Assembly: GCA_963822245.1 (NCBI GenBank)
Contig: CAWGGR010000006.1
Location: 144,779 to 208,778 of the forward strand
Source of the DNA: an uncultured Solirubrobacteraceae bacterium
Lineage (GTDB): Bacteria > Actinomycetota > Thermoleophilia > Solirubrobacterales > Solirubrobacteraceae
Reading direction: 5' to 3'
Length of the DNA stretch: 64,000 bases
Shown: one piece after another, positions 1 to 64,000 of the stretch
Layout of the letters: the number at the start of each line of letters is the position of its first letter
Position numbering within the stretch: the stretch's first letter is position 1
Program-made: the position numbers and the translations under genes
Notes under the pieces: model-generated
Databases searched by the model: none
What the model was told of the DNA's origin: nothing
Seen by the model: only the letters and a program-made list of their open reading frames with translations

Positions 1-439
1 CGCGCGTGATCGCTGCCAGAAAGCCGACCGGCACGCGCGCATCGCGCGCCGCCGCATCTCGCAGCGAGCGCAGCAGCGGCGCCGAGTCGAGCACCGGATC
101 GGTGTTCGGCATCGCGATCACCGCCGCGAAGCCCCCCGCCGCGGCCGCGCGCGTGCCGCTCTCGAGGTCCTCCTTGTGCTCCTGCCCGGGCGTGCGCAGG
201 TGCACATGCGGGTCGAAGAACGCCGGCGTCAGCGTGAGGCGCCCACCCCCCTCGATCAGCTCCGCGCCCGCATGCGCCTCGAGCGTCTGCGCGTCGGCCA
301 GCTCGGCGATCTCGCCGCCGCGGATGCGCACGTCCAGGCGCGCGTCCGTTGGGCCGCGCGGGTCGAGCGCGCGCACGTCGCGCAGCAGCAACTCGGCGTC
401 GGCGAGCGCGGTCGAGAACAACTGCGCGGCTGTGCCCAT
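1..439 (-). CDS. pyrC: Dihydroorotase, N-terminal part (runs off window start)
   Basis: Not in ORF track. Manual translation from ATG at 439 gives MGTAAQLF...PAFFDPHVHLRTPGQEHKEDLESGTRAAAAGGFAAVIAMPNTDP (DxHxH metal motif, MPNT motif). Lies directly downstream of pyrB. Confidence 0.93.
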   Translation of the reverse strand, partial: MGTAAQLFSTALADAELLLRDVRALDPRGPTDARLDVRIRGGEIAELADAQTLEAHAGAELIEGGGRLTLTPAFFDPHVHLRTPGQEHKEDLESGTRAAAAGGFAAVIAMPNTDPVLDSAPLLRSLRDAAARDARVPVGFLAAITR

Positions 440-441
440 CG

Positions 442-1404
442 CTAGCGGCCTGCGCCCACTGCGGCCGCGCCCGGCGCAAGCGCCGCCGCGCCCGCCGGGC
501 GTGGCTCGCGCGATCCGGCGAGCAGCTCGTAGAGAACGGCCATGCGCACCACCACCCCCGCCTCGACCTGGGCGGTGATCACGGCCTGCGGCGAATCGAC
601 GACCTCGCCCGAGAGCTCGACGCCGCGGTTGACCGGGCCGGGGTGCATGAGGATCTGATGGGGCGCGAGGCGCCTGCCGTTGATCTGATACCAGGCCGCG
701 TACTCGCGCATCGACGGCACCCACGTCTCGCTCATGCGCTCGTGCTGCATCCGCAGCGCGTAGACGACATCGGCGCTGTGCAGCTCATCGAGCGTGTAGC
801 GCACCTCGCAGCCGAGCTGCTCGATCCCGCGCGGGATCAGCGTCGGCGGGCCGACGAGCGTGACCTTCGCGCCCATCATCTGAAAGGCGAGCACGTTCGA
901 GCGCGCGACGCGCGAGTGCGCGACGTCGCCGACGATCCAGATCGAGGCGCCGTCGAGCGAGCCGCGGCGCTGGCGCAGCGTGTAGACGTCGAGCAGCGCC
1001 TGCGTCGGGTGCTCGTGCTTGCCGTCGCCCGCGTTGACGATCGCCGCGCCGCACCATTTCGAGACCAGCTCCGAGGCCCCCGCCCACGGCGTCCGCAGCA
1101 CGATCGCATCCGGCTTGTGCGCACTCAGCGTCAACACCGTGTCCTTCAGCGACTCGCCCTTCTCGACGCTCGAGCCGCTCGCCGCGAAGTTGACGACGTC
1201 CGCCGACAGCCGCTTGGCGGCGAGCTCGAACGAGCTGCGCGTGCGCGTCGAGGCCTCATAGAAGAGGTTCAGCACCATCCGCCCGCGCAGCGCCGGAACC
1301 TTCTTGATCTCGCGGTCTGAGACCTCCGCGAAGCGCTCCGCCTGGGTGATGATCCGTTCGATCGCCGCGCGGTCGAGGTCCTCGATCGAGATCAGGTGGT
1401 TCAT
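442..1404 (-). CDS. pyrB: Aspartate carbamoyltransferase catalytic subunit
   Basis: FYEASTRTRSSFE carbamoyl-phosphate motif, HEHPTQALLD, MHPGPVNRG. Confidence 0.97.
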   Translation of the reverse strand: MNHLISIEDLDRAAIERIITQAERFAEVSDREIKKVPALRGRMVLNLFYEASTRTRSSFELAAKRLSADVVNFAASGSSVEKGESLKDTVLTLSAHKPDAIVLRTPWAGASELVSKWCGAAIVNAGDGKHEHPTQALLDVYTLRQRRGSLDGASIWIVGDVAHSRVARSNVLAFQMMGAKVTLVGPPTLIPRGIEQLGCEVRYTLDELHSADVVYALRMQHERMSETWVPSMREYAAWYQINGRRLAPHQILMHPGPVNRGVELSGEVVDSPQAVITAQVEAGVVVRMAVLYELLAGSREPRPAGAAALAPGAAAVGAGR

Positions 1405-1979
1405 GCTGAGGCCCCGATCACTTCCGCGCTGATCGGATCGACGCCGCCCGAGATCGCGACCTCGTCGAGCCCGTCGAGCTCGCGCACGCGCACGTGCACG
1501 TGCTCGCCCAGGGCCGTCGGCAGGTTCTTGCCGACGTAGTCCGGGCGGATCGGCAGCTCGCGATGGCCGCGATCCGCGAGCACCGCCAGCTGCACCCGCT
1601 CGGGGCGGCCGTACGCGAACAGCGCCTCGATCGCCGCGCGCACCGTTCGCCCGGTGAACAGCACATCATCGACGATCACGACCGTCAGCCCGGTGACGTC
1701 GAAGTCGATGTGCGACGCGTGCACGACCGGCGCGTCCGGCCTCGTCGAGACGTCGTCGCGATAGAACCCGATATCGAGGTCGCCGAGCGCGACCTGCGCG
1801 TCGAGCAGCGCCTCCAGCTGCGCGTGCAGGCGCTGGGCGAGGAACGCGCCGCGACGATGGATTCCGACGAGCGCCGGAAACGGCTCGTGCGGGTTGCGCT
1901 CAACGATCTCGTGCGCGATGCGCGTCAGCGCGCGCCCGATTTCCTCCTCGTGGAGGACGACCTTCTCGTTGCGTTCCAT
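1401..1979 (-). CDS. pyrR: Bifunctional pyrimidine regulator PyrR / uracil phosphoribosyltransferase
   Basis: RIAHEIVERN, VVIVDDVLFTGRTVRAA, DRGHRELPIRPDYVGKN; 4-bp overlap with pyrB. Confidence 0.97.
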   Translation of the reverse strand: MERNEKVVLHEEEIGRALTRIAHEIVERNPHEPFPALVGIHRRGAFLAQRLHAQLEALLDAQVALGDLDIGFYRDDVSTRPDAPVVHASHIDFDVTGLTVVIVDDVLFTGRTVRAAIEALFAYGRPERVQLAVLADRGHRELPIRPDYVGKNLPTALGEHVHVRVRELDGLDEVAISGGVDPISAEVIGASA

Positions 1980-1984
1980 CGTTT

Positions 1985-2016
1985 CCTTCCTGGCCTCGCG
2001 GGACCGGGTTAAAGGA
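1985..2016 (-). promoter_or_regulatory. PyrR-binding RNA stem-loop overlapping the pyrR ribosome-binding site
   Basis: Minus strand reads CCTTTAACCCGGTCCCGCGAGGCCAGGAAGG. This matches the PyrR site pattern CUUUAA...RGUCCNGNGAGGCY; the 3' arm is also the SD ahead of the pyrR ATG. Confidence 0.85.
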
Positions 2017-2030
2017 GCACGGGAAATGTA

Positions 2031-3026
2031 TCAGGGCGATGTGACGGGCTCCGGCTCCGCGGGCGCTGTCCCCTCCGCCGCGCGCTCGCGCGCCTGGCGC
2101 TCGGACCAGCGCTCGAGCGTCGCCCCGCCGCGCTCCGGGAACGGCACATCGATCGTGTCGAAGTCGCGCGGCACCTCGGTCGCCGCGAACACCGCGCGCG
2201 CCTGCTCGCGCAGCTCGCCGCCCGCGTAGCGGCTCGAGACGTGCGTCAGCGCGAGCAGCCGCACGTCCGCGTCACGTGCCAGTTCCGCCGCCTGGCGCGC
2301 GGTGCTGTGGAAGGTCTGGCGCGCGCGCTCGGCCTCCTCCTCGGCGAACGTCGCCTCGTGGACGAGCACATCCGCCTGGTGGGCCGCCAGCGCGAGCGCC
2401 TCGCATGGCGTCGTGTCGCCCGAGATCACGATCTTGCGGCCCTCCCGCTCCTCGCCCATCACCCGCTCGGGTTTCACGCCCGAGACGGTCTCCCCGCGCT
2501 GCAGACGGCCGAAGTCCGGGCCCGGGCGCACGCCGAGCTCCTCCGCCAGGCGCGCGTCGAGGTGCCCCGGCCGCGCGTCCTCGACGAGCGCATAGCCGAG
2601 CGAGCGCTCGCCCTTGTGGCGCACCGGGATCGCCGCGATCAGATAGCCGTCGCGCTGGACCGTCTCGGCCGGCTCCAGCTCGACGATCTCAAACGGGTAC
2701 GGCAGGCGCCCGAAGATCACGCGCATCTCCCCCAGCAGCTGCTTCAGACCGACCGGGCCGTAGACGCTCAGCGGCTCCGTGCGCTCGCGCAGCGCGAACG
2801 ACTTCAACATGCCCGGCAGGCCGAGCCAGTGGTCGGCGTGGAAGTGCGTGATGAACACGCTGTCGAGATCGATCAGACCGACCGAGCGCAACAGCTGGCG
2901 CTGGGTGCCTTCGCCGCAGTCGAACAGCAGGCGGTCGCCGCCGCGCCGCACGAGCACCGCGGGCAGGCCGCGGCGCGCGCTCGGCACCGAGCCGGCGGTT
3001 CCCGCGAAGAACAGCGACAGGTCCAT
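2031..3026 (-). CDS. rnz: Ribonuclease Z
   Basis: GTAGSVP, FDCGEGTQRQ, THFHADHWLG, SGDTTP, HEATF, LTHVSSRY motifs. Confidence 0.95.
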   Translation of the reverse strand: MDLSLFFAGTAGSVPSARRGLPAVLVRRGGDRLLFDCGEGTQRQLLRSVGLIDLDSVFITHFHADHWLGLPGMLKSFALRERTEPLSVYGPVGLKQLLGEMRVIFGRLPYPFEIVELEPAETVQRDGYLIAAIPVRHKGERSLGYALVEDARPGHLDARLAEELGVRPGPDFGRLQRGETVSGVKPERVMGEEREGRKIVISGDTTPCEALALAAHQADVLVHEATFAEEEAERARQTFHSTARQAAELARDADVRLLALTHVSSRYAGGELREQARAVFAATEVPRDFDTIDVPFPERGGATLERWSERQARERAAEGTAPAEPEPVTSP

Positions 3027-3124
3027 GGCCGCTACGGTAGCGGCGCGGTTGCCGCCACGGCCAGCCGCCTCCTCCGCGCGGCGCTAAGCTCCGGAGCCCG
3101 GATGTCGTCCGCACGACGTCGTCT

Positions 3125-3197
<73 letters not shown>

Positions 3198-3280
3198 TCC
3201 CAGTTCTCGGCTCTGTAGTGGGGTTTTCAGGTGTTGGCTGCGCCCCGACGATCTACCGCCCAGCCGCTCACATCGCCACT

Positions 3281-3302
3281 GCTGCCCAATCGCTGCCCAA
3301 TC
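3281..3302 (+). repeat. Perfect 11-bp tandem repeat (GCTGCCCAATC)x2
   Basis: Read directly from sequence, ~85 bp after the tRNA. Confidence 0.9.
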
Positions 3303-3627
3303 GGAGCGTCAGGCGGGATCGGCGGGCGAGAGAAACGTCGTGATGCTCTCCTGTGCCACGCGCAGCGTCGCGCAACATTCATCAAGCGCGGCGGCGGCAT
3401 CCCCGAGGCCGTCGACTACGCCCTCCCCGTCGGCTCGCCTGACATTCGCCACAGCGGCGTGATGTCGCTTGCAGCCCTCGACGAAGCTGACGATCCCGGT
3501 CGTAATCGAGTCGAGCACGCTCTGGGGCGCAGTCGACATCGCAGCCAGCCTCGCGGCACTTCCGATTGAGCCCGAGGCGATCACGACGATCCAGCGGGCA
3601 CTCTGAGGTCTGCGGGATACTGCCCGG

Positions 3628-4056
3628 ATGGCGGCTGAGGAGTCCACGACCCCCGACCTGGCCGAGCGGTGGCGGCAGACGTTTGAGGTTTTCGCGCGGC
3701 GTGACTTCGACGCGCTGATGAAGTTCTACGCTCATGACGCAGTTTGGGACGCATCGTCCTTGGGGATCGGCACTTTTGAGGGCAGGGCGGCCATCCGCCG
3801 CGTGCTTGAAGAGTGGATCGCCCCCTACGAGGAGTACGAGGCCGAATTTGAGGAGTGCCGGGACCTGGGCAACGGAGTGGTTTTTGCTGTGGCGCACCAG
3901 GCCGCCCGTCCGGCTGGGAGTGCTCGTTCCGTACAAGACCGGCCAGCAGCCTTCGTCTCCGAGTGGGTCGATGGCATGGTGGTCCGGGGGTCGGTCTACT
4001 ACGACATCGGCGACGCCCGTGCTGCCGCCGAACGACTCGCCGAGGAACGGGGGTAG
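3628..4056 (+). CDS. SnoaL/NTF2-like family protein
   Basis: FARRDFDALMKFYAHDAVWD...FEGRAAIRR; size and pattern fit the SnoaL fold. Confidence 0.8.
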   Translation: MAAEESTTPDLAERWRQTFEVFARRDFDALMKFYAHDAVWDASSLGIGTFEGRAAIRRVLEEWIAPYEEYEAEFEECRDLGNGVVFAVAHQAARPAGSARSVQDRPAAFVSEWVDGMVVRGSVYYDIGDARAAAERLAEERG

Positions 4057-4059
4057 GCG

Positions 4060-4458
4060 ATGTCGCAGGAGAACGCGAGTTTGGTTGAGCGCGCGATCGC
4101 GGCGATCAACGCGAGGGACATCGAGGGCTATCTCGCCTGCTGCACCGAGAACATCAAGTTGGAGACGCCAGTTGCCGCCGTTGGAGGCGTGTACGAAGGA
4201 ATCGACGGAATCAGGCGTTACTTCGCGGACATCGAGGAAGCCGGACCCGATTTCCGGATCGAGCTTGACGGCGTGGAAGAGGTCGACAGCAAGCGAATGA
4301 TCGCGTTCATGCGCTTTAGCTCCTCGGGCCGAGCGAGCGGCATTCGCTTGGCATCGCATCTCACCAACGTGTACGACCTGATCGACGGCAGGATCAGCCA
4401 CGTCCGCATCTTCGTCGACCGTCAGGAGGCCCTCAAAGCCGTAGGGCTCGAGGAGTAG
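4060..4458 (+). CDS. SnoaL/NTF2-like family protein
   Basis: MSQENASLVERAIAAINARD...YEGIDGIRRYF...RQEALKAVGLEE, typical actinobacterial SnoaL termini. Confidence 0.85.
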   Translation: MSQENASLVERAIAAINARDIEGYLACCTENIKLETPVAAVGGVYEGIDGIRRYFADIEEAGPDFRIELDGVEEVDSKRMIAFMRFSSSGRASGIRLASHLTNVYDLIDGRISHVRIFVDRQEALKAVGLEE

Positions 4459-4842
4459 GGCACTCACGGGAACAAACTGGTGCCGTCGCGCGACCAGGCG
4501 ACGGCGAGGCGCAGGAGCGCCAGGCCCACCTCCGGCGTCACGTCAGCACCGACGCCGAGCACGTCTCCGGGGCGTGGGATTCGTAGGCGAGCTGGAGCTT
4601 GAGACGCTCGGGCACACGGCGGCTCGCGCGCGGCGCCTCGCCTGAGTCGAGCAGGGCGGCGGCTCGGTCCTCGTCGATATCCACGCCGACGATCAAGTCG
4701 ATCGGGCGCGACCACTGATCGGCGAGCTGCGCCTGTTCGTCCAGCCGTGATTCCGGAGTCGATTGTGTGGAAGCGCGCCGTCAGCCGCGTGTCGGGCGGC
4801 GGACAGCGATCGTGCCCGAGCTCCGCGGATAGTGTCCCGGCG

Positions 4843-5343
4843 GTGTATCGCCCATGCCACCGGCTTGCACCCGCGACGATCGCGGCCACCATCGCCATCG
4901 GGATGGCGGGCTGTGGCGTGGCGGCGGAACCGGGTGCCGAAACCTTCTACACGCAACATGGGGGAGAAGCCGGCCGCGCGGGCAGGGCTGTCGCGCTTGT
5001 CGCGGCCCATCTGGCGACGCTTCCCGCGCGACCGTCGCATGCGAATCTCGAAGCGTTGGCGCTCGCGGCGAGCACGGCTCGCCGCCCCCTCCTGGCGGCT
5101 GCCGACTGGCCGGTGAGCGAAAACGGCGAAGAAGAAGACGTGAGCCAGGCAGAGACCGAAATCAACGAAGGCGCGGGCGCCCTGCTAAAGGCGATGACGG
5201 CGATCCATCAGTACGCCCGTACCGAGAGCCGACCCGCGCTGGTGCTCTACCGCGACGACTTCAACCGGGGCCGCGAAAGCTGGAACCAGGGGACGGCGGA
5301 GCTCTGGCGCCTGCTGCGCAGGTCTCACCCCCCGACCATCTAG
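4843..5343 (+). CDS. Putative lipoprotein, helical, unknown function
   Basis: Likely GTG start at 4843; hydrophobic stretch ending in a lipobox-like MAGC; helical body. Confidence 0.55.
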   Translation: MYRPCHRLAPATIAATIAIGMAGCGVAAEPGAETFYTQHGGEAGRAGRAVALVAAHLATLPARPSHANLEALALAASTARRPLLAAADWPVSENGEEEDVSQAETEINEGAGALLKAMTAIHQYARTESRPALVLYRDDFNRGRESWNQGTAELWRLLRRSHPPTI

Positions 5344-5617
5344 CGGCTTGCGCACCGGCCCGCCGCCGGACCTGGCGTTCTGGCGCCCCTGCCACCGGAA
5401 AGCGACGAAACTCGCGACCCGAGCCTAGACCAAACAGCCTGTCGCCGTGCTCGAAACGGTGCTGCGAATCGGGGACGCATCGCTGCTCTGACGCTCGTCT
5501 GCGTTCGCGCCGTCGCATCTCCGCGCGCCGGGCGGGCTCGCGACGATGCGGATCCGATCGAGGCGAGGTAGGTTTACGCCGGCAAATCTCGGGAGACCTA
5601 CGAAACGGGGGTCCGGC

Positions 5618-6535
5618 ATGGCCGCGAGTGACGAGGTTGTTCCGCCTGGCGAGGGGCCTGGGTACGGGCTGCTGGGTCCGCGCACTCGGCATCTGATCGC
5701 GCTGGAGTTCGGCAACAAGGCGCAGTTCGATGACCCGGCGCTTGAGTGGCGCAGGCTTTTCTCGGAGCTGCTGGGCACGTTCTTCCTGCTGCTCGCCGCG
5801 GCGGGCGGCGGAATCCTGCACGCGAAAGGCGAAATCACGCTGTCGGCAGCGGTAGTGGCACCGGGCCTGACGGTGCTCGGGATCATCCTCTACATGGGCG
5901 CGGTCTCCGGCGCTCATCTGAACCCCGCGGTGACGCTCGCGTTCGCGCTACGCGGGGACTTCCCCTGGAAGCGCGTGCCGGGCTACATCATCATCCAGCT
6001 CATCGGCGCGACGTTGGCCTGCCTGTTCCTGCTCGCAGTGTTCGGCAACGTCGAGAATCTCGGCGCAACGCTGCCGGGTCCGGGCTACGTGAACTGGCAG
6101 GCGTTGCTGATGGAGATCGCGTTGACGGCCGGCCTGGTGAGCGTGATCCTGGGGACGGCTTCGGCGGCCCAGAACGTCGGCGCGATCGCAGCGCTCGGCG
6201 TTGGCGGATACATCGCGCTCGCGGGCCTCTGGGGGGCACCCGTGAGCGGCACCTCGATGAACCCGGCGCGGTCCTTCGGACCGGCGCTCGTGAGCGGCAA
6301 CTGGTCGAGCTACTGGGTCTATGTCGTCGGACCGGTTGCTGGGGCGCTGATCGCCGTCGGCTGCGCGTATGTTCTGCGCGGCGGAGGCGGGGACCCGATC
6401 TCCTACGCGGCCGGGTCCGGTGTGCTGGATGAGGGCGCGCTGGTTGCCAAACAGCGCCTCTCGCAGCAAATCGACCGAGGCGAAGTGGTGCCGCCGGGCA
6501 TCGCACCCGGCGATCATGAGGAGAAGGCCCGATGA
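5618..6535 (+). CDS. Aquaporin / MIP family channel
   Basis: Two NPA motifs (HLNPAVT, SMNPARS) and six TM segments; start placed at ATG 5618. Confidence 0.93.
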   Translation: MAASDEVVPPGEGPGYGLLGPRTRHLIALEFGNKAQFDDPALEWRRLFSELLGTFFLLLAAAGGGILHAKGEITLSAAVVAPGLTVLGIILYMGAVSGAHLNPAVTLAFALRGDFPWKRVPGYIIIQLIGATLACLFLLAVFGNVENLGATLPGPGYVNWQALLMEIALTAGLVSVILGTASAAQNVGAIAALGVGGYIALAGLWGAPVSGTSMNPARSFGPALVSGNWSSYWVYVVGPVAGALIAVGCAYVLRGGGGDPISYAAGSGVLDEGALVAKQRLSQQIDRGEVVPPGIAPGDHEEKAR

Positions 6536-7422
6536 GCGATATAGACCTTGCGAGCTGGAATGAGGGCAAGACCAGGCAGACGATCCTCGACTTTCTCGCC
6601 GCCGTCACCACAGCCGGTCCCGACTTCGTCGAGCCGGCCGACAGGGTCGCCACGTTTGACTACGACGGCACGCTGTGGTGTGAGAAGCCGAGCTACGTGC
6701 AGGCGGACTTCTTCCTGAGGCGGATGCGAGAGATGATCGAAGCCGACCCTGGGCTGGCGAAGGAACAACCGTTCAAGGCAATCGCCGAGAACGACCAGGA
6801 CTTCCTCGGGCATCTGCTCGAACACGCCGCCGACCTCGCCAAGGGCGTCACCGAGGCCTACGCCGACATCACGACGGACGCCTTCGAGCAGGCCGTCGAG
6901 AAGTTCTTCGCGAGCGCCAAGCATCCGACGCTCGCCGTGCCATATACGAGCGTCGGCTACCAGCCGATGCGCGAGCTGGTTCAACTGCTGGAAGCGAACG
7001 AGTTCAAGGTCTACGTCTGCTCCGGCGGCGGGCGGGACTTCGTGCGCGTCGTCAGCGAGGAGATGTTCGGCATACCACGCGAGCGTGTGATCGGCTCGGG
7101 GACCACGCTTGAGTACCGCGATGGCGAGGTCTACCGGACAAGGGGCGTCGAAGACCCGTTTGACGAACACGGAGGCAAGCCGGTCCACATCTGGACACGC
7201 ACCGGGCGCAAGCCGCTGCTGGCCGCGGGGAACACGAACGGCGATCAGGCGATGCTCGAGGTCGCAAGGTTCAGCCTGCTCGTCAACCACGACGACGGCG
7301 AGCGCGAGTTCGCCTACACAGAACTCGCCGAGGACGCGATGGCCGAGGCGGCGGAACGAGGATGGACGGTCGTGAGCATCAAGGACGACTGGAAGCGGGT
7401 ATTTGCCGAGGCGAGCGCCTAA
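6532..7422 (+). CDS. HAD-superfamily hydrolase (acid-phosphatase-like)
   Basis: Motif I FDYDGTLW, motif II CSGG, AAGNTNGD; 4-bp overlap with aquaporin gene. Confidence 0.88.
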   Translation: MSDIDLASWNEGKTRQTILDFLAAVTTAGPDFVEPADRVATFDYDGTLWCEKPSYVQADFFLRRMREMIEADPGLAKEQPFKAIAENDQDFLGHLLEHAADLAKGVTEAYADITTDAFEQAVEKFFASAKHPTLAVPYTSVGYQPMRELVQLLEANEFKVYVCSGGGRDFVRVVSEEMFGIPRERVIGSGTTLEYRDGEVYRTRGVEDPFDEHGGKPVHIWTRTGRKPLLAAGNTNGDQAMLEVARFSLLVNHDDGEREFAYTELAEDAMAEAAERGWTVVSIKDDWKRVFAEASA

Positions 7423-7440
7423 CCGAGAGGAGAACCTGCC

Positions 7441-8079
7441 ATGAGCGACCTGAGCGCTATCGACGTCCTCATCAACCCCGATGCAGCCACGATCGAGCAC
7501 GCCCGCAAGGTCAACGCGCGGATGCGCCAGAGCGTCCCGGACGGGTACGCCCTCGACGCCACCCACCAGCCGCACATAACGACGCTGCAGCGCTACGTTC
7601 GCAGCGACCATCTGGACGACGTGTTCGAGGCCGTCGGCGAGACCGTGGCGAAGACCGACATGTCGGCGCTGTCATACCAGGCGGTCGCGATTCGGCACAG
7701 CGACTGGGGCGTCCCCGGCCAGGGCCTCGCCGTGCTCCTCGTAGAGCCGAGCCCTGCGGTACTCGACTTCCAAGCCAGCCTGCTCGCGGCCGTCACACCG
7801 TTCGTTGGGTCCGAGGGCACCGCCGCCGCATTTGTGCGCGACCCCGGCGAAGACATCAGCCAGAGCACGATGGACTGGGTCGAGGGGTTCGTGCCCGCCC
7901 AAGTCGGCGCGGGCAAGTACATCGCCCACATCACCGTCGGCTTCGCAACGCTCGATGACCTCAAGACCATCGAAGCCGAACCGTTCGACTCCTTCCCGGT
8001 CCACCCGGCGAGCCTCGCCGTCTACCACCTGGGCAACAGCGGCACCGCACGGACGCAACTGAAGGCATGGCCGCTCTGA
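7441..8079 (+). CDS. 2H-phosphoesterase-like protein
   Basis: Two HxT motifs (PHITT, AHITV). Confidence 0.6.
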   Translation: MSDLSAIDVLINPDAATIEHARKVNARMRQSVPDGYALDATHQPHITTLQRYVRSDHLDDVFEAVGETVAKTDMSALSYQAVAIRHSDWGVPGQGLAVLLVEPSPAVLDFQASLLAAVTPFVGSEGTAAAFVRDPGEDISQSTMDWVEGFVPAQVGAGKYIAHITVGFATLDDLKTIEAEPFDSFPVHPASLAVYHLGNSGTARTQLKAWPL

Positions 8080-8149
8080 GGTGAAGCCGAAGGCTGCCAC
8101 GGGCCATCTCAAGCAAAATGGCCCGCTCTCGTCGTCTTCTCCCCGGAGC

Positions 8150-8193
8150 GCCTCCGGAGCGAGGGGTCGCAAGTTCGAGTCTTGCCCGGCGCG
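8150..8193 (+). repeat. att-like direct repeat of the tRNA-Arg 3' half
   Basis: 41/44 nt identical to 3154-3197 by manual alignment; lacks the tRNA 5' half. Confidence 0.92.
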
Positions 8194-8449
8194 CTACGAA
8201 ACGGCCTGCCAACTCCGCGGCTCTCGACGGCGTCACGTCAGCCGCGCAGCGCTGGTTTGACGCCGGCGCGTTTGGCGGCGATGGACGAGGGGTAGCGTCG
8301 GGTTGAGTCTCCTGGCAGGTCCTTCAGTGGGTGGTCCCAGGGCCCGGCGAGCAGAAGAATGATGCTCGCCGGGCCCCTGCCCACCCACGCGTCCGAACCG
8401 CCGCGCCCGGCCAGCGAGTGGACGTGCTCGCGATCCGCACCCGGCCGTC

Positions 8450-8875
8450 CTATGCGAGGGCGCGCGCTGCGTCATACGCGAAGTCACCGAGCTGGTCCAT
8501 CTCGCGGAGCGTGAACCTCGCCCGCGCGAGACCGTCGAGGATCTCGAGCACGCCGAGCACACGATCTTCGAGCAGCAACGGCATGGCGATCAGTCGCTTG
8601 GGAACGTAGCCGATCGTTTCGGCGGTCTCCTCGGCGAACCGCCGGTCCGAGGCGACGTCCTCCAGAAACAGCGGTTCGCGGGCGGCGAGCACCCAGCCTG
8701 CGACCCCGGTGGTGTCCGTGACCTTCACGCCGATGAGCGACTCGGACCCCTCGCCCGACATCGCCGCGAACACGAGCAAACGGCTCTCAGGCTCGTGCAC
8801 CAGGATCGAGCACGCCTGCGCTCCGAAGGCCTGCCGCGCCCGGTCGACGATCGCATCCAGTAGCTCCTGTGACAT
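8450..8875 (-). CDS. Stand-alone GAF domain protein
   Basis: GVAGWV...EDVASDRRF...IAMPL...LGVLEILD GAF pattern; GGAG SD upstream. Confidence 0.85.
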   Translation of the reverse strand: MSQELLDAIVDRARQAFGAQACSILVHEPESRLLVFAAMSGEGSESLIGVKVTDTTGVAGWVLAAREPLFLEDVASDRRFAEETAETIGYVPKRLIAMPLLLEDRVLGVLEILDGLARARFTLREMDQLGDFAYDAARALA

Positions 8876-9247
8876 CGCCTACTCCTCCAAGCCGCCGGGC
8901 TGCGGGTGCCCGTCACCATCGCACCGGCTCGTCGGCCCCGCTAGTGGTTTGCCAGCCGGCCGACGTGCGCGGCGATCGCATTGGCAGAGGATTCGATGCC
9001 TTCTTCCCAGAAGGGATCCGGCAGCGTCTCGGCCGCCCGGCCATTAGCTTTCGCCGCGAGAGCGGAGCTCGCGCCGAGAAGACCGCCACCGGCACACGCT
9101 ACGCCGCCGACGACCGACTTTGCAAGAAACTCCCGACCATCAAGCACTCCAAGCCCCCTTGTAGCTGATCGCATGCTTCCCCTGGCGGAGCCTACCAGTG
9201 CGGGTCTGGCTCGCCGCCGGGGCCGGCCTTACCGTAGAGCGGTGACG

Positions 9248-10762
9248 ATGAGGCTGCGAGGACTCCTGTCTGCGGCGATTGGCGCTGTCGCGCTCGCCGC
9301 GGTGCCCGCGGCGGCCACCGCCGAAGTTGTGACGCTCGGGGCCGCGGACCAGAACCAGACGCTCGTTGGTCCCGCGTTTGCGGGGTCTGAGGTGGTGTGG
9401 GCCGAGCGGGCGCTTCCCGGTGCCTCGCGCGCCCAGCTGTCGGTGCTCGCCGCGGTTCCGGGAGCGCACGGGTCGACGCTGTTCTCCACGCCGCCGCTGT
9501 CTTCGGCTGAAGATGAAATAGATCCCCTCGGCCTCGTCGCCTCGCCGACGAGGATCGCGCTCGCCTACCAGGTCGAAGTCCCCGAATGTGGCCGCCGCTC
9601 CGGGGCATGCCCCCAGCCGGATCTACGAGAAGTGCTCTCCGTGGCAGCGTTCGGCGGCACCCTCGGCGGACCGCTTCGCAGACTCACCGCCGCCGGCCTG
9701 AAGAACGGCGCGCTCGGTCTCTCAGGCGAAGAACTGGTGCTCGTCGAGCCACTGCGCACGGGCGGCGCCGGCGCATACGTGGAGAACCTCGCAGGCGCTG
9801 CGCCCGCACGTGACATTGGCATGGTCGGCACCGCCGGCGTATCGGTCGCCGGGCCCTACATCGCCAGCTCGAGCGCCGGCGCGATCACCGTGATGACGCT
9901 GGCCGGGGCGCCCGTCTACAGCGTGGCGCTGCCGCTCGCGGACGCGGCAGGATGCACCTCTGACTCAAGCGGAGTGGGCCGCGAACAGGACGGAAGCGCA
10001 CCGTGCGGCTACGCGCTCGACGCCGACGGCACGCTGGCGATCGCGGGCAGCGGCCCGGCGGGCCTCTACTGGGCCTCGCCCGCACAGCCACAGCTGCACC
10101 CGGTCGCGGTCACACTCGCAAGTCCTCTCGTTGCGATCGCCGACGATGAGATCGTCTACCTCAGCCCGCTCGGCGCAAACTCCACACAACTCGAGCTCAC
10201 CGATCTGTCCGGCGGCACGCGCGCGATCAGCTCCCCGATCAACGACGGCGGGGCGGGGCTCTCGGGGCTCGCGTTCAACGGCACGAGCGTCGCGTGGGCC
10301 GATCACTGCGTCTACGCCGCCGGCGTTGCTGCCGGCGCGCCGGGCGGCCCACCGGAACGCGCCTGTGAGGCGGTGACGATCCAGCCCGGCGAGAACGAAA
10401 GCACGAAGGTCGCCGCCGACGGGCGCGTCAGGCTTGCCTTGAGCTGTCAGTACTCGCCGTGCAGCGGCTCGTTGGCGCTGACGAGCACACTCGACAGGAG
10501 CATCGGCACGGGCAGGCGCACGAGGCTCAAGCAGGTGAGAGTGACGATTGCCAGCGGGAGCTTCACGGCGCTCCCGGTCAGGGAAGCCGACAGCGTCTCG
10601 CTCAGCCTCAACCAAAGGGGGCTGAGGCTGCTGCGCGAAAGCCGCCACGGCCTGAGCGCCACCCTGACGGCGACGGTAGCGCTCGCGTCGACTGCGCAGA
10701 CGACGAGCGCAGCCGTGTCCCTTCACAGCACAGGACCACGCCGCCGACCGCCGGACGAGTAG
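9248..10762 (+). CDS. Secreted beta-rich protein with Cys-containing basic C-terminal domain
   Basis: Signal peptide MRLRGLLSAAIGAVALAAVPAAATA; C-terminal LSCQYSPCSGSLAL...LSLNQRGLRLL. Confidence 0.7.
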   Translation: MRLRGLLSAAIGAVALAAVPAAATAEVVTLGAADQNQTLVGPAFAGSEVVWAERALPGASRAQLSVLAAVPGAHGSTLFSTPPLSSAEDEIDPLGLVASPTRIALAYQVEVPECGRRSGACPQPDLREVLSVAAFGGTLGGPLRRLTAAGLKNGALGLSGEELVLVEPLRTGGAGAYVENLAGAAPARDIGMVGTAGVSVAGPYIASSSAGAITVMTLAGAPVYSVALPLADAAGCTSDSSGVGREQDGSAPCGYALDADGTLAIAGSGPAGLYWASPAQPQLHPVAVTLASPLVAIADDEIVYLSPLGANSTQLELTDLSGGTRAISSPINDGGAGLSGLAFNGTSVAWADHCVYAAGVAAGAPGGPPERACEAVTIQPGENESTKVAADGRVRLALSCQYSPCSGSLALTSTLDRSIGTGRRTRLKQVRVTIASGSFTALPVREADSVSLSLNQRGLRLLRESRHGLSATLTATVALASTAQTTSAAVSLHSTGPRRRPPDE

Positions 10763-10846
10763 CCGAGCGGGGCCGCCTCTGGGTCGTCACCGGGACGGCC
10801 GCTGAGCGGCTAGGCACGAGCGGCGGCGCTTGCGATCGTATAGCTG

Positions 10847-11491
10847 ATGGACCCCTGCTCGAACAGCGTCTCGCGCCCACCCGCGACGCTCGCGCTCGGC
10901 GCGATCACGCTCACGCGCTGGCGCAGCAGCGACCTCGAGCCCCTGTTCGCAGCGGTCACGCGGAGCATCGAGCACCTGCGCCCATGGCTCGCGTTCGCGG
11001 GCGAGCACAGCCGCGACTCGATCGCTCGGTTCCTCGCCGACAGCGACAGCGGCTGGGAGCGCGGCGAGCACTTCCGCTACGCGATTCGTGACCGCGACGG
11101 GACGATCGCGGGCAGCATCGCGCTGATGGCCCGGATCGGCCCGAACGGGCGCGAGATCGGCTACTGGGTCGGCGCGCGCCACGTGCACAGGGGCATCGCC
11201 ACGCTGGCCGCTGCCGCGCTCACAGAGCGGGGACTCGCGCTCGCCGGTGTCGAGCACATCGAGATCCACCACGACGAGGCGAACCTCGCGAGCGCCGCGA
11301 TTCCCGCCCGGCTCGGCTTCCGCAAGCTCGGCACGTTCGCCGCCGAGCCGAAAGCGCCTGCGGATGCCGGTCGCGACGTGCGCTGGCGGCTCGACGCGGC
11401 CGACTTCGCCGCGAGCCCCGCGTGTGCCCTGCTCGCCGCGCTTCGCGCGCGCACGGTCACGCCCGGGCCTTCGCCGCAGAGGACGCGCTGA
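10847..11491 (+). CDS. RimJ/RimL-type GNAT acetyltransferase
   Basis: HLRPWL, EIGYWV...RGIAT, NLASAAIPARLGF. Confidence 0.88.
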   Translation: MDPCSNSVSRPPATLALGAITLTRWRSSDLEPLFAAVTRSIEHLRPWLAFAGEHSRDSIARFLADSDSGWERGEHFRYAIRDRDGTIAGSIALMARIGPNGREIGYWVGARHVHRGIATLAAAALTERGLALAGVEHIEIHHDEANLASAAIPARLGFRKLGTFAAEPKAPADAGRDVRWRLDAADFAASPACALLAALRARTVTPGPSPQRTR

Positions 11492-11518
11492 CGCGCTGCT
11501 CGATGCGGCCAGCCGGCC

Positions 11519-11950
11519 TCAGGCCTCGGGTGGGCTCTCGCCGGCGCGTGCGCGCGCCGCGACGACCTGTTCATGCACGTGCCAGTGCCAGCCTTCGCGC
11601 AGCTCGAGGATCGCCGCCGGCTCCTCCTGGCGCCAGTTGCGATGCAGCACGACCGCCGCGAACAGCGCCTCGGCGACGATGTTCGGGCGCTCGCGCACGG
11701 CGAGGTTGATGACCGTCAGCAGGTCTTCCGGCGCGGTCACCTCATACAGCTTTTCGAGCCCCCCCTGGCCTGCGTCGAGCACCTCGACGAGATCCGCGCT
11801 CGCGCTCATCGCGCGCTGTTCGGCAAGTGCGACGAGCGCGCCGCGCGCCTGCGCCGGGAGCGCGTCGATCGCCGCGTCGCGCTGCTCCTCGGACATCGAT
11901 GCGAACTCGCCGAGGAACCTCAGCACCCAGTCCTCCTCGCTCGCATTCAT
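11519..11950 (-). CDS. Hypothetical helical protein
   Basis: GAGGAG SD before ATG 11950; protein-like composition. Confidence 0.55.
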   Translation of the reverse strand: MNASEEDWVLRFLGEFASMSEEQRDAAIDALPAQARGALVALAEQRAMSASADLVEVLDAGQGGLEKLYEVTAPEDLLTVINLAVRERPNIVAEALFAAVVLHRNWRQEEPAAILELREGWHWHVHEQVVAARARAGESPPEA

Positions 11951-12065
11951 CGCTGCTCCTCCTCGTTCGTCTCTCGCTGGGCGCGCCGTCCCGCCGGCAC
12001 GATACGCCCCGCCCAGGTCGGCGCGTGGGCATTGCACCCCACGCGTGTGCGTGCCACAGCGCCGC

Positions 12066-13949
12066 TCAGATCCCCGGGCGATTCCTGAAGCCGTTGCCGC
12101 GACGATCCCCGCTCGACGCTTCCCATGCGGCGTTCCAGTCGTTCGTCTCGCGCATCATCGCGTCGGCCGCATCGCGCGCCGCCAGATCCTCCGCTTCGGC
12201 TGCCTGCTGGGCCGCCAGCGACGCGGCCACGGGCGGCGCGACCGGCGCGGCAACCGCCGTCGCGGCCGTACCCGTCGCAGTCTCCGCGACCGCCATCTCC
12301 TCGGTTCGCGCCTCGTTCACGAGCCGCGTCAGCGGATGCTCGCCGGCGTAGCCCTCGGCCGGTTCGGGCACCTGCGGGTTGAGCGCATAGCGGAAATGCC
12401 CGCTCTCATCGGTCACCCAGTAGGCATCCCCCTCGGCGGTCGTCTCGTGCAGGATCGAGCGGTCGTAGTGTTCGGCGATCCGCGCGAGCGCCTCCATGTC
12501 GGTGACGTCGATCACGGCGACGCCCGGCAGCTGCCAGACGCGGTCGACGGGCACGATCATGCGTCGGTAGCGCGACTGGATCGTGGCCGACTCCTCGCGC
12601 CGGCGCGGTCGGATGAGCACCCGCGCGGCGATCAGAGAAGCGATGATCAGCAGGATCGCCACGAGCGAGAAGACGCGCGCGCCCGCGACCGGCACGTGCA
12701 CGAAGCCGAGGTTCAGATCGAGCGCCTGGCTGTGCTCGGCGCTCGCCGAGCCGCTCTGGGACTGGGTGAACTGGCTCGGCGACGGCTGTGCTGCCGCCGT
12801 AGCCGAAGCCGGGGCGCCCGCGACCGTCGGCTGAATCTCACCGGTGGTGATCTGGAACGGGAACTGCGGCGAGAAGGTCGTGTGCAGCGGCAGCCGGCCG
12901 ATCGTCCCGGTCGAGCTCACATGCGGGCTGATCGTGACCGTGTAGCTGCCGCTCGCGCCGGTCGCGATCTTGAAGCGCTCCATCAGCGCGAGCAGCGAGG
13001 TGACGCTCAACGGCGCCGAGATCACGCCGTGGTCACCGTGGAAGTAGGCCGGCGGCCCCAGCGCGAAGGTGTTCTGCCAGCCGCTCGTCGAGGCGACGGT
13101 CGCATCCAGCGTGAGCTTCCCCGCGAGCGCGTGCGGCGCGTTCGATTCGAACAGGTAGTTGAAGTGGATCTCGGCCGCACGCACGACCTGGGTGAACAGC
13201 GGATCGCCAGTCACAGCGCGGTTTTCCGGATACACCGGCCCGGGAGGCGCCTGTGCGGTATAGGACAGCGTACCGGCCTGCTGGTAGGGGACCTTGACCG
13301 GCAGGCGCGCGCTCGAGGAGCGCGTGAACGCGAGCAGCGCGAGCAGCAGGAACGGCATCAGCACGGTCGCCGCGACCATCAGCACGCTCGCCGCCGGCAG
13401 CTCGACCGGCGCGTGCACCGGCATGCGCACGCGCGGGCTCTTCGCGTCCTCGCCCTTTCGCCGTGCCCTACCGCGACGGCGGCGGCGTTTCGTGAAGGCC
13501 GCTCCGGCGAACAGCAGCGTCCCGAAGGCGACGAGGATGCCGACGAGCGCGGGCGAGCGCAGCGAATGCAGCGTCGCCCCCGCGCCTGGAACGTGCAACC
13601 ACAGGGCGCCGATGATCTGGCTGCCTCTGGGGTGTTCGAAGTCCACGAAGTTGTTGTGATCGCCCTTCATCACGTAGCGTGAGCCCGCGCGCCCGATGAT
13701 CCGGTGCAGCACGATCGTGTGGAAGATGATGCTGTTGTAGGCGACGATTTCGCCGACGTGATAGCTGCTCTGAGCGCGGACGACCGCGAGGTCACCGGTG
13801 TGGAAGCGCGGCTGCATGCTGACCCCGTCGGTCACCACGTAGCTGGTGTCGCCGCCGAGAGCAGCCGGGGCGAAGCAGAACCACAGCGCGCCGATGATGA
13901 TCAGGCCAAGAAGGCCAGAGAGGAGCTTCTTGGTTCGAGGCGGTCGCAT
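12066..13949 (-). CDS. SipW-type (Ser-His) signal peptidase I fused to a DUF5305-like extracellular domain and a cytoplasmic tail
   Basis: GVSMQP (catalytic Ser), IVLHRII (His), MKGDHNNFVD; then TM, beta-rich domain, TM, cytoplasmic domain. Confidence 0.85.
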   Translation of the reverse strand: MRPPRTKKLLSGLLGLIIIGALWFCFAPAALGGDTSYVVTDGVSMQPRFHTGDLAVVRAQSSYHVGEIVAYNSIIFHTIVLHRIIGRAGSRYVMKGDHNNFVDFEHPRGSQIIGALWLHVPGAGATLHSLRSPALVGILVAFGTLLFAGAAFTKRRRRRGRARRKGEDAKSPRVRMPVHAPVELPAASVLMVAATVLMPFLLLALLAFTRSSSARLPVKVPYQQAGTLSYTAQAPPGPVYPENRAVTGDPLFTQVVRAAEIHFNYLFESNAPHALAGKLTLDATVASTSGWQNTFALGPPAYFHGDHGVISAPLSVTSLLALMERFKIATGASGSYTVTISPHVSSTGTIGRLPLHTTFSPQFPFQITTGEIQPTVAGAPASATAAAQPSPSQFTQSQSGSASAEHSQALDLNLGFVHVPVAGARVFSLVAILLIIASLIAARVLIRPRRREESATIQSRYRRMIVPVDRVWQLPGVAVIDVTDMEALARIAEHYDRSILHETTAEGDAYWVTDESGHFRYALNPQVPEPAEGYAGEHPLTRLVNEARTEEMAVAETATGTAATAVAAPVAPPVAASLAAQQAAEAEDLAARDAADAMMRETNDWNAAWEASSGDRRGNGFRNRPGI

Positions 13950-14014
13950 GGTCCGAAACGGGCGCGGAGCGGCCGAGTACACAAGCCGCTCCGCATAGCC
14001 CTGTTCATTGCTTG

Positions 14015-14428
14015 CTATTCGATCGTCACTGTTCCGCTGCTGACGGCGGCGACAGAGAGTTTCACGCCTTCCGCAACCGGAACCGGCGCCGGGAATTTGC
14101 AGGTGACCGCGAACGGCGTGGCTTTCGCTTCGCCACAGTCCGCCCAGTCGGCTTTCACCGGCGCGCTTTCGGTCAGTGCGGCCTTGACGTCGGTCGCGGC
14201 CTTGTTCAGGTCGAAGGTGACTTCCGTCATCGTCGTACCTGCTTCGTTGAACGTGTAGTTCGTCGGTGAAGCGACTTCGTAGCCACTCACCGTCGCTGAG
14301 CCGGCACCCGCCGAGTGTGCTTCGACCGTGTTGCTCGCGGTGAACGCGTATGCGCCCACCCCGATCACAGCCGCGAACACAAACGCCAGTACGCCGACGA
14401 GGTTTCGCTTCCTAAAATGCGTTGACAC
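14015..14428 (-). CDS. Small secreted SipW-cognate (TasA/CalY-like) protein, 137 aa
   Basis: GTG start with AAGGGGG SD; basic-hydrophobic leader ending GVGAYA-FTASNTV; beta-rich body with two Cys; adjacent to the SipW-type peptidase. Confidence 0.75.
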   Translation of the reverse strand: MSTHFRKRNLVGVLAFVFAAVIGVGAYAFTASNTVEAHSAGAGSATVSGYEVASPTNYTFNEAGTTMTEVTFDLNKAATDVKAALTESAPVKADWADCGEAKATPFAVTCKFPAPVPVAEGVKLSVAAVSSGTVTIE

Positions 14429-14567
14429 GTCAGTGCCCCCTTTTCTGTGTTGGTGGACACCTGGCGTGTCCTCCCGGGCGCATCGACATGCCTTTATCGT
14501 TGCTACACGCCTGCACCCCCGATTGCAGACGAAAGTTGAGGTTTGGCGCTCGGCTGGGCGTTTTCTT

Positions 14568-15056
14568 TCAGTCGTTCCACCAGAGGTCCTCCTGCTCGGC
14601 GGCCGAGCGCTCGATCTCCTCGAGTGTGACGTCTGTGCGCCGATCCTCGACCATCGTCTGCAACGCCTCGCCGATGCTCGGGGCCCAGACGTGCCGCGCG
14701 ACGGCCACGCGCCCGGAGTCCTCGTCGAACAGTTTCCATTCGAGCTCGACCAGCGGCGCGCGCGACTGCGGCGCGTCATCGGGCACCGGGGCGCCCCAGC
14801 CGTAGAGCGTGATCTGTGCCTGCCAGCCGTGCGGGCAGAGCTCGCCCATTACGGCAAGCGCCTGCCACTGGTCGGACACCGGTCCGGGCCGCTGCGGGCG
14901 CCGCAGCCGGTGGCGGGCGATCAGGGCTGCCGCCGCTGCCATCACGACGATCAGCACGATCACGAGCAGCGTGTCGTGAGCGACCGCCTGCGCCGGGTGC
15001 GCGGTCCCGCCCTGCGGGCCGCTCGCGATCACGAAGGCGGCGGCGAAGGCGCTCAT
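14568..15056 (-). CDS. Hypothetical single-TM protein
   Basis: Hydrophobic segment LLVIVLIVVMAAAAALIA followed by a Trp-rich domain. Confidence 0.6.
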   Translation of the reverse strand: MSAFAAAFVIASGPQGGTAHPAQAVAHDTLLVIVLIVVMAAAAALIARHRLRRPQRPGPVSDQWQALAVMGELCPHGWQAQITLYGWGAPVPDDAPQSRAPLVELEWKLFDEDSGRVAVARHVWAPSIGEALQTMVEDRRTDVTLEEIERSAAEQEDLWWND

Positions 15057-15230
15057 CGCAGGCCGCTCACGCCGCCTGATCGGGCCGAGGAAGCAGATGC
15101 CACCCGCTTGCTCTCATCGCCTCTCCCACGGTAGCCGCTCGGCCACCGTCGTGCGCTGCCATTCCCCCGGCCGCCGGTGCCCGGCGCGTGCCCGTCGGGC
15201 AAGCGCCGCTGCCAGCCGCCGGCGGAGCGC

Positions 15231-15356
15231 TCAGGCGCGCTCAGCGCCGATTCCGAGTGCGCGCCTGACCGTCTCGCGCATGAACAGCCGATAGGCCACG
15301 TCGGTCAGGGCAAGTGCCGTGATCACGCGCCTCAAAAGTACCCCTGACTCCCCCAT
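15231..15356 (-). CDS. Small 41-aa protein (not in ORF track)
   Basis: AAGGAGGAG SD before ATG; MGESGVLLRRVITALALTDVAYRLFMRETVRRALGIGAERA. Confidence 0.6.
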   Translation of the reverse strand: MGESGVLLRRVITALALTDVAYRLFMRETVRRALGIGAERA

Positions 15357-15512
15357 TACGCTCCTCCTTGAACGTGGTGCTGCGTGCTCCCCTGTGTCCC
15401 CTGTTTATCTGCTCCCGAACAACGGTAGGGGATCGGACCAGGGCAGTCAACGTCTGCACGCTCGCCGTCACGCAGCCGCTGGGGACGCGGCCGCGGTAGT
15501 AGCCTGCGGGCG

Positions 15513-16163
15513 ATGGCGGACACGGGTACGATCGCCTCGCTGGCAACAGCCGCGGGGACCCTCGTGTTGGCGATCGCGACGTTCTCCTCGACCCGCTCGG
15601 CAAACCGCGCGGCACGGGTCTCCGAGCAGGCGCTGAAGGTCGGCCTGCGCCCGGTTCTGCTCAACGCCCGCCCGCAGGACCCGGCGCAGAAGGTCGGCTT
15701 CATCGATGACCACTGGCTGATGCTGCGCGACGGGCTCGCCGCGGTCCAGGAGGCGGAGGAGAAGCTGTATCTCGCGATCCCGCTGCGCAACGTCGCCTCC
15801 GGGCTCGCCGTGCTGCACGGCTGGCACATCTGGCCGCTGCGCGCGAGCGGCGAGCAGCCCCCGGTGGCCGCCGAGGAGTTCCGGCGGCTGCAGCGCGACC
15901 TGTACGTGCCGGCCGGCGATATCAGCTTCTGGCAGGCCGCTGTGCGCGATCCCTCCGAGCCGCTGTATCAGCCACTGCGCGACGCGATCCGTGCCCGCAG
16001 CGGGCTCAGCGTCGACATCCTCTACGGCGATCACGACGGTGGCCAGCGCACGATCACGCGTTTCTTCCTGGGACCGCGCCAGCATGGCGACGAGGACGAG
16101 CCTTGGCTGTGGATCTGCTCGACCTCGCGCCACTGGAACCTCGATCGCGAGGACCCGCGCTGA
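15513..16163 (+). CDS. Hypothetical protein with N-terminal TM anchor
   Basis: IASLATAAGTLVLAIATF TM segment, then a globular domain. Confidence 0.65.
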   Translation: MADTGTIASLATAAGTLVLAIATFSSTRSANRAARVSEQALKVGLRPVLLNARPQDPAQKVGFIDDHWLMLRDGLAAVQEAEEKLYLAIPLRNVASGLAVLHGWHIWPLRASGEQPPVAAEEFRRLQRDLYVPAGDISFWQAAVRDPSEPLYQPLRDAIRARSGLSVDILYGDHDGGQRTITRFFLGPRQHGDEDEPWLWICSTSRHWNLDREDPR

Positions 16164-16176
16164 GGTCGCCGCGAGC

Positions 16177-17136
16177 TCAGCTCTGCCCGTAGCCGAGCAG
16201 CTCGAAGCTCTCGAGCGCCGCGTTCACCGCCCCCTCCGCGGCTTCGACCTGCTGCTTAGCGAGCGCGTATTCGCCCGGGTCTTCCGCGCTCGCGGCTGCG
16301 GCGAGCGCGGTGTAGGCGCTGCGCGCCTGCGCGATCGCCGCGGCGAGCGCCGTCTGCGCGGCGCTCGCCGCGGGCGGCGGTTCGAGCTTGAGGAGCGCTT
16401 CGGAGGCATCCGCAAAGCGGGTGGACAGAGCGCTCGCGAGCGGCGCGACCGCGGCGAGGCTTTCGCGGGCGTGGATCTCGCGGCGCAGCGTCACGCGCTC
16501 CTTCTCGAGCCTGCCGAGCAGCGGCGCGAGCTGGGCGGCGTAGGCGTTGTCCGGGCTGAGCACGTCGGCGGACTGGCCGACGAGCGTCAGCTGGTCGACG
16601 ATTTCTTCGCACTCGTGCAGGTCGGCCGCGTCGCCACTCGCCGCGTCGCAGGCGACGATCGTCGGCTGCGCGCCGAGGTTCGGGATCACATACAGGTCGA
16701 CGATGCGGTTGAAGCCGGGAACGCTCAGCTGGCTGTAGCGGTAGGCCTGGACGTTTGCGAGGCTCACCACTTCGGTGTGCGGCACACCGTGCAGGCGCGA
16801 GAGGAACGATTGCGGCAGTGGGCTCGCTCCGCTGCCGGCGAACTGCCCGCTGAACAGGCCCGCTCGCGCGGCGTCGCCGCCCGGCGCGAGCAGGAACGGT
16901 CGTGCGATCGCGATGCCGGGGACGGCCGGCATCGTGCTCACCCGCTGCCAGCTCGCGGGATATTCGAACAGGACCGTGCCCACCGAGCCGACGTGGGTCG
17001 GCCCGCTCTGCGCGACCGGCACGTCGCCGCCGCCCGCGCTCGATGTGCCATGAATCCCGACCAGATAGGCAACGATCGCGATCACCGCGAGAATCGGGAT
17101 CACGACCGCCGGCAGCACGCGATTTGAGCGATACAC
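16177..17136 (-). CDS. Membrane-anchored extracellular protein (alpha/beta domain plus helical bundle)
   Basis: N-terminal TM, FEYPASWQ start of domain, Ala-rich C-terminal helices; 3 bp from the upstream gene. Confidence 0.7.
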   Translation of the reverse strand: MYRSNRVLPAVVIPILAVIAIVAYLVGIHGTSSAGGGDVPVAQSGPTHVGSVGTVLFEYPASWQRVSTMPAVPGIAIARPFLLAPGGDAARAGLFSGQFAGSGASPLPQSFLSRLHGVPHTEVVSLANVQAYRYSQLSVPGFNRIVDLYVIPNLGAQPTIVACDAASGDAADLHECEEIVDQLTLVGQSADVLSPDNAYAAQLAPLLGRLEKERVTLRREIHARESLAAVAPLASALSTRFADASEALLKLEPPPAASAAQTALAAAIAQARSAYTALAAAASAEDPGEYALAKQQVEAAEGAVNAALESFELLGYGQS

Positions 17137-17139
17137 GCT

Positions 17140-17646
17140 CTAACCGGAACTGTCGAACGACGTGCCGCTGCCTTCGTTCGCGGGCGCGGAGTGCGTGCTC
17201 GGCGGCGTCCCGCCGCTCGTCGGCGACGGCGTGCTCGCGGGGGTGCTCGGCGGCGCGCTCGCTGGCGCCGTGTGCTGGACGGGCGCCGTCTCCGCCGGCG
17301 CGCTGACGCTCGGCGCGAGCACGACGTGCGCTTTCGCCGGTGTGCTCGGCGTCGGGGCCGCATGGCTCACGACCGCCGCTGGGGGCGGTGGTGGCGGCGG
17401 GCTCGTCAGCGCCAGCTCCGGCGCACCGCCGAGCGCGGCCGGCACGACGACCGTGGATGTGCTCACGGGCAGCCGCAGCGGGGCGACTTCGCGCGGGGCA
17501 GGGACCTGGCGCTCCCTGCGACCGATGGTGTAGAAGCCCGCGAACACAGCCGCGCACAGGCATGCCGTGAGCAGCAGGGTGCGCATGTCGATGCGGGTGT
17601 CGCGAGGGACCGGGGCGCCGCGCGAGCTGATGTTGAGGCTGTTCAT
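17140..17646 (-). CDS. Pro/Thr/Ser-rich single-TM protein
   Basis: TM LLLTACLCAAVFAGFYTIG then a low-complexity Pro-rich tail; TGATG overlap with the adhesin stop. Confidence 0.65.
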   Translation of the reverse strand: MNSLNISSRGAPVPRDTRIDMRTLLLTACLCAAVFAGFYTIGRRERQVPAPREVAPLRLPVSTSTVVVPAALGGAPELALTSPPPPPPPAAVVSHAAPTPSTPAKAHVVLAPSVSAPAETAPVQHTAPASAPPSTPASTPSPTSGGTPPSTHSAPANEGSGTSFDSSG

Positions 17647-20600
17647 CAGGTCGGGCAGGCGATCGGGATCGTGCCGGCGGGGTTCAGGCAGCTGTCAAAG
17701 CGTGACGGCAGCTTGCCGCGGCGGACCGTGAAGCGCATGAACTTGCCGATCTCGCCGGGACTCGAGACCTTGATTTCGAGGATCACGCCCGCAGGCAGCG
17801 AGCGCTCGAAGCGGCGCAGCGTGACGAGCACTGTGCCGAGCTTGCTCTTGCTCGCGCCCGATGAGGCGACAACGCTCTCGGACTTGCTCGGGCAGCCGTG
17901 CCCGCGACAGGTGACGTTGACGGTCGCGCCAACCGGGGCGAGCACCGTCAGCAGGCTCACCTTGACGCTCAGCGCGTGCTCGGTGCCGGCGATGCGCACG
18001 ACCGGGAAGGGCTGCATCACTTTGACCGCCGGCGCGGTCACCGTGATCGTCTTGCTGACCGTGCTGCTGAGGCCGTTCGCGTCGGTCACACGCAGCTGCA
18101 CGACGTGCGGGCCGACGGTCGTGAAGATCGTGCTGAGCACGGCCGAGCCCGGCTGGAAGACGTTGTTGCCCGCGACCGCCCACGCGTATCCGGTGATCGC
18201 GCTGTCAGCATCGCTCGAGGTCGACGCGAGCGTCACGGGTTCGCCGGTGTGGGGCGCGCTCGGCAGCCACTCGAACGAGGCGACCGGCGGCACCGGCGTC
18301 GACGTCGCGGGCGCCGCAGGCGGCGCGAGCACGGTGAAGGTCGACGGTTCGCTGACGCCGATGTTGCCGACGTCATCGGCCTGTTCGGCGAGCAGTGTGT
18401 AGGTGCCGGGGGCGAGGCCCGAGAAGACCGTCGACCAGCTCCCGATCGCGACCGGGACCGTCACCGTCTGCAGCGCCGCGCCGCCCACGCCGCTGCCCGC
18501 ATACAGGTGCACGGCGACGGCCGGCTGATCGCCCGCCGCCCTCCCCGCCGCGCCGGAGGCGGTCTCCGCCGTGCCCGTGGTCGATGTCCCCGTGACGGGC
18601 GCCGTGAGCGTCACCGCGGGCGCATCCGCGTCGACCGTGAACACCGCCGTCGCGGCGCTGATCGTGGTCGGACCTCCGGGTTCGCGCTCTTCTGCCTGCG
18701 CGACGTAGCTGACGCCGTCGCTGAGGCTCGGCACCGGCCCAACGGCCCAGTCCGCGGTCGTGAGCGCAACGGGCGTCGGCGTCGGCGTTACCAGCCGGTA
18801 GGACGGCCATTCATAGATCTTGACCGTCACCGTGTTGCCTTCGCCGGTGGGCGCCGTGCCGTGAAAGGTCGGGTTGGCGCTCGAGAACAGTTCCGTGCCG
18901 CGCGGCACGCCGACGTTTTCAAGCGTCACCACGGTCGTTACCGTGAATGACACCGGTTCGCTCGTGCCGATGTTGCCGGCGCTATCCGCCTGCTCGGCGA
19001 TCACCGTGTAGACGCTGCCGTTTTTCAGCGGTTTCACGGGTGACACCGCCCAGTGTCCTGCCTTCACCGCAACTTCGATGACTTCCACCGGCGTTCCCGA
19101 CGCCGTCGCGCCGAGATAGATCTTCAGGTCGACGGTTGGGTCATCGCCGGTGAGTTCCCCGGCGGGGCCGCTGAATGTCGGTTTGAGTTCGTTCAGGCCC
19201 GCGTCGTTCGCGGGCGTCGTGATGCCGACGGCCGGCGGCGTCGTGTCGATCGTGAACGTCATCGCGGCGCTCCTGCCGACGTTGCCGGCCTCATCTTCCT
19301 GGGTCGCCTGCGCGGTGTAGGTGCCGTCCGCCAGGTGCGGCACGTCAAACGACCATGTGTCGCCGCTGACCGTCCCGGTCCCGGAGGCGGCGATCGTGCC
19401 CTTGGCTTCGCCGCCCTCGAAGACGGTGACCGCGACCGTCGCGGCGTCGCCGGGTTCGGTCCCCGCGGTGCCGCTCAGCGTCGGTTCCGTGTCTTTGCCC
19501 GGCGTCGGCACCGTGTTGATCGTGACCTTCGGCTTGACCGTGTCGATCCTGAACTCGACCGGGGCGCTGACGCCGACGTTGCCCGCGTCGTCTGACTGTT
19601 CGGCGACCGCGGTGTACGTGCCGTCGCCGAGCGTCGCACCGCTCGTGCCGGTGCTCCACGCGCCCGCTTTCGCGGGCGCGGTCAGCGTCTCGGATGGGCT
19701 CCCCGAGGCCGTTGCGCCCGCGTAGAGCTTGACCGTCACCGTCGGTTCATCGCCCGCAAGCTCACCGGCGAGGCCGCTGAACGTCGGCTTCGGGACGTTC
19801 GAGGCGCCGGCTGTCGGCGTCAGCAGCGAGACGACGGGCGGCGTCGAATCAATCGTGAACGTCGCCTTCTTGCTGAAGCCGTGATTGCCCGCTTCGTCTG
19901 ACTGTTCGGCGATCACCGTGTAGGTGCCGTCAGCGAGGTGCGGAGCGGTGAAGCTCCAGTCGCCGGTTTTCAGTGGCGCCGGGCCCTGCGCGGCGACCGT
20001 GCCCGTGGGTTCGCTGCCTTCATAGATCGTGACGTTCACCGCGCCGTCGCCGCTCGCGACGCTGCCGGTGCCGGTGAAGGTCGGCGTCGAGTCGTTCATC
20101 AGCACCGCAACCGGGTTCAACGTGACGAGCGGCTTGACGGTGTCGATGACGAATGTCCGCGGCGGCGTGCTCGTGCCGAGGTTGCCCGCCGCGTCTGACT
20201 GTTCGGCGATCGCCGTGTAGGTGCCGTCGGCGAGATGTGCAGGCGTGAAGGACCAGCCGGCGCCGCTCACCACCCCGAGCCCACTCGCGGCGATCGTCCC
20301 TGACGGCGAGCTGCCCGCGAAGATCGTGACTTTCACGTTCGCGGAGTCGCCCGCTTCGGTCCCGCGCACGCCGGTCAGCGTCGGCGTCGGGTTGTTCCCC
20401 GGAGATGGCACTTCGGCCATCGTCACCTTCGGCGCGACCGTGTCGATCGTGAACGTCACCGCTTTGCTCGAGCCGACGTTGCCCGCTTCATCCGACTGCG
20501 TAGCGATCGCGGTGTACGTGCCGTCGGCGAGGTGCGGGCCGGTGCTGCCCGTCGTCCAGCTGCCGGCGGCTGCCGGCACGTCGAGGGTGTCCGCGGGGCT

Positions 20601-22643
20601 GCCGCTCGTTCCTTCCCCGGCGTAGATCTTCAGCACGACCGTCTGCAGATCGCCGCTCGCCTGCCCGGCGCCGCCGCCGAACGTCGGCTGCGAGACATTC
20701 AGCGCGCCCGCCGCGGGGCTCGTCAGCGAGACTTTCGGGGCGCTCGTATCGACCGTGAAGGTCACCGGTGCGCTCACGCCGACGTTGCCCGCCGCGTCGA
20801 GCTGTTCGGCCACGGCCGTGTATGTGCCATCAGCGAGCGCGGGCACCGCATTCGTGCTCCACGCGCCCGCTTCGATGCTGACGTGCGAGAGCGTCTGCAC
20901 GGGCGTCCCTGTCGGCGTCGCGCCGCTGTAGATCTTCAGCGCGAGGGACGGTTCATCGCCGACGGCCTGGCCGCCGCTGCCGCTGAAGGTGAGCGTCGCC
21001 GCTTTTGAGATCGTGCCAGGCGCCGGCGCCGTGATCGCGACCAGCGGGGCCGTCGTGTCGACGGTGAACATAATCGTTTTGCTGACGCCGAGATTGCCCG
21101 CGTCATCGGACTGTTCGGCGATCGCGGTGTAGGTGCCGTCGGCGAGGTGCGGCGAGGTGAACGACCACGCGCCCCCGCTCACCGTCGGGGTGCCGGAGGC
21201 TGCTGGCGTCCCCGACGCCGCGGAGCCTTCGTAGATCTTCACCGCGACAGTCGCGGAATCGCCCGATTCCGTGCCGCCGGCGCCGCTCAGCGTCGGTTTC
21301 GGGTTTTTCGTCGGCGAGGCGAGCGTGTTGAGCGTGACCGCCGGCTTGACGGTGTCGATCGTGAACGGCACGCTGTTGCTCGTGCCGATGTTGCCCGCTT
21401 CATCGCTCTGCACAGCTTCCGCTGTGTAGCTGGCGTCGGCCAGATGCACCGATTTGTACGTCCACACGCCGCCGATCACCGGCACGGTTTCGACGACCGC
21501 CGGTTTGTCCGCCGAGGGTTTGCCCTTGAAGATCGTCAGCGTGACCGTCGGGCGGTCGCCCAGCAGCGTCCCCGCGGTGCCGCTCACCGTCGGCGTCGGG
21601 TTGTTCGACGCTGGCGCCATCGCGTTGATCGTCACGACCGGCTTGACGGTGTCGATCGTGAACGTCGTGCTCGCGCTGAGGCCGACGTTGCCCGCTTCAT
21701 CGCTCTGGGATGCGCGCGCGGTGTAGACGCCGTCGCTGAGGTGGGCCGCGGCGAACGACCAGGTGGCCCCGGTCGGGGTGACTTCGGCCGTCTGCGCGAC
21801 CGTCCCTTCCGGCGCGCTGCCGTGGTAGATCGTGACGGTCACGTGCGGGTGGTCGCCGGGCGCGATGCCGGCGCCGCCCGCCAGCGTCGGCGTCGCGTTG
21901 TTGCTCCACGGCGGCATGCTCGTCAGCGTCACCGCGGGCGCGGTCGTGTCGACCGTGAACGTCACCGCCTTGCTCGTGCCGAGGTTGCCGGCTGCGTCTT
22001 CCTGGGAGACCTGGGCGGTGTAGGTGCCGTCCGCGAGTTCAGCGACGGCGTGCGTCCAGCCGCCGCTTTCAACCGGGACGCTGGCCGATTCGACCGTCGC
22101 GCCGGCGAGCGTGGCGCCGGCGTGGATCGTCAGCTCGACGTTCTTGTCGTCGCCCGCTGACTCGCCCGCTTCGCCGCTGAGCGTCGGCGTCGAGTCTCTG
22201 CTCGGAGTCGGCACCGTGTCCAGCGTGACCACCGGCTTGGTCGTGTCGACCGTGAACGTGACTTCGGCGCTGCCGGTTTCCGCTTCGATCGTCTGTTCGG
22301 CGACGGCCGTATATTCCCCCTGTTCGAGCGGTTCCGGGGAGATTTCCCAGGTGCCTTCGAGAAACGGCAGGGCGAACTGCTGTTGCACCGGTGTGCCGCC
22401 GGCAACGGAGCCGCTGTAGATGTCGAGCGTGACGAACCCGCCCAGCGGGGCGCTCGTCGTGCCGCTGAACAGCGGCGTCCGGCTGCGTGTGAAGCTGCCG
22501 TTGAGCGGTTCGCTGATCGTGATGCCCGGCGGCGCCGCGAGCGCGTCCGCCGCGGGCATCGCGACGAGCGCGAGCAGCGCCAGCAGCGCGGCGGCAAGCG
22601 CGCGCGCAAGGGTCCTGCCAACCACTGTCCGAACGCCGCTCAC
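17646..22643 (-). CDS. Large secreted adhesin: 14 bacterial Ig-like repeats, PKD domain, Cys-containing C-terminal domain (~1665 aa)
   Basis: Likely GTG start at 22643 with signal peptide (ARALAAALLALLALVAMPAADALA); 14 counted units ending GTYTAxAEQSDxAGNxGxSxxxTFTIDT; PKD-like PVASF...YAW...VQLRVTD. Confidence 0.9.
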   Translation of the reverse strand: MSGVRTVVGRTLARALAAALLALLALVAMPAADALAAPPGITISEPLNGSFTRSRTPLFSGTTSAPLGGFVTLDIYSGSVAGGTPVQQQFALPFLEGTWEISPEPLEQGEYTAVAEQTIEAETGSAEVTFTVDTTKPVVTLDTVPTPSRDSTPTLSGEAGESAGDDKNVELTIHAGATLAGATVESASVPVESGGWTHAVAELADGTYTAQVSQEDAAGNLGTSKAVTFTVDTTAPAVTLTSMPPWSNNATPTLAGGAGIAPGDHPHVTVTIYHGSAPEGTVAQTAEVTPTGATWSFAAAHLSDGVYTARASQSDEAGNVGLSASTTFTIDTVKPVVTINAMAPASNNPTPTVSGTAGTLLGDRPTVTLTIFKGKPSADKPAVVETVPVIGGVWTYKSVHLADASYTAEAVQSDEAGNIGTSNSVPFTIDTVKPAVTLNTLASPTKNPKPTLSGAGGTESGDSATVAVKIYEGSAASGTPAASGTPTVSGGAWSFTSPHLADGTYTAIAEQSDDAGNLGVSKTIMFTVDTTAPLVAITAPAPGTISKAATLTFSGSGGQAVGDEPSLALKIYSGATPTGTPVQTLSHVSIEAGAWSTNAVPALADGTYTAVAEQLDAAGNVGVSAPVTFTVDTSAPKVSLTSPAAGALNVSQPTFGGGAGQASGDLQTVVLKIYAGEGTSGSPADTLDVPAAAGSWTTGSTGPHLADGTYTAIATQSDEAGNVGSSKAVTFTIDTVAPKVTMAEVPSPGNNPTPTLTGVRGTEAGDSANVKVTIFAGSSPSGTIAASGLGVVSGAGWSFTPAHLADGTYTAIAEQSDAAGNLGTSTPPRTFVIDTVKPLVTLNPVAVLMNDSTPTFTGTGSVASGDGAVNVTIYEGSEPTGTVAAQGPAPLKTGDWSFTAPHLADGTYTVIAEQSDEAGNHGFSKKATFTIDSTPPVVSLLTPTAGASNVPKPTFSGLAGELAGDEPTVTVKLYAGATASGSPSETLTAPAKAGAWSTGTSGATLGDGTYTAVAEQSDDAGNVGVSAPVEFRIDTVKPKVTINTVPTPGKDTEPTLSGTAGTEPGDAATVAVTVFEGGEAKGTIAASGTGTVSGDTWSFDVPHLADGTYTAQATQEDEAGNVGRSAAMTFTIDTTPPAVGITTPANDAGLNELKPTFSGPAGELTGDDPTVDLKIYLGATASGTPVEVIEVAVKAGHWAVSPVKPLKNGSVYTVIAEQADSAGNIGTSEPVSFTVTTVVTLENVGVPRGTELFSSANPTFHGTAPTGEGNTVTVKIYEWPSYRLVTPTPTPVALTTADWAVGPVPSLSDGVSYVAQAEEREPGGPTTISAATAVFTVDADAPAVTLTAPVTGTSTTGTAETASGAAGRAAGDQPAVAVHLYAGSGVGGAALQTVTVPVAIGSWSTVFSGLAPGTYTLLAEQADDVGNIGVSEPSTFTVLAPPAAPATSTPVPPVASFEWLPSAPHTGEPVTLASTSSDADSAITGYAWAVAGNNVFQPGSAVLSTIFTTVGPHVVQLRVTDANGLSSTVSKTITVTAPAVKVMQPFPVVRIAGTEHALSVKVSLLTVLAPVGATVNVTCRGHGCPSKSESVVASSGASKSKLGTVLVTLRRFERSLPAGVILEIKVSSPGEIGKFMRFTVRRGKLPSRFDSCLNPAGTIPIACPT

Positions 22644-22889
22644 AGCATCTCGTCTTCCATCCGAAGTCCGTTCTCGAGGCGGCCCGGCCAGTTCTCCTGA
22701 TACCTCCGGAATTGCTTCCGCCGGTTCAGATGATACGGGTGTTTGCAGGGAAATTGGAAGCGCTGCAGGGTTATTTGTACGGCTCTCGACGCATCCGCGC
22801 CTCGCCTCCGCGGCGCGACTATACGGCGCGGCCGCGGCGGGGCACGGCGCACCGCCGCACTCGCCCGTCAGGCCGTATCGTCTGCGCGA

Positions 22890-23825
22890 GTGCAAACGAC
22901 CGCGAACGCCGAGAAGTGGACAGCCGCGCAGATCCCCGATCTGCGCGGGCGCAGGGCGATCGTGACGGGCGCCAACAGCGGGCTCGGCCTCGTCACCGCC
23001 CGCGAGCTCGCAGCGCACGGAGCCGACGTCGTGCTCGCGTGCCGCAACACCGCCAAGGGCGAAGAGGCCCTGCGCGAGATCGCCGCCGCCGCGCCGGGCG
23101 CCGCGGTCGAGCTCGCCGAGCTCGATCTGTCGAGCCTCGCGTCCGTGCAGACGTTCGCCGAGCGCTTCCTCGCCGAGCACGATCGCCTTGACCTGCTCGT
23201 CAACAACGCCGGCGTGATGGCGCCGCCGCGGCGCGAGACGGCCGACGGCTTCGAGCTGCAGCTCGGCACGAACCATCTCGGGCACTTCGCGCTCACCGGG
23301 CGGCTGATCGGCGCGATGGCCGGGCGCGAGGACGCGCGTGTGGTCACGCTGAGCAGCAACGCGCACAAGTTCGGCCGCATCAACTTCGAGGACTTGCAGT
23401 CCGAGCGCCGCTACCGCCGCTGGGCGGCCTACGGGCAGTCCAAGCTCGCTGACCTGATGTCAGCGCTCGAGCTCGACCGGCGCCTGCGCGCGCGCGGGTC
23501 GACGATCTCGAGCCTCGCCGCCCACCCCGGCTACGCCGCGACGAACCTGCAGACGGCGGCCGCGCCGATTGCCGATCGGCTCGTCATGCAGCTGACGAAC
23601 GTCGTGATGGCGCAGAGCGCCGACAGCGGTGCGCTGCCGTCGCTGTACGCCGCGACGCAGCCCGGCCTCGAGGGCGGCATCTATGTCGGCCCCGACGGCG
23701 TGGGCGAGTTTCGCGGCCATCCCCACGAGGTCTCCCCCAGCCGCGCCGCACGCGACCCGGAGGCCGCCGCGCGGCTATGGGCGATCTCCGAGGAGCTCAC
23801 CGGCGTGCACTACGAGCTCGGCTGA
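22890..23825 (+). CDS. Short-chain dehydrogenase/reductase (retinol-dehydrogenase-like)
   Basis: [30 protein letters not shown]. Confidence 0.93.
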
Positions 23826-23843
23826 GCACGAGGCGCCGGGCTG

Positions 23844-24245
23844 CTAGCGCGCAAGGTAGCGCAGACTTACGCGGCCGAGCACGATCACGTCGCCGTTCTC
23901 CAGCTGCGCCTGCTGGACACGGCGGCCGTTGACGATCGTGCCGTTCGCGCTGCGGTCGTCGAGGATCTGTGCGCCGGTCGCGCTCGGCACGACGATCGCG
24001 TGCCGGCGCGAGACCGAGTTCTCATCGAGGCGCAGCTCGGCCGCGAGGCCGCGGCCGATGTGCATCGGCTCCTCCCCGAGCGGGATCAGGAGCGTCTGCT
24101 CGGGGCCCTGCACCTCGAGGTAGCGGCCCGGCTCGAGGTCGGCAGGCGGCCGCGCCTTCAGGCGCATGCGCTCATCGAGGCACGCCGTCGGGTCGAACCT
24201 CTCGGTCAGGCCGTCAGCGGGGCGGGTGGGGGTCAGTGCGCTCAT
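23844..24245 (-). CDS. FHA domain protein
   Basis: IGR...SVSRRHA...DDRSANGTIVNG. Confidence 0.92.
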   Translation of the reverse strand: MSALTPTRPADGLTERFDPTACLDERMRLKARPPADLEPGRYLEVQGPEQTLLIPLGEEPMHIGRGLAAELRLDENSVSRRHAIVVPSATGAQILDDRSANGTIVNGRRVQQAQLENGDVIVLGRVSLRYLAR

Positions 24246-24366
24246 ACGCTGTAGCTAACCCCAGCGTACTCAGCGCAAACTCAATGCTCGTGAAGAAATT
24301 TCGAAGCTCGAGCGCGGATGCGCGCCGACGCGATGCAGAACGGCGTCGTTGCGCGCGAACGCGGCG

Positions 24367-24525
24367 CTAGCGCGTCTGTGGCTGTGAGCGCGGCTGCGGC
24401 GGGCCGCCGCCTTTGCGGCGCGCCATCCGCTTGGAGCTCCACCAGCCCCAGCCGCCGACCGCGAGCACGGGGACGACGTACAACATCGAGATGTACCAGT
24501 GCATCAGGCACGCGAGCGGTGTCAT
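24367..24525 (-). CDS. Small membrane protein, 52 aa
   Basis: MTPLACLMHWYISMLYVVPVLAVGGWGWWSSKR...; single TM followed by a basic tail. Confidence 0.55.
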   Translation of the reverse strand: MTPLACLMHWYISMLYVVPVLAVGGWGWWSSKRMARRKGGGPPQPRSQPQTR

Positions 24526-24593
24526 CGCCCAGAAATCTAGCACTTCGCCCCGCGGCGCCGGGCGCACGGCGCCGGGCGCACGGAGGCGCGCGC

Positions 24594-26018
24594 TCAGGTC
24601 CCCACCGATGACAGCAGCCACAGCCCGAAGCTCGTGAACGCGACCATCACCGCAAGCATCCAATACTGGCTGCGAACCGCCTCTTCGGGGTCTTCGTAGA
24701 GCACCAGCGCACGGTCGTGCGCGAGCGCGAGACCGCCGACGTGCCCGCCGACCAGCGCGACCACCTGCACGTACCAGATCGCCGCGTAGGAGATCACGTG
24801 ATAGTCGATTTCGTAGCTGCTCGTGCCGAAGATGTTGGCGCCGTTGCCGAGCGGGTCTGAGATCAGGTAGACCATCGCCTGGCTCTGCCACAGCAGCAGC
24901 GAGAAGTAGTGCGCGAGCACGTACGCGAACGAGATCGGCACGAGCGAGTGCGCGAACGCGCGCGTCAGTTCGCCCCTGTCGTAGCGATCGCTGACGCTCG
25001 CCACGCCGACGATGCCGATCCGGTAGACGCCGACCACGAGCAGAACGCACAGCACCAGGCCGAGCGAGTACGCGAGCTCGATCGACGGCGTCTGCGCGAA
25101 ACCGAGGTCGGCGAACAGGCTCTGCAGGTTCGGCTCGTTGTTGCGCCAGATGCCGCCGTTGCTGAAGCCGTCGAACGTCGTCGTGCCGATCAGCGCGCAG
25201 ATCAGCGTGACCGTGCCCGCGCGGATCGGCAGGTCGGTGACGCCGCTCAGCAGCCGCCTGCTGTACAGCGCGCGGTCCTCGCCGCGGACGAGCGCCGACA
25301 GGCGCGAGAGCAGGTTGAAGTACGCGCCGAATCCGTCCGCCTGCGTGCTCCACTCCTCGACGCCGAACAGCGCCATTCCCGCCACCATCACGAGGAAATA
25401 GCCGAGTGACAGCGCCGCAAGCGTCGAGGGGCGCTCGCGGTCGGCGGGCACGTAGACGAGCTCGAGCCACGCGAAGCCGATGATGACCGCGACGGCCGGC
25501 CACATCCCGAGCCATGCCGGGTAGCGAAGCGGCGGCTTGCGTGAGCCCCGGCGCAGCAGTGCTCGGAGCACGCGGGCACTGCTCCGCCACGGGCTCAGAG
25601 CGCGGAACACGTCCCCGAACAGAACGCTTGCAACCGGCACGCCCACCCAGAAGATCACATAGATGAACGTCACGGTGAAGTTCGCGTTGGGCACCTGCGC
25701 GCCCGCGAAGCCGCTGTAGAGGACGAGCGCGAACAGGCCGAGGCCGATCGCGCACGCAAGCCATTCGACGGGCTGCGGGAGCGCGCACAGGCGGCGCCGA
25801 TGCGGCTGCTGCAGCTGCGGCGTGCGCCACAGCGTCGAGAGCGCGACGAACGAGACGACGAGCACGATCGCCGCCGTCCAGCTGAACAGCCAGACCGGGA
25901 TCGGCAGGTCGGCCCTGCCGACGATGCCGTGCGCATCTGCGCTCTGCGGCAGCGCCAGCTCGACCACCGCAACTGCGCCGAGCAGCAGGGACATCATCCG
26001 GCGGCGCAGGACTCTCAT
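24594..26018 (-). CDS. Polytopic membrane protein of the 'fenitrothion hydrolase (FedB)-like' family, function unknown
   Basis: AHG..GRADLPIP.WLF, GTTTFDGF, AHYFSLL, GHVGGLALAHDRA family patterns. Confidence 0.75.
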   Translation of the reverse strand: MRVLRRRMMSLLLGAVAVVELALPQSADAHGIVGRADLPIPVWLFSWTAAIVLVVSFVALSTLWRTPQLQQPHRRRLCALPQPVEWLACAIGLGLFALVLYSGFAGAQVPNANFTVTFIYVIFWVGVPVASVLFGDVFRALSPWRSSARVLRALLRRGSRKPPLRYPAWLGMWPAVAVIIGFAWLELVYVPADRERPSTLAALSLGYFLVMVAGMALFGVEEWSTQADGFGAYFNLLSRLSALVRGEDRALYSRRLLSGVTDLPIRAGTVTLICALIGTTTFDGFSNGGIWRNNEPNLQSLFADLGFAQTPSIELAYSLGLVLCVLLVVGVYRIGIVGVASVSDRYDRGELTRAFAHSLVPISFAYVLAHYFSLLLWQSQAMVYLISDPLGNGANIFGTSSYEIDYHVISYAAIWYVQVVALVGGHVGGLALAHDRALVLYEDPEEAVRSQYWMLAVMVAFTSFGLWLLSSVGT

Positions 26019-26091
26019 GCCCCGGGCAGTCTATGCGAGCCCGCGCCGGCTGCTCACCGAGCACCCGGCGATCTCGTACTCTGCCCTTGAG

Positions 26092-27012
26092 ATGCCCGCC
26101 GTGCCGCTCGCGATCTCCGCCGACGTCTCCTCGCTGTTCCAGCTGGGGCCGCTCGTGCTCCTGGCGCTGCTCTACGCCAAACGCGTGCGCACGCTCGCGA
26201 TCGACGGCCGCGCCGTTCCCGGCTGGCGCCAGGCGTGCTTCTACGGCGGCTTCGTCGTGATCGCCGCCGCGCTCACCTCGCTCGGCTCCGCCAGCCAGGA
26301 GCTGCTGTACATGCACATGATCGAGCACCTGCTGCTCGGCGACATCGCCGCGCTGTTGATCGTGCTCGGCCTGACCGGGCCGCTGATCGCGCCGATCCTC
26401 AAAATCGCGTTCTTCGACCGGCTGCGGGTCCTCGCGCATCCGCTGATCGCCTTCCCGCTGTGGGCGATCGACCTGTACGTCTGGCATCTGCCGGTGCTCT
26501 ACCAGGCCGCGCTGCGCCACTCGGGGGTCCACGCGCTGCAGCACGCGATGTTCCTCGGGCTCGGCATCAACATGTGGATGTGCCTGTTCGGGCCGCTGCC
26601 GATGCCGAGCTGGTTCGGCAACGGCGCGAAGCTCGGCTACATCGTCGCCGTGCGCCTGACCGGCACCGTTCTCGGCAACATCTTTCTCTGGTCCGGCACG
26701 ATCTTCTACCCCTTCTACCTGCACGGTGAGGCGCTGCACCACATCTCACCGCTCGCCGACCAGAACATCGCCGGCGCCATCATGATGATCGAGGAGTCGT
26801 TTCTGACGCTCGGCCTGTTCTGCTGGCTGTTCCTGCGCACCGCCCGCGAGGGCGAGGAGCGCCAGGATCTGCTCGACTTCGCGCACGCCCACGGCCTCGA
26901 GCTGAGCGACGCCCGCGCCGCGCGCGCCGTCGCGGCCGGCCGCGGCCCCGAGCTGCGCAGCCGCCTGGAAGGACGCACGGCCGCCCCGAGCGGCGCCCGC
27001 GAGCCGAGCTAG
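26092..27012 (+). CDS. ctaG: Cytochrome c oxidase assembly factor, Caa3_CtaG family
   Basis: HMIEHLLLGDIAALLIVLG, WHLP.LY, HALQH, DQNIAGAIM. Confidence 0.9.
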   Translation: MPAVPLAISADVSSLFQLGPLVLLALLYAKRVRTLAIDGRAVPGWRQACFYGGFVVIAAALTSLGSASQELLYMHMIEHLLLGDIAALLIVLGLTGPLIAPILKIAFFDRLRVLAHPLIAFPLWAIDLYVWHLPVLYQAALRHSGVHALQHAMFLGLGINMWMCLFGPLPMPSWFGNGAKLGYIVAVRLTGTVLGNIFLWSGTIFYPFYLHGEALHHISPLADQNIAGAIMMIEESFLTLGLFCWLFLRTAREGEERQDLLDFAHAHGLELSDARAARAVAAGRGPELRSRLEGRTAAPSGAREPS

Positions 27013-27028
27013 TGGCTATCCTGGCGGT

Positions 27029-27256
27029 ATGTGCGCCGGTTGCGCAATGGCCGCCGCCTCAGCCGCGAGCGGCTTTCGAACATGGATGCAGAGCCAGCAC
27101 ATCCCCTGGCTCACGCCCGGGCGCATCCGCAAGCTGACGATCGGCGCGATGTGCGCCGCCGGGATCGTCTCGACGATCGGCTTCAGCGGCTCGACGCCCG
27201 CCGCCCACGCGAGTCGCCAGAGCACGCCCGTCGTGCATCACCTCGCCTCGCGCTAG
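27029..27256 (+). CDS. Small membrane protein with N-terminal CxxC
   Basis: MCAGCAM..., C-terminal hydrophobic helix; directly after ctaG. Confidence 0.5.
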   Translation: MCAGCAMAAASAASGFRTWMQSQHIPWLTPGRIRKLTIGAMCAAGIVSTIGFSGSTPAAHASRQSTPVVHHLASR

Positions 27257-27314
27257 ACGCGAGCGAGCAAGGACAGCGCCCGCCTGTGCTCGGCGGGGTG
27301 CGCTCAGCGGCGCC

Positions 27315-27590
27315 CTAGCCGCCGGCGACGGCGGGCAGGATCGTCAGCTCGGCGCCGTCGGCGACCGGTGTCGCGAGCCCGTCGAGGAAGCGGATGTCTT
27401 CGCCGGCGACATAGACGTTGACGAACCTGCGCAGCGACCCGTCGTCGTCGGCGATGCGAGCACGCAGCTCCGCGTGGCGCGCGAACAGGCCGTTCAGCAC
27501 CTCCTGCACGGTGGCGCCGTCGAGCACCGTCTCTGACTCGCCGCCGGCGGCGGCGCGCAGCTGCGTCGGGATCTTCACGACGACGCCCAT
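27315..27590 (-). CDS. MoaD/ThiS/CysO-type ubiquitin-like sulfur carrier
   Basis: VKIPTQLR...LRRFVNVYV..EDIRF...ILPAVAGG with C-terminal Gly-Gly. Confidence 0.95.
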   Translation of the reverse strand: MGVVVKIPTQLRAAAGGESETVLDGATVQEVLNGLFARHAELRARIADDDGSLRRFVNVYVAGEDIRFLDGLATPVADGAELTILPAVAGG

Positions 27591-28864
27591 CAGACGGACA
27601 CGGCCTCGAGCGCGCCGGCCTCGAAGGCCTCGACGCTCGGAGCGATCGTGCGCGTCTGGAACGTCCCGCGGACGGCGTCGAGCGTCTTCAGGCCCTCGCC
27701 GGTGATCACCAGCACGACACGCTCGTCGGGGTCGATGTCACCGCGCGCGGCGAGCTTCGCGAGCACCGCGGTCGTGGTGCCACCGGCCGTCTCCGTGAAC
27801 ACGCCGGTCGTCTCTGCGAGCAGCTTGATGCCCGCGCGAATCTCATCGTCGCTGACGGCGTCGATCGAGCCGCCGCTGCGGCGGGCCAGGTCGAGCGCGT
27901 AGGGACCGTCGGCGGGGTTGCCGATCGCAAGTGACTTGGCGATCGTGCTCGGCTTGACCGGTCGGCAGACGTCCTGCCCGGCGGCGAACGCGCTCGCCAC
28001 CGGCGAGCAGCCCTCCGCCTGCGCGCCGTTCATGCGCGGCACCGCACGGGCGGGGTTCTCTTCGATCAGACCGAGCTCGCTCCATTCCTCGAAGCCCCTG
28101 GCGATTTTCGTGAACAGCGACCCCGAGGCGACGGGGACGATGCAGCGGTCGGGCAGCTCCCAGCCGAGCTGCTCGGCGATCTCGAACGCGAGCGTCTTCG
28201 ATCCCTCGGCGTAGTAGGGGCGCAGGTTGATGTTCACGAACGCCCAGTCGCGCTCCGCGCACAGCTCGGTGCAGAGGCGGTTGACGTCGTCGTAGTTGCC
28301 CTCGACGCCGATCAGGTTCGTGCCGTAGACGCCCGTCGCGAGGATCTTCTGCTCCTCCAGGTCGGCCGGGATGAAGACGTAGGAGTCCATTCCCAGCGCC
28401 GCGCCGTGGGCGGCGACGGAGTTCGCGAGGTTGCCCGTCGAGGCGCACGCGATCGTCTCGAAGCCGAGCTCGCGTGCGCGCGTCACCGCGACCGAGACGA
28501 CGCGGTCCTTGAACGAGTGCGTCGGGTTGGCCGCGTCGTTCTTGACCCACACCTCGCGCAGGCCGAGGCGCGCGGCGAGCCTGTCGGCGCGGATCAGCGG
28601 GGTGCAGCCGGCCGGCAGGCCGGCACGCGAGGCGAGCCGCCCGGACGGTCCCGGGGGGCCGCCCGCGAGCGGCAGGAAGTCGGCGTAGCGCCAGATGTTC
28701 TGCGGTCCACCCTGGATACGGCGGCGCAGCTCGGGAACGTCGAGCCTCGAGCCGCTGTGGTCGTAGACGACCTCAAGCGGGCCGAAGCACTGCTCGCAGA
28801 CGTACAGCGCCTCGAGCGGATACTCCGTCTTGCACTCCTTGCACTGCAGATGGCTGACAGCCAT
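27590..28864 (-). CDS. Threonine-synthase-like PLP enzyme (possible sulfhydrylase)
   Basis: N-terminal CxxC/CxxC, NPTHSFKDR PLP lysine, CASTGN, PVASGSL, ETAGG; 1-bp overlap with the sulfur carrier gene. Confidence 0.92.
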   Translation of the reverse strand: MAVSHLQCKECKTEYPLEALYVCEQCFGPLEVVYDHSGSRLDVPELRRRIQGGPQNIWRYADFLPLAGGPPGPSGRLASRAGLPAGCTPLIRADRLAARLGLREVWVKNDAANPTHSFKDRVVSVAVTRARELGFETIACASTGNLANSVAAHGAALGMDSYVFIPADLEEQKILATGVYGTNLIGVEGNYDDVNRLCTELCAERDWAFVNINLRPYYAEGSKTLAFEIAEQLGWELPDRCIVPVASGSLFTKIARGFEEWSELGLIEENPARAVPRMNGAQAEGCSPVASAFAAGQDVCRPVKPSTIAKSLAIGNPADGPYALDLARRSGGSIDAVSDDEIRAGIKLLAETTGVFTETAGGTTTAVLAKLAARGDIDPDERVVLVITGEGLKTLDAVRGTFQTRTIAPSVEAFEAGALEAVSV

Positions 28865-28924
28865 TGGGGCTCCTTCGCTCTAGTCTTCGCCGTCACGTGT
28901 GGCGAAGAGCGCGATGGCCCGCCA

Positions 28925-29015
28925 CACATCACCTGGAATTGGCACCTTCCCGCCTGTGACTTGGCGGTGGTTGCCGGGGTTTCATAGGGCCAGGCCCTCC
29001 ACCCCTCTGGATGTG
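28925..29015 (-). ncRNA. SAM-I-type riboswitch lacking P4
   Basis: Minus strand: CACATCCAGAGGGGTGGAGGGCCTGGCCCTATGAAACCCCGGCAACC...AAGGTGCCAATTCCAGGTGATGTG; P1 = CACATC/GATGTG. Confidence 0.92.
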
Positions 29016-29129
29016 GTTACTGCTGTCTGAGCGCAGTCTAGCAAGCCTTTCGGCCGACGCGAGTCGACCTGTGAGCCGCGGCCGCGCACTTGCGGGTAAC
29101 GCCGCGCGCGGGCCGGTGTAGCCCTAGCG

Positions 29130-30125
29130 GTGAGCATCTCAACACGCGGGGACGACCTCGACACGACCGCCGCGGACGCGCCGTTCCGCTTCGCCTCGCC
29201 GCAGCACAAGCGGCGCATGCTGATCATCGTCAACCCGTACGCGACGACCGTCTCAGACCGCCTGCGCAATCTCGTCGTGCTCGCGCTCGAGGGCCGCTTC
29301 GAGGTCGACGCCGTCGACACCGAGGCCCGCGGCCACGCCACCGAGCTGTGCCGCGAGGCAGCCCACGAGGGCTATGACGTGGTCGTCGCGTTCGGCGGCG
29401 ACGGCACGGTCAACGAAGCCGCCAACGGCCTGCTCGGCTCCCCCACCCCGCTCTGCTGCCTGCCGGGCGGCTCGGCGAACGTGTTCGGCAAGATGCTCGG
29501 CATCCCCGGCGACGTCGTCGACGCGACGGAGCATCTGCTCGCGATGGCCGATGACTGGCGCCCGCGCCGTGTCGATCTCGGCGTCGTCAACGGCCGTTGC
29601 TTCACGTTCGCCTCGGGGCTCGGCCTCGACGCGAGCGTCGTCGAGCGGGTCGATGCCAATCCGCGCATGAAGGCGCGCCTCGGCGCGTACTTCTTCACGT
29701 GGGTCGCGGTCAGCACGTTCTTCCGGCGCTATCTCGTCGGCGCGCCGCGCCTGGAGGTCGACGCCGGCGGCAGGAGGCTGCGCGGTGTCACCGCGATCGT
29801 CCAGAACGGCTCGCCGTTCACCTACTTCCAGGATCGCCCGATCGAGATCGCCGAAGGCGCCGCGCTCGACTCCGGCTCGCTGCACAGCGGCGTGCTGCAT
29901 CGCGCGTCGCTGCCCGCGATGCTGTCGCTCGCCTGGCGTGCGTTCTCGAGCCGCGCGCGCGTCACCGGCAACCGCCAGATCAGTCAGCTCGCCGATACGC
30001 AGGAGCTGACCGTGCGCAGCACCGACGGGCGGCCGCTGCCGCTGCAGGTCGACGGCGACTTCCTCGGCGACGTCGAGGAGGCTCGCTATTCGATCATGCC
30101 CGACGCGCTCCGCGTCGTCGCCTGA
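29130..30125 (+). CDS. Diacylglycerol kinase family lipid kinase
   Basis: IVNP, GGDGTVNEAANG, LPGGSANVF, QVDGD. Confidence 0.92.
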   Translation: MSISTRGDDLDTTAADAPFRFASPQHKRRMLIIVNPYATTVSDRLRNLVVLALEGRFEVDAVDTEARGHATELCREAAHEGYDVVVAFGGDGTVNEAANGLLGSPTPLCCLPGGSANVFGKMLGIPGDVVDATEHLLAMADDWRPRRVDLGVVNGRCFTFASGLGLDASVVERVDANPRMKARLGAYFFTWVAVSTFFRRYLVGAPRLEVDAGGRRLRGVTAIVQNGSPFTYFQDRPIEIAEGAALDSGSLHSGVLHRASLPAMLSLAWRAFSSRARVTGNRQISQLADTQELTVRSTDGRPLPLQVDGDFLGDVEEARYSIMPDALRVVA

Positions 30126-30141
30126 GCGAGGCTGGCGTCGT

Positions 30142-32547
30142 CTAGGCCTGCGTGGCCGCGCCGGGCGTGACGCGGTAGGCGTCGAACACCGAGTCGATGT
30201 TGCGCAGGCGCGTGATCGCGCCCCGCAGCGTGTGCGTGTCGGCGACCTCGATCACGAAGCGGTTCTTGACCATCGGCGGCATCGACAGGCAGCGTGCTTC
30301 GAGGATGTTCGCGCCGGACTCCGAGAACGCCCGCGAGAGCTCCTCGAGCAGGCGGTGGCGATCCCAGGCATCGATCTGGATCTCCACGACGAAGCCCGTT
30401 GACTGGTCGCCTTCCCAGCTGACGTTCGCGAAGCGCTCGGGGCTTTTGCGCAGCAACGCCGTGTTCGGGCAGTCCTCGCGGTGGATCGTGATGCCGCGGC
30501 CGAGGGAGATGTAGCCGACGATGTCATCGCCCGGGACCGGCCGGCAGCACTTCGCCAGGCGCAGCATCACGTCCTCGACCCCTTCGACGCGGATCCCGTA
30601 CTGCCCCGAGGACTTCGTCGGGCGCCGCCGCGAGCGCCCCACACGGAGCAGGTCCGCGGCGGTGTCCTCACCGTCGGCCGACTCGCCCTGCTTGAGGCGC
30701 TGCATGACCTTGCTGACGACGAGCTTCGGTGAGATCTTGGCCGCGCCGAGGGCGATGTAGAAGTCGTCCGCCTTGCGGTAGCCGACCTCGCGGATCACGT
30801 CCGCGAGCAGCGTCGAGCCGGTGATCTTCTGCGCCGGCAGGCCCTGTTTGCGCAGCTGCTCCTGCAGCAGCTCGCGACCGGTGTGCTCGGTGTCCTGGCG
30901 GCTCTCAGCCTTGAACCATGCCTTGATCTTGTTGCGCGCGCGCGTCGTCTTGACCGTCGCCAGCCAGTCGCGCGAGGGCCCGCGCTCGCGCTTGGCGGTG
31001 AGGATCTCGACGATGTCGCCCGAGCGCAGCTCATAGTGCAGCGGCACGATTTTGCCGTTCACGCGCGCGCCCACACAGCGGTGGCCGATCTCGGTGTGAA
31101 CCTCGTAGGCGAAGTCCAGCGGCGTCGCGCCCGCGGCCAGCGACTTGACTTCGCCCTTGGGCGTGAAGACGTAGACCTCCTCCTCGAACAGGTCGGTGCG
31201 CAGCGTCTCCATGAACTCGCGCGGATCGGAGAGGTCTTTCTGCCAGTCGAGCATCGAGCGCAGCCACTTGAGCTTTGCGTCCTCGCCCGCGACCGCCCAG
31301 CCCGAGCTGCCTTCCTCATCCTCGCTCTGCTGCTTGTAGACCCAGTGCGCGGCGACTCCGAACTCGGCCATCTCGTGCATCTCGCGGGTGCGGATCTGGA
31401 TCTCCAGCGGCCGCCCCTCGGGCCCGATGATCGTCGTGTGCAGCGACTGATACATGTTGAACTTGGGCATCGCGATGAAGTCCTTGAAGCGGCCCGGCAG
31501 CGGCTTCCACAGCGAGTGGATCACGCCGACCGTGCCGTAGCAGTCCTTCACCGAGCCGACGATCACGCGCATCGCCGTGAGGTCATAGATCTCGTTGAAC
31601 TCGCGGCCCTTCTTCGTCATCTTCGAGTAGATCGAGTAGAAGTGCTTGGCGCGGCCTGCGATCTCAGCCTCGATCCCGACCTGCGCCAGCTCGTCGCGCA
31701 GGTACTCGCCGGCCTCGCTGACATAGCGCTCGCGCTCCTCGCGCTGCTGGGCGACGAGCCCCTTGATCTCCTGGTACTTGCGCGGGTGCAGGGTCGCGAA
31801 CGCGAGATCCTCGAGCTCCCACTTGATCGCGTGGATCCCCAGGCGGTGCGCGAGCGGCGCGTAGATGTCGAGCGTCTCGCGCGCCTTCTCCATCTGCTTC
31901 TGCTTCGGCATCGCCTCGATCGTGCGCATGTTGTGCAGGCGATCGGCGAGCTTGATCAGGATGACCCGCACGTCGGTGGCCATCGCGACCATCATCTTGC
32001 GGTAGTTGTTCGCCTGCGCCTCATCACGCGACTGGAAGGTGATCCCCGTCAGCTTGGTGACGCCGTCGACGATCGCCGCGATCTCCTCGCCGAAGCGCTC
32101 ACGCACCTCCTCGATCGAGGCAGAGGTGTCCTCGACGGTGTCGTGCAGCAGCGCCGCGCACAACGTCTCGGTGTCGAGGCGCATGCTCGCGCAGATGCGC
32201 GCGACGCCGACCGGGTGCACGATGAAGTCCTCGCCCGACTTGCGCCGCTGCGCCGCGTGGTGCTCGCAGGCGAACACGAACGCGTCCTGCACGCGCGCAC
32301 GGTCGATCTCGACCGAGGAGTCCGCCGCGTGCTCGGAGACGATCGCGAACAGGTCGCTGAGCAGCCGGCGCTCGGACACGCTCAACGCGAGCGAGGCCTG
32401 CGTCACCGCCTCCGCCTGAGCGGGCGCAGGCGGCGTCTCGCCCGCGTGCTCGCTGACAGCCACGGCCTCGCCGGGGGCCGCGGCGGCGGCGAGGTCCTCA
32501 CGCACCTCGGTCGCCTGTGTGCTGTTCGGGTCCTCGGCGATGGCCAT
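30142..32547 (-). CDS. rel: Bifunctional (p)ppGpp synthetase/hydrolase (HD, synthetase, TGS, ACT domains)
   Basis: HPVGVA, LLHDTVEDT, KLADRLHNMRT, YQSLHT, EIQIRT, TPLDFAY. Confidence 0.97.
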   Translation of the reverse strand: MAIAEDPNSTQATEVREDLAAAAAPGEAVAVSEHAGETPPAPAQAEAVTQASLALSVSERRLLSDLFAIVSEHAADSSVEIDRARVQDAFVFACEHHAAQRRKSGEDFIVHPVGVARICASMRLDTETLCAALLHDTVEDTSASIEEVRERFGEEIAAIVDGVTKLTGITFQSRDEAQANNYRKMMVAMATDVRVILIKLADRLHNMRTIEAMPKQKQMEKARETLDIYAPLAHRLGIHAIKWELEDLAFATLHPRKYQEIKGLVAQQREERERYVSEAGEYLRDELAQVGIEAEIAGRAKHFYSIYSKMTKKGREFNEIYDLTAMRVIVGSVKDCYGTVGVIHSLWKPLPGRFKDFIAMPKFNMYQSLHTTIIGPEGRPLEIQIRTREMHEMAEFGVAAHWVYKQQSEDEEGSSGWAVAGEDAKLKWLRSMLDWQKDLSDPREFMETLRTDLFEEEVYVFTPKGEVKSLAAGATPLDFAYEVHTEIGHRCVGARVNGKIVPLHYELRSGDIVEILTAKRERGPSRDWLATVKTTRARNKIKAWFKAESRQDTEHTGRELLQEQLRKQGLPAQKITGSTLLADVIREVGYRKADDFYIALGAAKISPKLVVSKVMQRLKQGESADGEDTAADLLRVGRSRRRPTKSSGQYGIRVEGVEDVMLRLAKCCRPVPGDDIVGYISLGRGITIHREDCPNTALLRKSPERFANVSWEGDQSTGFVVEIQIDAWDRHRLLEELSRAFSESGANILEARCLSMPPMVKNRFVIEVADTHTLRGAITRLRNIDSVFDAYRVTPGAATQA

Positions 32548-32588
32548 GGTCTAAGGGTAGGGGACGCCCGGCACGGATTGAAGGGAAG

Positions 32589-34355
32589 CTAGAACAGCAC
32601 GAGCTCCTGCTGCTCGCCCGGCGCCTCGCCGGTCTGCTTCTCCTCCTCGGCCTCGCGCGCGCCCTCGGCGACGCTCGCAAGCGGCTGTGCGCGGCGCAGC
32701 ACGAGGCGCGGCTCGCTGACGCCGTTCCATTCGTTGACCTCGAGCGAGAACGTGGCCTGCGCCGGCGCGCCCTCGGCAACCGGCAGGCGCCCGCCGTTGC
32801 CGAATGCGACCGCACGCGCGCGGGTGCCGTGCGACTCGACCGTGAAGCGCACGTGCTTGCCTTCGCCCATCGGCCGCGCGTCGGTGAAGCTCGCGTCGTC
32901 GAGCAGCAGCGAGACGCCTGGATTGCCGCGTCCAAACGGAGCGAGCGACTGCAGCTCCTCGGCGAGCGTCATCCCGAGCTCCTCGCCGCCGATGACCGCG
33001 TCGACGCGCTCGCGCGCCACCATCTGCTCGGACCCGAGCTCGCGTTCGGCGTGATCGCTGAGCGCGGCCGTGAACGCCCCGATCCGCCCGCGCTCGATCT
33101 CCAGGCCAGCCGCCGCGCTGTGCCCGCCGTAGCGGCCGAGGTGCTCGGCGCACGCGGTCAGCCCGGCGAGCAGGTCAAAGCCCTCGACGCTGCGCCCCGA
33201 GCCCTTGCCCGACTCGCCCTCGAGCGCGATCATCACGACCGGGCGGCCGCTGCGCTCGACCAGGCGCGAGGCGACGATCCCGATCACGCCCTGGTGCCAG
33301 CCCTCCGCCGCGAGCACGTAGGCCGGGCGCTCGCCGAGCTCGCGCATCTGCGCTTCGGCTGCGAAGCGGATCCGCGTCTCAACCGCGCGGCGCTCGCGGT
33401 TGGCGCTGTCGAGCTCGGCGGCGATCTGCCCCGCCCGCGCCGGATCATCGGTGAGGATCAGCTCGAGACCGGCGTCGGCGCGGTACAGGCGCCCGGCCGC
33501 GTTCAGGCGCGGCGCGAGCGCAAAGCCGACCGAGCGCTCGTTCGCCTTCGCCGGCTCGACGCCCGCGACCGACATCAGCGCGCGCAGGCCCGGCTTGGCC
33601 GTCGCCGCGAGTGCGCGCAGGCCATTGCGAACGAGCGTGCGGTTCTCGCCGACGAGCGGGACCACGTCGGCGATCGTCGCGAGCGCCACCAGGTCGAGAT
33701 CGCAGCGCAGCTCGCCCGGGTCGCGTCCGAGTGCCTTGTACAACGCCTGCGCGAGCTTGTATGCGACCGCCGTCGCGCACAGCTCGGTGCACGGATAGCC
33801 GGATAGCGCCGGGTGCACGATCGGCGCGGCGGGCAGCGCACCATCCGCGCGCGGCGTGTGGTGGTCGGTGACGACGACCTCGATCCCGAGTGCCTGCGCC
33901 CGCGCGACCGCGGCGACCGCGGTGATCGCGCAGTCGACGGTCACGAGCAGCCGGGTGCCGCGCGCGGCCAGGCGCTCAACGGTCGCCTCAGCCAGCCCGT
34001 AGCCGTCGCTCGCGCGATCCGGCAGGTAGGAGTCGACATCGCCGCCGAGCGCGCGCAGCGCGCGCACGAGCACCGCCGTCGAGCAGATGCCGTCGACGTC
34101 GTAGTCGCCGTGGATCGTGATCCGGCCACCGTCGCGGAGCCGCGCGATGATCGGCGCCAGCGCCCGCTCGATGCCGGCGAAGGCCTCGGCCGGATGCTCC
34201 TCGGCGGCGGCGAGGAAGGCCCGCGCCCGCTCAGGCTCGGCGTGGCCGCGCCGGACGAGCACCTGCGCGAGCGCACCGCTGACGGCCAGCTCGCGCTGCA
34301 GACGCTGCACGTCCGCGGCCGGGCACGGGGCGATCTCGAACTTGCATGGCTGCAC
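32589..34355 (-). CDS. recJ: ssDNA-specific exonuclease RecJ
   Basis: HGDYDVDG, TVDCA, TDHH, ATIADVV, APRLNAAGR, GGHSAAAG. Confidence 0.96.
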   Translation of the reverse strand: MQPCKFEIAPCPAADVQRLQRELAVSGALAQVLVRRGHAEPERARAFLAAAEEHPAEAFAGIERALAPIIARLRDGGRITIHGDYDVDGICSTAVLVRALRALGGDVDSYLPDRASDGYGLAEATVERLAARGTRLLVTVDCAITAVAAVARAQALGIEVVVTDHHTPRADGALPAAPIVHPALSGYPCTELCATAVAYKLAQALYKALGRDPGELRCDLDLVALATIADVVPLVGENRTLVRNGLRALAATAKPGLRALMSVAGVEPAKANERSVGFALAPRLNAAGRLYRADAGLELILTDDPARAGQIAAELDSANRERRAVETRIRFAAEAQMRELGERPAYVLAAEGWHQGVIGIVASRLVERSGRPVVMIALEGESGKGSGRSVEGFDLLAGLTACAEHLGRYGGHSAAAGLEIERGRIGAFTAALSDHAERELGSEQMVARERVDAVIGGEELGMTLAEELQSLAPFGRGNPGVSLLLDDASFTDARPMGEGKHVRFTVESHGTRARAVAFGNGGRLPVAEGAPAQATFSLEVNEWNGVSEPRLVLRRAQPLASVAEGAREAEEEKQTGEAPGEQQELVLF

Positions 34356-34432
34356 GCGGCGAGACTACGGCGAGCGTGAGACAGAACCGCGGCGCGCCGA
34401 TCCGCGAGCCTCCGGCGGAGCCGAGGCGCCGC

Positions 34433-34720
34433 TCAGAAGGCGATCGGCTCGGGCTGCTCGCCCGCGCGTTCGCGGCGGATGCCCTCAAGGTACACGGCCA
34501 TGATCCCGATCACCGCTCCGGGCGCCGCGTACAGGACGACCTTGATGTCCGTCGCCTTTTCGCCCGGGATCGTGAAGCCGCTGATGATGAAGCCGAGGAT
34601 GATCCCCCCGAACAGCGAGCCGACGAACGCGCCGACGATCCCGCCCCAGAAGCGGTCGGGCATGAAGATCGTGTAGTGCCAGATCGCCAGCCCCATCATC
34701 ACCCAGCCGAGCAGCGCCAT
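34433..34720 (-). CDS. Small membrane protein (3 TM), 95 aa
   Basis: MALLGWVMMGLAIWHYTIFMPDRFWGGIVGAF...; TGATG overlap with the secDF stop. Confidence 0.75.
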   Translation of the reverse strand: MALLGWVMMGLAIWHYTIFMPDRFWGGIVGAFVGSLFGGIILGFIISGFTIPGEKATDIKVVLYAAPGAVIGIMAVYLEGIRRERAGEQPEPIAF

Positions 34721-37700
34721 CAGCGTGACCTGCCGTGGCGGCGGTTGCGGGGCCGTTTGTTCTTCGGCCGCGGCTTCGCGTCGTCCTTGAGCACGAGGTC
34801 CTCGGGCGTCAGGTCCGCGGTCGGGTCGCGCTCCGGCGCAGCCGGCGGAGTCGCCGTCGCGCTGCTGCCCGAGCGCTGCTCGCCGGGCTGGGCGCCGGCG
34901 CGCCTGCCCGCGGCGCCGGCGCCGGGTGAGACGTCGGCGTCGATGTCGCGGACCAGTTCCTGGAACTCGTCCCTCGAGATCTGCTGGCCGGGCTGCTCCG
35001 GAGAGGTCAGGCTGCCGCTGCGCGTCCGGCGCTTCCTGACCTCCGGCTCGACGTCCTCCTGCGCACCGCTCGCGGTCGTCGCGTAGGCGGGGACGGCGCC
35101 CAGTTCGCGCACGATCCGGGCGCGCCGGACGCGATAGGTGCCCTCGCGCTCCTTCCAGTGCGTGAGCACAGGCGAGGCGATGAAGATCGAGGAGTAGGCA
35201 CCCGAGGCGATCCCGATGGTCAGCGCGAAGGCGAAGTCCTTCAGCGTTTCGCCGCCGAACAGCAGCAACGCCGTGACCGGGAGCAGCGTGCAGAAGCTCG
35301 TCGCCAGCGATCTCGTGAGCACCTCGGACATCGATCGGTTGACGATCTGCGAGAACGCCGCACGCGGCATTCTCGGCACGTTCTCGCGCACACGATCGAA
35401 CACGATGATCGTGTCGTAGAGCGAATATCCGAGGATCGTCAACAGCGCCGCCACCGTCGCGCTCGTCACTTCCCGGCCGGTCAGCGAATACACGCCGGCG
35501 GTGATCAGCAGGTCGTGCATCAGCGCGATCAGCACCGGCACCGCATACTTCCACTCGAAGCGCAGGGCGATATAGGCGGAGATCACCAGCAGCGACGCGA
35601 TGATCGCGATCAGCGCGCTCTTCGCGACGGTTTTCCCGAAGGTCGGCCCGATCGAGGTCGAGGAGAAGTTCTTCGTGCCCGGCGTTTTGCCGCTCCCGAA
35701 CTTGTCGTTGAGCGCCGATTCCGCGTGTTTGACGGCATCCGGTGCGAGCGTCTTGGTCGAGATCTGGAAGCCGTTGCCGCCGATGTTCTTGTTGCTTATT
35801 TTCTGCACCTCGGCGTCTTTGATGCCGGCCGACTTGAGCGTCGCGGTGACTTCACCCTCGCTCGCGGACCTGATCAGGGCGGTCTGGATACGCGTCCCGG
35901 ACTTGAAGTCGATGCCGAAGTTCAGGCCCTTGCCGCCGATCGCCAGGGCGCCGATCAGGAGGATCGTGCCGGACAGCGAGAAGAACCACTTCGATGCGCC
36001 CATGAAGTCGAACGTCCAGCCGCGCCCGCGCCGCGCGGCGCCGAGCATCGACGGGTGCGAGACGAATTTCGAGCGGCCCATCACGCCGAGCGCCGCGCGT
36101 GTGGCGAGCACCGCCGTGAACAGCGTCAGCAACGTCCCGATGCCCAGCGTGAACGCGAACCCCTTGACTTCGGAGGTCGCCAGCGCGAACAGGATGAAGG
36201 CGGTCATGAACGTCACCACGTTCGCGTCGACGATCGCCGCAAAACCGCGTTTGTATCCCGTCGCGATGCCGGAGATCACCGATCTGCCGCCGCGGATCTC
36301 CTCCTTCACGCGCTCGAAGATGACGATGTTCGCGTCCGCCGCGATGCCGATCGTGAGGATCAGGCCGGCGATGCCCGGCAGCGTCAGCGTGATCGGGATC
36401 AGCTTGATCAGCGCGAAGAAGTAGATGCCGTAGATGACGAGCCCGCCGACGGCGATCGCGCCGAGCATGCGGTAGAAGACGAGCAGGAACAGGCAGACGA
36501 TCGCGAAGCCGATGAGGCCCGCGAGCAGGCCTTCCTTGAGCGCCTGTTTGCCGAGCGTCGCAGACACCTGCGAGCGCGAGATCAGCACGAGCTTGATCGG
36601 CAGCGCGCCGGACTGCAGCTCGCTCGCGAGGTTCTGGGCGGTCGTGATCGTGAAGCCGCCGGAGATCTCCGAGCCGGTCGACGCATCGATCCCTTCCGGG
36701 TACTTCGTGTAGTCGATCGACGGCGCGGTGATCAGCTGGCCGTCGAGAGCCACCGCGAAGTGCTGCAGCGCGGCTTCCTTGCCGACCCCGGGAAGCTGGG
36801 CTTCCTGGCCGCGCTCTGCGATTTTCTTGGTGACCTGTTCGAACACCGTCTTGCCGTGCGAGGTGAAGCCGAAGGTGACATTCGGCTGCCCGGTGCCGCC
36901 GCCGCCTTCGTCGAAGCCCTGCTGCGGGTTCGTGATGTCCGCGCCGTTGAGCACCGGTTCGTCGTTGAGCACATACCAGCTGTTCGGCGAGGGGTTGCCG
37001 ACCTTCCCGTTCGCCGATTCTTCGGGGTGGGCCTGCACGAGCACCGTCCCCGGATTGACACGGACCGCCTTGACCTTGGCGCCGGCGGGCAGCGTGACGC
37101 CGGTGTACAGCGCTTTTTCGGTTTCCGCCGGAGCGCACGTCACCTTGTCGCTCGCGCACAGGACCTTCTGGTGCGTGGTGTCGAGCAGGTACCAGCTGCC
37201 GAAGATGCATTCGCCGACCTGCGCGGCGGTGCAGCCTTTCGACCAGGTCGTGTCGGATTTGCGCAGGATCGGCGGGCGTTTGGCCGCGCGCAGGATCGCC
37301 TCGTACTCCGGCAGCCCGGCGGCGACGCCGCCGGCGCCGGTCGAGGTCGCATCGCCGGTGACCGTCCCTTCGGTCGCCGCCGACTGACCGTTGGCGCCGA
37401 TCACGTTCGGCTCCCAGTCATAGAACTGCAGCTGCGCGGTCCGGCCGACCTCTTCTTCGGCCTGGCGCACGCTGCCGACGGCGGGCAGCGCGACCGCGAT
37501 CTGGTTGCTGCCCGCGAGCCCGATTTCAGGCTGCGCGACGCCAAGCTGGTCGACGCGCTTACGCATGATGTCAATCGCGCGGTTTAGCGATTCTGTATCG
37601 ACCTTCGCCTGCGCAGTCGGCTTGCCCTGATAGGTCAGCTGCACGCCGCCCTTGAGGTCGAGGCCGAGGCGCGTCGGCTTCGTCGCGATCACGACGAGAG

Positions 37701-37761
37701 ACACCGCGACCAACCCGAAGACGAGCAGCAGGATCAGCAGATTCGTGCGGCGATCGGTCAT
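34720..37761 (-). CDS. secDF: Fused protein translocase subunit SecDF
   Basis: LGLDLKGG, ADANIVIFERVKEE, GIDFKSGT, YSLYDTIIVFDRVREN. Confidence 0.97.
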   Translation of the reverse strand: MTDRRTNLLILLLVFGLVAVSLVVIATKPTRLGLDLKGGVQLTYQGKPTAQAKVDTESLNRAIDIMRKRVDQLGVAQPEIGLAGSNQIAVALPAVGSVRQAEEEVGRTAQLQFYDWEPNVIGANGQSAATEGTVTGDATSTGAGGVAAGLPEYEAILRAAKRPPILRKSDTTWSKGCTAAQVGECIFGSWYLLDTTHQKVLCASDKVTCAPAETEKALYTGVTLPAGAKVKAVRVNPGTVLVQAHPEESANGKVGNPSPNSWYVLNDEPVLNGADITNPQQGFDEGGGGTGQPNVTFGFTSHGKTVFEQVTKKIAERGQEAQLPGVGKEAALQHFAVALDGQLITAPSIDYTKYPEGIDASTGSEISGGFTITTAQNLASELQSGALPIKLVLISRSQVSATLGKQALKEGLLAGLIGFAIVCLFLLVFYRMLGAIAVGGLVIYGIYFFALIKLIPITLTLPGIAGLILTIGIAADANIVIFERVKEEIRGGRSVISGIATGYKRGFAAIVDANVVTFMTAFILFALATSEVKGFAFTLGIGTLLTLFTAVLATRAALGVMGRSKFVSHPSMLGAARRGRGWTFDFMGASKWFFSLSGTILLIGALAIGGKGLNFGIDFKSGTRIQTALIRSASEGEVTATLKSAGIKDAEVQKISNKNIGGNGFQISTKTLAPDAVKHAESALNDKFGSGKTPGTKNFSSTSIGPTFGKTVAKSALIAIIASLLVISAYIALRFEWKYAVPVLIALMHDLLITAGVYSLTGREVTSATVAALLTILGYSLYDTIIVFDRVRENVPRMPRAAFSQIVNRSMSEVLTRSLATSFCTLLPVTALLLFGGETLKDFAFALTIGIASGAYSSIFIASPVLTHWKEREGTYRVRRARIVRELGAVPAYATTASGAQEDVEPEVRKRRTRSGSLTSPEQPGQQISRDEFQELVRDIDADVSPGAGAAGRRAGAQPGEQRSGSSATATPPAAPERDPTADLTPEDLVLKDDAKPRPKNKRPRNRRHGRSR

Positions 37762-37839
37762 CGTCTCATCAGAGAGTACTTGTCGGGACTAAGAACAGGA
37801 TCAAGACGTGTGCGGCGTGCGCGGCCGTCGCCGCCGAGG

Positions 37840-38289
37840 CTACTTGTCGGGCGTGAGGACAAGCAGCAGCCCACCGTCGTCGTCGTAGGCTGGAAACATG
37901 TCGGCTTTGGCGTTCGCCGCGTTGTCGCGTTCGCCGCTGACGCGCACCGGCACCTCGAGCGCGCGCACGCCCCACTCGAGCACCGTCGCGACCGGATCGT
38001 CGCCGTTTGAGAAGTTCAGGCCGAGCACCTCCTCGACGCGCTGGCCGATAACGTCTTCCTCCTCGAGGCCCGTGAACGCGAACGAGTTCTTGCCGCAGCC
38101 GACCACGCGGCCCTCGCCGTCGCAGACGAAGAAGGCGGCGTCCGGCGCCGGGTAGTAGTCGTCGAGCAGTTCGAACAGGAACGCGAAGCCGCACTTCGCA
38201 CAGCCCTTGCGTTGACGCGTGAACCCGATGTTGCGGTCGAGCTCGCTGGTGCGGTGACCGCAGTTGGGGCAGATGAACGGGTGGGCCAT
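37840..38289 (-). CDS. Zn-ribbon + PAS-like domain protein
   Basis: CPNCGH and CAKCGF; then FVCDGEGRVV...FTG...VIG PAS pattern. Confidence 0.72.
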   Translation of the reverse strand: MAHPFICPNCGHRTSELDRNIGFTRQRKGCAKCGFAFLFELLDDYYPAPDAAFFVCDGEGRVVGCGKNSFAFTGLEEEDVIGQRVEEVLGLNFSNGDDPVATVLEWGVRALEVPVRVSGERDNAANAKADMFPAYDDDGGLLLVLTPDK

Positions 38290-38368
38290 GGTCTCTCCTA
38301 CAGGTTACGCAAGCGCGCTCGCGAAGGCCCTGGTATCCGGCGCGGCCCGCGTCCGGCGGCCTCCCGGC

Positions 38369-39430
38369 TCAAAACAGCGAGTGCCCGGCAGCCGCGAGCG
38401 GCTCGAGCCCGAGATGCTCGAACGCGGCGGGCGTCGCCGCGCGCCCGCGCGGAGTGCGCTTGATCAGGCCCTCCTGCAGCAGGTAGGGCTCGTACACGTC
38501 CTCGATCGTGTCCTGCTCCTCACCGACCGCGACCGCGAGCGTCGAGAGCCCGACCGGACCGCCGGCGAACTTGCCGCAGATCGTCTCGAGGATCTTGCGG
38601 TCGAGACGGTCGAGCCCGCGCTCGTCGACCTCGAGCAACTCCAGCGCCGCCTGCGCGGCCTCGGCCGTGACGATGCCCTGCATGCGAACCTCGGCGAAGT
38701 CGCGGACGCGCTTGAGCAGGCGATTGGCGACGCGCGGAGTGCCGCGGCTGCGTGCTGCGATCGCGACGGCGCCCTGCTCCTCGAGCTCGATCTCGAGTAT
38801 CCCTGCCGAGCGGCGGACGATCACCGCGAGCTCGGCCACCTCATACGGTTCCAGGCGCGCCTGGATGCCGAAGCGGTCGCGCAGCGGCGTGGTCAGCAGT
38901 CCGGTGCGCGTGGTCGCGCCGATCAGCGTGAACGGCGGCAGCTCGAGCGTGACCACCCGCGCGCCCGCCCCCTGCCCGACGGTGATCGGCAGGCGATGGT
39001 CCTCCATCGCCGGATAGAACGTCTCCTCGAGCGTGCGCGCGAGCCGGTGGATCTCATCGACGAAGAACACGCTGCGCGGCTCGAGCGCCGTCAGGAACGC
39101 GGCGATGTCGCCCTTGCGCTCGAGCGCCGGCCCTGCCGTCTGCACGAACGGGACTTCCAGCTCAGCCGCGACGATCTGCGCGAGCGAGGTCTTGCCGAGC
39201 CCGGGCGGACCCGCGAGCAGCAGGTGATCGAGCGCATCGCCGCGCGCGCTGCACGCCTCGATCGCGACGGCGAGCTGCTGGCGCAGGCCCTCCTGTCCGA
39301 CGAACTCCTCGAGCCGGCGTGGACGCAGCGAGCGGTCGAGCTCGTCCTCGGGAACGAGATACGGGGTCTGGATGCGCGCGGCCGTCTCGCCTGCGTGCGC
39401 CCCAGAGGGTGTGCCGTTCACGGTGCTCAC
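38369..39430 (-). CDS. ruvB: Holliday junction branch-migration helicase RuvB
   Basis: [38 protein letters not shown]. Confidence 0.97.
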
Positions 39431-39434
39431 CGCC

Positions 39435-40037
39435 TCACGACCCGGCCCGCGCGAGGCGCAGCGCCGCGCCGAGCAGCTCCTCGGCGGTTTCGCCCTCGGC
39501 CTCACGCAGCAGCTCCTCAGCCTCGCCCTGCTCGTAGCCGAGCTCGAGCAGCCCGGCGCGGGCGAGCGCCCGCTGGTCGGGATCCTGGCCGCGGCGGGCG
39601 ACGATCGGCGTCCGCACGGCGCCGATCTCGGCATCGACGCCGACCTTCTCGCGCAGCTCGACGATGATCCGTTCGGCGGTCCGCTTGCCGATCCCGGGCA
39701 CCGCCTGAAAACGCGCGGCGTCGCCCGCGGCGAGCGCCTGGATGAGCTCGCGCGGGGAGCCCGCGGAGAGGACCGCGAGCGCGACCTTCGGGCCGACCGC
39801 CTGGACCGACAGCAGCATCAGGAACAGCTCGCGCTCCTGCTCGGAATGAAAGCCGTAGAGCGCGAGCGCGTCATCGCGCACGATCAGGTGCGTGTGCAGC
39901 GTGACCGGCTCGCCGACCGCGGGGACGTGGCGCAACGTCTCCGCCGAGAGCGCCGCGCGATAGCCGACGCTGTCGCAGAGGATCACGACATGGTCGCTGC
40001 GGCGCACCGCGACCTCGCCGCGCAGCAGCGCGATCAT
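39435..40037 (-). CDS. ruvA: Holliday junction DNA-binding protein RuvA
   Basis: [35 protein letters not shown]. Confidence 0.96.
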
Positions 40038-40534
40038 GCGCCCACGCCCGCCAGCGCGAGCGAGAGCGGCGCGCAGTTCGCGTGACAGATCGCGACCGCG
40101 AGCGCGTCGGCGGCGTGATCGGGCCGTGGCTCCTCGGCCAGGCCGAGCAGCACCTTGACCATCCGTGCGACCTGGCCCTTCTCGGCGCGCCCGCTGCCGC
40201 AGACCGCCGCCTTGACCTGCTGGGGCGTGTAGCTCGTACACGGCAGGCCGCGCTGGCCGGCCGTCAGCATCGCCACGCCGCGCGCCTGGCCGACCGCGAA
40301 GGCGGTCCTCACGTTCTTGCCGAAGTACAGCTCCTCGAGCGCCATCGCGTCGGGTTCATGCTCATCGATGAGCATCTCGAGCGAGCGGTGGATGTCTGCG
40401 AGCCGGCGCTCCGGCGCGAGCCGCGCGTGCGTCTCGACCACGCCCCCGTCGAGCGCGATCAGGCGGCCGTCGCGGCGCGCGACGACGCCGTAGCCCGTGT
40501 TTGCCAGGCCGGGGTCGATGCCGAGGACTATCAC
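40034..40534 (-). CDS. ruvC: Holliday junction resolvase RuvC
   Basis: LGIDPG, ALEELYF, VGQARG, DHAADALAVAICH. Confidence 0.97.
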   Translation of the reverse strand: MIVLGIDPGLANTGYGVVARRDGRLIALDGGVVETHARLAPERRLADIHRSLEMLIDEHEPDAMALEELYFGKNVRTAFAVGQARGVAMLTAGQRGLPCTSYTPQQVKAAVCGSGRAEKGQVARMVKVLLGLAEEPRPDHAADALAVAICHANCAPLSLALAGVGA

Positions 40535-40589
40535 GAGGAGTGATTCTGCGCGCGCCGTCGGACGCCTGCCTGCCCTACCCTGCGACGTG

Positions 40590-41711
40590 ATGGCCCCAGA
40601 GGAGATCGACTTCGCGGCCGAGGGCCTGCTCGACGGCCTCGAGGGCGAGCGGCGCGCGGAGCGCCTGGCCCTGCTCGAGCACCTCGCCGGAGAGGGCGTG
40701 ACGCTGTCGGAGCTGCGCCGCACGACCGCCTCGGGAACGCTCCTGTTCCTGCCCGCCGACAGGATCATCGGCGGCGGCGAGCGCTACACCTCCGCGCAGG
40801 TCGCCGAGCTGAGCGGCGTGGACATGGAGTTCCTGCTGAGGACACGGCGCGCAATGGGCCTGCCGATCCCCGAGCCCGACGAGGCGACCTACAGCGATAC
40901 CGAGCTCGAGTCCGCACAGATGCTCAACTACGCGCGCGCCGCGGGCATCTCCAACGATGACATCCTCGATCTGCTGCGCGTGCTCGGCCGCGGCCTCGCG
41001 CAGGCCGCCGAGAGCATGCGCGCACTGCCGTTGAAACTCGTGCTCGAGCCGGGACTGAGCGAGCGCGACCTCGCGCTCCGCTACGCCCGCGCGACCGCGC
41101 AGCTGTACCCGCTCGTCGACCCGCTCGTCAGCAACCTGCTCGGATTGCACCTGCGCCACGCGACCCAGACCGAGGTGATCAGCGTGATGGAGCGCAGCGG
41201 CGGGCGGCTGCCCGGCTCGCGCGAGGTCGTCGTCTGCTTCGCCGACCTCGTCGGCTTCACGCGCCTCGGCGAGGAAGTCCCGGCCGATGAGCTCGGTCGC
41301 ATGGCGATGCGCCTGGAAGCGCTCGCGACCGACGTCGCCGAGCCGCCGGTGCGGCTGATCAAGACGATCGGCGACGCGGCGATGCTCACCTCGGCCGAGC
41401 CCGAGCCGCTGCTCGAGGCGGCGCTGCAGCTGATCGCCGGCGCCGACGCCGAGGGCGAGGACTTCCCGCAGCTGCGCGCCGGCGCGGCGCTCGGGCTCGC
41501 GGTGCCGCGCGCCGGCGACTGGTTCGGCCGGCCCGTCAACCTCGCCAGCCGCATCACCTCGATCGCGCGGCCGGGCAGCCTGCTCGCCGAGCGCGAGGTT
41601 CACGAGTCCGCCGAAGATTCCTACCGCTGGTCGTTCGCCGGGCAGCGGCGCCTGCGCGGCATCCGTGAACCGGTCACGCTGTTTCGCGCGCGCCCGCTCG
41701 CCGGCGAGTGA
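40590..41711 (+). CDS. Class III adenylate cyclase with N-terminal regulatory domain (Rv1264/Rv2212-like)
   Basis: VCFADLVGFTRLGE, IKTIGDAAM, DWFGRPVNLASRI. Confidence 0.92.
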   Translation: MAPEEIDFAAEGLLDGLEGERRAERLALLEHLAGEGVTLSELRRTTASGTLLFLPADRIIGGGERYTSAQVAELSGVDMEFLLRTRRAMGLPIPEPDEATYSDTELESAQMLNYARAAGISNDDILDLLRVLGRGLAQAAESMRALPLKLVLEPGLSERDLALRYARATAQLYPLVDPLVSNLLGLHLRHATQTEVISVMERSGGRLPGSREVVVCFADLVGFTRLGEEVPADELGRMAMRLEALATDVAEPPVRLIKTIGDAAMLTSAEPEPLLEAALQLIAGADAEGEDFPQLRAGAALGLAVPRAGDWFGRPVNLASRITSIARPGSLLAEREVHESAEDSYRWSFAGQRRLRGIREPVTLFRARPLAGE

Positions 41712-41718
41712 GCGGGGC

Positions 41719-42486
41719 TCAGGCCGGCACGCGCGACCCGCGGCCCGGCGAGCGGGCGCCCGCGTCCTGGCCCCACAGCCGCCACGGCGCCGCGCCGGCG
41801 GCCCACATGTCGTTCAGCGCGACCGCATCCTTGTAGGTGTCCATGCACTCCCAGAAGCCCTCGTGGCGGTGCGCGCGCAGCTCCCCGGCGCGGGCGAGGC
41901 GGTCGAGCGGGCCACGCTCGAGCGCCTCGTCGCCGTCGAGGCGGTCGAGCACCGGCGCCGCGAAGCAGAAGAAGCCGCCATTGATCCAGTGCTCGGAGCG
42001 CGGCTTCTCGCGAAAGCCGCTGACCCTGCCGTCGCCGTCGAGCTCGGTCACGCCGAACTGCAGCGCGGGACGCACGACGGTCATCGTCGCGAGCGCTCCG
42101 TGGGCGGCGTGGAAGGCGAGCAGCGCCTCGAGGTCGATGTCGGCGACGCCGTCGGCGTAGGTTGCGCAGAACAGCGCCTCGCCCGCGAGCGCGGGCGCGA
42201 GCAGCCTGATGCGACCGCCGGTCTGCGTCTCGAGGCCGGTGTCGAGGCACTCCACCGTGACGCCCTGCGGCCAGCGATGTCCGGCCGCGAAGCGCTCGAT
42301 CAGCTCGCCCTTGTAGCCGGTCGCGAGCAGGAAGCGGCGGAAGCCCTGGACGGCATACAGCTGGATCACGTGCCAGACGATCGGCATGCCGCCGATCTCC
42401 ACGAGCGGCTTGGGGATCTCCTGCGTGTGCTCCTGCAGCCGCGTTCCGCGCCCGCCGCAGAGGATCACGACGGGGGGCCGGCGCAA
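41719..42486 (-). CDS. Glucose-1-phosphate cytidylyltransferase-like nucleotidyltransferase
   Basis: ILCGGRGTRL...PKPLVEIGG, DTG..TQTGGRI, YADG, WINGGFF, GFWECMDT. Confidence 0.88.
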   Translation of the reverse strand: MRRPPVVILCGGRGTRLQEHTQEIPKPLVEIGGMPIVWHVIQLYAVQGFRRFLLATGYKGELIERFAAGHRWPQGVTVECLDTGLETQTGGRIRLLAPALAGEALFCATYADGVADIDLEALLAFHAAHGALATMTVVRPALQFGVTELDGDGRVSGFREKPRSEHWINGGFFCFAAPVLDRLDGDEALERGPLDRLARAGELRAHRHEGFWECMDTYKDAVALNDMWAAGAAPWRLWGQDAGARSPGRGSRVPA

Positions 42487-42490
42487 TCGC

Positions 42491-43240
42491 CTAGCCCGCG
42501 ACGCGCTCGAGCACGTCGGCGGCGATGTCGAAGTTGGCGTGCACCGCGTCGACATCGTCGTTGTCCTCGAGCCCCTCGATCAGGCGCATCACCTTGCCGG
42601 CCTGCGCCTCGTCGATCGGCACGACGCTGGAGGGCCGGTAGACCATCTCCGCGCTGTCCATCGTCACCCCCGCGTCCTCGAGCGCCTTGCGCACGCGCGT
42701 GAAATCGGCGGGCTCGGTGATCACCTCGAAGACGCCCTCGTCGGTCACGATGTCCTCGGCGCCCGCGTCGACAGCGATCATCAGCTCGTCTTCGGAGTAG
42801 CGCGTCGCGTCGATCAGGATCGTCCCCTTCTTGTCGAACAGGTACGCGACCGAGCCGGGCTCGCCGAGGCTGCCGCCGTTCTTGGAGAACGCGTGCCGGA
42901 TGTCGGCCCCCGTGCGGTTGCGGTTCTCGGTCAGCGCCTCCACCAGCACGGCCACGCCGCCCGGGCCGTAGCCCTCGTACAGGACGCTCTCGATCGCGTC
43001 CGCCTCGCCGCCCTCGCCGGTCCCCTTTGCGATCGCGCGCTCGATGTTGTCCTTCGGCATCGACGCTTCCTTGGCCTTGCGGATCGCGAGGTCGAGCGCC
43101 GGGTTCCCGTCCGGGTCGCCGCCGCCGTCACGCGCCGCGACCGTGATCGCGCGCGTGAGCTTCGAGAACGCGGCTCCGCGCCGCGAGTCGACGATCGCCT
43201 TCTTGTGCTTGATGCTCGCCCACTTGGAGTGCCCGGACAT
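42491..43240 (-). CDS. yebC: YebC/PmpR family protein
   Basis: MSGHSKWASIKHKK, YEGYGPGG, LEDNDDVDAVHAN. Confidence 0.96.
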   Translation of the reverse strand: MSGHSKWASIKHKKAIVDSRRGAAFSKLTRAITVAARDGGGDPDGNPALDLAIRKAKEASMPKDNIERAIAKGTGEGGEADAIESVLYEGYGPGGVAVLVEALTENRNRTGADIRHAFSKNGGSLGEPGSVAYLFDKKGTILIDATRYSEDELMIAVDAGAEDIVTDEGVFEVITEPADFTRVRKALEDAGVTMDSAEMVYRPSSVVPIDEAQAGKVMRLIEGLEDNDDVDAVHANFDIAADVLERVAG

Positions 43241-43436
43241 GCCCACAGTCTACGAACACGACCGTCGCCCGCGCCTCGCGCGAAGCCCCGGCCGCGACGC
43301 CGGACGCGCACGCGCGCACGCGCGTGGCTGCCGGCGAATCCCGAGGAGTGGTAGTTTCGCGGGATCCGACCGGGGCTCATGGGTTGACAGGCAGGGCCGT
43401 GCGGCCGCCGGCGACTTCGAGACGGGAGCGGCACAG

Positions 43437-45554
43437 ATGACGCTGCGAGCGACACGCTCAGTTCACGGATGGAGGCGGCGCGGGACGCTCGCGCTACTCG
43501 CGCTGGCCATCGGCCTTGCGATCCCGTCGGCCTGGACGCCCGCGGCGTCCGCCACCGAACTCGGCGAAGTCACCGAGTTCAAAGTCCCGCTCGAAGGCGA
43601 GACTCAAGGAATCACGGCCGGCGCCGAAGGCGACCTGTGGTTCACCCAGAGCAACGTCCAGATGAAAAGCGGCCAGGTCGGGCGGATCACCCCGACGGGC
43701 GAAATCACCGAGTTCCCCACCGGCATCACAAGCTTCCCGAGCGAGAGCGGGATCACGACCGGGCTCGAAGGCGACCTCTGGTTCGACCACCTCAGCGGGC
43801 AGGGCGTCGGCCGGATGACCCCGAGCGGAGAAGGCACCGATTTCCCGGACGGCGGCGGCGAACCCGAGCTCGTGGCTATCACCACCGGCTCCGAAGGCAA
43901 CCTCTGGTTCACCCAGGACAGCGTCGGGTCGATCGGGGAGATGACCCCGACGGGGGTCGTCACGCCAGTCCCCACCGGCAACGCCTGGACCACGCCGAAC
44001 TTCGACACCCAGGGGATCACAACCGGCCCCGAAGGCGACATCTGGTTCACGGAGTACAGCGCTCATGCGATCGGACGGGCGACGCCGGGCGGCGTGGTCA
44101 CGAAATTCACAAGCGGCATCCCCAGCGGGGCCGAACCGACCGCGATCGTCTCCGGGCCGGAAGGCGACCTCTGGTTCACCGAGGACGGCAGCGAATTCGG
44201 CATCGGGCGGATCACGCCGAGCGGCTCGGTGAAGGTGTTCAACACCGGCAAAGCCACCGCGCGCCCGGACGGGATCGCGGCCGGGACCGAAGGCGATCTG
44301 TGGTTCACGGAATTCGAAAACGGCAAGATCACCAGGTTCACGCCCTCCGGCGAAATCACGCGCTTTCAGACCGGCAACCCGGAGTCCGGCAGCGACACGC
44401 CGGAGGCGATCACCGCCGGGCCCGAAGGCAACATGTGGTTCACCCAGGGCGAAAGCAACGAGATCGGCCGCATCTACACCGGCGGCGGCGCTGCGCGCCC
44501 CGCGGTGACGAAGCTCACGCCCAACGACGGCTCCGCCGAAGGCGGCTCGGAAGTCACGATCACCGGGCTCAACCTCGAAGGCGTCGAAGGCGTGAGCTTC
44601 GGCTCGACGCCTGCGCTCGAAGTCACGCCGGTCTCGGCGAACACCGTGATCGCGATCGCGCCGCCGGGCGTCGCCGGCAAAACCGTCAACGTGACCGTCT
44701 CGACCAGCGCCGGCTCCAGCCCGATCAGCCGCGGCGACCGCTTCAAGTACGACGCCGATCCGCTCAAACTCACGCCGAAAGCACTCAAGCTCGCGACCGC
44801 CGGCGTCCCCTACGCGGACACCCTCCACGGCATCGGGGGTACCGAACCCTATGACTTCAAGGTCGTCTCCGGGACGCTTCCCGCGGGCATCGAACTGACC
44901 GCCGGCGGGGAACTCACGGGCACGCCGGAAGCGGCCGGGACAAGCACGTTCGTGGTGAAGGTGAGCGACTCCTCGCTGCCGATGCTCACGGCGACCAGGC
45001 AATACACGCTGGAAACGCAACTCGACATCACGCCCAGCTCGCTCGGACGCATGACCGCGGGCAGCACCGTCTCCAAGGAATTCGCCGTCACGGGCGGAAC
45101 GCCGCCATACACCCTCGTGCTGACGAACCTCACCTCGATCGGGCTCGAATTCTCCTTCGACGCCCTGACCGGCCAGGGCCTGCTCAGCGGGGTGCCCGCG
45201 ATCGCGGGCAGTTACACGCTGACCGCCGAAGCAACCGACGGCGCGGACCCCCAGAACAGCGGCACGCGCACGTTCAAAGTCAAAGTCGGCCTCGGCCTGC
45301 TGCCGGCGGCGCTGCCCGGAGCAACCGTCGGCACGGCATATGAAACGGGGATCGAAGTGCTCGGCGGCTCGGGTTCCTACGCGTACAACGTCAGCGAAGG
45401 CACGCTGCCGGCAGGCCTCGAACTGGGCGCGAGCAGCGGCCGGATCGAAGGCACGCCGACCGAAGCGGGCAAAAGCAAGTTCGCCGTGACCGTCACCGAC
45501 CACATCACTGGGCTGACGGCGACGATCAAGTACCACCTCAAGGTGGCGCCCTGA
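43437..45554 (+). CDS. Secreted Vgb (streptogramin lyase)-like 7-bladed propeller + IPT/TIG + putative Ig (He_PIG-like) domains
   Basis: Signal peptide; seven GxEG[D/N]xWF repeats; IPT (P.VT.L.P..G...GG..VTITG); LPAG/ISG-type Ig repeats. Confidence 0.88.
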   Translation: MTLRATRSVHGWRRRGTLALLALAIGLAIPSAWTPAASATELGEVTEFKVPLEGETQGITAGAEGDLWFTQSNVQMKSGQVGRITPTGEITEFPTGITSFPSESGITTGLEGDLWFDHLSGQGVGRMTPSGEGTDFPDGGGEPELVAITTGSEGNLWFTQDSVGSIGEMTPTGVVTPVPTGNAWTTPNFDTQGITTGPEGDIWFTEYSAHAIGRATPGGVVTKFTSGIPSGAEPTAIVSGPEGDLWFTEDGSEFGIGRITPSGSVKVFNTGKATARPDGIAAGTEGDLWFTEFENGKITRFTPSGEITRFQTGNPESGSDTPEAITAGPEGNMWFTQGESNEIGRIYTGGGAARPAVTKLTPNDGSAEGGSEVTITGLNLEGVEGVSFGSTPALEVTPVSANTVIAIAPPGVAGKTVNVTVSTSAGSSPISRGDRFKYDADPLKLTPKALKLATAGVPYADTLHGIGGTEPYDFKVVSGTLPAGIELTAGGELTGTPEAAGTSTFVVKVSDSSLPMLTATRQYTLETQLDITPSSLGRMTAGSTVSKEFAVTGGTPPYTLVLTNLTSIGLEFSFDALTGQGLLSGVPAIAGSYTLTAEATDGADPQNSGTRTFKVKVGLGLLPAALPGATVGTAYETGIEVLGGSGSYAYNVSEGTLPAGLELGASSGRIEGTPTEAGKSKFAVTVTDHITGLTATIKYHLKVAP

Positions 45555-45573
45555 CCGTCACCGACCACATCAC
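45487..45573 (+). repeat. 22-bp perfect direct repeat TGACCGTCACCGACCACATCAC (45487-45508 and 45552-45573)
   Basis: Read directly from sequence; the second copy contains the stop codon of the Vgb-like gene. Confidence 0.9.
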
Positions 45574-45725
45574 GGGGCCATCGGCGCGCTCGATGCACAC
45601 CAGTTCACGCTCGGCCCGCTGATCTGTCCGAGGCCGAGCGTTCCTCAGCGGCCCGCGGGCCCCGTCGCGCGGCGCGACGGCGGCCCCGGCCCCTGCCACG
45701 ACGCGGCGACTAGGATGCGCGGGCG

Positions 45726-47135
45726 ATGAGCACCCCCGACATCTTCAAGGCGTATGACATCCGCGGCCTCTACGGCGAGCAGATCGACGGCGATCTCGCC
45801 GAGCGGATCGGGCGCGCGTTCGCGCGCGTGCTCTCGCAGCTCGCCGGCAAGCCCGTGGCGGAGCTGCGCGTCGGCCTCGGGCGCGACATGCGCCTCACCG
45901 CCCCCGAGCTCGCGGCGCGCTATTGCGAGGGGCTGCTGTCAGCCGGCGCCGACGTGCTCGACGCCGGTCAGGTCGGCAGCGAGATGCTGTATTTCCTCGT
46001 CGGCTCGCGCGAGCTCGACGGCGGGCTGATGTGCACCGCGTCGCACAACCCGAAGGCGTACACGGGCGCGAAGCTCGTGCGCGACGGGGCAATCGCACTG
46101 TCCGGCGACTCGGGCATCGGCGACATCCGCCGCGAGGTCGAGGCCGAGATCGCCTCCGGCGCGCGCGCAGCACCGGCGCGCGGCACCCGCGAGGAGGTCG
46201 ATCTCTACGGCGAGTTCCAGGCGGCCGCGCTGCGCTTCATCGATCCCGCCGTGATCGGCGGCGAGCACGGGCGCCGCCTGAAGGTCGTGCTCGATGGCGG
46301 CAACGGCATGGCCGGGCCGATGGTCGGCCCGCTGCTCGAGCGCCTCGATCTCGAGCTGATCGAGACCTACTGGACGCCCGACGGCAACTTTCCCGACCAC
46401 GAGCCCAACCCGCTGCTACCGGAGAACCGGGCGATGATCATCGAGCGCGTGCGCTCGAGCGGCGCGGACCTCGGGATCGCCTGGGACGGCGACGCCGACC
46501 GCTGCTTCTTCATCGATGACAGCGGCGCGTTCGTGGACGGCGACTTCCTCACCGCGCTGCTCGCCGAGTCGCTGCTGCGCACGAACCCCGGCGAGGCGAT
46601 CCTCTACGATGTGCGCGCCTCGCGTGCCGTCGCCGACACCGTCACGCGCGCCGGCGGCAAGCCGTACGTCAACCGCGTCGGGCACGCGTTCTTCAAGACC
46701 CGGATGCGCAGCGAGGGATCGCTGTTCGGCGGCGAGGTCTCCGGGCACTACTACTTCCGCGACTTCTACTGCGCGGACTCCGGCACGCTGCCGGCGCTGC
46801 TCGTGCTCGAGCTGCTCGCGCGCGAGGGCAGGAGCATGTCCGAGCTGCTCGCGCCCTACCACGCCAGGTACTTCATCTCCGGGGAGATCAACTCGGAGGT
46901 CGCCGATGCGGGCGCGAAGATGGAGGAGATCGCCGAGCACTACGGCGACGCCCGCCAGCAGCGCCTCGACGGCATCTCGATCGACTACGAGGACTGGCAT
47001 TTCAACGTGCGCTCGTCCAACACCGAGCCGCTGCTCAGACTGTGCCTCGAGTCGCTGGTCTCGGTCGCGGACATGGAACGCCGGCGCGACGAGGTGCTCG
47101 CACTGATCCGCTCGCCGGCGACGGCCCGGTCGTGA
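45726..47135 (+). CDS. Phosphomannomutase/phosphoglucomutase
   Basis: FKAYDIRG, TASHNP, DGDADR, GEVSGHYY, RSSNTEP. Confidence 0.95.
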   Translation: MSTPDIFKAYDIRGLYGEQIDGDLAERIGRAFARVLSQLAGKPVAELRVGLGRDMRLTAPELAARYCEGLLSAGADVLDAGQVGSEMLYFLVGSRELDGGLMCTASHNPKAYTGAKLVRDGAIALSGDSGIGDIRREVEAEIASGARAAPARGTREEVDLYGEFQAAALRFIDPAVIGGEHGRRLKVVLDGGNGMAGPMVGPLLERLDLELIETYWTPDGNFPDHEPNPLLPENRAMIIERVRSSGADLGIAWDGDADRCFFIDDSGAFVDGDFLTALLAESLLRTNPGEAILYDVRASRAVADTVTRAGGKPYVNRVGHAFFKTRMRSEGSLFGGEVSGHYYFRDFYCADSGTLPALLVLELLAREGRSMSELLAPYHARYFISGEINSEVADAGAKMEEIAEHYGDARQQRLDGISIDYEDWHFNVRSSNTEPLLRLCLESLVSVADMERRRDEVLALIRSPATARS

Positions 47136-47148
47136 GCACGGCCGAGCC

Positions 47149-48174
47149 GTGAGCGAGGAGCTCGAGCCCACCGAGCAGGAGCAGCTGGCGCTCGCCGCCG
47201 AGGCCGGCATCCACCGCCTGGCGATCCCGACGCCGTTCCAGGTCGGGCGCATCAACGCCTATCTGCTCGAGGGCACGCCGTTGACGCTGATCGACTCCGG
47301 GCCGAACTCGGCGAAGGCGCTCGACGAGCTCGAACTCGCGCTCGCTGCGCATTCCTACGCGATCGAGGACATCGAGCTGCTCGTCGTCAGCCACCAGCAC
47401 ATCGACCATTTCGGCCTCGGCGCGATCCTTGCGCGGCGCTCGGGCGCGGAGGTCGCCGCACTCGACATCCTCGCGCCGTTCCTGGGGCGCTTCGGCCAGG
47501 CGGCCGAGCTCGACGACAGCTTCGCCGAGGGCGTGATGATGCGCCACGGCATCCCGCCGGAAATCGTGCGCGCGCTGCGCTCCGTCTCGGCGAGCTTCCG
47601 CGCGTGGGGCTCGGCTGTCGAGGTCACGCGACCGCTCGCCGCCGGCGGCGTGCTCGCGCTCGGCGAGCGCGCGCTGCGTGTTCTGCACCGTCCCGGCCAC
47701 AGCCCTTCGGACACTGTCTTCCTCGACGAGTCGCGCGGCATCCTGCTCGCCGCCGACCACCTGATCGCGCACATCTCCTCCAATCCCCTGCTCGCGCGCC
47801 CGCTCGACGCGGTCGGCGAGTACACGGGCCCGCGCCCGCAGGCGCTGCTGACATACATCGACTCGCTCGAGAAGACCCGCGCGATGGAGCTCGCGCTGGT
47901 GCTCCCCGGCCACGGCCGGCCGATCAGCGACCACGTCGCGCTGATCGACGAGCGCTTTCGCCTGCACGAGCGCAGGGCGGCGAAGATCCACGGCCTGATC
48001 GCGGCGCAGCCGCGGACCGCGCACGAGATCGCCCAGGAGCTGTGGGGAAACGTCGCCGTCACGCAGGCCTACCTGACCCTGTCAGAGGTGCTGGGCCATG
48101 TCGATCTGCTGCTCCGCGACGGCCTCGTCGTCGAGCAGGAGCGAGACGGCATCGCCGTGTTCCGCGCGACCTGA
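47149..48174 (+). CDS. MBL-fold metallo-hydrolase
   Basis: SHQHIDHFG, PGHSP, AADHL, PGHG. Confidence 0.9.
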   Translation: MSEELEPTEQEQLALAAEAGIHRLAIPTPFQVGRINAYLLEGTPLTLIDSGPNSAKALDELELALAAHSYAIEDIELLVVSHQHIDHFGLGAILARRSGAEVAALDILAPFLGRFGQAAELDDSFAEGVMMRHGIPPEIVRALRSVSASFRAWGSAVEVTRPLAAGGVLALGERALRVLHRPGHSPSDTVFLDESRGILLAADHLIAHISSNPLLARPLDAVGEYTGPRPQALLTYIDSLEKTRAMELALVLPGHGRPISDHVALIDERFRLHERRAAKIHGLIAAQPRTAHEIAQELWGNVAVTQAYLTLSEVLGHVDLLLRDGLVVEQERDGIAVFRAT

Positions 48175-48280
48175 GCCTCACCACCATCGGCCGGCGCGGC
48201 CGTCGAGCCCGGGCGGTCGAGCCCGGGCGTCGCCGCGGTCACATCGCGCGATGAAATAGCGCTGTCATTCCTACATTCGT

Positions 48281-50935
48281 TTGCATCGCCTGCCGATAGG
48301 CGAGCAGCGCGACGGGAACGTCGTCAACTGCAGGGTGACCTGTGAGCAGCACTCCGGGCAGCCCTGCGGACCGGCGCCGACCATCTCCCTCGCGGCCCGT
48401 GCGCGGGCGTTCGCGATCGTCGTGCTCGCATGCTCTGCCTCGCTCACCGCGCCGGGCGCCGACGCCGCCTCGGGACCGCATCGCAGCCACGCGAGCGCAC
48501 ACAGGCGCGGCCCGCGCGAAGCTTCCGGCGCGGCGATCTCCGAAGCTACCCCCCTGCTGACCGGCGGGCCTCCGCGCAACATCCAGCCGCCGGCGATCTC
48601 CGGCGAAGCGGTCCAATTCCAGGCCCTGAAGACGACGACAGGCGGATGGGAAGGCACCGCGCTGGAATACTCCTACAGCTGGAAGAGCTGCGACGCCGAG
48701 GGCGAATGCAGCGAACAGGCAGGGCCGGCGAACACGTACATGCTGAGCTCGTCCGACGTCGGCAACACGCTCCAGGTGACGGTCACGGCGAGCGACGCGG
48801 GCGGTGAAGCGCAGGCGACCTCGAGTCGCTCGGCGATCGTCCGCTCGGCATCCGGCGGCGTCGGCGTCGGCTGGGGCGAAGACTGGTTTGGAAATCTCGG
48901 CACGATCTACCGCACGGTCGACGAAGCGTCCCATGTCCCGATCGCCGAAGGACTCGGCGGGATCAAGTCGCTGGCTGCGGGTGAGAGCAGCGGCTACGCG
49001 CTGCTCGACAGCGGCGAAGCGGTCGCCTTCGGAGCGAACGGCCACGGCCAGCTCGGCGACGACAGCGAGGACCACTCCTACTTCGACGAAAAGAGCGACG
49101 TCCCCGTCGAGCAGGAACTGGGCGACGGGCAGATCGTGCCGTTGACGGGCATCCAGTCGATCTCACCCGCCGGCGACCACGCCCTCGCACTGCTCGAAAA
49201 CGGCACCGTCAAGACCTGGGGCAGCAACGGATCCGGTCAGATGGGCCGCGGCACGGGAGGCTTTGAACACGAAACGCACGAACGCACCGTGCTCGCGACG
49301 ACCGTCAGCTCGCTGAGCAGACACGCGCTCGCAGAACGAGGGCTTCCGGAAGTCGTCGCGGTCCAGGGCGCCGGCGGAGATGACTTCGCGATCCTCGCCA
49401 ACGGCGAGGTGATGGGCTGGGGCAACGACGAGTACGGCCAGACCGGCGTCGGGCCGCCCCACTATGAAGCGGACGGCACGACGATCGTCAAGAGCGAACT
49501 CTGCCACACCGAAGCGGGCTTCGAACGGTGCATCAAGGAACCTCGCCCGGTCGTGTTGGCGAACGGCGAACCGCTGCTCGGCGTGGCGGCGCTGACGGGC
49601 GGCACGGCGTCCACGTACGCGCTGCTCGGCGACGGTCAGGTGATGGCCTGGGGATCCAACGCGAACGGACAACTCGGTCGCGGCATGTCGGCGCCGGCGG
49701 GCACACACACACGCAACGCCCCGCCCGCGCCCGTCGTCGAAGCTGCAGGTGAGCCGCTGAGCGGGGTGCGCAGTGTGACAGCGGGCGACACGCACGCGCT
49801 CGCGCTGCGTGCGAACGGCGAAGTGGTCGGCTGGGGCGACGGCGAACAGGGCGAGCTCGGCAACGCGCCCGAGGAGGAATGCGGCGCGGGAGCGGGCCCC
49901 GACGACAGCGGAGCGCTGCGCCGGGGAAAGGGCGGAGCCCATCAGTGCGTCAGGTTCGCGACCCGCGTGATCGCCGCGGACGGGCTGCGCCCGGGACGCG
50001 CTCCGATCAGGGAAATCTCGGCGGGCGGCAAGTTCAACCTCGCCGTCGACAGCGCCGGGCGGGTCTACAGCTGGGGGTCCGACAGCGACAGCCAGCTCGG
50101 CGACGCCAGCACGAACAGCTCCGGCAGGGCCTCACCGAAGCTCGTCAACGAGCCCGGCCCGGTGATCCAGGCGGTGACCGGCGAGAAATTCGCGCTGACC
50201 CTGCTCCGCGAAGGGACGCCGACGGCGCCTGCGCCGCTCGCCATCCAGCGGCGCGTCGGTGCGTTCGATGTGACGTGGGGCTTTGCAGCGGAACGGCTCC
50301 TGTACCACGTCGGCAGACGGACGGAGCCGGGAGATCCGAGCGAACGCCCGGAATTCTCGCTCCAGGAAACCGGCCCACCGGAAGACGTGCTGCGCCCCGC
50401 GATCGAATTCCACAACCCCGAAGAAATCGCCGAGGAAGGCCTCGAGCTCAGCGCCGAGAGGGGCCAGTGGAGCGGCGAACGCCCGTTCACGATCTCGATC
50501 AGGTGGCAGCGCTGCCCGGCCGGCGTGAGCGAAGCCGGGCAACTGGACGAACAGTGCGAAAACCTTTCGCGCCAGACGCTCCAGCACGAAACCGGGGAGC
50601 GCTCGGAAGACGAGTACATTCCCGAAGCGGCCGACGTCGGTCACACGCTCCGCTTCCTCGTCACGATCAGAGACCAGTATGTTCCCGAAGGCGGCGGCGC
50701 GAAGGTGCGCGGCGAAGCGAGCCTCCCGTCGGAAACGACCGGCGAAGTACAGCGTGCGTCGGCCGGCGGGCGGACCGAACAGATCAAAGCGACGGCGATT
50801 CAGGAACGCCTGATCACGGCGCTCAAGGGCGAACCGCTGCGCCAGATCCCCTACGAAATCGACCTCGACCAGGGACCCGACACGCACCCGCGGATCATGC
50901 GCGCGACCCCGCTCGCCAAGGAATCGGCCGGCTAA
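48281..50935 (+). CDS. Secreted RCC1/BLIP-II-like propeller flanked by two Cys-containing Ig-like domains (start uncertain)
   Basis: WG.N..GQ.G and AG..H.LAL...G.V repeats; N- and C-terminal W..C...C...Y...DVG.TL modules. Confidence 0.85.
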
Positions 50936-51414
50936 CCGGCCGCCCCGCCGCCGTCGCTCGCCGGCGGCCTGCGACGGCGCCCGATCTCCACGACGTGCGC
51001 GATGTTCGCCCGGTCCTCGGCGTCGTCGCTCGGCTCGGCGGCGAACCATGCGTCGAGGATCTCGCCGAGCTGAGCCTCGGATGTCGCGCGCAGGCTCAGC
51101 GCGAGCACGTTCGCGTCGTTCCAGCGCCGAGCGCCGTCGGCGCTCGCGGCATCGAGGCACAACGCCGCGCGCACGCCCTCCAGCTTGTTCGCCGCGATCG
51201 AAGCGCCGGTCCCGGTCCAGCAGCAGACGATCCCCTGCTGTGCGCGCCCGTCGGCGACGTCACGTGCGACCGCCTCGCTCGCCCAGGCCCAGCCGCAACG
51301 CTCCTCCTCGGCGAGCGCGCCATGCAGCAGGACGAGATGGCCGCGTCGCTCGAGCGCGCCCGCGAGCGACCCGGCGACACCGGTGAGCTCATCGGCCGCG
51401 AGCGAGATCAGCAC
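50932..51414 (-). CDS. RpiB/LacA/LacB family sugar-phosphate isomerase
   Basis: [34 protein letters not shown]. Confidence 0.88.
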
Positions 51415-51501
51415 GCACGAAGTATCACCGACCGCTGCGCGCTCGGCGAACGCGCCTGCAGTACACCCGCCGCGTGCCCGCGCGTGATCGCCGCGTGCCG
51501 C

Positions 51502-52119
51502 TCAGGCCGCGCGCGCGGCCTCGCCGACCAGCGCGAGGAACAGCCGGTGCAGACGATCGTCCTCGCTGAGCTCGGCGTGAAAGGAGACCGCGAGGATCGC
51601 GCCCTCGCGCGCGGCGACCGGGTGACCGTCAAGCTCGGCCAGAACCACCACCCCATCACCGTGCTCGGCGATCCACGGCGCGCGGATGAAGATCCCGCGC
51701 AGCGGCGGCCCGTCGATGCCGTCGACCGCGACCTCCGCCTCGAAGCTCCTGCTCTGGCGGCCGAACGCGTTGCGCTCGGCGAGCATATCCATCAGGCCGA
51801 GATGCTCGCGGTCGAGCATGATCAGCCCCGCACACGAGCCAAGGATCGGCGTTCCGCGCGCGGCGAGCTCGCGCAGCGGCGCGGCGAGGCCCTCGCGTTC
51901 GATCCCGAGCGTGATCGTCGTGGACTCCCCTCCCGGGATCACGAGCCCGGCGATGTCCCGCAGGTCGGCCGCCACCCGCACCTGGCGGGTCTCGGCGCCG
52001 AGTCGCCGCAGCATCCGCTCGTGCGCCTCGAAGCCGCCCTGCAGCGCGAGCACGCCGATCAGCGGGGCGGCCAAGTCAGCGGACAGCGCGGTCGAAGGTC
52101 GAGCTGGGCAAGGACGCAC
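51502..52119 (-). CDS. pdxT: PLP synthase glutaminase subunit (start may be TTG 52074)
   Basis: GVLALQG, PGGESTT, GSCAGLI, RNAFGRQ, FIRAP, FHAE. Confidence 0.96.
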   Translation of the reverse strand: MRPCPARPSTALSADLAAPLIGVLALQGGFEAHERMLRRLGAETRQVRVAADLRDIAGLVIPGGESTTITLGIEREGLAAPLRELAARGTPILGSCAGLIMLDREHLGLMDMLAERNAFGRQSRSFEAEVAVDGIDGPPLRGIFIRAPWIAEHGDGVVVLAELDGHPVAAREGAILAVSFHAELSEDDRLHRLFLALVGEAARAA

Positions 52120-52144
52120 CCCTTCGGGGCCATCGGCCGCGCTG

Positions 52145-53029
52145 TTACCAGCCGCGCTGGGCGAGCAGCTGCTCGCCCTCGAGCTTCGAGCTCTCGAGGC
52201 TCTCCATCGCCGGCCCGAGCCCGCGCGAGGCCTCGGCGACGCGCTCGGAGTCCTGCCAGTGGGTGGTCGCCTCGACGATCGCGCGGGCGCGCGCGGGCGG
52301 GTCCTCCGACTTGAAGATCCCGGAACCGACGAACACGCCTTCCGCGCCGAGCGCCATCATCAGCGCGGCGTCTGCCGGCGTCGCGATCCCGCCGGCACAG
52401 AACAGCACGACGGGGAGGCGGCCGTCGCGTGCGACCGCAGAGATGAGGTCGAGCGGCGCGGCGATCTCCTTCGCGGCCGCCGCAAGCTCCTCACGGCCGA
52501 GCGTTGCGAGGCGGCGGATTTCGCCGTTGATCTGGCGCATGTGGCGCACGGCCTCGACGATGTCGCCGGTTCCGGCCTCGCCCTTGGAGCGGATCATCGC
52601 CGCGCCCTCGCCGATCCGCCGCAGCGCCTCGCCGAGGTTCGTCGCGCCGCACACGAACGGCACCTTGAAGTCCCACTTGTCGATGTGGTTGGCCTCGTCC
52701 GCGGGCGTCAGCACCTCGGACTCATCGATGTAGTCGACGTCCAGCGCGGCGAGCACGCGCGCCTCCATGAAGTGTCCGATCCGCGCCTTGGCCATCACCG
52801 GAATGCTGACCGCCTCCTGGATGCCGGCGATCATCTCCGGGTCGGACATGCGCGCGACGCCGCCGTCGCGGCGGATGTCGGCCGGGACGCGCTCGAGCGC
52901 CATCACCGCCGCCGCGCCGGCGTCCTCGGCGATCGTCGCCTGTGCGGGCGTGACGACGTCCATGATCACACCGCCCTTGAGCATCTCGGCCAGGCCGCTC
53001 TTGACCCGGAACGTCGCCTCGTCGCGCAT
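52145..53029 (-). CDS. pdxS: PLP synthase lyase subunit
   Basis: [39 protein letters not shown]. Confidence 0.98.
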
Positions 53030-53098
53030 GCCCCTAGTTTGACATCCCCGCGGGCACGGCGGCGGGCGAGCGAGTTTTGCCGCGCGCGAGCCGGCGCG

Positions 53099-53551
53099 CT
53101 AGGTGAGCTTGCGCGTGAACAACACGCGCGGCTCGCCCGTTGCCGTGTAGCCGGCGATCTCGCGGGCGCTGAAGCCGAGCGCACGGTGAAACGCGATCGA
53201 GCCGCGATTGTCCGCGCGCGTGATCGCCTTCAGCGATCGCGCTCCGCGCGCGTGGGCAAGGCCCTCGAAGTCCGCGTACAGCGCTCGCGCCAGCCCATCG
53301 CCACGTCGATCCTCGCGGACGGCTACGACATGGATGTAGCCGGTCCGCGTGGGACCGACGAAACCCAGCAGATATGCGAGCACGCCGCCCGCGCCGCGGA
53401 TCACGCGCGCCGTGTCGCCGAACTCGTGGACGAACAGCGCGTGATGCAGGCCGAGCACCTCGCGCTTGCCCCAGAAGTCCGTCAGCGCGGCGACGATCGC
53501 CTGCAGGTCCGCAATCGTCGCCGGCTCGGCTGCATGGGTCTCCGTCGTCAT
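53099..53551 (-). CDS. GNAT acetyltransferase
   Basis: YIHVVAVREDRRGDGLARALY, NRGSIAFHRALGF. Confidence 0.88.
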   Translation of the reverse strand: MTTETHAAEPATIADLQAIVAALTDFWGKREVLGLHHALFVHEFGDTARVIRGAGGVLAYLLGFVGPTRTGYIHVVAVREDRRGDGLARALYADFEGLAHARGARSLKAITRADNRGSIAFHRALGFSAREIAGYTATGEPRVLFTRKLT

Positions 53552-53979
53552 CCGCCGAGCAGGCCGGACACGCCGGCGCGGTTCGGGATGATGTGCGCCA
53601 GCTCGTCGATGCCCGCGAAGGCGGCATCCGCCGAGATCACAGCGCTGATCCCGGCACCGGCCGCCGATGCCGCCAGAACGGCGTCGAACGCGCCCAGGCT
53701 CTCAGAGCGCTCGAACAACGTGATGCCTTCCTCGAGACTCCGAGCGTCGGGGCTGATGAGCGGCGCGAGCAGGGCCGCATAGTCGCGCCCGAGCGCAGCC
53801 GCGTCGGCCCGGCCGCGGCGACGTGCGCGGACATGCACGAACTCCTGGATGACCTCGACCGTCGTCGTCGCCTCGAGATCACCGCGGGCGATCGCATCGA
53901 TCAGATCGCGGCACGGCCCGCGCAGCGGGTGGTCCTGCCCCTTTGCGTAGACGAGGACGGTCGTATCGAGCAGGATCAT
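53548..53979 (-). CDS. vapC: PIN-domain toxin
   Basis: MILLDTTVLVYA, EVIQEF, DAVLAA, ISAD. Confidence 0.92.
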   Translation of the reverse strand: MILLDTTVLVYAKGQDHPLRGPCRDLIDAIARGDLEATTTVEVIQEFVHVRARRRGRADAAALGRDYAALLAPLISPDARSLEEGITLFERSESLGAFDAVLAASAAGAGISAVISADAAFAGIDELAHIIPNRAGVSGLLGG

Positions 53980-54230
53980 GCGCGGCGGGCGCGCAGCGAG
54001 TCCAGCTCGGTGCGCAGCTCCTGCGGGTCGGGCACCGCCATATCCGGCGCCGCAAGCAGACGGGCGCCGGCAGCGCGACGCGTTCCGTCGGCGCTTGCCA
54101 GGCCTCGATCGATCGCCTCGCGAACGACCGTCGCGATCGACACACCCCGCTCCCGCGCGGCAGCCGAGATGCGGCGGTGGCGCTCGTCGTCGATCAGGAT
54201 CTGCAGTCGATGGTCCAAGGGCATGAGCAT
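53976..54230 (-). CDS. vapB: CopG/RHH-like antitoxin
   Basis: RLQILID...AARERGVSIATVVREAID; 4-bp overlap with vapC. Confidence 0.88.
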   Translation of the reverse strand: MLMPLDHRLQILIDDERHRRISAAARERGVSIATVVREAIDRGLASADGTRRAAGARLLAAPDMAVPDPQELRTELDSLRARRA

Positions 54231-54291
54231 ACTGTAGCATGCACCGGCTCGCGGCGCCGTCTTCGCCGCGGCCGCGCGCGCGCCCGGCTTG

Positions 54292-54304
54292 TGCGGAAAA
54301 GCAC
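54292..54304. promoter_or_regulatory. Shared 13-bp motif site 1 (TGCGGAAAAGCAC)
   Basis: Between divergent vapB and the deacetylase gene; matches TRCGGRWWWNYAC. Confidence 0.55.
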
Positions 54305-54363
54305 GGCACCGCTGCCGCGGACTACGGATCGCGTACTCGTCCCGCGTCTCTAGCTTCCTGTCG

Positions 54364-55461
54364 ATGACCGACGCCCACCACGTCCCGCCCGCCCCAACCG
54401 GCCTGTATTTCAGCCATCCGCTGTGCCTGGAGCACGATCCGTCGGCTGTTGTGCCCTCGAGCCCGGATTCACCGGAGCGCGAGATCGCGATCGAGCAGGT
54501 GCTCGAGGCCAACGACTGGCTCGGCTGGGAGCGTCGTGAGGCTCCCGCCGCCAGCGAGGAGCAGGTGCGCCTCGTCCACACTGATCGGCTCGTGCGGCAG
54601 GTCACAGATCTGGCGATGCTCGGTGGCGGCGCGATCGACGGCGACACGTACGTGGGCGAGGCTTCCTTCGGAGCGGCCCTGCACGCAGTCGGTGGCGCCT
54701 GTGAGATGGCGCGGGCGCTCCTCGACGGGGAAGCCCGTCTCGGCTTCTGCGGCGTGCGCCCCCCCGGCCATCACGCCGAAGCGGACCGCGCGATGGGGTT
54801 CTGCCTGTTCAACAACGTCGCGGTCGCCGCGCAGGTCGCGATCGCGGAGCTCGGCGTCCGCCGGGTGTTCATCCTCGACTGGGATGTGCATCACGGCAAC
54901 GGCACCGCCGAGGTGTTCCGCCGCCGCCCAGACGTCCTCTATACGAGCATCCACCAGGCGGGCCTGTTCCCGGGCACCGGGCAGCTGAGCGACGCCGGCT
55001 CGGGCCCGGGCGAGGGCTACACGATCAATCTCCCCGTCCCCGCCGGCTCAGAAGAGGATCTGTGGCTGTCGCTGATCGAGCACGTCGCCCTGCCCGCCGC
55101 GCAGGCGTTCGCACCCGAGCTGATCCTCGTGTCGGCGGGATTCGACGCGCACCGCGCCGACCCGATCGGCGGATGCCGCCTCGACTCGAGCTCGTTCGCG
55201 GAGATGGGCAGGCACGTGCGCGACCTCGCGGAGGCGCTCGACATCCCGCTGGGAATGGTGCTCGAGGGAGGCTATGAGCCGAGCGCGCTCGCGGACTGCG
55301 TGGCCGGGACGCTGCGGGCGCTCAGCGACGGCCGGCCCGCGCATTCGGCGGCGCCGGAGCCTCTGTTGACCTCCCGCGCGGCGTCCTATGTCGGGCACTA
55401 CTGGCCGCTCGAAGGCGGCCGGGTAGTTTCCCGTACCCCGTCGGCGGCTGAGGCCGGATGA
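54364..55461 (+). CDS. Zn-dependent histone deacetylase family (AcuC/AphA-like) protein
   Basis: RPPGHHA, MGFCLFNN, DWDVHHGNGT, SAGFDAH, LEGGY. Confidence 0.95.
   Translation: MTDAHHVPPAPTGLYFSHPLCLEHDPSAVVPSSPDSPEREIAIEQVLEANDWLGWERREAPAASEEQVRLVHTDRLVRQVTDLAMLGGGAIDGDTYVGEASFGAALHAVGGACEMARALLDGEARLGFCGVRPPGHHAEADRAMGFCLFNNVAVAAQVAIAELGVRRVFILDWDVHHGNGTAEVFRRRPDVLYTSIHQAGLFPGTGQLSDAGSGPGEGYTINLPVPAGSEEDLWLSLIEHVALPAAQAFAPELILVSAGFDAHRADPIGGCRLDSSSFAEMGRHVRDLAEALDIPLGMVLEGGYEPSALADCVAGTLRALSDGRPAHSAAPEPLLTSRAASYVGHYWPLEGGRVVSRTPSAAEAG
55423..55435 (+). promoter_or_regulatory. Shared 13-bp motif site 2 (GTAGTTTCCCGTA)
   Basis: 40 bp upstream of the GNAT start, inside the 3' end of the deacetylase ORF. 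Confidence 0.65.
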
Positions 55462-55474
55462 CACCCTCCCGCAC

Positions 55475-56092
55475 GTGAGCGATCCTGGCCCCATCGTGAA
55501 CGCCACCGCGATCTCCTCGCCACGCAGCACGGACGCAGCCGCGGGCTGCGAGCCGGTTGAGCTGTTGCGCCTGCGCGACGGCTCGCAGGTGACGCTGCGC
55601 CGCGCGCGCGAGGCGGATGAGCCGGGATTGCACGTGTTCCTGCATGACCTTTGCCCGGAGGCCCGTCGGCTGCGCTTCTTCAGCGCCGCGGTCGACCTCG
55701 ACGGCGCGGCGCACTCGGCGGCCGACACCGGTTCGGGCCGCTACGGGCTGATCGCCACCGACGAAACGGGCGAGATCGTTGCGCACGCGGTGTTCATCCC
55801 GCTTGACGCGACGCGCGCGGAAGTCGCGGTCGAGGTCGCAGACCACCTGCACGGCCGCGGCCTCGCCACGATCCTGATCGAGCGCCTGGCCGAGGTCGCC
55901 GAGACGCGCGGCATCACCCGCTTCGTCGCCGAGGTGCTGTGTGAGAACCGCGCGATGCTCGATGTCTTCCGGGAGGGCTTCGACGGGCGCGTCGCGCACC
56001 GTTGCGGTCCCGAGGAGAGGATCGAGTTTCTCACCTCCGGCTGGCGGCTCGCACGCGAGCGTTTCAAGCCGTTCGGCAGCAGCGAGGGGTAG
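55475..56092 (+). CDS. Stand-alone Pat-type GNAT acetyltransferase
   Basis: LRDGSQVTLRRA...RRLRFFS...AEVAVEVADHLHGRGLAT...AEVLCENRAM, as in GNAT domains of Pat-type protein acetyltransferases. Confidence 0.85.
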   Translation: MSDPGPIVNATAISSPRSTDAAAGCEPVELLRLRDGSQVTLRRAREADEPGLHVFLHDLCPEARRLRFFSAAVDLDGAAHSAADTGSGRYGLIATDETGEIVAHAVFIPLDATRAEVAVEVADHLHGRGLATILIERLAEVAETRGITRFVAEVLCENRAMLDVFREGFDGRVAHRCGPEERIEFLTSGWRLARERFKPFGSSEG

Positions 56093-56094
56093 CC

Positions 56095-57033
56095 GTGTTC
56101 GCCAAGACGATCGTCGCGTTTGACGGTTCTGAGCGGAGCCTCGAGGCGCTGCTGCTGGCCGAGGCGCTGGCCGATCCGGGCGGCGAGCTGATCGTCTGCT
56201 GTGTTCACCGCTACGACGCGCTGGCGGCGCGCATCGACCCGACCGAGCCGAGCGTCGACCGGGACGCGGCGGAGAGATCTGTGCGGGATGCGACATCGCG
56301 GTTGACCCGAGGCCTCGCCGTGACTCCCGTGCTTCTGCCCGGGGCCAACGCTTCCGCGGTATTGCAGAGGATCGCTGTCGAGCGCGACGCGGAGCTGATC
56401 GTGCTCGGCTCATCTCACCGCGGCGCGCTTGGCCGGGTGCTGATCGGCAGTGTCAGCGAGGAAACGCTGCACGGAGCGCCCTGCCCGGTCGCGGTGGCCC
56501 CGGTCGGCGCTGAGGGCACGCCGCCACGGCTCCGCCTGGCGCGAATCGCGTTCGGCTGCGACGTCGTCGAGCCGCTGCCCGGCGCGCTGGCGGCCGCGGT
56601 CGCGCTGTGCGTGCAGACGGGCGCCGCGTTGCGCGTCATCGCGGTCGCGGAGGATGCCGCGGTGCAGGATCCCGAGCGGTCGACGTTGCCTTACGCGGCA
56701 ATCGCGGCGGCGCGGCTGAGTGCGGCCGAGGACGTCGCCGGCGAGCTGCTCGCGGGCCTGCCCGAGACGATCTCGGCGAGCATCGAAGTTCGCGACGGAG
56801 CGCCGGCGCAGCAACTCCTCGAGATCTCAAACGACGTTGATCTGCTGGTGCTCGGCGCGCACTCCCGCGGCGTGCTCGGGCGGCTGATCATGGGCAGCGT
56901 CTGCGACGCGGTCGTACGAGCTGCCGCCTGCCCGGTGCTCGTGATACCCCCGCGAACGGGCGCAGATCAGGACGTGTCAGGTGCTGATCAGCCCGCGCTC
57001 GATCGCGTAGCTGACCAGCTCCGCTCGGGTTGA
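56095..57033 (+). CDS. Universal stress protein (tandem USP domains)
   Basis: IVAFDGSE, LIVLGSSHRG...GSVS...CPV; second LLVLGAHSRG...GSV...CPV. Confidence 0.93.
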   Translation: MFAKTIVAFDGSERSLEALLLAEALADPGGELIVCCVHRYDALAARIDPTEPSVDRDAAERSVRDATSRLTRGLAVTPVLLPGANASAVLQRIAVERDAELIVLGSSHRGALGRVLIGSVSEETLHGAPCPVAVAPVGAEGTPPRLRLARIAFGCDVVEPLPGALAAAVALCVQTGAALRVIAVAEDAAVQDPERSTLPYAAIAAARLSAAEDVAGELLAGLPETISASIEVRDGAPAQQLLEISNDVDLLVLGAHSRGVLGRLIMGSVCDAVVRAAACPVLVIPPRTGADQDVSGADQPALDRVADQLRSG

Positions 57034-57651
57034 GAGCCTGAGCTTCTGCTGGATGTGTGCCCTGTGCGTCTCGACCGTGCGGACCGACAGGTATAGCTGC
57101 GCCGCGATCTCGGCGTTCGTGTGCCCGAGCGCGATCAGTCGCAGCACGTCGACCTCGCGATCTGAGAGGTCATCCGGCGGTCCCGGCGGCGGCTCTGACG
57201 CGATCCGCGCGCCGAGCCTGGGGTTGAGATAGTTCTCGCCTCTGGCGGCGTTGCGGATTGCCTGCACGAGCTCGTCGTCGGCGGCCTCCTTGAGGACGTA
57301 GCCGAGCGCGCCGGCGCCCAGCGCCTCGCGGGCGAACGCCGGCTCCTGCTGCATCGTGAGGACCACGATCTGGGTCTCCGGCGACTGCTCGCGGATCACG
57401 GGGATCGCCTCGAGGCTCGAGCCACCCGGCATGTTGAGGTCGAGGACGAGAACCCTCGGATGGTGCCCGAGCACGTATCTCCTGGCGGTGTCGACGTCGC
57501 TTGCCTCGGCGACGACCTCGAAGTCACTCTCGCTCTCGAGCAGCATCTTGAGGCCGCTGCGCACGACAGCATGGTCGTCGGCGAGCACGATTCGGATCGC
57601 CTCGCCGTGTGCCGGCGTCGCCGGCGCGTCGCCTGTGTCGCCATCGCTCAC
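56977..57651 (-). CDS. Orphan NarL/FixJ-family response regulator (REC + LuxR HTH)
   Basis: LADDH, LDLNMP, VVLTM, YVLK; LSDREVDVL...GHTNAEIA..LYLSVRTVETHR; start may extend to 57711. Confidence 0.95.
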   Translation of the reverse strand: MSDGDTGDAPATPAHGEAIRIVLADDHAVVRSGLKMLLESESDFEVVAEASDVDTARRYVLGHHPRVLVLDLNMPGGSSLEAIPVIREQSPETQIVVLTMQQEPAFAREALGAGALGYVLKEAADDELVQAIRNAARGENYLNPRLGARIASEPPPGPPDDLSDREVDVLRLIALGHTNAEIAAQLYLSVRTVETHRAHIQQKLRLSTRAELVSYAIERGLIST

Positions 57652-57686
57652 CGCCGGGACGGTATCGGCTCCTGCGGCGCCAGGCA

Positions 57687-57699
57687 TGCGGGAAATTAC
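57687..57699 (-). promoter_or_regulatory. Shared 13-bp motif site 3 (GTAATTTCCCGCA on minus strand)
   Basis: 36 bp upstream of the regulator GTG; TACCGT (-10-like) lies 22 nt downstream. Confidence 0.65.
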
Positions 57700-57761
57700 G
57701 GATGTCGACACGGAGCCTCGCAGCGCCGGGGACCCGTTCCGCCGAGGGCGAGCGGCCCAGG

Positions 57762-58658
57762 CTAGGCTGCGGCCCCGCTCGTCTGCTTCGACGAGGCAGC
57801 AGCGTCATCGGCGGACCCGGGCGAGGAGGCGCGCGGCAGCACGAGCAGGGAGCTGCGTACGTGGCGCTCCAGGTAGTCGCTGGTGGTACCGAGCACGAGC
57901 CGCTTGACAGGGCCGTATCCGCGTGAGCCGACGACCAACAGGTCGAGCGCGCCGCTGAAGGTCGCGAGCTCCTCGCCTGCCAGGCCGTAGACCGCCCGTC
58001 CCTCGACGCCGGGGAGCGCGCCCATGCGCTCGTTCGCCTCCGCGACGATCAGATCCACGCTGTCACCGACCGACGGCATCATGATCCCCGTATAGGTGAT
58101 CGTCGGAATCGAGACGACTTCCAGCGCGTGAACCGTCCCCTCGATCTGCGCTGCGAGCTCGCGTGCCGCCGCGAGCGCCGCCCGGCCCTCGGGGGACTCG
58201 TTGTAGCCGACTCCGACCCGCGAGACCGCGCTCGCTCGCGCGCTGAAACCGAGGGCCGCGACCGCAACCGCACAGGAGGCACCGTTGAGTGCCGAGCGGG
58301 TGTCGTCGCCGAGCATCGCGCGACCGAGGGCGCCGTGCCTGCACGAGCCGACGACGAGCAGGTCCGCGCCCTGCTCCTCGGCCTGCTCATGCAGGCCGCG
58401 TCCGGGGCTGATCGCCTCGATACCGATGAGCTGCGCGTCCACCTGCGCGGCGTCGCGCTCCCGCTCGAGCAGCTGTTGGGCGGCGCTGCGCTCTTCTCTG
58501 ACGACGCCGGGGCTGATCGCGTGCGAGGGGCGCAGGGCGCCGCTGTAGACGTACGCGAGCGTCAGCTTCGCGTCCGGCCCCGCGAGGCGACCGGCGAGCG
58601 CGATCGCGTCACGTCCGTTGGGCCGGCCGTCGATTCCCACGAGTACGTTGTTGAACAT
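57762..58658 (-). CDS. Universal stress protein (tandem USP domains)
   Basis: MFNNVLVGIDG, LLVVGS, LLVVGSRGYGP. Confidence 0.93.
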   Translation of the reverse strand: MFNNVLVGIDGRPNGRDAIALAGRLAGPDAKLTLAYVYSGALRPSHAISPGVVREERSAAQQLLERERDAAQVDAQLIGIEAISPGRGLHEQAEEQGADLLVVGSCRHGALGRAMLGDDTRSALNGASCAVAVAALGFSARASAVSRVGVGYNESPEGRAALAAARELAAQIEGTVHALEVVSIPTITYTGIMMPSVGDSVDLIVAEANERMGALPGVEGRAVYGLAGEELATFSGALDLLVVGSRGYGPVKRLVLGTTSDYLERHVRSSLLVLPRASSPGSADDAAASSKQTSGAAA

Positions 58659-58702
58659 CACTGGCCTCCTTGTGTTTGCCCGCGCGCTGGCGCGTCGCGC
58701 GC

Positions 58703-59275
58703 TCACGTTGCGGTGATGAAGCCGCCCATATAGCCGGCGTGCTCCATCGCCCAGCCGTTCGCGTTGCTGTCGCAGGGAATCACGCAGAACCACGAGAAGC
58801 GACCTTTTTCTTTGACGACCATCTCGTAGGTGTGAATTCCCGGTTTGACGATGATGTTCACGCCGATCTCCGGCGAGGTGATGCTGTGTTCCCCTTCGTC
58901 GGTGTTGTCGATCTTCAACTCGAGCGTCTGGCCGACTTTGACGTTGAATTCGGTCTTCGTGTAGTAGTCGTGTTTCTTCCCGTCCGGGCCGAGTCGGCCT
59001 TCCGGAATGACCTTCAGGCTGATCAGCTCCGGCGCCACCCTGCTCGGGGCGCCCGCGGCGGTCGAGCTCGTCGCCGGGGGCGCCGCGCCGCTCGTGATCG
59101 TGACCGTGTTGTGTTCGCTGCTGTTGTTCAGGGCGATGATCGACATCAGCAGCGCAGCGAAGACGCCGACGCCGGCGAGCACCTCGAGCACGACCTTGCC
59201 GTCCCTTGTGACCGTCTCATCGAAGTCCGCCTGGTCGCGGGCCTCCGTCTCCTCGTCTGGCTCTGGGACATGCAT
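58703..59275 (-). CDS. Membrane-anchored cupredoxin-domain protein
   Basis: TM helix, then GEHSI and WFCVIPC...MEHAGYM copper-ligand candidates. Confidence 0.8.
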   Translation of the reverse strand: MHVPEPDEETEARDQADFDETVTRDGKVVLEVLAGVGVFAALLMSIIALNNSSEHNTVTITSGAAPPATSSTAAGAPSRVAPELISLKVIPEGRLGPDGKKHDYYTKTEFNVKVGQTLELKIDNTDEGEHSITSPEIGVNIIVKPGIHTYEMVVKEKGRFSWFCVIPCDSNANGWAMEHAGYMGGFITAT

Positions 59276-59378
59276 CTCGTCACCCGCCTTTGTTTCGTCG
59301 TGCTGCGTTCTGTTGATGCTCGACAGTCAATCGCGCGGAGCCTCAGCGGCCATCCGCGCCGGCCCGCCGGACGGGTAG

Positions 59379-59391
59379 GTGTTTATCCGCA
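59379..59391 (+). promoter_or_regulatory. Shared 13-bp motif site 4 (GTGTTTATCCGCA)
   Basis: Between divergent cupredoxin and APC permease genes. Confidence 0.55.
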
Positions 59392-59449
59392 GCCCGGCCG
59401 CCGCCGCGAACCCGCTCGATGTGTCGATTCTCCATTACGCTCGCGTGCG

Positions 59450-60883
59450 ATGAGCGCGGGCGGCGGCAACGGAGATCACCTCAAGGCAGCGCAGCTCGAC
59501 ACGGCCGACGTGACCGCCTCGACGCTCGCCAACATCGGCCCGGGGATCGACTTCTACTTCGCCTTCGGCGTGATCGCCGTGACAGCCGGTGTCGCGGCGC
59601 CGTTGACGATCCTCGCCGCCGGCGTGGCGGTCGTATTCCTCGGCTTCACGGTTGCCGCATTCACGAGGGCGGAGCCCTCGGCCGGGAGCTTCATCACCTA
59701 CATCGAGACGTCGCTGGGAGCACGTGCGGGCGTCGCCACCGCGATACTCGTCGCGGTTGGCTTCACGGTCGCGATCGCCGGGGTGTTCACGATGGCCGGC
59801 GGTATGGTCACGCTGACCCTCGCCCATTACACGTCCTGGCACCTCGCGTGGGAGCCGTTGAGCCTGCTGCTCACCGTTGCGGCGATCTGGCTGACCGCGC
59901 GCGGCGTCAGGCTGTCCACGACGACGGTGGGCGTGGCGGTGTTCGCCCAGGTCGCGGTCATGCTCCTGGTCTGCGTCGTCGTCCTCGTCGACCAGCGGGG
60001 CCACCTCTCGAGCGCGCCGTTCTCCTGGTCGCACCTCAGCGGCGGGCTCGCCGGCCTGTCGGCCGGCTTTCCGCTGGCCCTGTACATGTTCATCGGATGG
60101 GAAAACGGCCCGGCGCTCGCCGAGGAGTCCCGCGATCCCAGGCGCACCGTTCCGCGAGCGCTGTTCATATCGATCGCGATCGGCACAGCGCTGTTTGTGC
60201 TGTTCGCATATGCGACGGTGACCGGCTTCGACTACGACGTCTCCTCGATCGGGCGCTCATCGGTCCCGTTCCTGGCTGTCGCCGACCGCTACCTGGGCGG
60301 ACTTGCCGTCCTGGCCTGGATCGCCGGAGTCGTCTCCGTGCTCGCCACGCTCGTCTCAGCGGCGAACTCCCAGGCGCGGATGCTGTTTGACGGCGGCCGC
60401 TCCGGGCTCCTGCCGTCACGCCTCGCCCACCTGCAGCCGGGACCGGACACCCCGGTCAACGCGTTGCTGGTGCTGGCCGGCGGCGGACTCGGGATCATCG
60501 CGGTCTGGTGGGTGCTGCACCTGACCGGCGTGGCGACGGGATCGACCGACCCGGTCGGCCTCTACGCCGAGTGCTCGACGATGGGCACGATCGTGATCCT
60601 GTTCGTCTACCTGCTGACGACGGTCGCGCTTCCCGTGTTCATGTGGCGGCGCAACCGCCGGTCCTTCTCCGCGCTGCGCCACATCGCGATCCCGCTGATC
60701 GGCGCCCTCACGCTCGTGATTCCGTTCATCGAGCTGTGCAGGCCCGGGCAGCCCTCGCCCTACGGCGAGTTCCCGTACGTCGCGCTCGCGATCGCGCTGG
60801 CGGCGGGCGCGATCGCCTGTCTCGTCGTCCACCGCCACCCGGCGACCGGCTCGGGCGAGGGCGCCGCGTTCGCCGAATCGTGA
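59450..60883 (+). CDS. APC family amino acid/polyamine permease
   Basis: ANIGPG, PSAGSFITY, FIGWENGPALAEESRDPRRTVPRA; ~12 TM segments. Confidence 0.92.
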   Translation: MSAGGGNGDHLKAAQLDTADVTASTLANIGPGIDFYFAFGVIAVTAGVAAPLTILAAGVAVVFLGFTVAAFTRAEPSAGSFITYIETSLGARAGVATAILVAVGFTVAIAGVFTMAGGMVTLTLAHYTSWHLAWEPLSLLLTVAAIWLTARGVRLSTTTVGVAVFAQVAVMLLVCVVVLVDQRGHLSSAPFSWSHLSGGLAGLSAGFPLALYMFIGWENGPALAEESRDPRRTVPRALFISIAIGTALFVLFAYATVTGFDYDVSSIGRSSVPFLAVADRYLGGLAVLAWIAGVVSVLATLVSAANSQARMLFDGGRSGLLPSRLAHLQPGPDTPVNALLVLAGGGLGIIAVWWVLHLTGVATGSTDPVGLYAECSTMGTIVILFVYLLTTVALPVFMWRRNRRSFSALRHIAIPLIGALTLVIPFIELCRPGQPSPYGEFPYVALAIALAAGAIACLVVHRHPATGSGEGAAFAES

Positions 60884-60958
60884 GGAGGGCCGGGAAGGCG
60901 TCGCGAGCGGTCCGAGCGGGGTCTCGAGCTGTCCGTCGCGACGTGGGGGGGTCTCTGC

Positions 60959-61813
60959 TCAGACCCCGGCAGCGGCATGCCGCTCGCTTGATTGCTCCTC
61001 GGCGCCGGCGGTGTCGGCGACATCACCGCGCGGAAGGACCAGCAGCGAGCAGCGGGCGTGGCGCTCGAGGTAGCGCGATGTGCTGCTGCTCAACATGCGC
61101 TGGAGCGGGCCGTAGCCCCGTGAGCCGACGATGAGAAGGTCGAGCTCGTCACCGAACCTGGCGAGCTCTTCGCCGGCGAGACCGTAGACGGCGCGACCGT
61201 CGATGTCGGCGAGTGCGGCCATGCGGACACCGGCTTCCTTGACCATCTCCTCGATGAAGTCTCCGACCGGTACGACCATGCCGCCGAATGAGACCGGCGA
61301 GACGACTTCGAGAGCGTGGAGCTTCGCATCCGTCGATGCGGCCAGCCTGCGTGCTGCCGCCAGCGCCACCACGCTTTCGGGCGAGCCGTTGTAGGCGACG
61401 CCGACCTGGCTGATCGCGGGGTTGTGCTCCGCATAGCCGTGGGCGGCGATGGCCACCGCGCACGGTGCGCCGTTGAGAGCCGCGCGCGTGTCATCGCCGG
61501 CCATCGCTCGGCCGAAAATGCCGTGACGGCAGGACCCGACCACGATCAGATCGGCGCTCTGGCGCTCTGCCTGTTCGTGCAGCGCGCGCCCCGGGCTGAA
61601 CGAGACGACGCTGAGGAGCCCGGCGTCGCTGTCGGTGGCCGCGCGTTCGCGCTCGAGCATCTGCTGTGACTCGACGATGTCGCCGGCGATATCACCGGTG
61701 CGGGCAAAGGCGAGGGTCAGCTTCGCCTCGGCGTCGCAGAGCTGGCGGGCGAGCGCGATCGCGTCGCGGCCGGCCGGCCGGCCGTCAACTCCGACAAGCA
61801 CGTTCTTGAACAT
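60959..61813 (-). CDS. Universal stress protein (tandem USP domains), paralog of 57762-58658
   Basis: MFKNVLVGVDGRPAGRDAIALA, GDDTRAALNGAPCAVA, GSRGYGP. Confidence 0.93.
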   Translation of the reverse strand: MFKNVLVGVDGRPAGRDAIALARQLCDAEAKLTLAFARTGDIAGDIVESQQMLERERAATDSDAGLLSVVSFSPGRALHEQAERQSADLIVVGSCRHGIFGRAMAGDDTRAALNGAPCAVAIAAHGYAEHNPAISQVGVAYNGSPESVVALAAARRLAASTDAKLHALEVVSPVSFGGMVVPVGDFIEEMVKEAGVRMAALADIDGRAVYGLAGEELARFGDELDLLIVGSRGYGPLQRMLSSSTSRYLERHARCSLLVLPRGDVADTAGAEEQSSERHAAAGV

Positions 61814-61892
61814 CTTCGGGCTCCTTTGCGGGTTCGAGAGCACCGTAGGTCGCGACCGCGCGTCGATCATCCGGACACGTCACTGCAGCGGC

Positions 61893-61905
61893 TGCGGGTT
61901 TGTAC
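61893..61905. promoter_or_regulatory. Shared 13-bp motif site 5 (TGCGGGTTTGTAC)
   Basis: Between divergent USP and DUF294 genes. Confidence 0.55.
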
Positions 61906-61970
61906 TGAGCGCACGCCGCCCGCAGCCGTCGGCCGGGCTGGCGCCGTTCCGGGGGCCATACGATGGGCTT

Positions 61971-63863
61971 GTGCCCGCCGGATCGAACGAGGAGGCAGGC
62001 GCGTTCGGTGAGACGCGCTCGCCGGTTGACGTGGCCGGCTTTCTGCGCGCGCATCCGCCGTTCGACGCGCTTGAAGCGGTCGATGTCGAACGCGTCGCAG
62101 CGACGGCCGAGGTCGAGTTCTTCCTGGCCGGCTCGACCATCTTCTCGCAGAGCACAGAGCCCGTCGAGCATCTGCGCGTGGTGCGCAGCGGCGCCGTCGA
62201 GGTCCTCCTCGACGGCCGCGTCCTGGACCTGCTGGGGCCGGGTGAGCTGTTCGGCCACGCCTCGATGCTCTCGGGGCTGCCACCCGGCTTCACCGCGCGC
62301 GCACAGGAGGACACCCTCTGCTATCGCTTCCCCGAGTCGGTCGCGCGCTCGGTGCTCGCCCGGCCGGAGAGCGTCGGGTTCGTCGCGCGCTCGCTGCTGG
62401 CTATGAGCGCGGCGGAGCATGCGCGGCTCGCCGAGCACCTCGCAGTGGACCCCGCCGAGCAGCCGGTGGCGGCGCTGATACGCGGCGCGCCGGTGGTGTG
62501 CTCGCCGGAGACGACGATTCGCGACGCGGCCGTGCAGATGCGCGGCGCTCCGGCGAGCTCGATCGTGATCGATCTCGGCGACAGCCTCGGGATCGTCACC
62601 GACCGGGACCTGCGCTCGCGCGTGCTCGCGGAGGGCGTCTCCTACGATGCGCCGGTGTCGGCGGTGATGAGCGCTCCGGCATACACGGTCGCGCCGGAGC
62701 GCCTCGGCGGCGATGTCCTGCTGGAGATGCTCGACCGCGGCATCCGCCACTTCCCGGTCCTCACGGCTTCGCGCGAGGTTCTCGGTGTCGTGGAAGCGAC
62801 CGACCTGGTTGCGGTCGAGACGCTGTCCTCGTTCCATCTGCGCCGGGCGATCACGGCAGCCGGCGGCGTCGAGGAACTCGCGCGGGCGGCACGAGGGCTG
62901 CGCCCTGCCGTCATCGCTCTCCACCGTGCGCGTCTGGCCGCCGCGAGCGTCTCTGCGATCTACTCGGTCGTGGTGGACGCGCTGACGCGCCGGCTCGTTG
63001 AGCTGAGGCTCGCGCGGGCGGGGCAGCCGCCCGCTGAGTTCGCCTGGCTCGCGCTTGGCAGCCAGTCGCGGCGGGAGGCGGCACCCGGCTCTGACCTGGA
63101 CAGCGCGATCGTCTGGTACGGCGGGGTCGATGACGAGACGGCGCGCCCGTATCTGCATGCGCTCGCGAACGATGTCGCCGCGGGTCTCGAGGCGTGCGGG
63201 ATCAGGGTCGATGCGCACGGGGCAAGCGCGTCGAACGAGCTGTTCGTGCGTTCGCTCGAGTCCTGGCGGCGTGTCGCGGCCAGCTGGATCGAGCATCCCA
63301 CGCGTGAGCAGGCGCTGATGCTCGTGTCGGTGTTCGTCGACGGGCGCCCGGTGTGGGGCATCCACAGCGGGAATCCGCTGTCGGACACGTTCGCTGCTGC
63401 GCGGGCACGACCGGAGCTGCTGCACCTGCTCGCGCGGTTCGCGCTCTCTCACCGTCCACCCACGGGTTTCCTGCGGGGGCTCGTGCTCGAGCACGACGGT
63501 CAGCGCCGGGGGCGGCTGGACCTCAAGCACGGCGGGCTGCTGCCGATCGCCGACCTCGCCCGGTGGGCTGGGATGGCCGCCGGGGTGACGAGCGCCTCGA
63601 CGCTCCAGCGGCTGCGCGCGGCCGGCGACGCCGGGACGCTGCCGTCGGCGAGTGTCAGCACCCTCGAAGATGCCTTCGAGCTGTTCAGCGAGCTGCGCAT
63701 GGAGCATCAGGTTCGCCAGCTGCAGGCTGGGCGCGAGCCGGATGACCATCTCGATCCGAGCGACCTCAGCCGGCTGACGCGCGCCCATCTGAAGGAGGCA
63801 TTCCGGTCAGTCGCCGCGGTGCAGAAGCAGATCGCCGCGGAATTGAATCTGGGGGTGCGATGA
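61971..63863 (+). CDS. cNMP-binding + CBS + DUF294/DUF294_C putative nucleotidyltransferase
   Basis: HPPFD...VRSGAVE...GELFG (cNMP); GIVTDRDLR, IRHFPV (CBS); LGSQSRRE...SDLDSA (NTase); LDLKHGGLLPI. Confidence 0.92.
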   Translation: MPAGSNEEAGAFGETRSPVDVAGFLRAHPPFDALEAVDVERVAATAEVEFFLAGSTIFSQSTEPVEHLRVVRSGAVEVLLDGRVLDLLGPGELFGHASMLSGLPPGFTARAQEDTLCYRFPESVARSVLARPESVGFVARSLLAMSAAEHARLAEHLAVDPAEQPVAALIRGAPVVCSPETTIRDAAVQMRGAPASSIVIDLGDSLGIVTDRDLRSRVLAEGVSYDAPVSAVMSAPAYTVAPERLGGDVLLEMLDRGIRHFPVLTASREVLGVVEATDLVAVETLSSFHLRRAITAAGGVEELARAARGLRPAVIALHRARLAAASVSAIYSVVVDALTRRLVELRLARAGQPPAEFAWLALGSQSRREAAPGSDLDSAIVWYGGVDDETARPYLHALANDVAAGLEACGIRVDAHGASASNELFVRSLESWRRVAASWIEHPTREQALMLVSVFVDGRPVWGIHSGNPLSDTFAAARARPELLHLLARFALSHRPPTGFLRGLVLEHDGQRRGRLDLKHGGLLPIADLARWAGMAAGVTSASTLQRLRAAGDAGTLPSASVSTLEDAFELFSELRMEHQVRQLQAGREPDDHLDPSDLSRLTRAHLKEAFRSVAAVQKQIAAELNLGVR

Positions 63864-64000
63864 GGGGCCGCTTCTCGCGGCAGCCGGGCGCCGGCGCGTA
63901 CCGGCGCACCCCCCTGCCCGCCGGCCGGCTGCCGTGGCGTCAGGCACGCTACTGCGCTGTGGATCTCGAGCTCAGCGGTCTCGATCCTCGGCGGGACGAG
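63860..64000 (+). CDS. DEDDh 3'-5' exonuclease (DnaQ-like), partial
   Basis: Manual translation MRGRF...RYCAVDLELSGLDPRRDE (ExoI motif); ATGA overlap with the DUF294 gene. Confidence 0.82.
   Translation, partial: MRGRFSRQPGAGAYRRTPLPAGRLPWRQARYCAVDLELSGLDPRRDE

Follow-up and report, generated by a model that had tools for sequence, protein, structure and literature searches.

Several known systems resemble in part the behavior of the glutamate codon GAA described here for a clade of uncultured Solirubrobacteraceae. Candida, a eukaryote, charges its CUG tRNA with two amino acids, serine and leucine, a feature associated with cell-surface variation; the clade has a comparable tRNA of hybrid identity, whose consequences likewise lie mostly at the cell surface, but a topology rule at the level of the residue is not part of the Candida system. 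Sense codons have also been reassigned in bacteria, as found for Arg codons by the Codetta screen (PMC8629427) and for ACA, which passed from Thr to Asp in high-GC Acidimicrobiales (bioRxiv 10.64898/2026.05.03.722492). As in such reassignments, and in Osawa–Jukes codon capture, a rare codon ending in A is affected in an actinobacterial lineage of high GC content, its cognate tRNA has been lost, a tRNA of altered identity has taken over, and the codon has spread to new positions. However, relatives of the clade show no other standard amino acid at GAA sites, where Glu is commonest; GAA still behaves as Glu inside the cell; the GAA-reading tRNA has a fifth arm; and GAA is partitioned by the membrane side of the residue, which has been reported for no reassignment.

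In tRNA-Sec and tRNA-Pyl, unusual arm geometry is an identity mark for dedicated enzymes, SelA and PSTK reading the D-arm (PMC7609411). The clade likewise has a dedicated tRNA of unusual arm geometry; but tRNA-Sec and tRNA-Pyl recode stop codons at few sites, whereas GAA is a sense codon used more than 13,000 times, and no conversion enzyme or special elongation factor was identified in the clade. Codon bias has, in addition, been associated with secretion. Secreted effectors of Magnaporthe oryzae are enriched in AAA, CAA and GAA, linked to U34 tRNAs (bioRxiv 10.1101/2025.11.10.687658), and rare codons cluster at the 5′ ends of secreted genes and in signal-peptide sequences (PMC2833160). GAA and AAA are similarly enriched in the clade's secreted proteins, but the Magnaporthe case is one of gene-level translational control that includes CAA, whereas in the clade CAA is unaffected and the rule holds residue by residue; the rare-codon bias, for its part, concerns rare codons generally and the 5′ end only, whereas the clade's extends over the whole mature domain and is limited to Glu, Lys and Arg (AGR) codons. 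We found no published description of Glu codons split by cell side, and the large code screens (Codetta, KACI) report no change of GAA.

Codon choice and protein location

The window, a stretch of 64,000 nucleotides, had been annotated initially from hand counts, according to which Glu is nearly always GAG in cytoplasmic genes and GAA-rich in exported proteins. Our recount bears this out (Table 1): the GAA share, GAA/(GAA+GAG), is 0–0.1 in the cytoplasmic genes of the window, and the adhesin, the RCC1 and Vgb proteins, the TasA-like protein and the lipoprotein are GAA-rich as claimed. The counts for the cupredoxin were reproduced exactly, with GAG at Glu codons 5, 8, 9, 11, 20 and 31 and GAA at 6 of 11 past the membrane helix.

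Table 1. Glutamate codons of genes in the window (gene calls are our own; domain names are from Pfam)
Feature	Position	Strand	Glu codons
Ig-like adhesin (Big_13/PKD), exported	17646–22625	−	57 GAA, 15 GAG
Vgb_lyase + TIG + He_PIG protein, exported	43437–45554	+	38 GAA, 11 GAG
RCC1-repeat surface protein	48281–50935	+	57 GAA, 20 GAG
Small exported protein, "TasA-like" in the initial annotation, without Pfam match	14015–14380	−	8 GAA, 0 GAG
Lipoprotein, lipobox AGC	4843–5343	+	11 GAA, 3 GAG
Signal-peptide protein without Pfam match	9242–10762	+	13 GAA, 9 GAG
Exported or N-terminally anchored protein	16177–17136	−	10 GAA, 7 GAG
Fused secDF	34720–37761	−	24 GAA, 25 GAG; codon alternates with membrane topology
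Cupredoxin, membrane-anchored	58703–59275	−	Cytoplasmic N-terminus and helix 6/6 GAG; outer domain 6 GAA, 5 GAG
Phosphoglucomutase/phosphomannomutase, cytoplasmic control	45726–47135	+	1 GAA, 36 GAG

Across the whole genome of this soil actinobacterium (2986 gene calls of our own, localized by crude signal-peptide and transmembrane heuristics), the GAA share rises from 0.119 in cytoplasmic proteins (4548/38194) to 0.261 in polytopic proteins, 0.526 in signal-peptide proteins and 0.615 in lipoproteins; of the 321 signal-peptide calls, some 60 seem to be spurious, and these, being all-GAG, dilute the effect rather than create it. The odds ratio between exported and cytoplasmic proteins is 8.7 (Fisher p about 0). 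The split between GAA and GAG by location is confirmed as real, genome-wide and codon-specific. As log2 odds ratios, the shift is +3.12 for GAA, +1.57 for AAA, +1.20 for AGA and +0.95 for AGG, with all of the remaining 55 codons within ±0.42; the shift is therefore restricted to Glu, Lys and Arg (AGR) rather than equal in all NNA/NNG pairs. The initial statements that AAA rises in exported genes and that Gln codon choice does not change (CAA share 0.046 versus 0.050) both hold. Lys AAA obeys the same location rule, strongly in phages but with less force than GAA in the host. Neither the adjacent base nor the adjacent residue determines the choice between GAA and GAG; GAA is favored beside Gly, Ser and Lys and GAG beside Ile, Leu and Arg, a loop-versus-core pattern.

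The rule operates within proteins. In polytopic proteins the GAA share is 0.16 in inner and 0.32 in outer loops (p = 5e-29), and other codon pairs do not differ between these loops. Among SecDF orthologues of 70 species, every Glu column is close to pure GAA or pure GAG, many outside columns being about 97% GAA. GAA-only and GAG-only columns interleave in the periplasmic P1 domain (GAA/GAG 46/0 at column 102, 0/60 at column 104), and loop Glu is GAG at 483, 487, 488, 736, 793 and 813 and GAA at 531, 764 and 838. Column purity (F) is 0.90 for GAA/GAG, against 0.15–0.36 for ordinary synonymous pairs and 0.93 for the AGC and TCG codons of serine, which do not interconvert in one step. In GAA columns, Gln, Asp and Asn are commoner replacements than GAG (Asp makes up 3% of cells), and Lys and Arg never are replacements. 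These columns, the polytopic loops and the cupredoxin corroborate the earlier observation that the effect occurs within genes and in core secDF.

Substitution patterns differ correspondingly between compartments. Between congeners, exported proteins with 75% amino-acid identity (few orthologue pairs, 21) give 0.45 for GAA→GAA, 0.11 for GAA→GAG and about 0 for GAG→GAA, whereas control pairs are saturated (GTG→GTG 0.35, GTG→GTC 0.31). GAA and GAG interchange freely in cytoplasmic proteins (GAA→GAG 0.43), so that GAA acts as Glu within the cell. In exported proteins of sister genera, Glu stands at 0.19 of GAA sites versus 0.31 of GAG sites (p = 0.02), the opposite of what is expected of a preferred codon. 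Glu is still the commonest residue of relatives at GAA sites (in cytoplasmic proteins 0.48, versus 0.61 at GAG sites), and, Glu apart, relatives conserve no standard residue where the clade has GAA.

Catalytic or metal-binding Glu is kept as GAG even outside the cell. The Glu of HExxH motifs is GAG in 50 cases and GAA in one, with 7 of these motifs belonging to exported or membrane proteins that are rich in GAA (P = 1.5e-3); the CuA motif Glu of CoxII is GAG, though the gene has 7 GAA and 3 GAG; and the Walker-B Glu of ABC proteins is GAG in 35 of 35.

Tat proteins are exported after folding, and phage virion proteins use neither Sec nor Tat. Three Tat-motif proteins have GAA/GAG counts of 18/6, 17/8 and 14/27. 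In two phages, which carry the same five-armed tRNA as the host clade, virion proteins contain 244 GAA and 68 GAG and enzymes 7 and 106 (p = 8e-44), while two small ORFs in a tail operon, just upstream of the tape-measure gene, contain 7 and 38. Genes of the tail operon differ in GAA use according to where their products are located and not according to timing. The codon appears to track the final place of the individual residue, rather than export route, gene or mRNA region.

The clade and its five-armed tRNA

The effect is confined to one genus-level clade of Solirubrobacteraceae and was absent from 100-kb samples of eight relatives from other genera and families. In the clade, canonical tRNA-Glu(UUC) is missing, and GAA can pair with one tRNA only, an almost invariant tRNA(UUC) of 96 nt that is present in 32/32 clade genomes, with a body like tRNA-Arg(UCU)/tRNA-Lys and a fifth, covarying hairpin in the D-loop. 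Host and phage copies show compensatory changes at 5/7 pairs of this hairpin, so the extra arm is a real structure. The tRNA reading Lys AAA looks ordinary, leaving no odd tRNA to account for the AAA effect. Five of the eight relatives or their genera have canonical tRNA-Glu(UUC) (G053, G289, G119, G007, G015), and one (family f3 g17) has a related variant five-armed tRNA, yet lacks the effect; the clade represents a single evolutionary event. GAA makes up 1–11% of Glu codons in the eight relatives, a comparison in which the clade's ancestors are seen to have scarcely used GAA.

Body determinants of tRNA-Glu are U11–A24, U13–G22:A46 and the absence of nucleotide 47, and the anticodon with A37 provides the strongest GluRS determinants (PMC9976931). 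The five-armed tRNA lacks the body determinants, having instead C11–G24 and a 5-nt variable loop, and combines A73, U34 and U35 with a Glu anticodon and a Lys/Arg-type body. It does have UUC–A37, which makes charging with plain Glu plausible, and a search of the genome for a second GluRS recovered only the single enzyme.

An unexplained lead is a clade-specific second LysRS (LysRS-B), of full length (518 aa) and scoring as a true LysRS, with a remodeled pocket and an altered anticodon-binding motif, in an operon with the B12-dependent lysine 5,6-aminomutase KamDE. EpmA/EpmB, which beta-lysylate EF-P, likewise pair a LysRS paralogue with a lysine aminomutase, but EpmA, unlike LysRS-B, has no anticodon-binding domain, and its partner is a 2,3-aminomutase (PMC2821294).

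Discussion

A protein remembers its codons only through the residues built into it. Combined with a codon that tracks the final place of the residue, this suggests that GAA specifies something not equivalent to Glu in its plain form, most likely brought by the five-armed tRNA, a reading to which we assign a probability of roughly 45%. The initial annotation had offered non-standard decoding of GAA as its most speculative option; it is the option the evidence favors, short of proof. In descent from ancestors with scarce GAA, the clade lost the canonical tRNA-Glu(UUC), and GAA passed to the five-armed tRNA, which may deliver a Glu-like residue, altered or non-standard, or else a mixture. Such a residue would resemble Glu closely enough to be almost neutral in the cytoplasm, would outperform Glu on soil-exposed surfaces and could not stand in for catalytic Glu. 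Selection now maintains GAA at exposed positions of exported proteins, outer membrane-protein loops and the virions of tRNA-carrying phages, and GAG in the cytoplasm and wherever Glu is catalytic or binds metal, even outside. Several observations count against non-equivalence: Glu is commonest at relatives' GAA sites and cytoplasmic GAA and GAG swap freely; the large code screens record GAA as unchanged; GluRS is single, the anticodon is UUC–A37, and the AAA effect has no odd tRNA; the five-armed tRNA of f3 g17 comes without the effect, localization is heuristic, exported pairs number 21 and the evolutionary event is one.

It is possible, if unlikely, that GAA means plain Glu and that the codon or the tRNA is itself under selection, through decoding speed, the supply of five-armed tRNA while extracellular and late phage proteins are being made, or an extra arm that interacts with the ribosome or with folding, extracellular beta-rich proteins gaining from GAA at exposed loop positions. 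The main GluRS determinants do lie in the anticodon (PMC9976931), and the single GluRS, the prevalence of Glu at relatives' GAA sites, the free cytoplasmic swaps, the loop-versus-core neighbors and the similar rule for AAA, read by an ordinary-looking tRNA, all agree with this. But columns 102 and 104 are held apart over 70 species, outside catalytic Glu remains GAG, conserved Glu sites of exported proteins are depleted in GAA rather than enriched, other A-ending codons are not recruited, phage tail-operon genes split by product location, and the outside relatives, five with canonical tRNA(UUC), lack the effect. To our knowledge, no known mechanism would act with single-residue resolution. Ambiguous decoding, in which the five-armed tRNA receives Glu and, in part, another residue, we consider improbable. 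Mixed sites could be tolerated on exposed extracellular surfaces, or even be useful there by presenting phages, predators or proteases with varied targets, and be avoided where the residue is critical; the hybrid tRNA identity, LysRS-B, the avoidance of GAA at catalytic sites and the Candida precedent are consistent with this. Yet it leaves unexplained an active preference for GAA beyond mere tolerance, Lys and Arg never take the place of GAA, and neither residue is accepted by relatives at cytoplasmic GAA sites.

Outright reassignment to a standard amino acid (Lys via LysRS-B, or Asp, Gln or Asn) is very improbable, being largely refuted by the alignments. The loss of the canonical tRNA, the new Lys/Arg-type tRNA and the extra LysRS would fit it, and if GAA were basic, the basic sum of exported orthologues (11.0 per 100) would match that of sister genera (12.1). 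However, Glu is the only standard residue conserved at relatives' GAA sites, Lys and Arg are not exchanged for GAA in its columns, a GAA that meant Asp, Gln, Lys, Gly, Ala or Val should decay in a single synonymous step to the G/C-ending codons of the residue in question, which is not seen (Asp 3%), and the cytoplasmic GAA→GAG rate is incompatible with charge reversal. Hardly any credence can be given to slow Glu/Lys codons that tune co-translational secretion through Sec, or to lower mRNA structure, as proposed initially for a translation-level feature tied to export: the tie to location stands, and GAA is indeed enriched in signal-peptide proteins and SecDF periplasmic domains, but both options are contradicted by Tat-motif and virion proteins, also GAA-rich, and by the GAG of phage enzymes and the two small tail-operon ORFs. 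Moreover, the codon corresponds to the location of the residue it encodes and not to that of residues in the exit tunnel, some 40 positions upstream, other A-ending codons are unused, and relatives with the same secretion machinery lack the effect. Neither option is supported by a choice that flips two residues apart and is fixed over 70 species, or by the GAG of outside catalytic Glu; a suggested role for 2-thiouridine does not agree with the unaffected CAA. Ordinary causes (horizontal transfer, relaxed selection on fast exported genes, expression level or "young" codons) are contradicted and merit next to no weight. Exported proteins do evolve faster, and GAA and AAA sites alike are less conserved in relatives, but the other codon families are unchanged between classes, which excludes transfer, relaxed selection and expression level. 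GC3, controlled by omitting Glu and Lys codons, is 0.908 versus 0.904, ribosomal-protein genes are GAG (GAA share 0.107 in the EF-Tu/ribosomal-protein region), GAA columns are stable over 70 species with saturated synonymous sites, and SecDF Glu new in the clade, at 104, 152 and 381, is GAG. Horizontal transfer had already been judged a poor explanation, a view reinforced by the within-gene effect and its restriction to Glu, Lys and Arg (AGR) codons.

In sum, what is inserted at GAA may differ from what is inserted at GAG: in this clade, and in the phages that carry its tRNA, two "synonymous" codons seem no longer to be equivalent.

Glutamate codon choice across the genome

The initial annotation had proposed from hand counts that exported proteins favor GAA and cytoplasmic proteins GAG, and this division is borne out both in the window and genome-wide. 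In the window (C6:144779-208778), the GAA share of glutamate codons, GAA/(GAA+GAG), is 0.59–1.0 in genes with signal-peptide-like N-termini and 0–0.1 in cytoplasmic genes. Across the 3.44 Mb genome (70% G+C, 8 contigs; 2986 genes, 87% coding), the share is 0.119 for cytoplasmic, 0.261 for polytopic, 0.526 for signal-peptide, and 0.615 for lipoprotein genes (odds ratio 8.7), where both gene and localization calls are heuristic, deriving respectively from a purpose-written codon-model caller and from crude signal-peptide, lipobox, and hydrophobic-segment rules. Pfam agrees with the gene identities proposed in the window (Big_13 adhesin, Vgb_lyase/TIG, RCC1, cupredoxin, PGM/PMM), and the split described within the cupredoxin gene holds: all six glutamates ahead of and within the helix are GAG, and 6/11 beyond it are GAA.

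Only three codon families shift genome-wide, with log2 odds of +3.12 for GAA, +1.57 for AAA, +1.20 for AGA, and +0.95 for AGG; the remaining codons all lie within ±0.42. The reported rise of Lys AAA in exported genes is thus reproduced, as is the indifference of Gln, with CAA unmoved. With Glu and Lys codons left out, GC3 is nearly equal between classes (0.908 versus 0.904). A shift confined to GAA, AAA, and AGR at equal GC3 rules out relaxed selection, horizontal transfer, or general A-richness as the cause; horizontal transfer had already been judged a poor explanation, and a same-sized shift in all NNA/NNG pairs, the signature expected of relaxed selection, was not seen. The EF-Tu/ribosomal-protein region is GAG-type (GAA share 0.107), and expression level is therefore not the cause. 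Adjacent bases or residues modulate codon choice without determining it, and nucleotide or dipeptide context was accordingly rejected as a cause. Avoidance of Shine–Dalgarno-like GAGG was also rejected, as dependence on the following base is weak and AGG goes up. Separately, Leu TTA is nearly absent genome-wide (14 + 4 codons in ~640,000) despite the presence of a tRNA-Leu(UAA) gene.

Residue-level codon choice

SecDF relatives at 80 loci (72–80% identity), all from MAGs, place the genome among Solirubrobacteraceae (class Thermoleophilia) of soil and peat that are uncultured; the clade represents a single evolutionary origin. Across 70 aligned orthologues, almost all Glu columns contain one codon exclusively, either GAA or GAG. 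Columns 57 (GAA/GAG 67/0), 79 (69/0), and 213, 356, and 764 (each 70/0) are GAA; columns 117, 381, 483, 487, 488, 793, and 813 are GAG (each 0/70). Column purity, calculated over 50–79 orthologues, is F = 0.90 for GAA/GAG, versus 0.15–0.36 for ordinary synonymous pairs, 0 for CAA/CAG, 0.54 for AAA/AAG, and 0.93 for AGC/TCG serine, a pair with no one-step interconversion. In the membrane domain the codon switches loop by loop. Within P1, the periplasmic domain, columns that are only GAG (41, 104, 117, 152, 381) are interspersed with columns that are only GAA, and the opposite-codon columns 102 and 104 lie two residues apart. Where GAA columns vary, the replacement is Gln, Asp, or Asn more often than GAG, and never Lys or Arg. 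The topology dependence is general: in polytopic proteins genome-wide, with loops oriented by the positive-inside rule, the GAA share is 0.16 in inner versus 0.32 in outer loops (p = 5e-29), and other codon pairs show no difference between inner and outer loops.

In 16 outgroup genera, the GAA-only P1 columns correspond to variable polar positions, and the GAG-only columns 117 and 41 to conserved Glu. Columns 104 (Gln in outgroups) and 152 and 381 (Leu in outgroups) hold new, clade-specific Glu that is strictly GAG, which indicates that new Glu codons are not simply GAA; since GAA columns also persist over 70 species, a "young codon" origin was rejected. Nor are GAA columns frozen beyond other residues: their within-clade conservation (0.65) is that of ordinary polar positions (0.54–0.70 for Ser, Thr, Gln, Asn, and Lys).

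Functional glutamates remain GAG even outside the cell. The Glu of HExxH motifs is GAG in 50 cases and GAA in one, and seven of these motifs lie in GAA-rich exported or membrane proteins, where GAG has P = 1.5e-3 given the usage of each gene. The CoxII gene has 7 GAA and 3 GAG codons and uses GAG for the Glu of its CuA motif CAELCG; the ABC Walker-B Glu is GAG in 35/35. A HEVFH-motif family, probably of secreted metalloenzymes, has at least five GAA-rich paralogues in which the motif Glu is always GAG.

A five-armed tRNA(UUC) in place of canonical tRNA-Glu(UUC)

ARAGORN and Rfam recover one canonical tRNA-Glu (CUC) in the genome under study (G000) and no canonical tRNA-Glu(UUC). In this tRNA gene set, the only possible decoder of GAA is an unusual tRNA with an additional D-loop hairpin, here termed the five-armed tRNA. 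It has an acceptor stem GCGCCCG, a D stem GCTC/GAGC (C11-G24), a 7-bp UUCG-capped hairpin inserted in the D-loop at about position 20, an anticodon loop CTTTCAA, a 5-nt variable loop AGGCC, and discriminator A73. Its body is of Arg/Lys type; tRNA-Arg(UCU) is its closest paralogue in the genome, and tRNA-Met and tRNA-Lys come next. The tRNA-Glu determinants of the body (U11-A24, U13-G22:A46, and no nucleotide 47; PMC9976931) are missing, and those of the anticodon loop (U34, U35, C36, and A37) are present. The adjoining genes encode a glycerol kinase, a polysaccharide deacetylase, and an alpha/beta hydrolase, and no tRNA-related genes were seen beside it.

The five-armed tRNA is near-identical in 32/32 SecDF-clade genomes tested, one of them with two compensatory hairpin pairs; across host and phage copies, double changes preserve pairing in 5/7 hairpin pairs. 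A review of non-canonical tRNAs makes no mention of this architecture, and full-text literature searches yielded no account of the codon pattern, a change of GAA, or the tRNA itself. BLAST with the whole tRNA was unspecific across the class, returning mainly 3′ halves of tRNA-Arg(UCU), tRNA-Lys, and tRNA-Asp. Canonical tRNA-Glu(UUC) is present in other genera of the family (g2–g5, g7) and in other families. Within the clade, one genome (G323) carries a canonical-looking tRNA-Glu(UUC) 3′ half on its second contig, which could be contamination or a retained copy. Another family (f3, genus g17) carries a related tRNA(UUC) with the same 3′ half and a much longer insert in the 5′/D-region; in the two genomes concerned GAA is only 1–3% and the location effect is absent. 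Eight relatives were sampled at 100 kb each, representing three sister genera, three further families of the same order, and two additional families; none of the samples shows a location effect and GAA stands at 1–11% in all of them, which indicates that GAA was formerly a rare codon. The clade exchanged its GAA decoder, and GAA subsequently spread in non-cytoplasmic proteins.

Coordinates of features discussed in the text (C, contig; L, locus)
Feature	Genome	Location	Remark
Five-armed tRNA(UUC)	G000	C1:946930-947025	96 nt; sole UUC anticodon; outside window
LysRS-B	G000	C1:476347-477903	outside window
LysRS-B/KamD/KamE/364-aa operon	G000	C1:476347-481363 (L303:6347-11363)	outside window
HEVFH paralogue	G000	C2:228773	
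HEVFH paralogue	G000	C2:230495	
HEVFH paralogue	G000	C2:215793	
HEVFH paralogue	G000	C3:170931	
HEVFH paralogue	G000	C4:118793	
tRNA-Arg(CCG)	G000	window 3124-3200 (+)	ordinary; no relation to codon split
tRNA-Glu(UUC) 3′ half	G323	C2:5233-5261	canonical-looking
Related tRNA(UUC), f3 g17	G169, G029	L083/L085/L133/L134	
Glycosyltransferase and methyltransferase block	phage G336	L289:5692-11458	all GAG-type

Destination rather than export route

The initial annotation had suggested tuning of co-translational secretion, and this part of its interpretation did not survive. Secretion-linked rare-codon bias sits at the 5′ end and depends on the Sec/SRP route; here, the bias runs through whole mature domains and extends to Tat-motif and virion proteins. 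Proteins with canonical twin-arginine motifs are GAA-rich (GAA/GAG 18/6, 17/8, 14/27; Rieske 5/5). Five-armed tRNA(UUC) genes also occur on seven IMG/VR contigs, of which four were read and two, from phages of 62 and 53 kb, annotated with PHROG; the pairing of phage and host is inferred from the common tRNA. In these phages, virion proteins total 244/68 GAA/GAG versus 7/106 for enzymes (p = 8e-44). The AAA counts follow (88/68 versus 2/33, p = 9e-9), and CAA does not differ between virion proteins and enzymes.

Glutamate codons in genes of two phages carrying the five-armed tRNA
Gene class	GAA/GAG
Tail fibre or spike	43/4, 58/2
Minor tail proteins	18/4, 15/7, 13/9, 5/0, 19/6, 9/2
Virion structural proteins	20/5, 20/6
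Head-tail adaptor	12/8
Tape-measure proteins (mixed)	54/45, 67/55
Two small ORFs directly upstream of tape-measure gene (both phages)	1/12, 3/9, 1/7, 2/10
Glycosyltransferases	1/16, 0/16, 0/10
Methyltransferases	3/14, 1/22
Helicase	2/28

Virions pass through neither Sec nor Tat, and translocation kinetics therefore cannot be the cause. The two small ORFs occupy the position of tail-assembly chaperones, which are non-virion proteins, and such GAG-type genes within late structural operons argue against expression timing. Taken together, the Tat-motif and phage data indicate that the codon follows destination and not export route. In phage G336, the glycosyltransferase and methyltransferase block lies between the major head and head-tail adaptor genes and may serve virion glycosylation. 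A further phage, G338 (82.8 kb, 53% G+C), has ~29 tRNA genes plus the five-armed tRNA(UUC), and its gene blocks with 90–98% GAA (for example, 53/2, 40/1, 35/1) adjoin GAG-type blocks.

Residues in relatives and exoproteome composition

Sites were compared with three sister genera at ~60% identity and with one congener at 75% identity, a distance at which synonymous sites have reached saturation. Relatives hold Glu at 0.48 of GAA versus 0.61 of GAG sites in cytoplasmic proteins, 0.27 versus 0.58 in polytopic proteins (p = 5e-11), and 0.19 versus 0.31 in true exported proteins (p = 0.02), for which orthologue pairs are few. At exported GAA sites the other residues are Asp (0.14), Ala (0.14), Arg (0.13), Gln (0.08), and Lys (0.07); Glu is the commonest in every class (0.19–0.54) and no other residue is dominant, leaving reassignment to another standard amino acid unsupported. 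Exchange spectra, here and in the SecDF columns, rule out Arg or Lys at GAA, which the body of the tRNA and the altered exported composition, together with the additional lysyl-tRNA synthetase described below, had suggested as candidates. Against the congener, exported GAA is kept at 0.45 and becomes GAG at 0.11, and exported GAG becomes GAA at about 0. Cytoplasmic GAA becomes GAG at 0.43, indicating that both codons act as synonyms inside the cell.

Exported orthologues in G000 contain, per 100 residues, 4.6 Arg, 4.2 Asp, 2.1 GAG-Glu, and 3.2 GAA, compared with 8.6 Arg, 6.1 Asp, and 4.2 Glu in those of three sister-genus genomes (G053, G289, G071); G000 has more Ser, Thr, Asn, and Gln. Net charge per 100 exported residues is about +2 to +3 in the sister genera and −2.9 in G000 if GAA is Glu.

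An additional lysyl-tRNA synthetase and its operon

An additional full-length class II LysRS (LysRS-B) is present in 5/5 clade genomes tested. Of five sister genomes probed, four lack it and one (G053) has only a long LysX-like ORF; 50 other genera of the family returned only matches of 38–53% identity and no orthologue, restricting LysRS-B to genus g1 among the 51 sampled. LysRS-B scores as a true LysRS. Aligned to solved LysRS structures, it shows conserved changes in two places: its anticodon-binding OB fold reads VTQRGQLA in place of KTKVGELS, and its lysine pocket has EFM for ELY and SGD for NAF (Tyr to Met, Asn to Ser, Phe to Asp), at positions which we take to be E. coli 280, 424, and 426. 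Downstream in the operon lie lysine 5,6-aminomutase KamD (PF09043, 732 bits), KamE, and a 364-aa gene without known function, an arrangement syntenic in 3/4 other clade genomes. As GAA sites are Glu-like and never Lys-like, charging of the five-armed tRNA by LysRS-B is not favored; the enzyme may instead be tied to the AAA effect or, for example, to an EpmA/EpmB-like modification.

No second GluRS was found in G000. As a weak test for glutamate mutase, B12-domain paralogues were sought with phmmer, and only KamE itself was returned. AspRS types also differ among close relatives: a PF00152 search shows a bacterial-type enzyme of 590 aa in G000 and only a ~438-aa class IIb enzyme in four other clade genomes (G204, G312, G330, G305), which suggests synthetase replacement within the clade.

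Discussion

The codon tracks the final environment of each residue, and does so only where the odd tRNA occurs. This favors a residue at GAA that is not equivalent to plain Glu, whether altered, non-standard, or mixed, a reading to which we assign a probability of about 45%. Such a residue would be near-neutral inside the cell, favored on surfaces outside it, and unsuited to catalysis. The pattern resembles sense-codon reassignment in that the canonical tRNA is gone in the clade, a tRNA of altered identity reads GAA, and exported GAA and GAG no longer interchange. Unlike such reassignment, the cytoplasmic pair still swaps, and no amino acid other than Glu predominates opposite GAA in conserved columns.

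The main rival, which we consider somewhat unlikely, is that GAA encodes plain Glu and is under some form of codon-level selection. GluRS is single and its main determinants lie in the anticodon, the ancestry of GAA sites is Glu-like, the two codons act as synonyms in the cytoplasm, and genetic-code screens do not flag GAA. The Glu seen in relatives at GAA sites does not separate the two readings, since GAA is a single transition from GAG and any recent change would leave the same trace; the exchange data within the clade, the catalytic sites, and the phages do separate them. A GAA that specified a residue reachable in one step (the Glu of GAG, Asp, Lys, Gln, Gly, Ala, or Val) would be expected to drift to the G/C-ending codons of that residue, as every other family does, and no such drift is seen. 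Translational selection does not match either: it enriches a codon where expression is high and where sites are conserved, and in many families, whereas the conserved Glu sites of exported G000 proteins have a deficit of GAA. An expanded or split code for the extracellular proteome, in which GAA specifies a non-standard Glu-like residue and AAA perhaps a lysine isomer, seems to us improbable. The five-armed tRNA would then insert the former, and AAA might insert, for example, 2,5-diaminohexanoate, supplied by the adjoining lysine 5,6-aminomutase and charged by the clade-specific LysRS-B with its remodelled lysine pocket. The special residues would be kept for the soil-facing surfaces of cell proteins and phage virions, and plain Glu (GAG) and Lys (AAG) for the cytoplasm and catalysis; a possible benefit would be protection from proteases specific for Glu and for Lys/Arg, or from soil chemistry. 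The halving of exported Arg and GAG-Glu relative to sister genera would fit such pressure.

Synonymous codons are assumed to yield identical proteins; here two Glu codons act like two different residues sorted by membrane side, in over 30 tested species and in the genomes of phages with the same tRNA. If GAA is not plain Glu, a sense-codon box would have been split in nature across a whole proteome, with compartment-specific use, which would be a new kind of code change, and slight errors would run through all predicted proteins of a soil lineage that is abundant. Should GAA be plain Glu, a mechanism that picks codons residue by residue according to protein destination would be equally unexpected.

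Follow-up and report, generated by a model that had tools for sequence, protein, structure and literature searches.

We examined if two adjacent genes, one for a small secreted protein (the subunit) and the next for a signal peptidase with further domains fused to it, represent a private export system, and if the exported protein builds a fibre. Both open reading frames lie on the minus strand, at 12066-14428 of a 64,000-nucleotide stretch of DNA (the window) from an uncultured Solirubrobacteraceae bacterium. It is likely, in our judgement, that the two gene products form a dedicated peptidase-substrate pair; the chances are about even that the whole represents a two-gene export and assembly cassette, and at or slightly short of even that the exported protein forms fibres by donor-strand complementation, as judged by analogy with published systems. 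The features of the locus are shown in Table 1.

Table 1. Features of the subunit-peptidase locus in window coordinates; peptidase residue numbers count from GTG 13982.
Feature	Position	Strand	Description
Candidate promoter box in leader	14502..14515	(-)	TGCAGGCGTGTAGC in window; relatives' consensus TGCAG(G/A)CGTAAAGC
Second leader box	14481..14486	(-)	TCGATG; upstream of the repeat, in register at nearly all printed loci
Leader inverted repeat	14455..14471	(-)	GGACAC-GCCAG-GTGTCC; strict motif in 60/78 loci
Shine-Dalgarno	14436..14444	(-)	AAAAGGGGG (AAAGGGGG); 7 nt before GTG start; sequence reading
Subunit gene	14015-14428	(-)	137 aa, GTG start
Predicted signal peptide, residues 1-28	14345..14428	(-)	basic n-region, ~17-residue h-region, A-Y-A c-region
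Predicted mature subunit, 109 aa	14018..14344	(-)	N-terminal extension and six-strand beta-sandwich; stop codon 14015-14017
GC-rich intercistronic hairpin	13960..14001	(-)	GGGC..GCGGAGCGGC / GCCGCTCCGC..GCCC; between subunit and peptidase genes
Peptidase fusion gene	12066-13949 (revised start)	(-)	Sec11/SipW-type catalytic domain and DUF5305 module
Met12, TM1 (~18-45), catalytic domain (~46-139)	13566..13949	(-)	TIGR02228 match, hydropathy
TM2 (~140-165), Arg-rich cytoplasmic loop (~166-192), TM3 (~193-225)	13308..13565	(-)	joins peptidase to DUF5305
Second ectodomain (~226-424)	12711..13307	(-)	extracellular DUF5305 part; least conserved domain
TM4 (~425-460) and cytoplasmic domain (~461-535)	12378..12710	(-)	C-terminal DUF5305 part; VIDVxD..IAEHYDRSILHE..FWVTDESGQFRY
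Ala/Glu-rich cytoplasmic tail (~536-638) and stop codon	12066..12377	(-)	variable length and sequence among homologues

The subunit gene was followed by the peptidase gene, adjacent and co-oriented, at 80/80 related loci, and, since 468 homologues of the subunit and >572 of the peptidase were found and the order was kept at every one of these loci, their pairing is far beyond chance. Within a sample of 301 genomes of the class, the 2x2 presence/absence table for the two genes was 13/3/3/282 (Fisher p = 1.5e-17), and all 13 genomes having both genes carried them adjacent and co-oriented; the first-pass annotation had named homologues that do not co-occur with the peptidase as evidence against its reading, and the reverse was found. 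The same pairing recurred in distant loci, Anaerolineales included. At one of these (L083), 4-5 paralogous small subunits surrounded a single fusion peptidase, which resembles, by analogy, the layout of a pilus locus. Comparison of the flanking genes across related loci found no conservation, so that subunit and peptidase represent a self-contained cassette, in agreement with the minimal two-gene unit proposed on first reading. No tip, anchor, chaperone, sortase or regulator gene near the loci was common to all of them, and the window's own neighbour genes were kept in its nearest relative only. A divergent BadF/BadG-type ATPase cluster lay beside about half of the loci and probably represents lineage synteny. 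Every carrier of the cassette was an uncultured MAG.

The downstream gene had been described as encoding a Ser-His signal peptidase, and its sequence bore this out. The match to TIGR02228 (archaeal/ER-type SPase I) reached 68.9 bits against a cut-off of 51.85 (72.2 bits in a whole-genome scan, in which it was the one Sec11-type enzyme), and Ser55 of the SMxP box, His93 (not Lys), Asp108 and Asp114 were invariant in 27 homologues. Among solved structures, human SEC11A (7P2P, E = 4e-7) was the best homologue of the catalytic domain, with an alignment that spans the SMEP, HR and GDNN boxes. The equivalog model for B. subtilis SipW, NF046067, scored 21.8 bits, under its 190-bit cut-off; as its sequence reads, the enzyme shares only its mechanism class with SipW and is not a SipW orthologue. 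The start had been placed at GTG 13982, which lies within the intercistronic hairpin; since the homologues start at the alignment position of Met12, the protein most likely starts at ATG 13949, giving 627 aa.

Four hydrophobic segments in the hydropathy profile, together with conserved blocks, confirmed that the peptidase is fused to a second extracellular and a cytoplasmic domain. The RRRRR loop was conserved in the peptidase alignment. Both Glu codons within this Arg-rich loop are GAG; those of the catalytic domain are GAA. By tblastn, identity across loci was 40-50% in the second ectodomain (P232, Y233 and W302 among its invariant residues) and 60-80% in the cytoplasmic block, where many residues were invariant, and coverage mostly stopped near residue 535-545. 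[quoted passage not shown] The DUF5305 profile check held at the family level: a PF17231 match is precomputed for most homologues at 50-60% identity, and the distant fusions (L083, L085) aligned to nearly all of the profile, one over positions 16-217 (38.4 bits) and one over 3-217 (27.8 bits). In the window protein PF17231 covered residues 432-526 (profile 115-211 only) at 22.2 bits, below the 29-bit cut-off. The fused part, taken on first pass for an anchor or assembly domain, most probably corresponds instead to the published SPase-accessory module DUF5305 (TafG-like).

Open reading frames and hydropathy agreed with the first description of the putative substrate, a small exported beta-rich protein of 137 aa with an AYA-FTASNTV leader encoded directly upstream of the peptidase. 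It has one hydrophobic stretch (residues 7-32), with A-Y-A and then FTASNTV, and cleavage is predicted at A-Y-A↓FTASNTV. Among 339 family members, position -3 was A, V, S, T or G, position -2 was Tyr in 95%, and position -1 was Ala in 96% and Gly in 4%, i.e., -3 and -1 were small in 339/339. The search pattern that gathered these members partly required Phe at +1, Asn at +5 and narrow residue sets at +2 to +7, and did not impose Tyr at -2; all of these positions were nearly invariant also in independent alignments, and the leader with YA↓FTASN was identical at 76/76 loci. The SipW-dependent-type signal peptide model TIGR04088, suggested as a check on first pass, gave no match at E <= 1 for the window protein and matched 2/48 relatives weakly (best E = 0.0017). 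The motif at the subunit site, G-x-G-x-Y-A↓F-T, is, from its sequence, analogous to the TIGR04088 signal yet distinct from it.

These site data bear upon which enzyme cuts the precursor. The genome encodes a second signal peptidase, a LepB-type SPase I (120 bits), and it could be this housekeeping enzyme that cleaves the subunit, leaving the fusion protein to act as an assembly platform, in quality control or as an anchor; an A-x-A site would suit LepB too, and the scarcity of TIGR04088 matches (weak, in 2/48 relatives) is compatible with it. We consider this the least probable of the alternatives. The catalytic Ser, His and Asp of the fused enzyme were invariant over >25 diverse homologues, and its activity is therefore under selection. 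The additional invariant positions at the site (Tyr -2, Phe +1, Asn +5) point to an enzyme of its own specificity; furthermore, deletion of tafD in Haloarcula blocks TafA processing despite the presence of general SPases (PMC11821415). Cleavage by the adjacent, fused peptidase is the reading we prefer.

The strong Shine-Dalgarno and the non-coding leader of ~140 bp noted on first pass were both present, with a gap of 139 nt between the stop of the upstream ORF (14568) and the subunit start. Relatives keep AAGGGGG or AAGGAGG at the Shine-Dalgarno position. A nTAA[AG]G box was found 20-36 nt upstream of the inverted repeat at 56/65 loci, versus a chance expectation of ~3%, and the window's copy, GTGTAG, aligned at equal distance. 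A scan for the sigma-70 promoter consensus found none, and the box at 14502..14515 may represent a promoter. The inverted repeat occurs once in the 3.44-Mb genome. Across loci its median distance to the start codon was 24 nt; with a looser pattern it was seen at 66/78 loci, and variants such as GAACAC..GTGTTC and GGCAC..GTGCC retain its symmetry. It may serve either as an operator or as a 5'-UTR hairpin. An Rfam search of 11500-15200 returned no match.

A strong hairpin lay directly 3' of the subunit stop codon at 77/78 loci. The relatives' intergenic regions folded with z < -2 in 59/64 (mean -4.5), and compensatory changes were present at 8/9 consensus pairs; the 91-nt region folded in the window (-36.1 kcal/mol, z = -1.9) was only marginally better than its shuffles. 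The terminator scan did not call this hairpin, which is without a T-run (U-tract). Its role may be that of a partial terminator or of an mRNA stabiliser, and it would probably end or protect most transcripts, in which case the subunit would be made in large excess over the peptidase.

The hairpin also bears upon a different role for the small protein, as an uncleaved, membrane-anchored accessory of a signal-peptidase complex, Spc3/SPCS3-like, with the real substrates encoded elsewhere. Like SPCS3, it begins with a hydrophobic helix that leads into a small beta-sandwich, its gene strictly adjoins that of the peptidase, the catalytic domain is Sec11-like, and the topology of SPase-DUF5305 fusions recalls the eukaryotic complex (bioRxiv 10.64898/2026.01.04.697558). 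We nevertheless hold such a role to be quite improbable, because the hairpin argues against 1:1 expression, the helix ends in a textbook SPase I site with the small -3/-1 residues kept by every family member, some loci have several paralogues per peptidase, and no SPCS3 chain was among the Foldseek matches listed. Further, neither subunit paralogues nor other leader-motif proteins were found in the genome, which would leave such a complex without an evident substrate.

The part of the putative substrate most conserved in the family is the cleavage site with the first ~20 mature residues. The N-terminal extension of the mature protein (~20-22 residues, FTASNTV..HSAGAG..VSGY) was invariant, and 7/15 nearly invariant columns of the broad alignment fell within the first 22 mature residues. 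AlphaFold2 modelled a core of six strands in about 85 residues (pLDDT ~87) and left mature residues 1-20 unplaced (pLDDT 31-40) in two independent runs. In the broad family Cys110 was invariant and Cys98 nearly so, and both were invariant among close relatives; the protein ends in ...VSSGTVTIE. A highly conserved extension that the model leaves unplaced fits a donor strand, or it could alternatively serve solely for recognition by the peptidase/DUF5305 module.

The subunit family is unnamed and comprises 843 clusters at 50% identity in Actinomycetota and Chloroflexota. Neither Pfam nor NCBIfam assigned a family to the subunit or to any of 48 relatives, and matches to DUF4131, Asr, BslA and Big_7 were rejected as noise. 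The first-pass annotation had called the subunit TasA-like; as a statement of homology this was not sustained, and membership in the TasA family was rejected. PF12389 (Peptidase_M73/TasA) matched neither the window protein nor any of the 48 relatives at E <= 0.1. When the family profile was aligned by hhalign with 8 actinobacterial PF12389 proteins, the probability was 25% over 7 columns, and a family-profile search of PDB sequences returned chance matches only (E > 1). Foldseek searches of the PDB with two models gave no match at E <= 0.001; the best matches were generic Ig/FN3-like domains (TM <= 0.39), and TasA, AbpA, thread, cannula and Tafi chains were absent from the 50 matches listed. 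No known donor-strand fibre protein showed detectable homology to the subunit or matched its fold, and the case for a fibre is one of analogy. Two other kinds of pilin were considered and rejected. A type IV pilin would carry a prepilin peptidase site (G↓F/M-T-L-I-E) before the helix, which is lacking, and the neighbours are not pil/tad genes; archaeal pilin/flagellin matches by Foldseek were weak (E 0.1-0.5, rmsd 16-19 A), and this reading was rejected because they stem from the combination of helix and sandwich in the precursor's shape and vanish with the mature model. For a sortase-assembled pilin, the subunit has neither LPXTG nor a C-terminal TM helix, and no conserved sortase flanks it.

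The absence of any such match to a fibre subunit, and the generic nature of the best Foldseek neighbours, would also suit a non-polymeric protein matured by the peptidase-DUF5305 fusion: a monomer or a two-dimensional surface coat, whether a hydrophobin-/BslA-like layer, a binder of cell-envelope ligands or a signalling protein, whose N-terminus is a recognition tag for the peptidase. All of the evidence for a peptidase-substrate pair also supports this explanation, the subunit is without a cell-wall anchor motif, and conserved tip, anchor and chaperone genes are missing nearby. We regard it as rather unlikely, since a recognition tag is rarely kept invariant in two phyla over the ~20 residues that follow a cleavage site, AlphaFold2 leaves precisely this segment unplaced, other loci hold arrays of paralogous subunits, the hairpin implies bulk production, and published cases of a dedicated SPase I with DUF5305 are linked to fibres (PMC11821415; bioRxiv 10.64898/2026.01.04.697558).

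A donor-strand fibre would be formed as follows. The conserved leader, with its boxes, genome-unique inverted repeat and strong ribosome-binding site, would drive the subunit gene, with the hairpin acting as above. The precursor would be exported by Sec and kept in the membrane by its leader until the adjacent Ser-His-Asp peptidase cuts it, the fused DUF5305 module (ectodomain, TM helix and cytoplasmic domain) acting as a built-in accessory subunit. The mature protein would be a disulfide-bonded six-strand beta-sandwich, and its N-terminal extension would most likely insert into the next subunit, in donor-strand complementation, giving thin fibres at the surface or in the matrix. Through the cytoplasmic DUF5305 domain and the conserved leader element, fibre output might respond to the state of the cell. 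We tentatively suggest, at somewhat less than even chances, that such proteins represent a class of minimal donor-strand fibre subunits that is both new and very widespread, is unrelated in sequence and fold to the TasA superfamily, and needs no more than two genes; it is put forward with the same reserve that a single fused peptidase-DUF5305 protein is the sole dedicated assembly factor of this class in monoderm Actinomycetota and Chloroflexota.

Donor-strand fibres served by a dedicated signal peptidase (TasA, Abp, Tafi, cannulae, threads) have since 2022 emerged as a major principle of the biofilm matrix in Bacillota and archaea. The cassette suggests the same logic in abundant uncultured soil Actinomycetota (Solirubrobacterales, Gaiellales) and in Anaerolineales, in a version of two genes only and with a much smaller, unannotated subunit family. 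If polymerisation is true, this would be the simplest such fibre system known; hundreds of "hypothetical protein" clusters, and the bacterial SPase-DUF5305 fusions, would gain a name and function, and the cassette would offer a compact, tractable model of how DUF5305 aids a Sec11-type peptidase. If the subunit is monomeric, the cassette still clearly represents a signal peptidase private to one substrate.

Fusions of SPase I with DUF5305 and their link to TasA-type fibres are already known from work published in 2025-2026. The Tafi system of haloarchaea comprises the pilins TafA/TafE, the signal peptidase I TafD and TafG (DUF5305); TafD is a dedicated SPase I required for TafA processing and fimbriae, and bacterial SPase-DUF5305 fusions were already listed in the Tafi paper (PMC11821415; PMC12337348). 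In Tafi and AbpX loci, SPase I occurs together with DUF5305 (TafG), in some cases as one fused protein (PMC11821415; PMC12337348; bioRxiv 10.64898/2026.01.04.697558). The cassette resembles Tafi in having an S26/Sec11-type signal peptidase adjoining the putative fibre subunit gene, plus a DUF5305 protein; it differs in that peptidase and DUF5305 form one polypeptide, export is predicted to be Sec-type (no twin-arginine motif), the subunit is single, with no TafB, TafC or TafF partners, and its mature form of ~109 aa is without detectable relation to TafA/TafE or to DUF1102 proteins. The eukaryotic signal peptidase complex (SEC11A/C, SPCS1-3; 7P2P/7P2Q) shares the Ser, His and Asp boxes and, like the cassette, joins a catalytic subunit to membrane-anchored accessory parts. 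Its accessory subunits, in contrast, are separate proteins unrelated to DUF5305, and it is a general ER enzyme, not dedicated to a single substrate.

In tapA-sipW-tasA of B. subtilis a Sec11/SipW-type Ser-His peptidase is dedicated to a matrix-fibre subunit, as is predicted for the cassette, and both signals end in small and aromatic residues with F next, at +1 or +2; in TasA the donor strand is the N-terminus of the mature protein (PMC9674648; PMC10151520). The cassette differs from it in having no TapA-like partner, in a subunit outside the Peptidase_M73/TasA family and in the DUF5305 module fused to its peptidase; PF12389 proteins were found in 46/301 Actinomycetota genomes and were absent from the source genome. 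AbpX-type loci belong to the TasA superfamily; the minimal one, of Pyrodictium abyssi, consists of a subunit and a downstream TIGR02228 signal peptidase, and mature AbpX has two cysteines and assembles by donor-strand complementation (bioRxiv 10.64898/2026.01.04.697558). The AbpX-associated SPase has ten TM helices versus four in the peptidase of the cassette, DUF5305 part included, mature AbpX has 163 residues versus 109, and the cassette subunit was not linked to the TasA superfamily by sequence or fold searches, nor was a Ca-binding motif identified in it. In its gene plan the cassette is like the AbpX locus, with a subunit followed by a TIGR02228 peptidase and two cysteines within the mature subunit.

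The fused peptidase gene was located directly downstream of the subunit gene, on the same strand, in 80/80 loci from species-representative genomes, and all three parts of the peptidase were present at these loci wherever the contig extended far enough. Within an even sample of the class (301 genomes), both genes were found in 13 and were adjacent in 13/13, neither was found in 282, three held a subunit only (weak matches) and three a peptidase only (partial matches), giving Fisher p = 1.5e-17 for co-occurrence. The pairing was kept in two distant loci, L083 and L085. Lack of co-occurrence of the homologues, which the first-pass annotation had named as a ground for refutation, was thus not borne out. 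Judged from sequence, the two genes probably form a dedicated peptidase-substrate cassette.

No further gene was common to all loci, and window neighbours other than the cassette were kept only in the nearest relative, L003; conservation of the two flanking ORFs was likewise limited to L003, and neither matched a Pfam family. The protein with Ig-like repeats, encoded 3 kb upstream along with two small membrane proteins, was unlinked to the cassette elsewhere (partial matches in only 3/80 loci). The cassette was absent from all same-family genomes in the class sample (at least 20 listed among the non-matching) and from a same-genus genome, G204, which was without essentially all of window positions 9000-17600 and gave almost no DNA match over that 8.6-kb stretch. 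By these comparisons the region is variable and accessory, and the cassette is patchily distributed, by gain or by loss.

Features of the cassette and its surroundings (window positions; membrane segments from hydropathy)
Feature	Positions	Strand	Description
Ig-repeat protein	17646-23366	minus	1906 aa, many Ig-like repeats
Upstream flanking ORF	14568-15056	minus	162 aa, one hydrophobic segment
Leader inverted repeat	14455-14471	minus	GGACAC-N5-GTGTCC, in subunit leader
Subunit gene	14015-14428	minus	137 aa, GTG start (ORF listing and translation)
Intercistronic hairpin	13960-14001		GC-rich, between subunit and peptidase genes
Peptidase frame as first read	12066-13982	minus	638 aa, downstream of subunit
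Peptidase TM1			N-terminal to catalytic domain
Peptidase TM2, Arg-rich loop, TM3			after catalytic domain
Peptidase second ectodomain, TM4			ectodomain of roughly 200 aa after TM3, then TM4
Peptidase cytoplasmic block, variable C-terminal tail			block of 75 aa, strongly conserved (VIDVxD...IAEHYDRSILHE...FWVTDESGQFRY)
Downstream flanking ORF	11519-12037	minus	172 aa, acidic

The window has a G+C content of ~70%. A gap of 139 nt separates the stop of the upstream ORF from the subunit gene, and AAAGGGGG lies 7 nt upstream of its GTG. Both genes and their features stood as first described, with the exception of the peptidase start: all homologues begin at the residue aligned with Met12 and GTG 13982 sits within the intercistronic hairpin, so that on sequence comparison the start is placed at ATG 13949 (627 aa). 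In the subunit gene, GAA encodes every one of the 8 Glu residues; its genome-wide share is ~0.29 in long open frames (chance of 8/8, ~5.5e-5). Within the peptidase, both Glu codons of the catalytic ectodomain were GAA and both of the cytoplasmic loop GAG, the second ectodomain was mixed (2 GAA, 4 GAG), and the cytoplasmic C-terminal part had 14 GAG vs 4 GAA.

Peptidase residues 18-164, numbered from GTG 13982, matched the NCBIfam model for archaeal/ER-type signal peptidase I (TIGR02228; 68.9 bits, cut-off 51.85), and Ser55 (GxSMxP), His93 (LHRI), Asp108 (GDxN) and Asp114 were invariant across 27 homologues of 48-91% identity. The best solved homologue was human SEC11A (7P2P, E = 4e-7), the alignment spanning the GxSMxP, LHRI and GDxN boxes. 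Four membrane segments were found. The first-pass annotation had suggested a search for DUF5305, and the family was recovered: the Pfam profile met only TM4 and the cytoplasmic part of the window copy, below threshold (22.2 bits vs 29), but PF17231 was present in most homologues and its whole profile was matched by the distant fusion proteins, on which profile evidence we assign the extra part of the peptidase as a DUF5305 module. A profile scan of the genome found no second Sec11-type enzyme. A LepB-type SPase I is encoded on contig 2 (120 bits), and it could be this enzyme that cleaves the subunit; the invariant catalytic residues of the fused peptidase argue against this reading, which is very improbable.

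The N-terminus of the subunit is basic (RKR), and its one hydrophobic stretch (residues 7-32) is followed by A-Y-A and FTASNTV. Pfam and NCBIfam scans returned no family for it; its 468 close homologues are all annotated "hypothetical", with the exception of one that JGI labels "type 1 fimbria pilin". Against 1.84 billion cluster representatives, a profile search gave 843 clusters at E <= 0.001, mostly of 115-150 aa, with a low-GC branch in Anaerolineales (Chloroflexota) and a high-GC branch of MAGs labelled Solirubrobacteraceae, Solirubrobacterales and Gaiellaceae. Two database "fusions", P0292 (479 aa) and P0308 (738 aa), carry the subunit leader followed by Arg/Pro-rich sequence that is out of frame over the subunit-peptidase junction; these look like frameshifted or miscalled MAG genes rather than real fusions.

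Conservation of the subunit peaked where the leader ends and the mature chain begins, not in the fold. YA|FTASN was identical in 76/76 loci, and over 339 distinct members position -3 was A/V/S/T/G, -2 was Tyr in 95%, and -1 was Ala or Gly; by its sequence the leader ends in a textbook SPase I site plus extra invariant positions. The first 22 mature residues held 7/15 nearly invariant columns of the broad alignment, and two cysteines were conserved. AlphaFold2, run with the precursor (29 sequences) and with the mature chain (116), gave in both models a six-strand beta-sandwich of high confidence (pLDDT about 87) with the invariant N-terminal ~20 mature residues unplaced (pLDDT 31-40). No paralogue of the subunit and no other protein with the leader motif was found in this genome. 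At L083:488-4561 (metagenome, 67% G+C), one SPase-DUF5305 fusion lies amid 4-5 small paralogues sharing the leader motif, one of which (139 aa) has a Gly/Asp-rich GGGGD-type segment resembling a calcium-binding repeat.

A strong hairpin followed the subunit stop codon in 77/78 loci, and 8/9 consensus pairs showed compensatory changes. The window copy only modestly exceeded shuffled sequences (z = -1.9); for the relatives' intergenic regions z was < -2 in 59/64 (mean -4.5). The hairpin may act as a partial terminator or 3'-end stabiliser, yielding surplus subunit. This hairpin, the A-x-A site in the leader and the want of any other substrate in the genome all speak against the subunit being an uncleaved SPC-like accessory to the peptidase, which we regard as very improbable. 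The leader inverted repeat, present in 60/78 loci at a median of 24 nt upstream of the start codon, occurs once in the 3.44-Mb genome; it could be an operator or an RNA hairpin. Some relatives have two tandem copies. Two more conserved boxes lie upstream of it, and Rfam gave no match in the cassette region.

The fused peptidase would mature the subunit, and the subunit would polymerise via its N-terminal extension. Polymerisation into a candidate fibre is given at best an even chance; it is suggested by an extension that is invariant yet unplaceable on the fold, by a core of six strands only, by a hairpin implying bulk subunit production, by the 4-5 paralogous subunits around one peptidase in L083, and by the published SPase I and DUF5305 precedent, which points in the same direction. 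That the subunit is instead a non-polymeric secreted or coat protein is rather unlikely, although it carries more weight than the two alternatives already considered.

The earlier reading of a peptidase fusion with its cognate subunit was retained, but its "TasA-like" label for the subunit was not. PF12389 matched neither the subunit nor any of 48 relatives; true PF12389 proteins were found in 46/301 Actinomycetota genomes, none being in this genome. The subunit family profile aligned by hhalign to eight actinobacterial PF12389 proteins with 25% probability over 7 columns, a PDB sequence search gave no match, and TasA, AbpA, thread, cannula and Tafi chains were all absent from the matches listed by Foldseek, none of which reached E <= 0.001. 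By any test run, the subunit lies outside the TasA superfamily, and its sequences point to a large, unnamed family unrelated to TasA, the two having in common only a signal logic of small and aromatic residues followed by Phe and, after it, a Thr/Ser-rich strand. The cis-elements of the cassette are newly described here; signal peptidase-DUF5305 machinery is already known. In Haloarcula, TafA is not processed and fimbriae do not form once the dedicated SPase I TafD has been deleted; TafG, a DUF5305 protein, is believed to help TafD, and the same work lists SPase-DUF5305 fusions from bacteria (PMC11821415; PMC12337348). In the AbpX preprint, DUF5305 is presented as accessory to SPase I at loci of the TasA superfamily, and a fusion is recorded for Anaerolinea thermophila (bioRxiv 10.64898/2026.01.04.697558). 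From these studies, the peptidase half of the cassette follows a known design.

Follow-up and report, generated by a model that had tools for sequence, protein, structure and literature searches.

The window, i.e., the whole 64,000-nt stretch of DNA analyzed here, from an uncultured actinobacterium living in soil, contains a reverse-strand gene whose product is recognized by homology as SecDF, the fused SecD/SecF, RND-like 12-TM export subunit. The following features of this gene, together with a neighboring control and two exported proteins of the window, are referred to below:

34720..37761, (-) strand: secDF, fused 12-TM protein-export subunit, 1013 aa; 24 GAA and 25 GAG, split by topology
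36526..37683, (-) strand: P1 extracytoplasmic domain, residues 27-412; 17 GAA and 7 GAG
36082..36525, (-) strand: TM2-TM6 block; inside loop FERVKEE (E483, E487, E488) with GAG, outside loop ATSEVKG (E531) with GAA
35614..35925, (-) strand: P4 extracytoplasmic domain, residues 613-716; 2 GAA and 2 GAG
35164..35613, (-) strand: TM8-TM12 block; inside loops RFEWK, DRVREN and MSEV with GAG, outside loops TGREVT and GGETLKD with GAA
34723..35163, (-) strand: cytoplasmic C-terminal tail, residues 867-1013, low complexity; 8 GAG and 2 GAA in the tail proper
37840..38289, (-) strand: neighboring 149-aa cytoplasmic zinc-ribbon protein (control); fixed-GAG columns adjoin mostly-GAA columns
17646..22625, (-) strand: large exported protein with signal peptide; 57 GAA and 15 GAG
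43437..45554, (+) strand: exported protein with signal peptide; 38 GAA and 11 GAG

The SecDF topology agrees with the 12-TM structures from T. thermophilus (PDB 3AQP, E=2.6e-97) and D. radiodurans (5XAN, E=5.9e-97). Homology to the SecDF proteins of solved structure spans TM1, P1, TM2-6, TM7, P4 and TM8-12, and the motifs FERxKEE, GYSxxD and DRxREN align with them. An exact recount of the 49 Glu codons returned the values that the initial annotation had obtained by hand for P1 (17 of 24 GAA), the three short outside loops (E531, E764 and E838, all GAA), the inside loops (E483, 487, 488, 736, 793, 813, 871 and 873, all eight GAG), the cytoplasmic tail (8 of 10 GAG) and the mixed P4 domain (2 of 4 GAA); E871 and E873, at the start of the C-terminal tail, were tallied with the inside loops and not with the tail. 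Pooled over the protein, there are 22 GAA and 9 GAG outside vs 2 and 16 inside (odds ratio 19.6, Fisher p=7e-5). That the split can be followed from loop to loop in SecDF is due to the vertical inheritance of this protein and to its having parts on either side of the membrane.

Codon choice in secDF was found to be fixed site by site among 74 orthologues. Within P1, the GAA/GAG counts are 67/0 at E57 and 74/0 at E79, and 0/62, 0/71 and 0/72 at E104, E117 and E381; altogether, the outside P1 sites fixed as GAG are 104, 117, 152, 365 and 381. The outside loops give 71/0 at E531, 72/0 at E764 and 50/6 at E838. Inside, the Glu codons of FERVKEE are never GAA (0/72), and the RFEWK, DRVREN and MSEV loops have 0-1 GAA in about 70 orthologues. 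The P4 columns are fixed too (E635 with 1 GAA and 56 GAG; E637 with 33 GAA, 31 Gln and no GAG), and column 993 has 42 GAA, 22 GAC and 1 GAG. The C-terminal tail, the only part of secDF that mixes both codons among orthologues, holds 43 of the 77 inferred switches.

In this alignment, the among-column variance relative to p(1-p) was 0.87 for GAA/GAG vs 0.02-0.37 for ordinary pairs, a value that resembles the 0.92 of the Ser codons TCG/AGC. The parsimony rate of GAA<->GAG switching was 0.020. Other A/G- and C/T-ending pairs whose minor codon was frequent enough to use gave 0.107-0.63, C<->G third-position pairs 0.14-0.20 and the very rare TTT 1.6; every other synonymous switch is 5-30 times as common as the one between the two Glu codons. 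By both measures, GAA evolves as non-synonymous relative to GAG. GAA columns frequently exchange with GAC/GAT (99 changes) and with AAC (53 changes, vs 3 for GAG). Low divergence was rejected as the cause of site fixation, as the remaining synonymous pairs of this alignment have reached saturation.

The same sites are not GAA in relatives that lack the bias. In the secDF genes of 16 genomes from the order's sister families, the two codons are freely mixed (rate 0.09; both codons in 12 of 15 conserved-Glu columns), and sites 79, 764 and 838 are conserved Glu written as GAG in 12-13 of the 16. Lineage-specific gains, about which the initial annotation had asked, account for some outside GAA codons, which stand where the sister families have Asp, Asn, Gly or Gln; others are recoded ancestral Glu.

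For the zinc-ribbon control, columns were compared across 80 genomes: the GAG columns have GAG in 78-80 of them, next to mostly-GAA columns with GAA/GAG counts of 67/13, 74/5 and 46/34. Since this protein is cytoplasmic and several outside P1 sites are fixed as GAG, the membrane side, which the initial annotation had proposed as what the codon follows, is a strong correlate in secDF and in the 376 polytopic proteins surveyed, but not the whole rule. Neither of the two refuting outcomes named by the initial annotation was obtained.

Genome-wide, GAA accounts for 20% of Glu codons. Its share per gene is bimodal, with exported proteins forming the high mode (55-98% vs 13% in cytoplasmic proteins). 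Calculated without the first 40 codons, the GAA share is 0.55 in exported vs 0.13 in cytoplasmic genes, and synonymous families are otherwise alike save for weaker shifts in AAA and AGR. A rare-codon bias of signal peptides or 5′ ends was rejected as an explanation, because GAA runs through the full length of mature proteins (up to 1996 aa) and the first 40 codons had been left out of the statistics. The polytopic proteins, to which the initial annotation's comparison was thus extended, have 17.5-19% GAA in inside loops vs 31-36% in outside loops (Fisher p 1e-22 to 1e-47), the loops being predicted by a custom, crude TM and positive-inside predictor; the signal-peptide predictor was crude as well. 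The difference persists when secDF is left out, and also among short loops (<=40 aa, p=3e-12). In the predicted loops of the same 376 genes, AAA, CAA and GAT showed no difference between inside and outside.

Codon context was dismissed as a cause, since flanking nucleotides from -6 to +6 give <0.02 bit on the choice, and so were local GC and horizontal transfer, since the gene classes have the same GC3 (0.889 vs 0.913 when Glu codons are left out) and use the other codon families alike. There was also no sign of an expression-linked translational-selection bias, as Glu alone shifts, with Lys and Arg shifting weakly, and core highly expressed proteins are low in GAA (0-15%). All genomes are metagenome-assembled (MAGs). 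The codon split by location is real and strong, and it is genus-wide.

Canonical tRNA-Glu(UUC) is absent among the 45 tRNAs of the genome and from all 24 genomes of the genus. Each genus genome, including two closed ones, has one canonical tRNA-Glu; the five sequences inspected all had a CTC anticodon, one of them with an extra base in the anticodon loop. The UUC anticodon is found on an unusual tRNA outside the window:

G000 contig C1:946930-947026: five-armed tRNA, anticodon UUC

This tRNA is kept in 23 of the 24 genus genomes and scores 66.6 bits to Rfam RF00005, as an elongator tRNA does. Its structure comprises 28 pairs, with 99.1% of cells paired and compensatory changes in 5 pairs, extra arm included. 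This extra arm, in the D-loop, has 7 bp and a tetraloop (about 18 nt, or 23-24 nt with flanks) and covaries as a structural arm. The tRNA is most like tRNA-Lys(UUU) or tRNA-Arg, not tRNA-Glu, and its nearest relative is the tRNA-Lys(UUU) of a sister family; by sequence similarity, it is a derivative of tRNA-Lys(UUU).

A structural pattern for such a tRNA matched 11 viral contigs, the exact tRNA pattern had no hit among viral contigs, and the HK97 capsid model matched one of the 11 tRNA-bearing phage contigs. For a single tRNA-bearing phage, hand counts gave 56-83% GAA in the capsid and two likely virion proteins, 42% in the prohead protease/scaffold and 20-25% in enzymes. The bacterial high-GAA genes that seemed to be cytoplasmic are signal-peptide start miscalls, Tat substrates or flagellar export substrates (FliC, FlgK, FlgL, FliD and rod proteins); flagellar export substrates, Tat substrates and pilins all obey the GAA rule. 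As these substrates and the virion proteins of one phage are GAA-rich too, the correlate is the final location and not the export route.

A search for a dedicated synthetase or modifying enzyme for GAA found none. GluRS is present in one copy in every genus genome, which excludes a second GluRS. We considered as candidate GAA machinery a genus-specific LysRS2 with a remodeled lysine pocket, encoded in an operon with lysine 5,6-aminomutase KamDE and KamB. Speaking against this candidate, the operon is a pseudogene, frameshifted throughout, in one genome (G003) in which the tRNA and the high-GAA genes persist, and the pocket retains the residue binding the lysine amine (the equivalent of Glu428), which argues for a cationic substrate.

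Catalytic Glu avoids GAA: HExxH motifs have GAG in 19 of 19 cases, the Glu of the CuA motif CxExCG is GAG, and among the common variants listed of the ABC Walker-B motif DEP only one spelling (LLVLDePA) has GAA. Other conserved Glu sites are written GAA, such as those in LDEEM of FlgK, ATEM of FliC and GLEF of SecF. In alignments with distant homologues and with the sister families, plain Glu stands opposite GAA sites about as often as opposite GAG sites, and homology therefore shows no change of meaning; conserved columns gave no indication of sense-codon reassignment, GAA standing for Glu at GLEF, ATEM, LDEEM and the sister-family columns 79, 764 and 838. Lys was rejected as the meaning of GAA, which occurs at none of 116 P-loop lysines and would give P1 a net charge of +28, vs -39 to +6 in sister families. 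Asp and Gln were rejected as well, as their exchange rates with GAA of about 0.02 (normalized counts) are not synonymous-like. A motif scan for GAA at invariant Asp, Asn, Ser or Thr of exported enzymes, for which the patterns were loose and such enzymes few, yielded a handful of informative sites, all with ordinary codons; among them were the invariant Asp/Asn of one S1 protease, one SGNH hydrolase and one LepB. For the net charge of 184 high-GAA proteins to match that of the cytoplasmic proteome, the GAA residue must carry -1. Judged from these sequences, the GAA residue behaves as acidic and Glu-like. Collagen-like repeats of the form (Gly-Lys-GAA)n fit this as well. The charge-balance argument may partly mirror Glu ancestry instead of present chemistry.

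On balance, we lean towards the view that GAA and GAG are no longer equivalent codons in this Solirubrobacterales genus, and that what the five-armed tRNA brings to GAA probably differs in function from the Glu inserted at GAG. The rule at the level of single residues and its independence of the export route suggest this functional difference. GAG is decoded by the ordinary tRNA-Glu(CUC), GAA can be decoded solely by the separate five-armed tRNA, and selection keeps every acidic site on one codon or the other. GAA is strongly favored at positions located beyond the cytoplasm, probably the solvent-exposed ones, and GAG is retained within the cell and at Glu sites that are critical or probably buried. 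The GAA residue could be a modified or non-standard acidic residue, or the result of heterogeneous charging. The more far-reaching idea that the GAA tRNA inserts an acidic residue other than plain Glu (modified or non-canonical, Glu/Asp-like, made on the tRNA or by an unrecognized synthetase) as the standard negative charge of whatever is exposed outside the cytoplasm, i.e., a natural 21st-plus amino acid that is sense-encoded and partitioned by compartment, is put forward tentatively, and we regard it as doubtful.

It is a real possibility, if not one we favor, that GAA is plain Glu and that selection acts on decoding, with the speed or accuracy of the five-armed tRNA suiting exposed outside positions and GAG suiting cytoplasmic and critical sites. 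GAA at universally conserved Glu sites speaks for this, as do the single GluRS, for which the five-armed tRNA carries the main identity element (the UUC anticodon), and the avoidance of GAA by catalytic Glu, often seen with non-optimal codons. However, location-dependent codon choice occurs in no other amino acid, the weaker AAA and AGR shifts aside, and it resolves single short loops within one polypeptide from one ribosome. The same effect appears in Sec, Tat, flagellar type III and pilin substrates as well as in one phage's capsid and likely virion proteins; some outside sites are fixed as GAG and some cytoplasmic sites are GAA, and column 993 should take GAG if both codons meant Glu. Gene-level regulation, in which the exoproteome would be controlled in its translation, as one class, through the level or modification of the GAA tRNA, in the manner of bldA/TTA or of the AA-ending codons in Magnaporthe effectors, appears improbable: a switch of this kind can yield neither the inside/outside pattern within secDF and other polytopic proteins nor fixation per site, housekeeping secDF holds 24 GAA, and CAA is unshifted. 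What it would account for is the bimodal GAA share by gene class, the one dedicated tRNA and its own copy in phages, and there is a fungal analogy (bioRxiv 10.1101/2025.11.10.687658).

Reassignment of GAA to another standard amino acid (Asp, Asn, Gln or Lys) could draw on the Lys-like tRNA body, on U35-C36, common to tRNA-Asp, on the exchanges of GAA columns with GAC/GAT and AAC and on the precedent of ACA, reassigned from Thr to Asp in Acidimicrobiales. We consider it very improbable, given the P-loop lysines and a charge balance that rules out +1, normalized GAA<->GAC/GAT and GAA<->CAA/CAG rates far under synonymous ones, the ordinary codons at invariant Asp/Asn in the three exported enzymes, and GAA at conserved Glu sites. 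An artefact or neutral by-product (MAG chimerism, horizontal transfer, local GC, codon context, or shared ancestry with little divergence) is scarcely credible. Every genome is indeed a MAG and exported genes evolve fast, but the pattern is found within individual genes, in 74-80 species and also in closed genomes, GC3 and the other codon families are equal between classes, context carries next to no information, and the alignment is saturated for other synonymous pairs.

Selection here separates two synonyms of the code table residue by residue, according to final cell location. If the residues differ chemically, this would be a new kind of natural genetic-code change, invisible to homology-based screens, and both the tRNA architecture and this building block of extracellular proteins would be new. 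If both codons mean plain Glu, decoding by one tRNA would matter at extracellular positions across the Sec, Tat, flagellar and pilin routes and apparently also in non-exported phage virion proteins, so that coding sequences would hold a layer of information not known before. In both cases, the GAA share predicts extracytoplasmic residues and membrane topology within the clade, and standard dN/dS and codon models are wrong for these genomes.

Our literature search returned no account of compartment-linked Glu codon choice or of a bacterial tRNA with a D-loop arm, and no mechanism described in the literature searched explains the GAA/GAG split together with the five-armed tRNA. Selenocysteine and pyrrolysine systems use dedicated, structurally atypical tRNAs. 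A single dedicated tRNA that deviates from the standard cloverleaf is shared with them, as would be a codon whose meaning differs from that of its neighbor; unlike in those systems, we identified no dedicated synthetase, biosynthesis genes or elongation factor, the codon is a sense and not a stop codon, and each proteome contains the residue thousands of times. Bacterial sense-codon reassignments are known from the Codetta screen (eLife 2021, PMC8629427) and from ACA in Acidimicrobiales (bioRxiv 10.64898/2026.05.03.722492). As in such cases, a rare A-ending codon is affected in one clade only of a high-GC actinobacterial lineage, and the canonical tRNA has been lost and replaced by a differently descended tRNA with the same anticodon. 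In contrast to them, GAA still aligns with its original amino acid at conserved sites, so that homology inference sees no reassignment; it makes up as much as 20% of all Glu codons and, in exported proteins, as much as 98%, and it is partitioned by compartment.

Links between codon choice and secretion have been described before. Zalucki, Power and Jennings have reportedly worked on the rare-codon bias of secreted genes. Such a bias is found in bacterial signal peptides and the 5′ ends of secreted genes (PMC2833160); it ties codon choice to export as here, but concerns the 5′ end only and many amino acids, whereas in our genus the whole mature exported part and essentially Glu alone are affected. 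Secreted cytoplasmic effectors of Magnaporthe oryzae are enriched in AAA, CAA and GAA, which was tied to tRNA U34 thiolation (bioRxiv 10.1101/2025.11.10.687658). Both cases share an enrichment of GAA, and partly of AAA, in a secreted class and the need for U34 tRNAs; unlike the gene-level, regulatory fungal system, here CAA is unshifted, the choice is made loop by loop within proteins, and sites are fixed in evolution. The bldA (tRNA-Leu UAA)/TTA regulon of Streptomyces (PMC4932002) likewise combines one rare A-ending codon and one tRNA in a high-GC actinobacterium with concentration in a functional gene class, but TTA is a switch, present one or a few times in a gene, and follows no topology rule at the residue level.

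The insert of the five-armed tRNA, finally, has a parallel of its own in that it is extra sequence within the D-loop of a tRNA gene. Archaeal tRNA introns occur at non-canonical positions, the D-loop included. Bacteria, unlike Archaea, are without bulge-helix-bulge splicing, and the insert here is a short covarying hairpin, which most likely stays in the mature tRNA.

The ORF at 34720-37761 (-) encodes a fused SecDF of 1013 aa. Its alignment with SecDF proteins of known structure (3AQP from Thermus thermophilus, E=2.6e-97; 5XAN from Deinococcus radiodurans) extends along its length. Topology was assigned from these alignments together with established knowledge of the fold. The N-terminus lies inside, followed by TM1 and the large outside P1 domain (residues 27-412); across TM2-6, the FERVKEE loop is inside and the ATSEVKG loop outside; TM7 precedes the outside P4 domain (613-716); and over TM8-12 the RFEWK, DRVREN and MSEV loops are inside and the TGREVT and GGETLKD loops outside, with the C-terminal tail in the cytoplasm. 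A codon-by-codon recount gave 24 GAA and 25 GAG.

Glutamate codons of secDF by region
P1 domain: 17 GAA, 7 GAG
Three short outside loops: 3 GAA, 0 GAG
Inside loops: 0 GAA, 8 GAG
P4 domain: 2 GAA, 2 GAG
C-terminal tail: 2 GAA, 8 GAG

Pooled, the GAA/GAG counts were 22/9 outside and 2/16 inside (odds ratio 19.6, p=7e-5). The initial annotation had proposed that codon choice follows the membrane side loop by loop, and the recount reproduced every one of its figures per loop and domain. The difference also recurred when all polytopic proteins were compared, a check set beforehand. In these 376 proteins, with TM segments found by a hydrophobicity window and oriented by the positive-inside rule, GAA reached 17.5-19% in predicted inside loops and 31-36% in outside loops (Fisher p 1e-22 to 1e-47); since the TM predictor is crude, such contrasts are underestimates. 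The contrast persisted with secDF removed and was present in loops of up to 40 aa (0.174 inside vs 0.350 outside, p=3e-12). Within genes, outside exceeded inside in 95 cases and the reverse held in 54 (Wilcoxon p=1e-5). For AAA/AAG, CAA/CAG and GAT/GAC, the same 376 proteins showed no such difference.

The source MAG (G000; 3.44 Mb, 70% GC, 8 contigs, 93% complete) yielded 2989 genes with a purpose-written codon-model caller. GAA accounts for 20% of its Glu codons. Per gene, the share has two modes, a low one (below 0.2) and a high one (0.5-0.98), the latter made up almost entirely of signal-peptide or lipobox proteins, together with flagellin, hook-associated proteins and pilins. The core cytoplasmic proteins RpoB, RpoC, DnaK, EF-G, RecA and AtpD have 0-15% GAA, and the 61 high-GAA genes classed as "cytoplasmic" turned out to be start-miscalled signal peptides, Tat substrates or flagellar type III substrates (FliC, FlgK, FlgL, FliD, rod proteins). 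Between 286 predicted secreted and 1702 cytoplasmic proteins, synonymous families were alike in all but Glu (GAA 0.55 vs 0.13), Lys (a weaker shift, AAA 0.29 vs 0.12) and Arg; CAA, GAT and AAT did not shift, GC3 outside Glu codons did not differ between the two classes, and flanking bases carried less than 0.02 bit of information on the GAA/GAG choice. As a gene's GAA share increases, AAA goes from 7% to 43% of Lys codons and AGR from 5% to 22% of Arg codons. This may be a by-product of mutation at abundant GAA (GAA->AAA->AGA), or there may be another codon split of lesser strength. Exported proteins outside the window (C2:476337-477921 and C1:77212-79951) carry long 'EAVTEAKL' repeats and collagen-like (Gly-Lys-Glu)n runs, the latter spelled GGC AAA GAA with Lys mostly as AAA.

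Site by site, the two codons are not interchangeable over evolution. Across the genus, 80 secDF orthologues, each species different (72-80% amino-acid identity to the query), had nearly binary GAA/GAG columns.

Codon counts at Glu positions of SecDF among the orthologues
E57: 67 GAA, 0 GAG
E79: 74 GAA, 0 GAG
E104: 0 GAA, 62 GAG
E117: 0 GAA, 71 GAG
E131: 66 GAA, 0 GAG
E381: 0 GAA, 72 GAG
E483, E487, E488: 0 GAA, 72 GAG each
E531: 71 GAA, 0 GAG
E764: 72 GAA, 0 GAG
E793: 0 GAA, 72 GAG

Scaled by p(1-p), the variance among columns was 0.87 for GAA/GAG and 0.92 for Ser TCG/AGC, a pair that no single mutation connects; ordinary synonymous pairs gave 0.02-0.37, and AAA/AAG, with columns partly fixed, 0.48. 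Fitch parsimony on a 74-tip secDF tree counted 77 GAA<->GAG switches over 7755 branch-sites, a rate of 0.020 after normalisation by 2p(1-p), and 43 of the 77 fell in the disordered cytoplasmic tail. Normalised switching was 0.107-0.63 for the other A/G- and C/T-ending pairs (1.6 for the very rare TTT) and 0.14-0.20 for C<->G third-position pairs. Changes from GAA to GAC (89 events) were commoner than those to GAG, and AAC was reached 53 times from GAA vs 3 times from GAG. Column 993 tolerates GAA and GAC, not GAG. The same non-equivalence was found in the neighbouring cytoplasmic 149-aa zinc-ribbon protein (37840-38289 (-)), in which some columns hold 78-80 GAG of 80 and others 67/13, 74/5 or 46/34 GAA/GAG. 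This conserved protein has an N-terminal CxxC...CxxC and lies between secDF and ruvB in 80/80 genomes examined.

In 16 genomes from other families of the order (sister families), both codons mix freely at conserved Glu, being present in 12/15 columns (variance ratio 0.09). These relatives did not share GAA at three of the secDF sites: the fixed-GAA positions 79, 764 and 838 are conserved Glu spelled GAG there, so some ancestral outside Glu were recoded to GAA in the ancestor of the genus. Other GAA sites of the genus are Asp, Asn, Gly or Gln in the sister families. The initial annotation had asked whether outside Glu are lineage-specific gains, and the GAA sites fall into these two groups. Some outside sites stay GAG (104, 117, 152, 365, 381); their sister-family counterparts are mostly hydrophobic or Gln, which suggests that they are semi-buried.

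Aragorn and Rfam returned a complete set of 45 tRNAs, including an ordinary tRNA-Glu(CUC); no ordinary tRNA-Glu(UUC) was found among them. The sole UUC anticodon belongs to an unusual five-armed tRNA.

C1:946930-947026 (outside the window): five-armed tRNA(UUC), 97 nt, 66.6 bits to the tRNA model

It folds into a cloverleaf whose fifth arm is a 7-bp D-loop hairpin with UUCG as its loop (UUCG/UACG across the genus, loci L001-L023). The D-arm and acceptor stem are un-Glu-like, with tRNA-Arg genes as nearest relatives within the genome; overall its nearest match is the tRNA-Lys(UUU) of a sister family, the two being set apart by U36->C and the insertion. The tRNA occurs in 23/24 genus genomes (88-100% identity over full length) and was not found at full length in 16 genomes of other families. 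Eight distinct variants share an invariant anticodon loop (CUUUCAA), with compensatory changes in the acceptor stem, T stem and extra arm, 99.1% of cells paired and a covariation score reached by 0/500 shuffles. Every genus genome, two closed ones included, has one GluRS and exactly one canonical tRNA-Glu, whose anticodon is CTC in 5/5 sequences read, one of them with an extra loop base. In that case (L130, G009:C8:36429-36523), an extra T gives an 8-nt anticodon loop 'CTTCTCA', reflecting a mistake in assembly or else a variant tRNA. In the genus, GAA can be read by no tRNA other than the five-armed one. As canonical tRNA-Glu(UUC) is present in sister-family genomes (G029, G032, G039), the canonical GAA reader was lost and a remodelled, recruited tRNA took its place.

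Long-D-loop tRNA(UUC) genes were also found on 11 IMG/VR phage contigs (L170-L181; D-loops of 20-36 nt). Codons were counted by hand in one complete phage of 82.8 kb.

Glutamate codons in proteins of the 82.8-kb phage
Capsid: 23 GAA, 18 GAG
LamG-like protein: 13 GAA, 4 GAG
364-aa protein: 20 GAA, 4 GAG
Prohead protease/scaffold: 17 GAA, 23 GAG
QueC: 3 GAA, 12 GAG
ParB-like protein: 7 GAA, 21 GAG

GAA makes up 56-83% of Glu codons in the capsid and in two proteins that are likely structural, and the QueC and ParB-like enzymes are GAG-rich. Virion proteins cross no membrane, yet function outside the cell. In the host, the GAA rule holds for Sec, lipoprotein, Tat, flagellar type III and pilin substrates. 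Final location, not export route, is the correlate of GAA use; the hand counts, from one phage, are only suggestive on this point.

The residue encoded by GAA behaves as acidic and Glu-like. With GAA as -1, 184 high-GAA proteins have a net charge per residue of -0.025 (sd 0.029), compared with -0.026 for the cytoplasmic proteome; with GAA as +1 it would be +0.079. One 1996-aa protein contains 22 D, 6 GAG, 216 GAA, 196 K and 38 R, and repeats take the forms (Gly-Lys-GAA)n, collagen-like, and 'xAVTxAKL'. The net charge of SecDF P1 falls inside the sister-family range only with an acidic GAA residue. Universally conserved Glu are spelled GAA in SecF 'GLEF', flagellin 'ATEM' and the FlgK 'LDEEM' motif. 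Other critical Glu residues avoid GAA: the ABC Walker-B DEP has a single GAA spelling among the variants listed, the HExxH Glu is GAG in 19/19 cases, and the CuA CxExCG Glu and flagellin 'RVREL' are avoided as well. Homology shows Glu at GAA sites and hence no change of meaning. A reading as Lys is ruled out by 0/116 P-loop lysines being GAA, and GAA does not exchange with Asp or Gln codons as a synonym would (normalised exchange ~0.02, our own arithmetic on the parsimony counts).

A pattern that distinguishes 6-residue loops within a single polypeptide, and in which each site is fixed, cannot come from gene-level causes (expression level, mRNA targeting, horizontal transfer or a regulon of the bldA type). 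Decoding kinetics do not easily explain why Glu alone is affected, why every export route behaves in the same way, why GAG persists at some outside sites and GAA at some cytoplasmic ones, or why column 993 discriminates as described. The observations hang together best if the GAA product is functionally non-identical to the GAG product. We lean slightly towards a functional non-equivalence tied to the five-armed tRNA; that the GAA residue would differ chemically from plain Glu seems rather unlikely. Full-text literature searches turned up no account of Glu codon choice tied to cell compartment, nor of any bacterial tRNA bearing an arm in its D-loop. The nearest published work is the Codetta screen (eLife 2021, PMC8629427), the reassignment of ACA from Thr to Asp in Acidimicrobiales (bioRxiv 10.64898/2026.05.03.722492) and a gene-level effect of AA-ending codons in Magnaporthe effectors (bioRxiv 10.1101/2025.11.10.687658).

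A second, genus-specific LysRS overlaps a lysine 5,6-aminomutase operon at the operon's start.

C1:476347-481363 (outside the window): second LysRS with KamD, KamE and KamB (reactivase)

This operon is present in 21/25 genus genomes (G000 included) and 0/16 sister-family genomes. Five normally conserved residues in or around the lysine pocket are altered: Y280M, N424S and F426D (E. coli LysU numbering), a neighbouring Glu->Cys and HNPEF->HSPEF. We treat it as a separate curiosity and probably not as GAA machinery, because the lysine-amine-binding residue is retained and in one genome (G003) the entire operon is riddled with frameshifts, with the tRNA intact and high-GAA genes persisting. The enzyme may charge a lysine isomer or be an analogue-resistant LysRS. 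The AspRS type varies within the genus as well: the long bacterial form occurs in G000 and G018, and the others have only a short (~445 aa) archaeal-like class IIb enzyme, which looks like a xenologous displacement.
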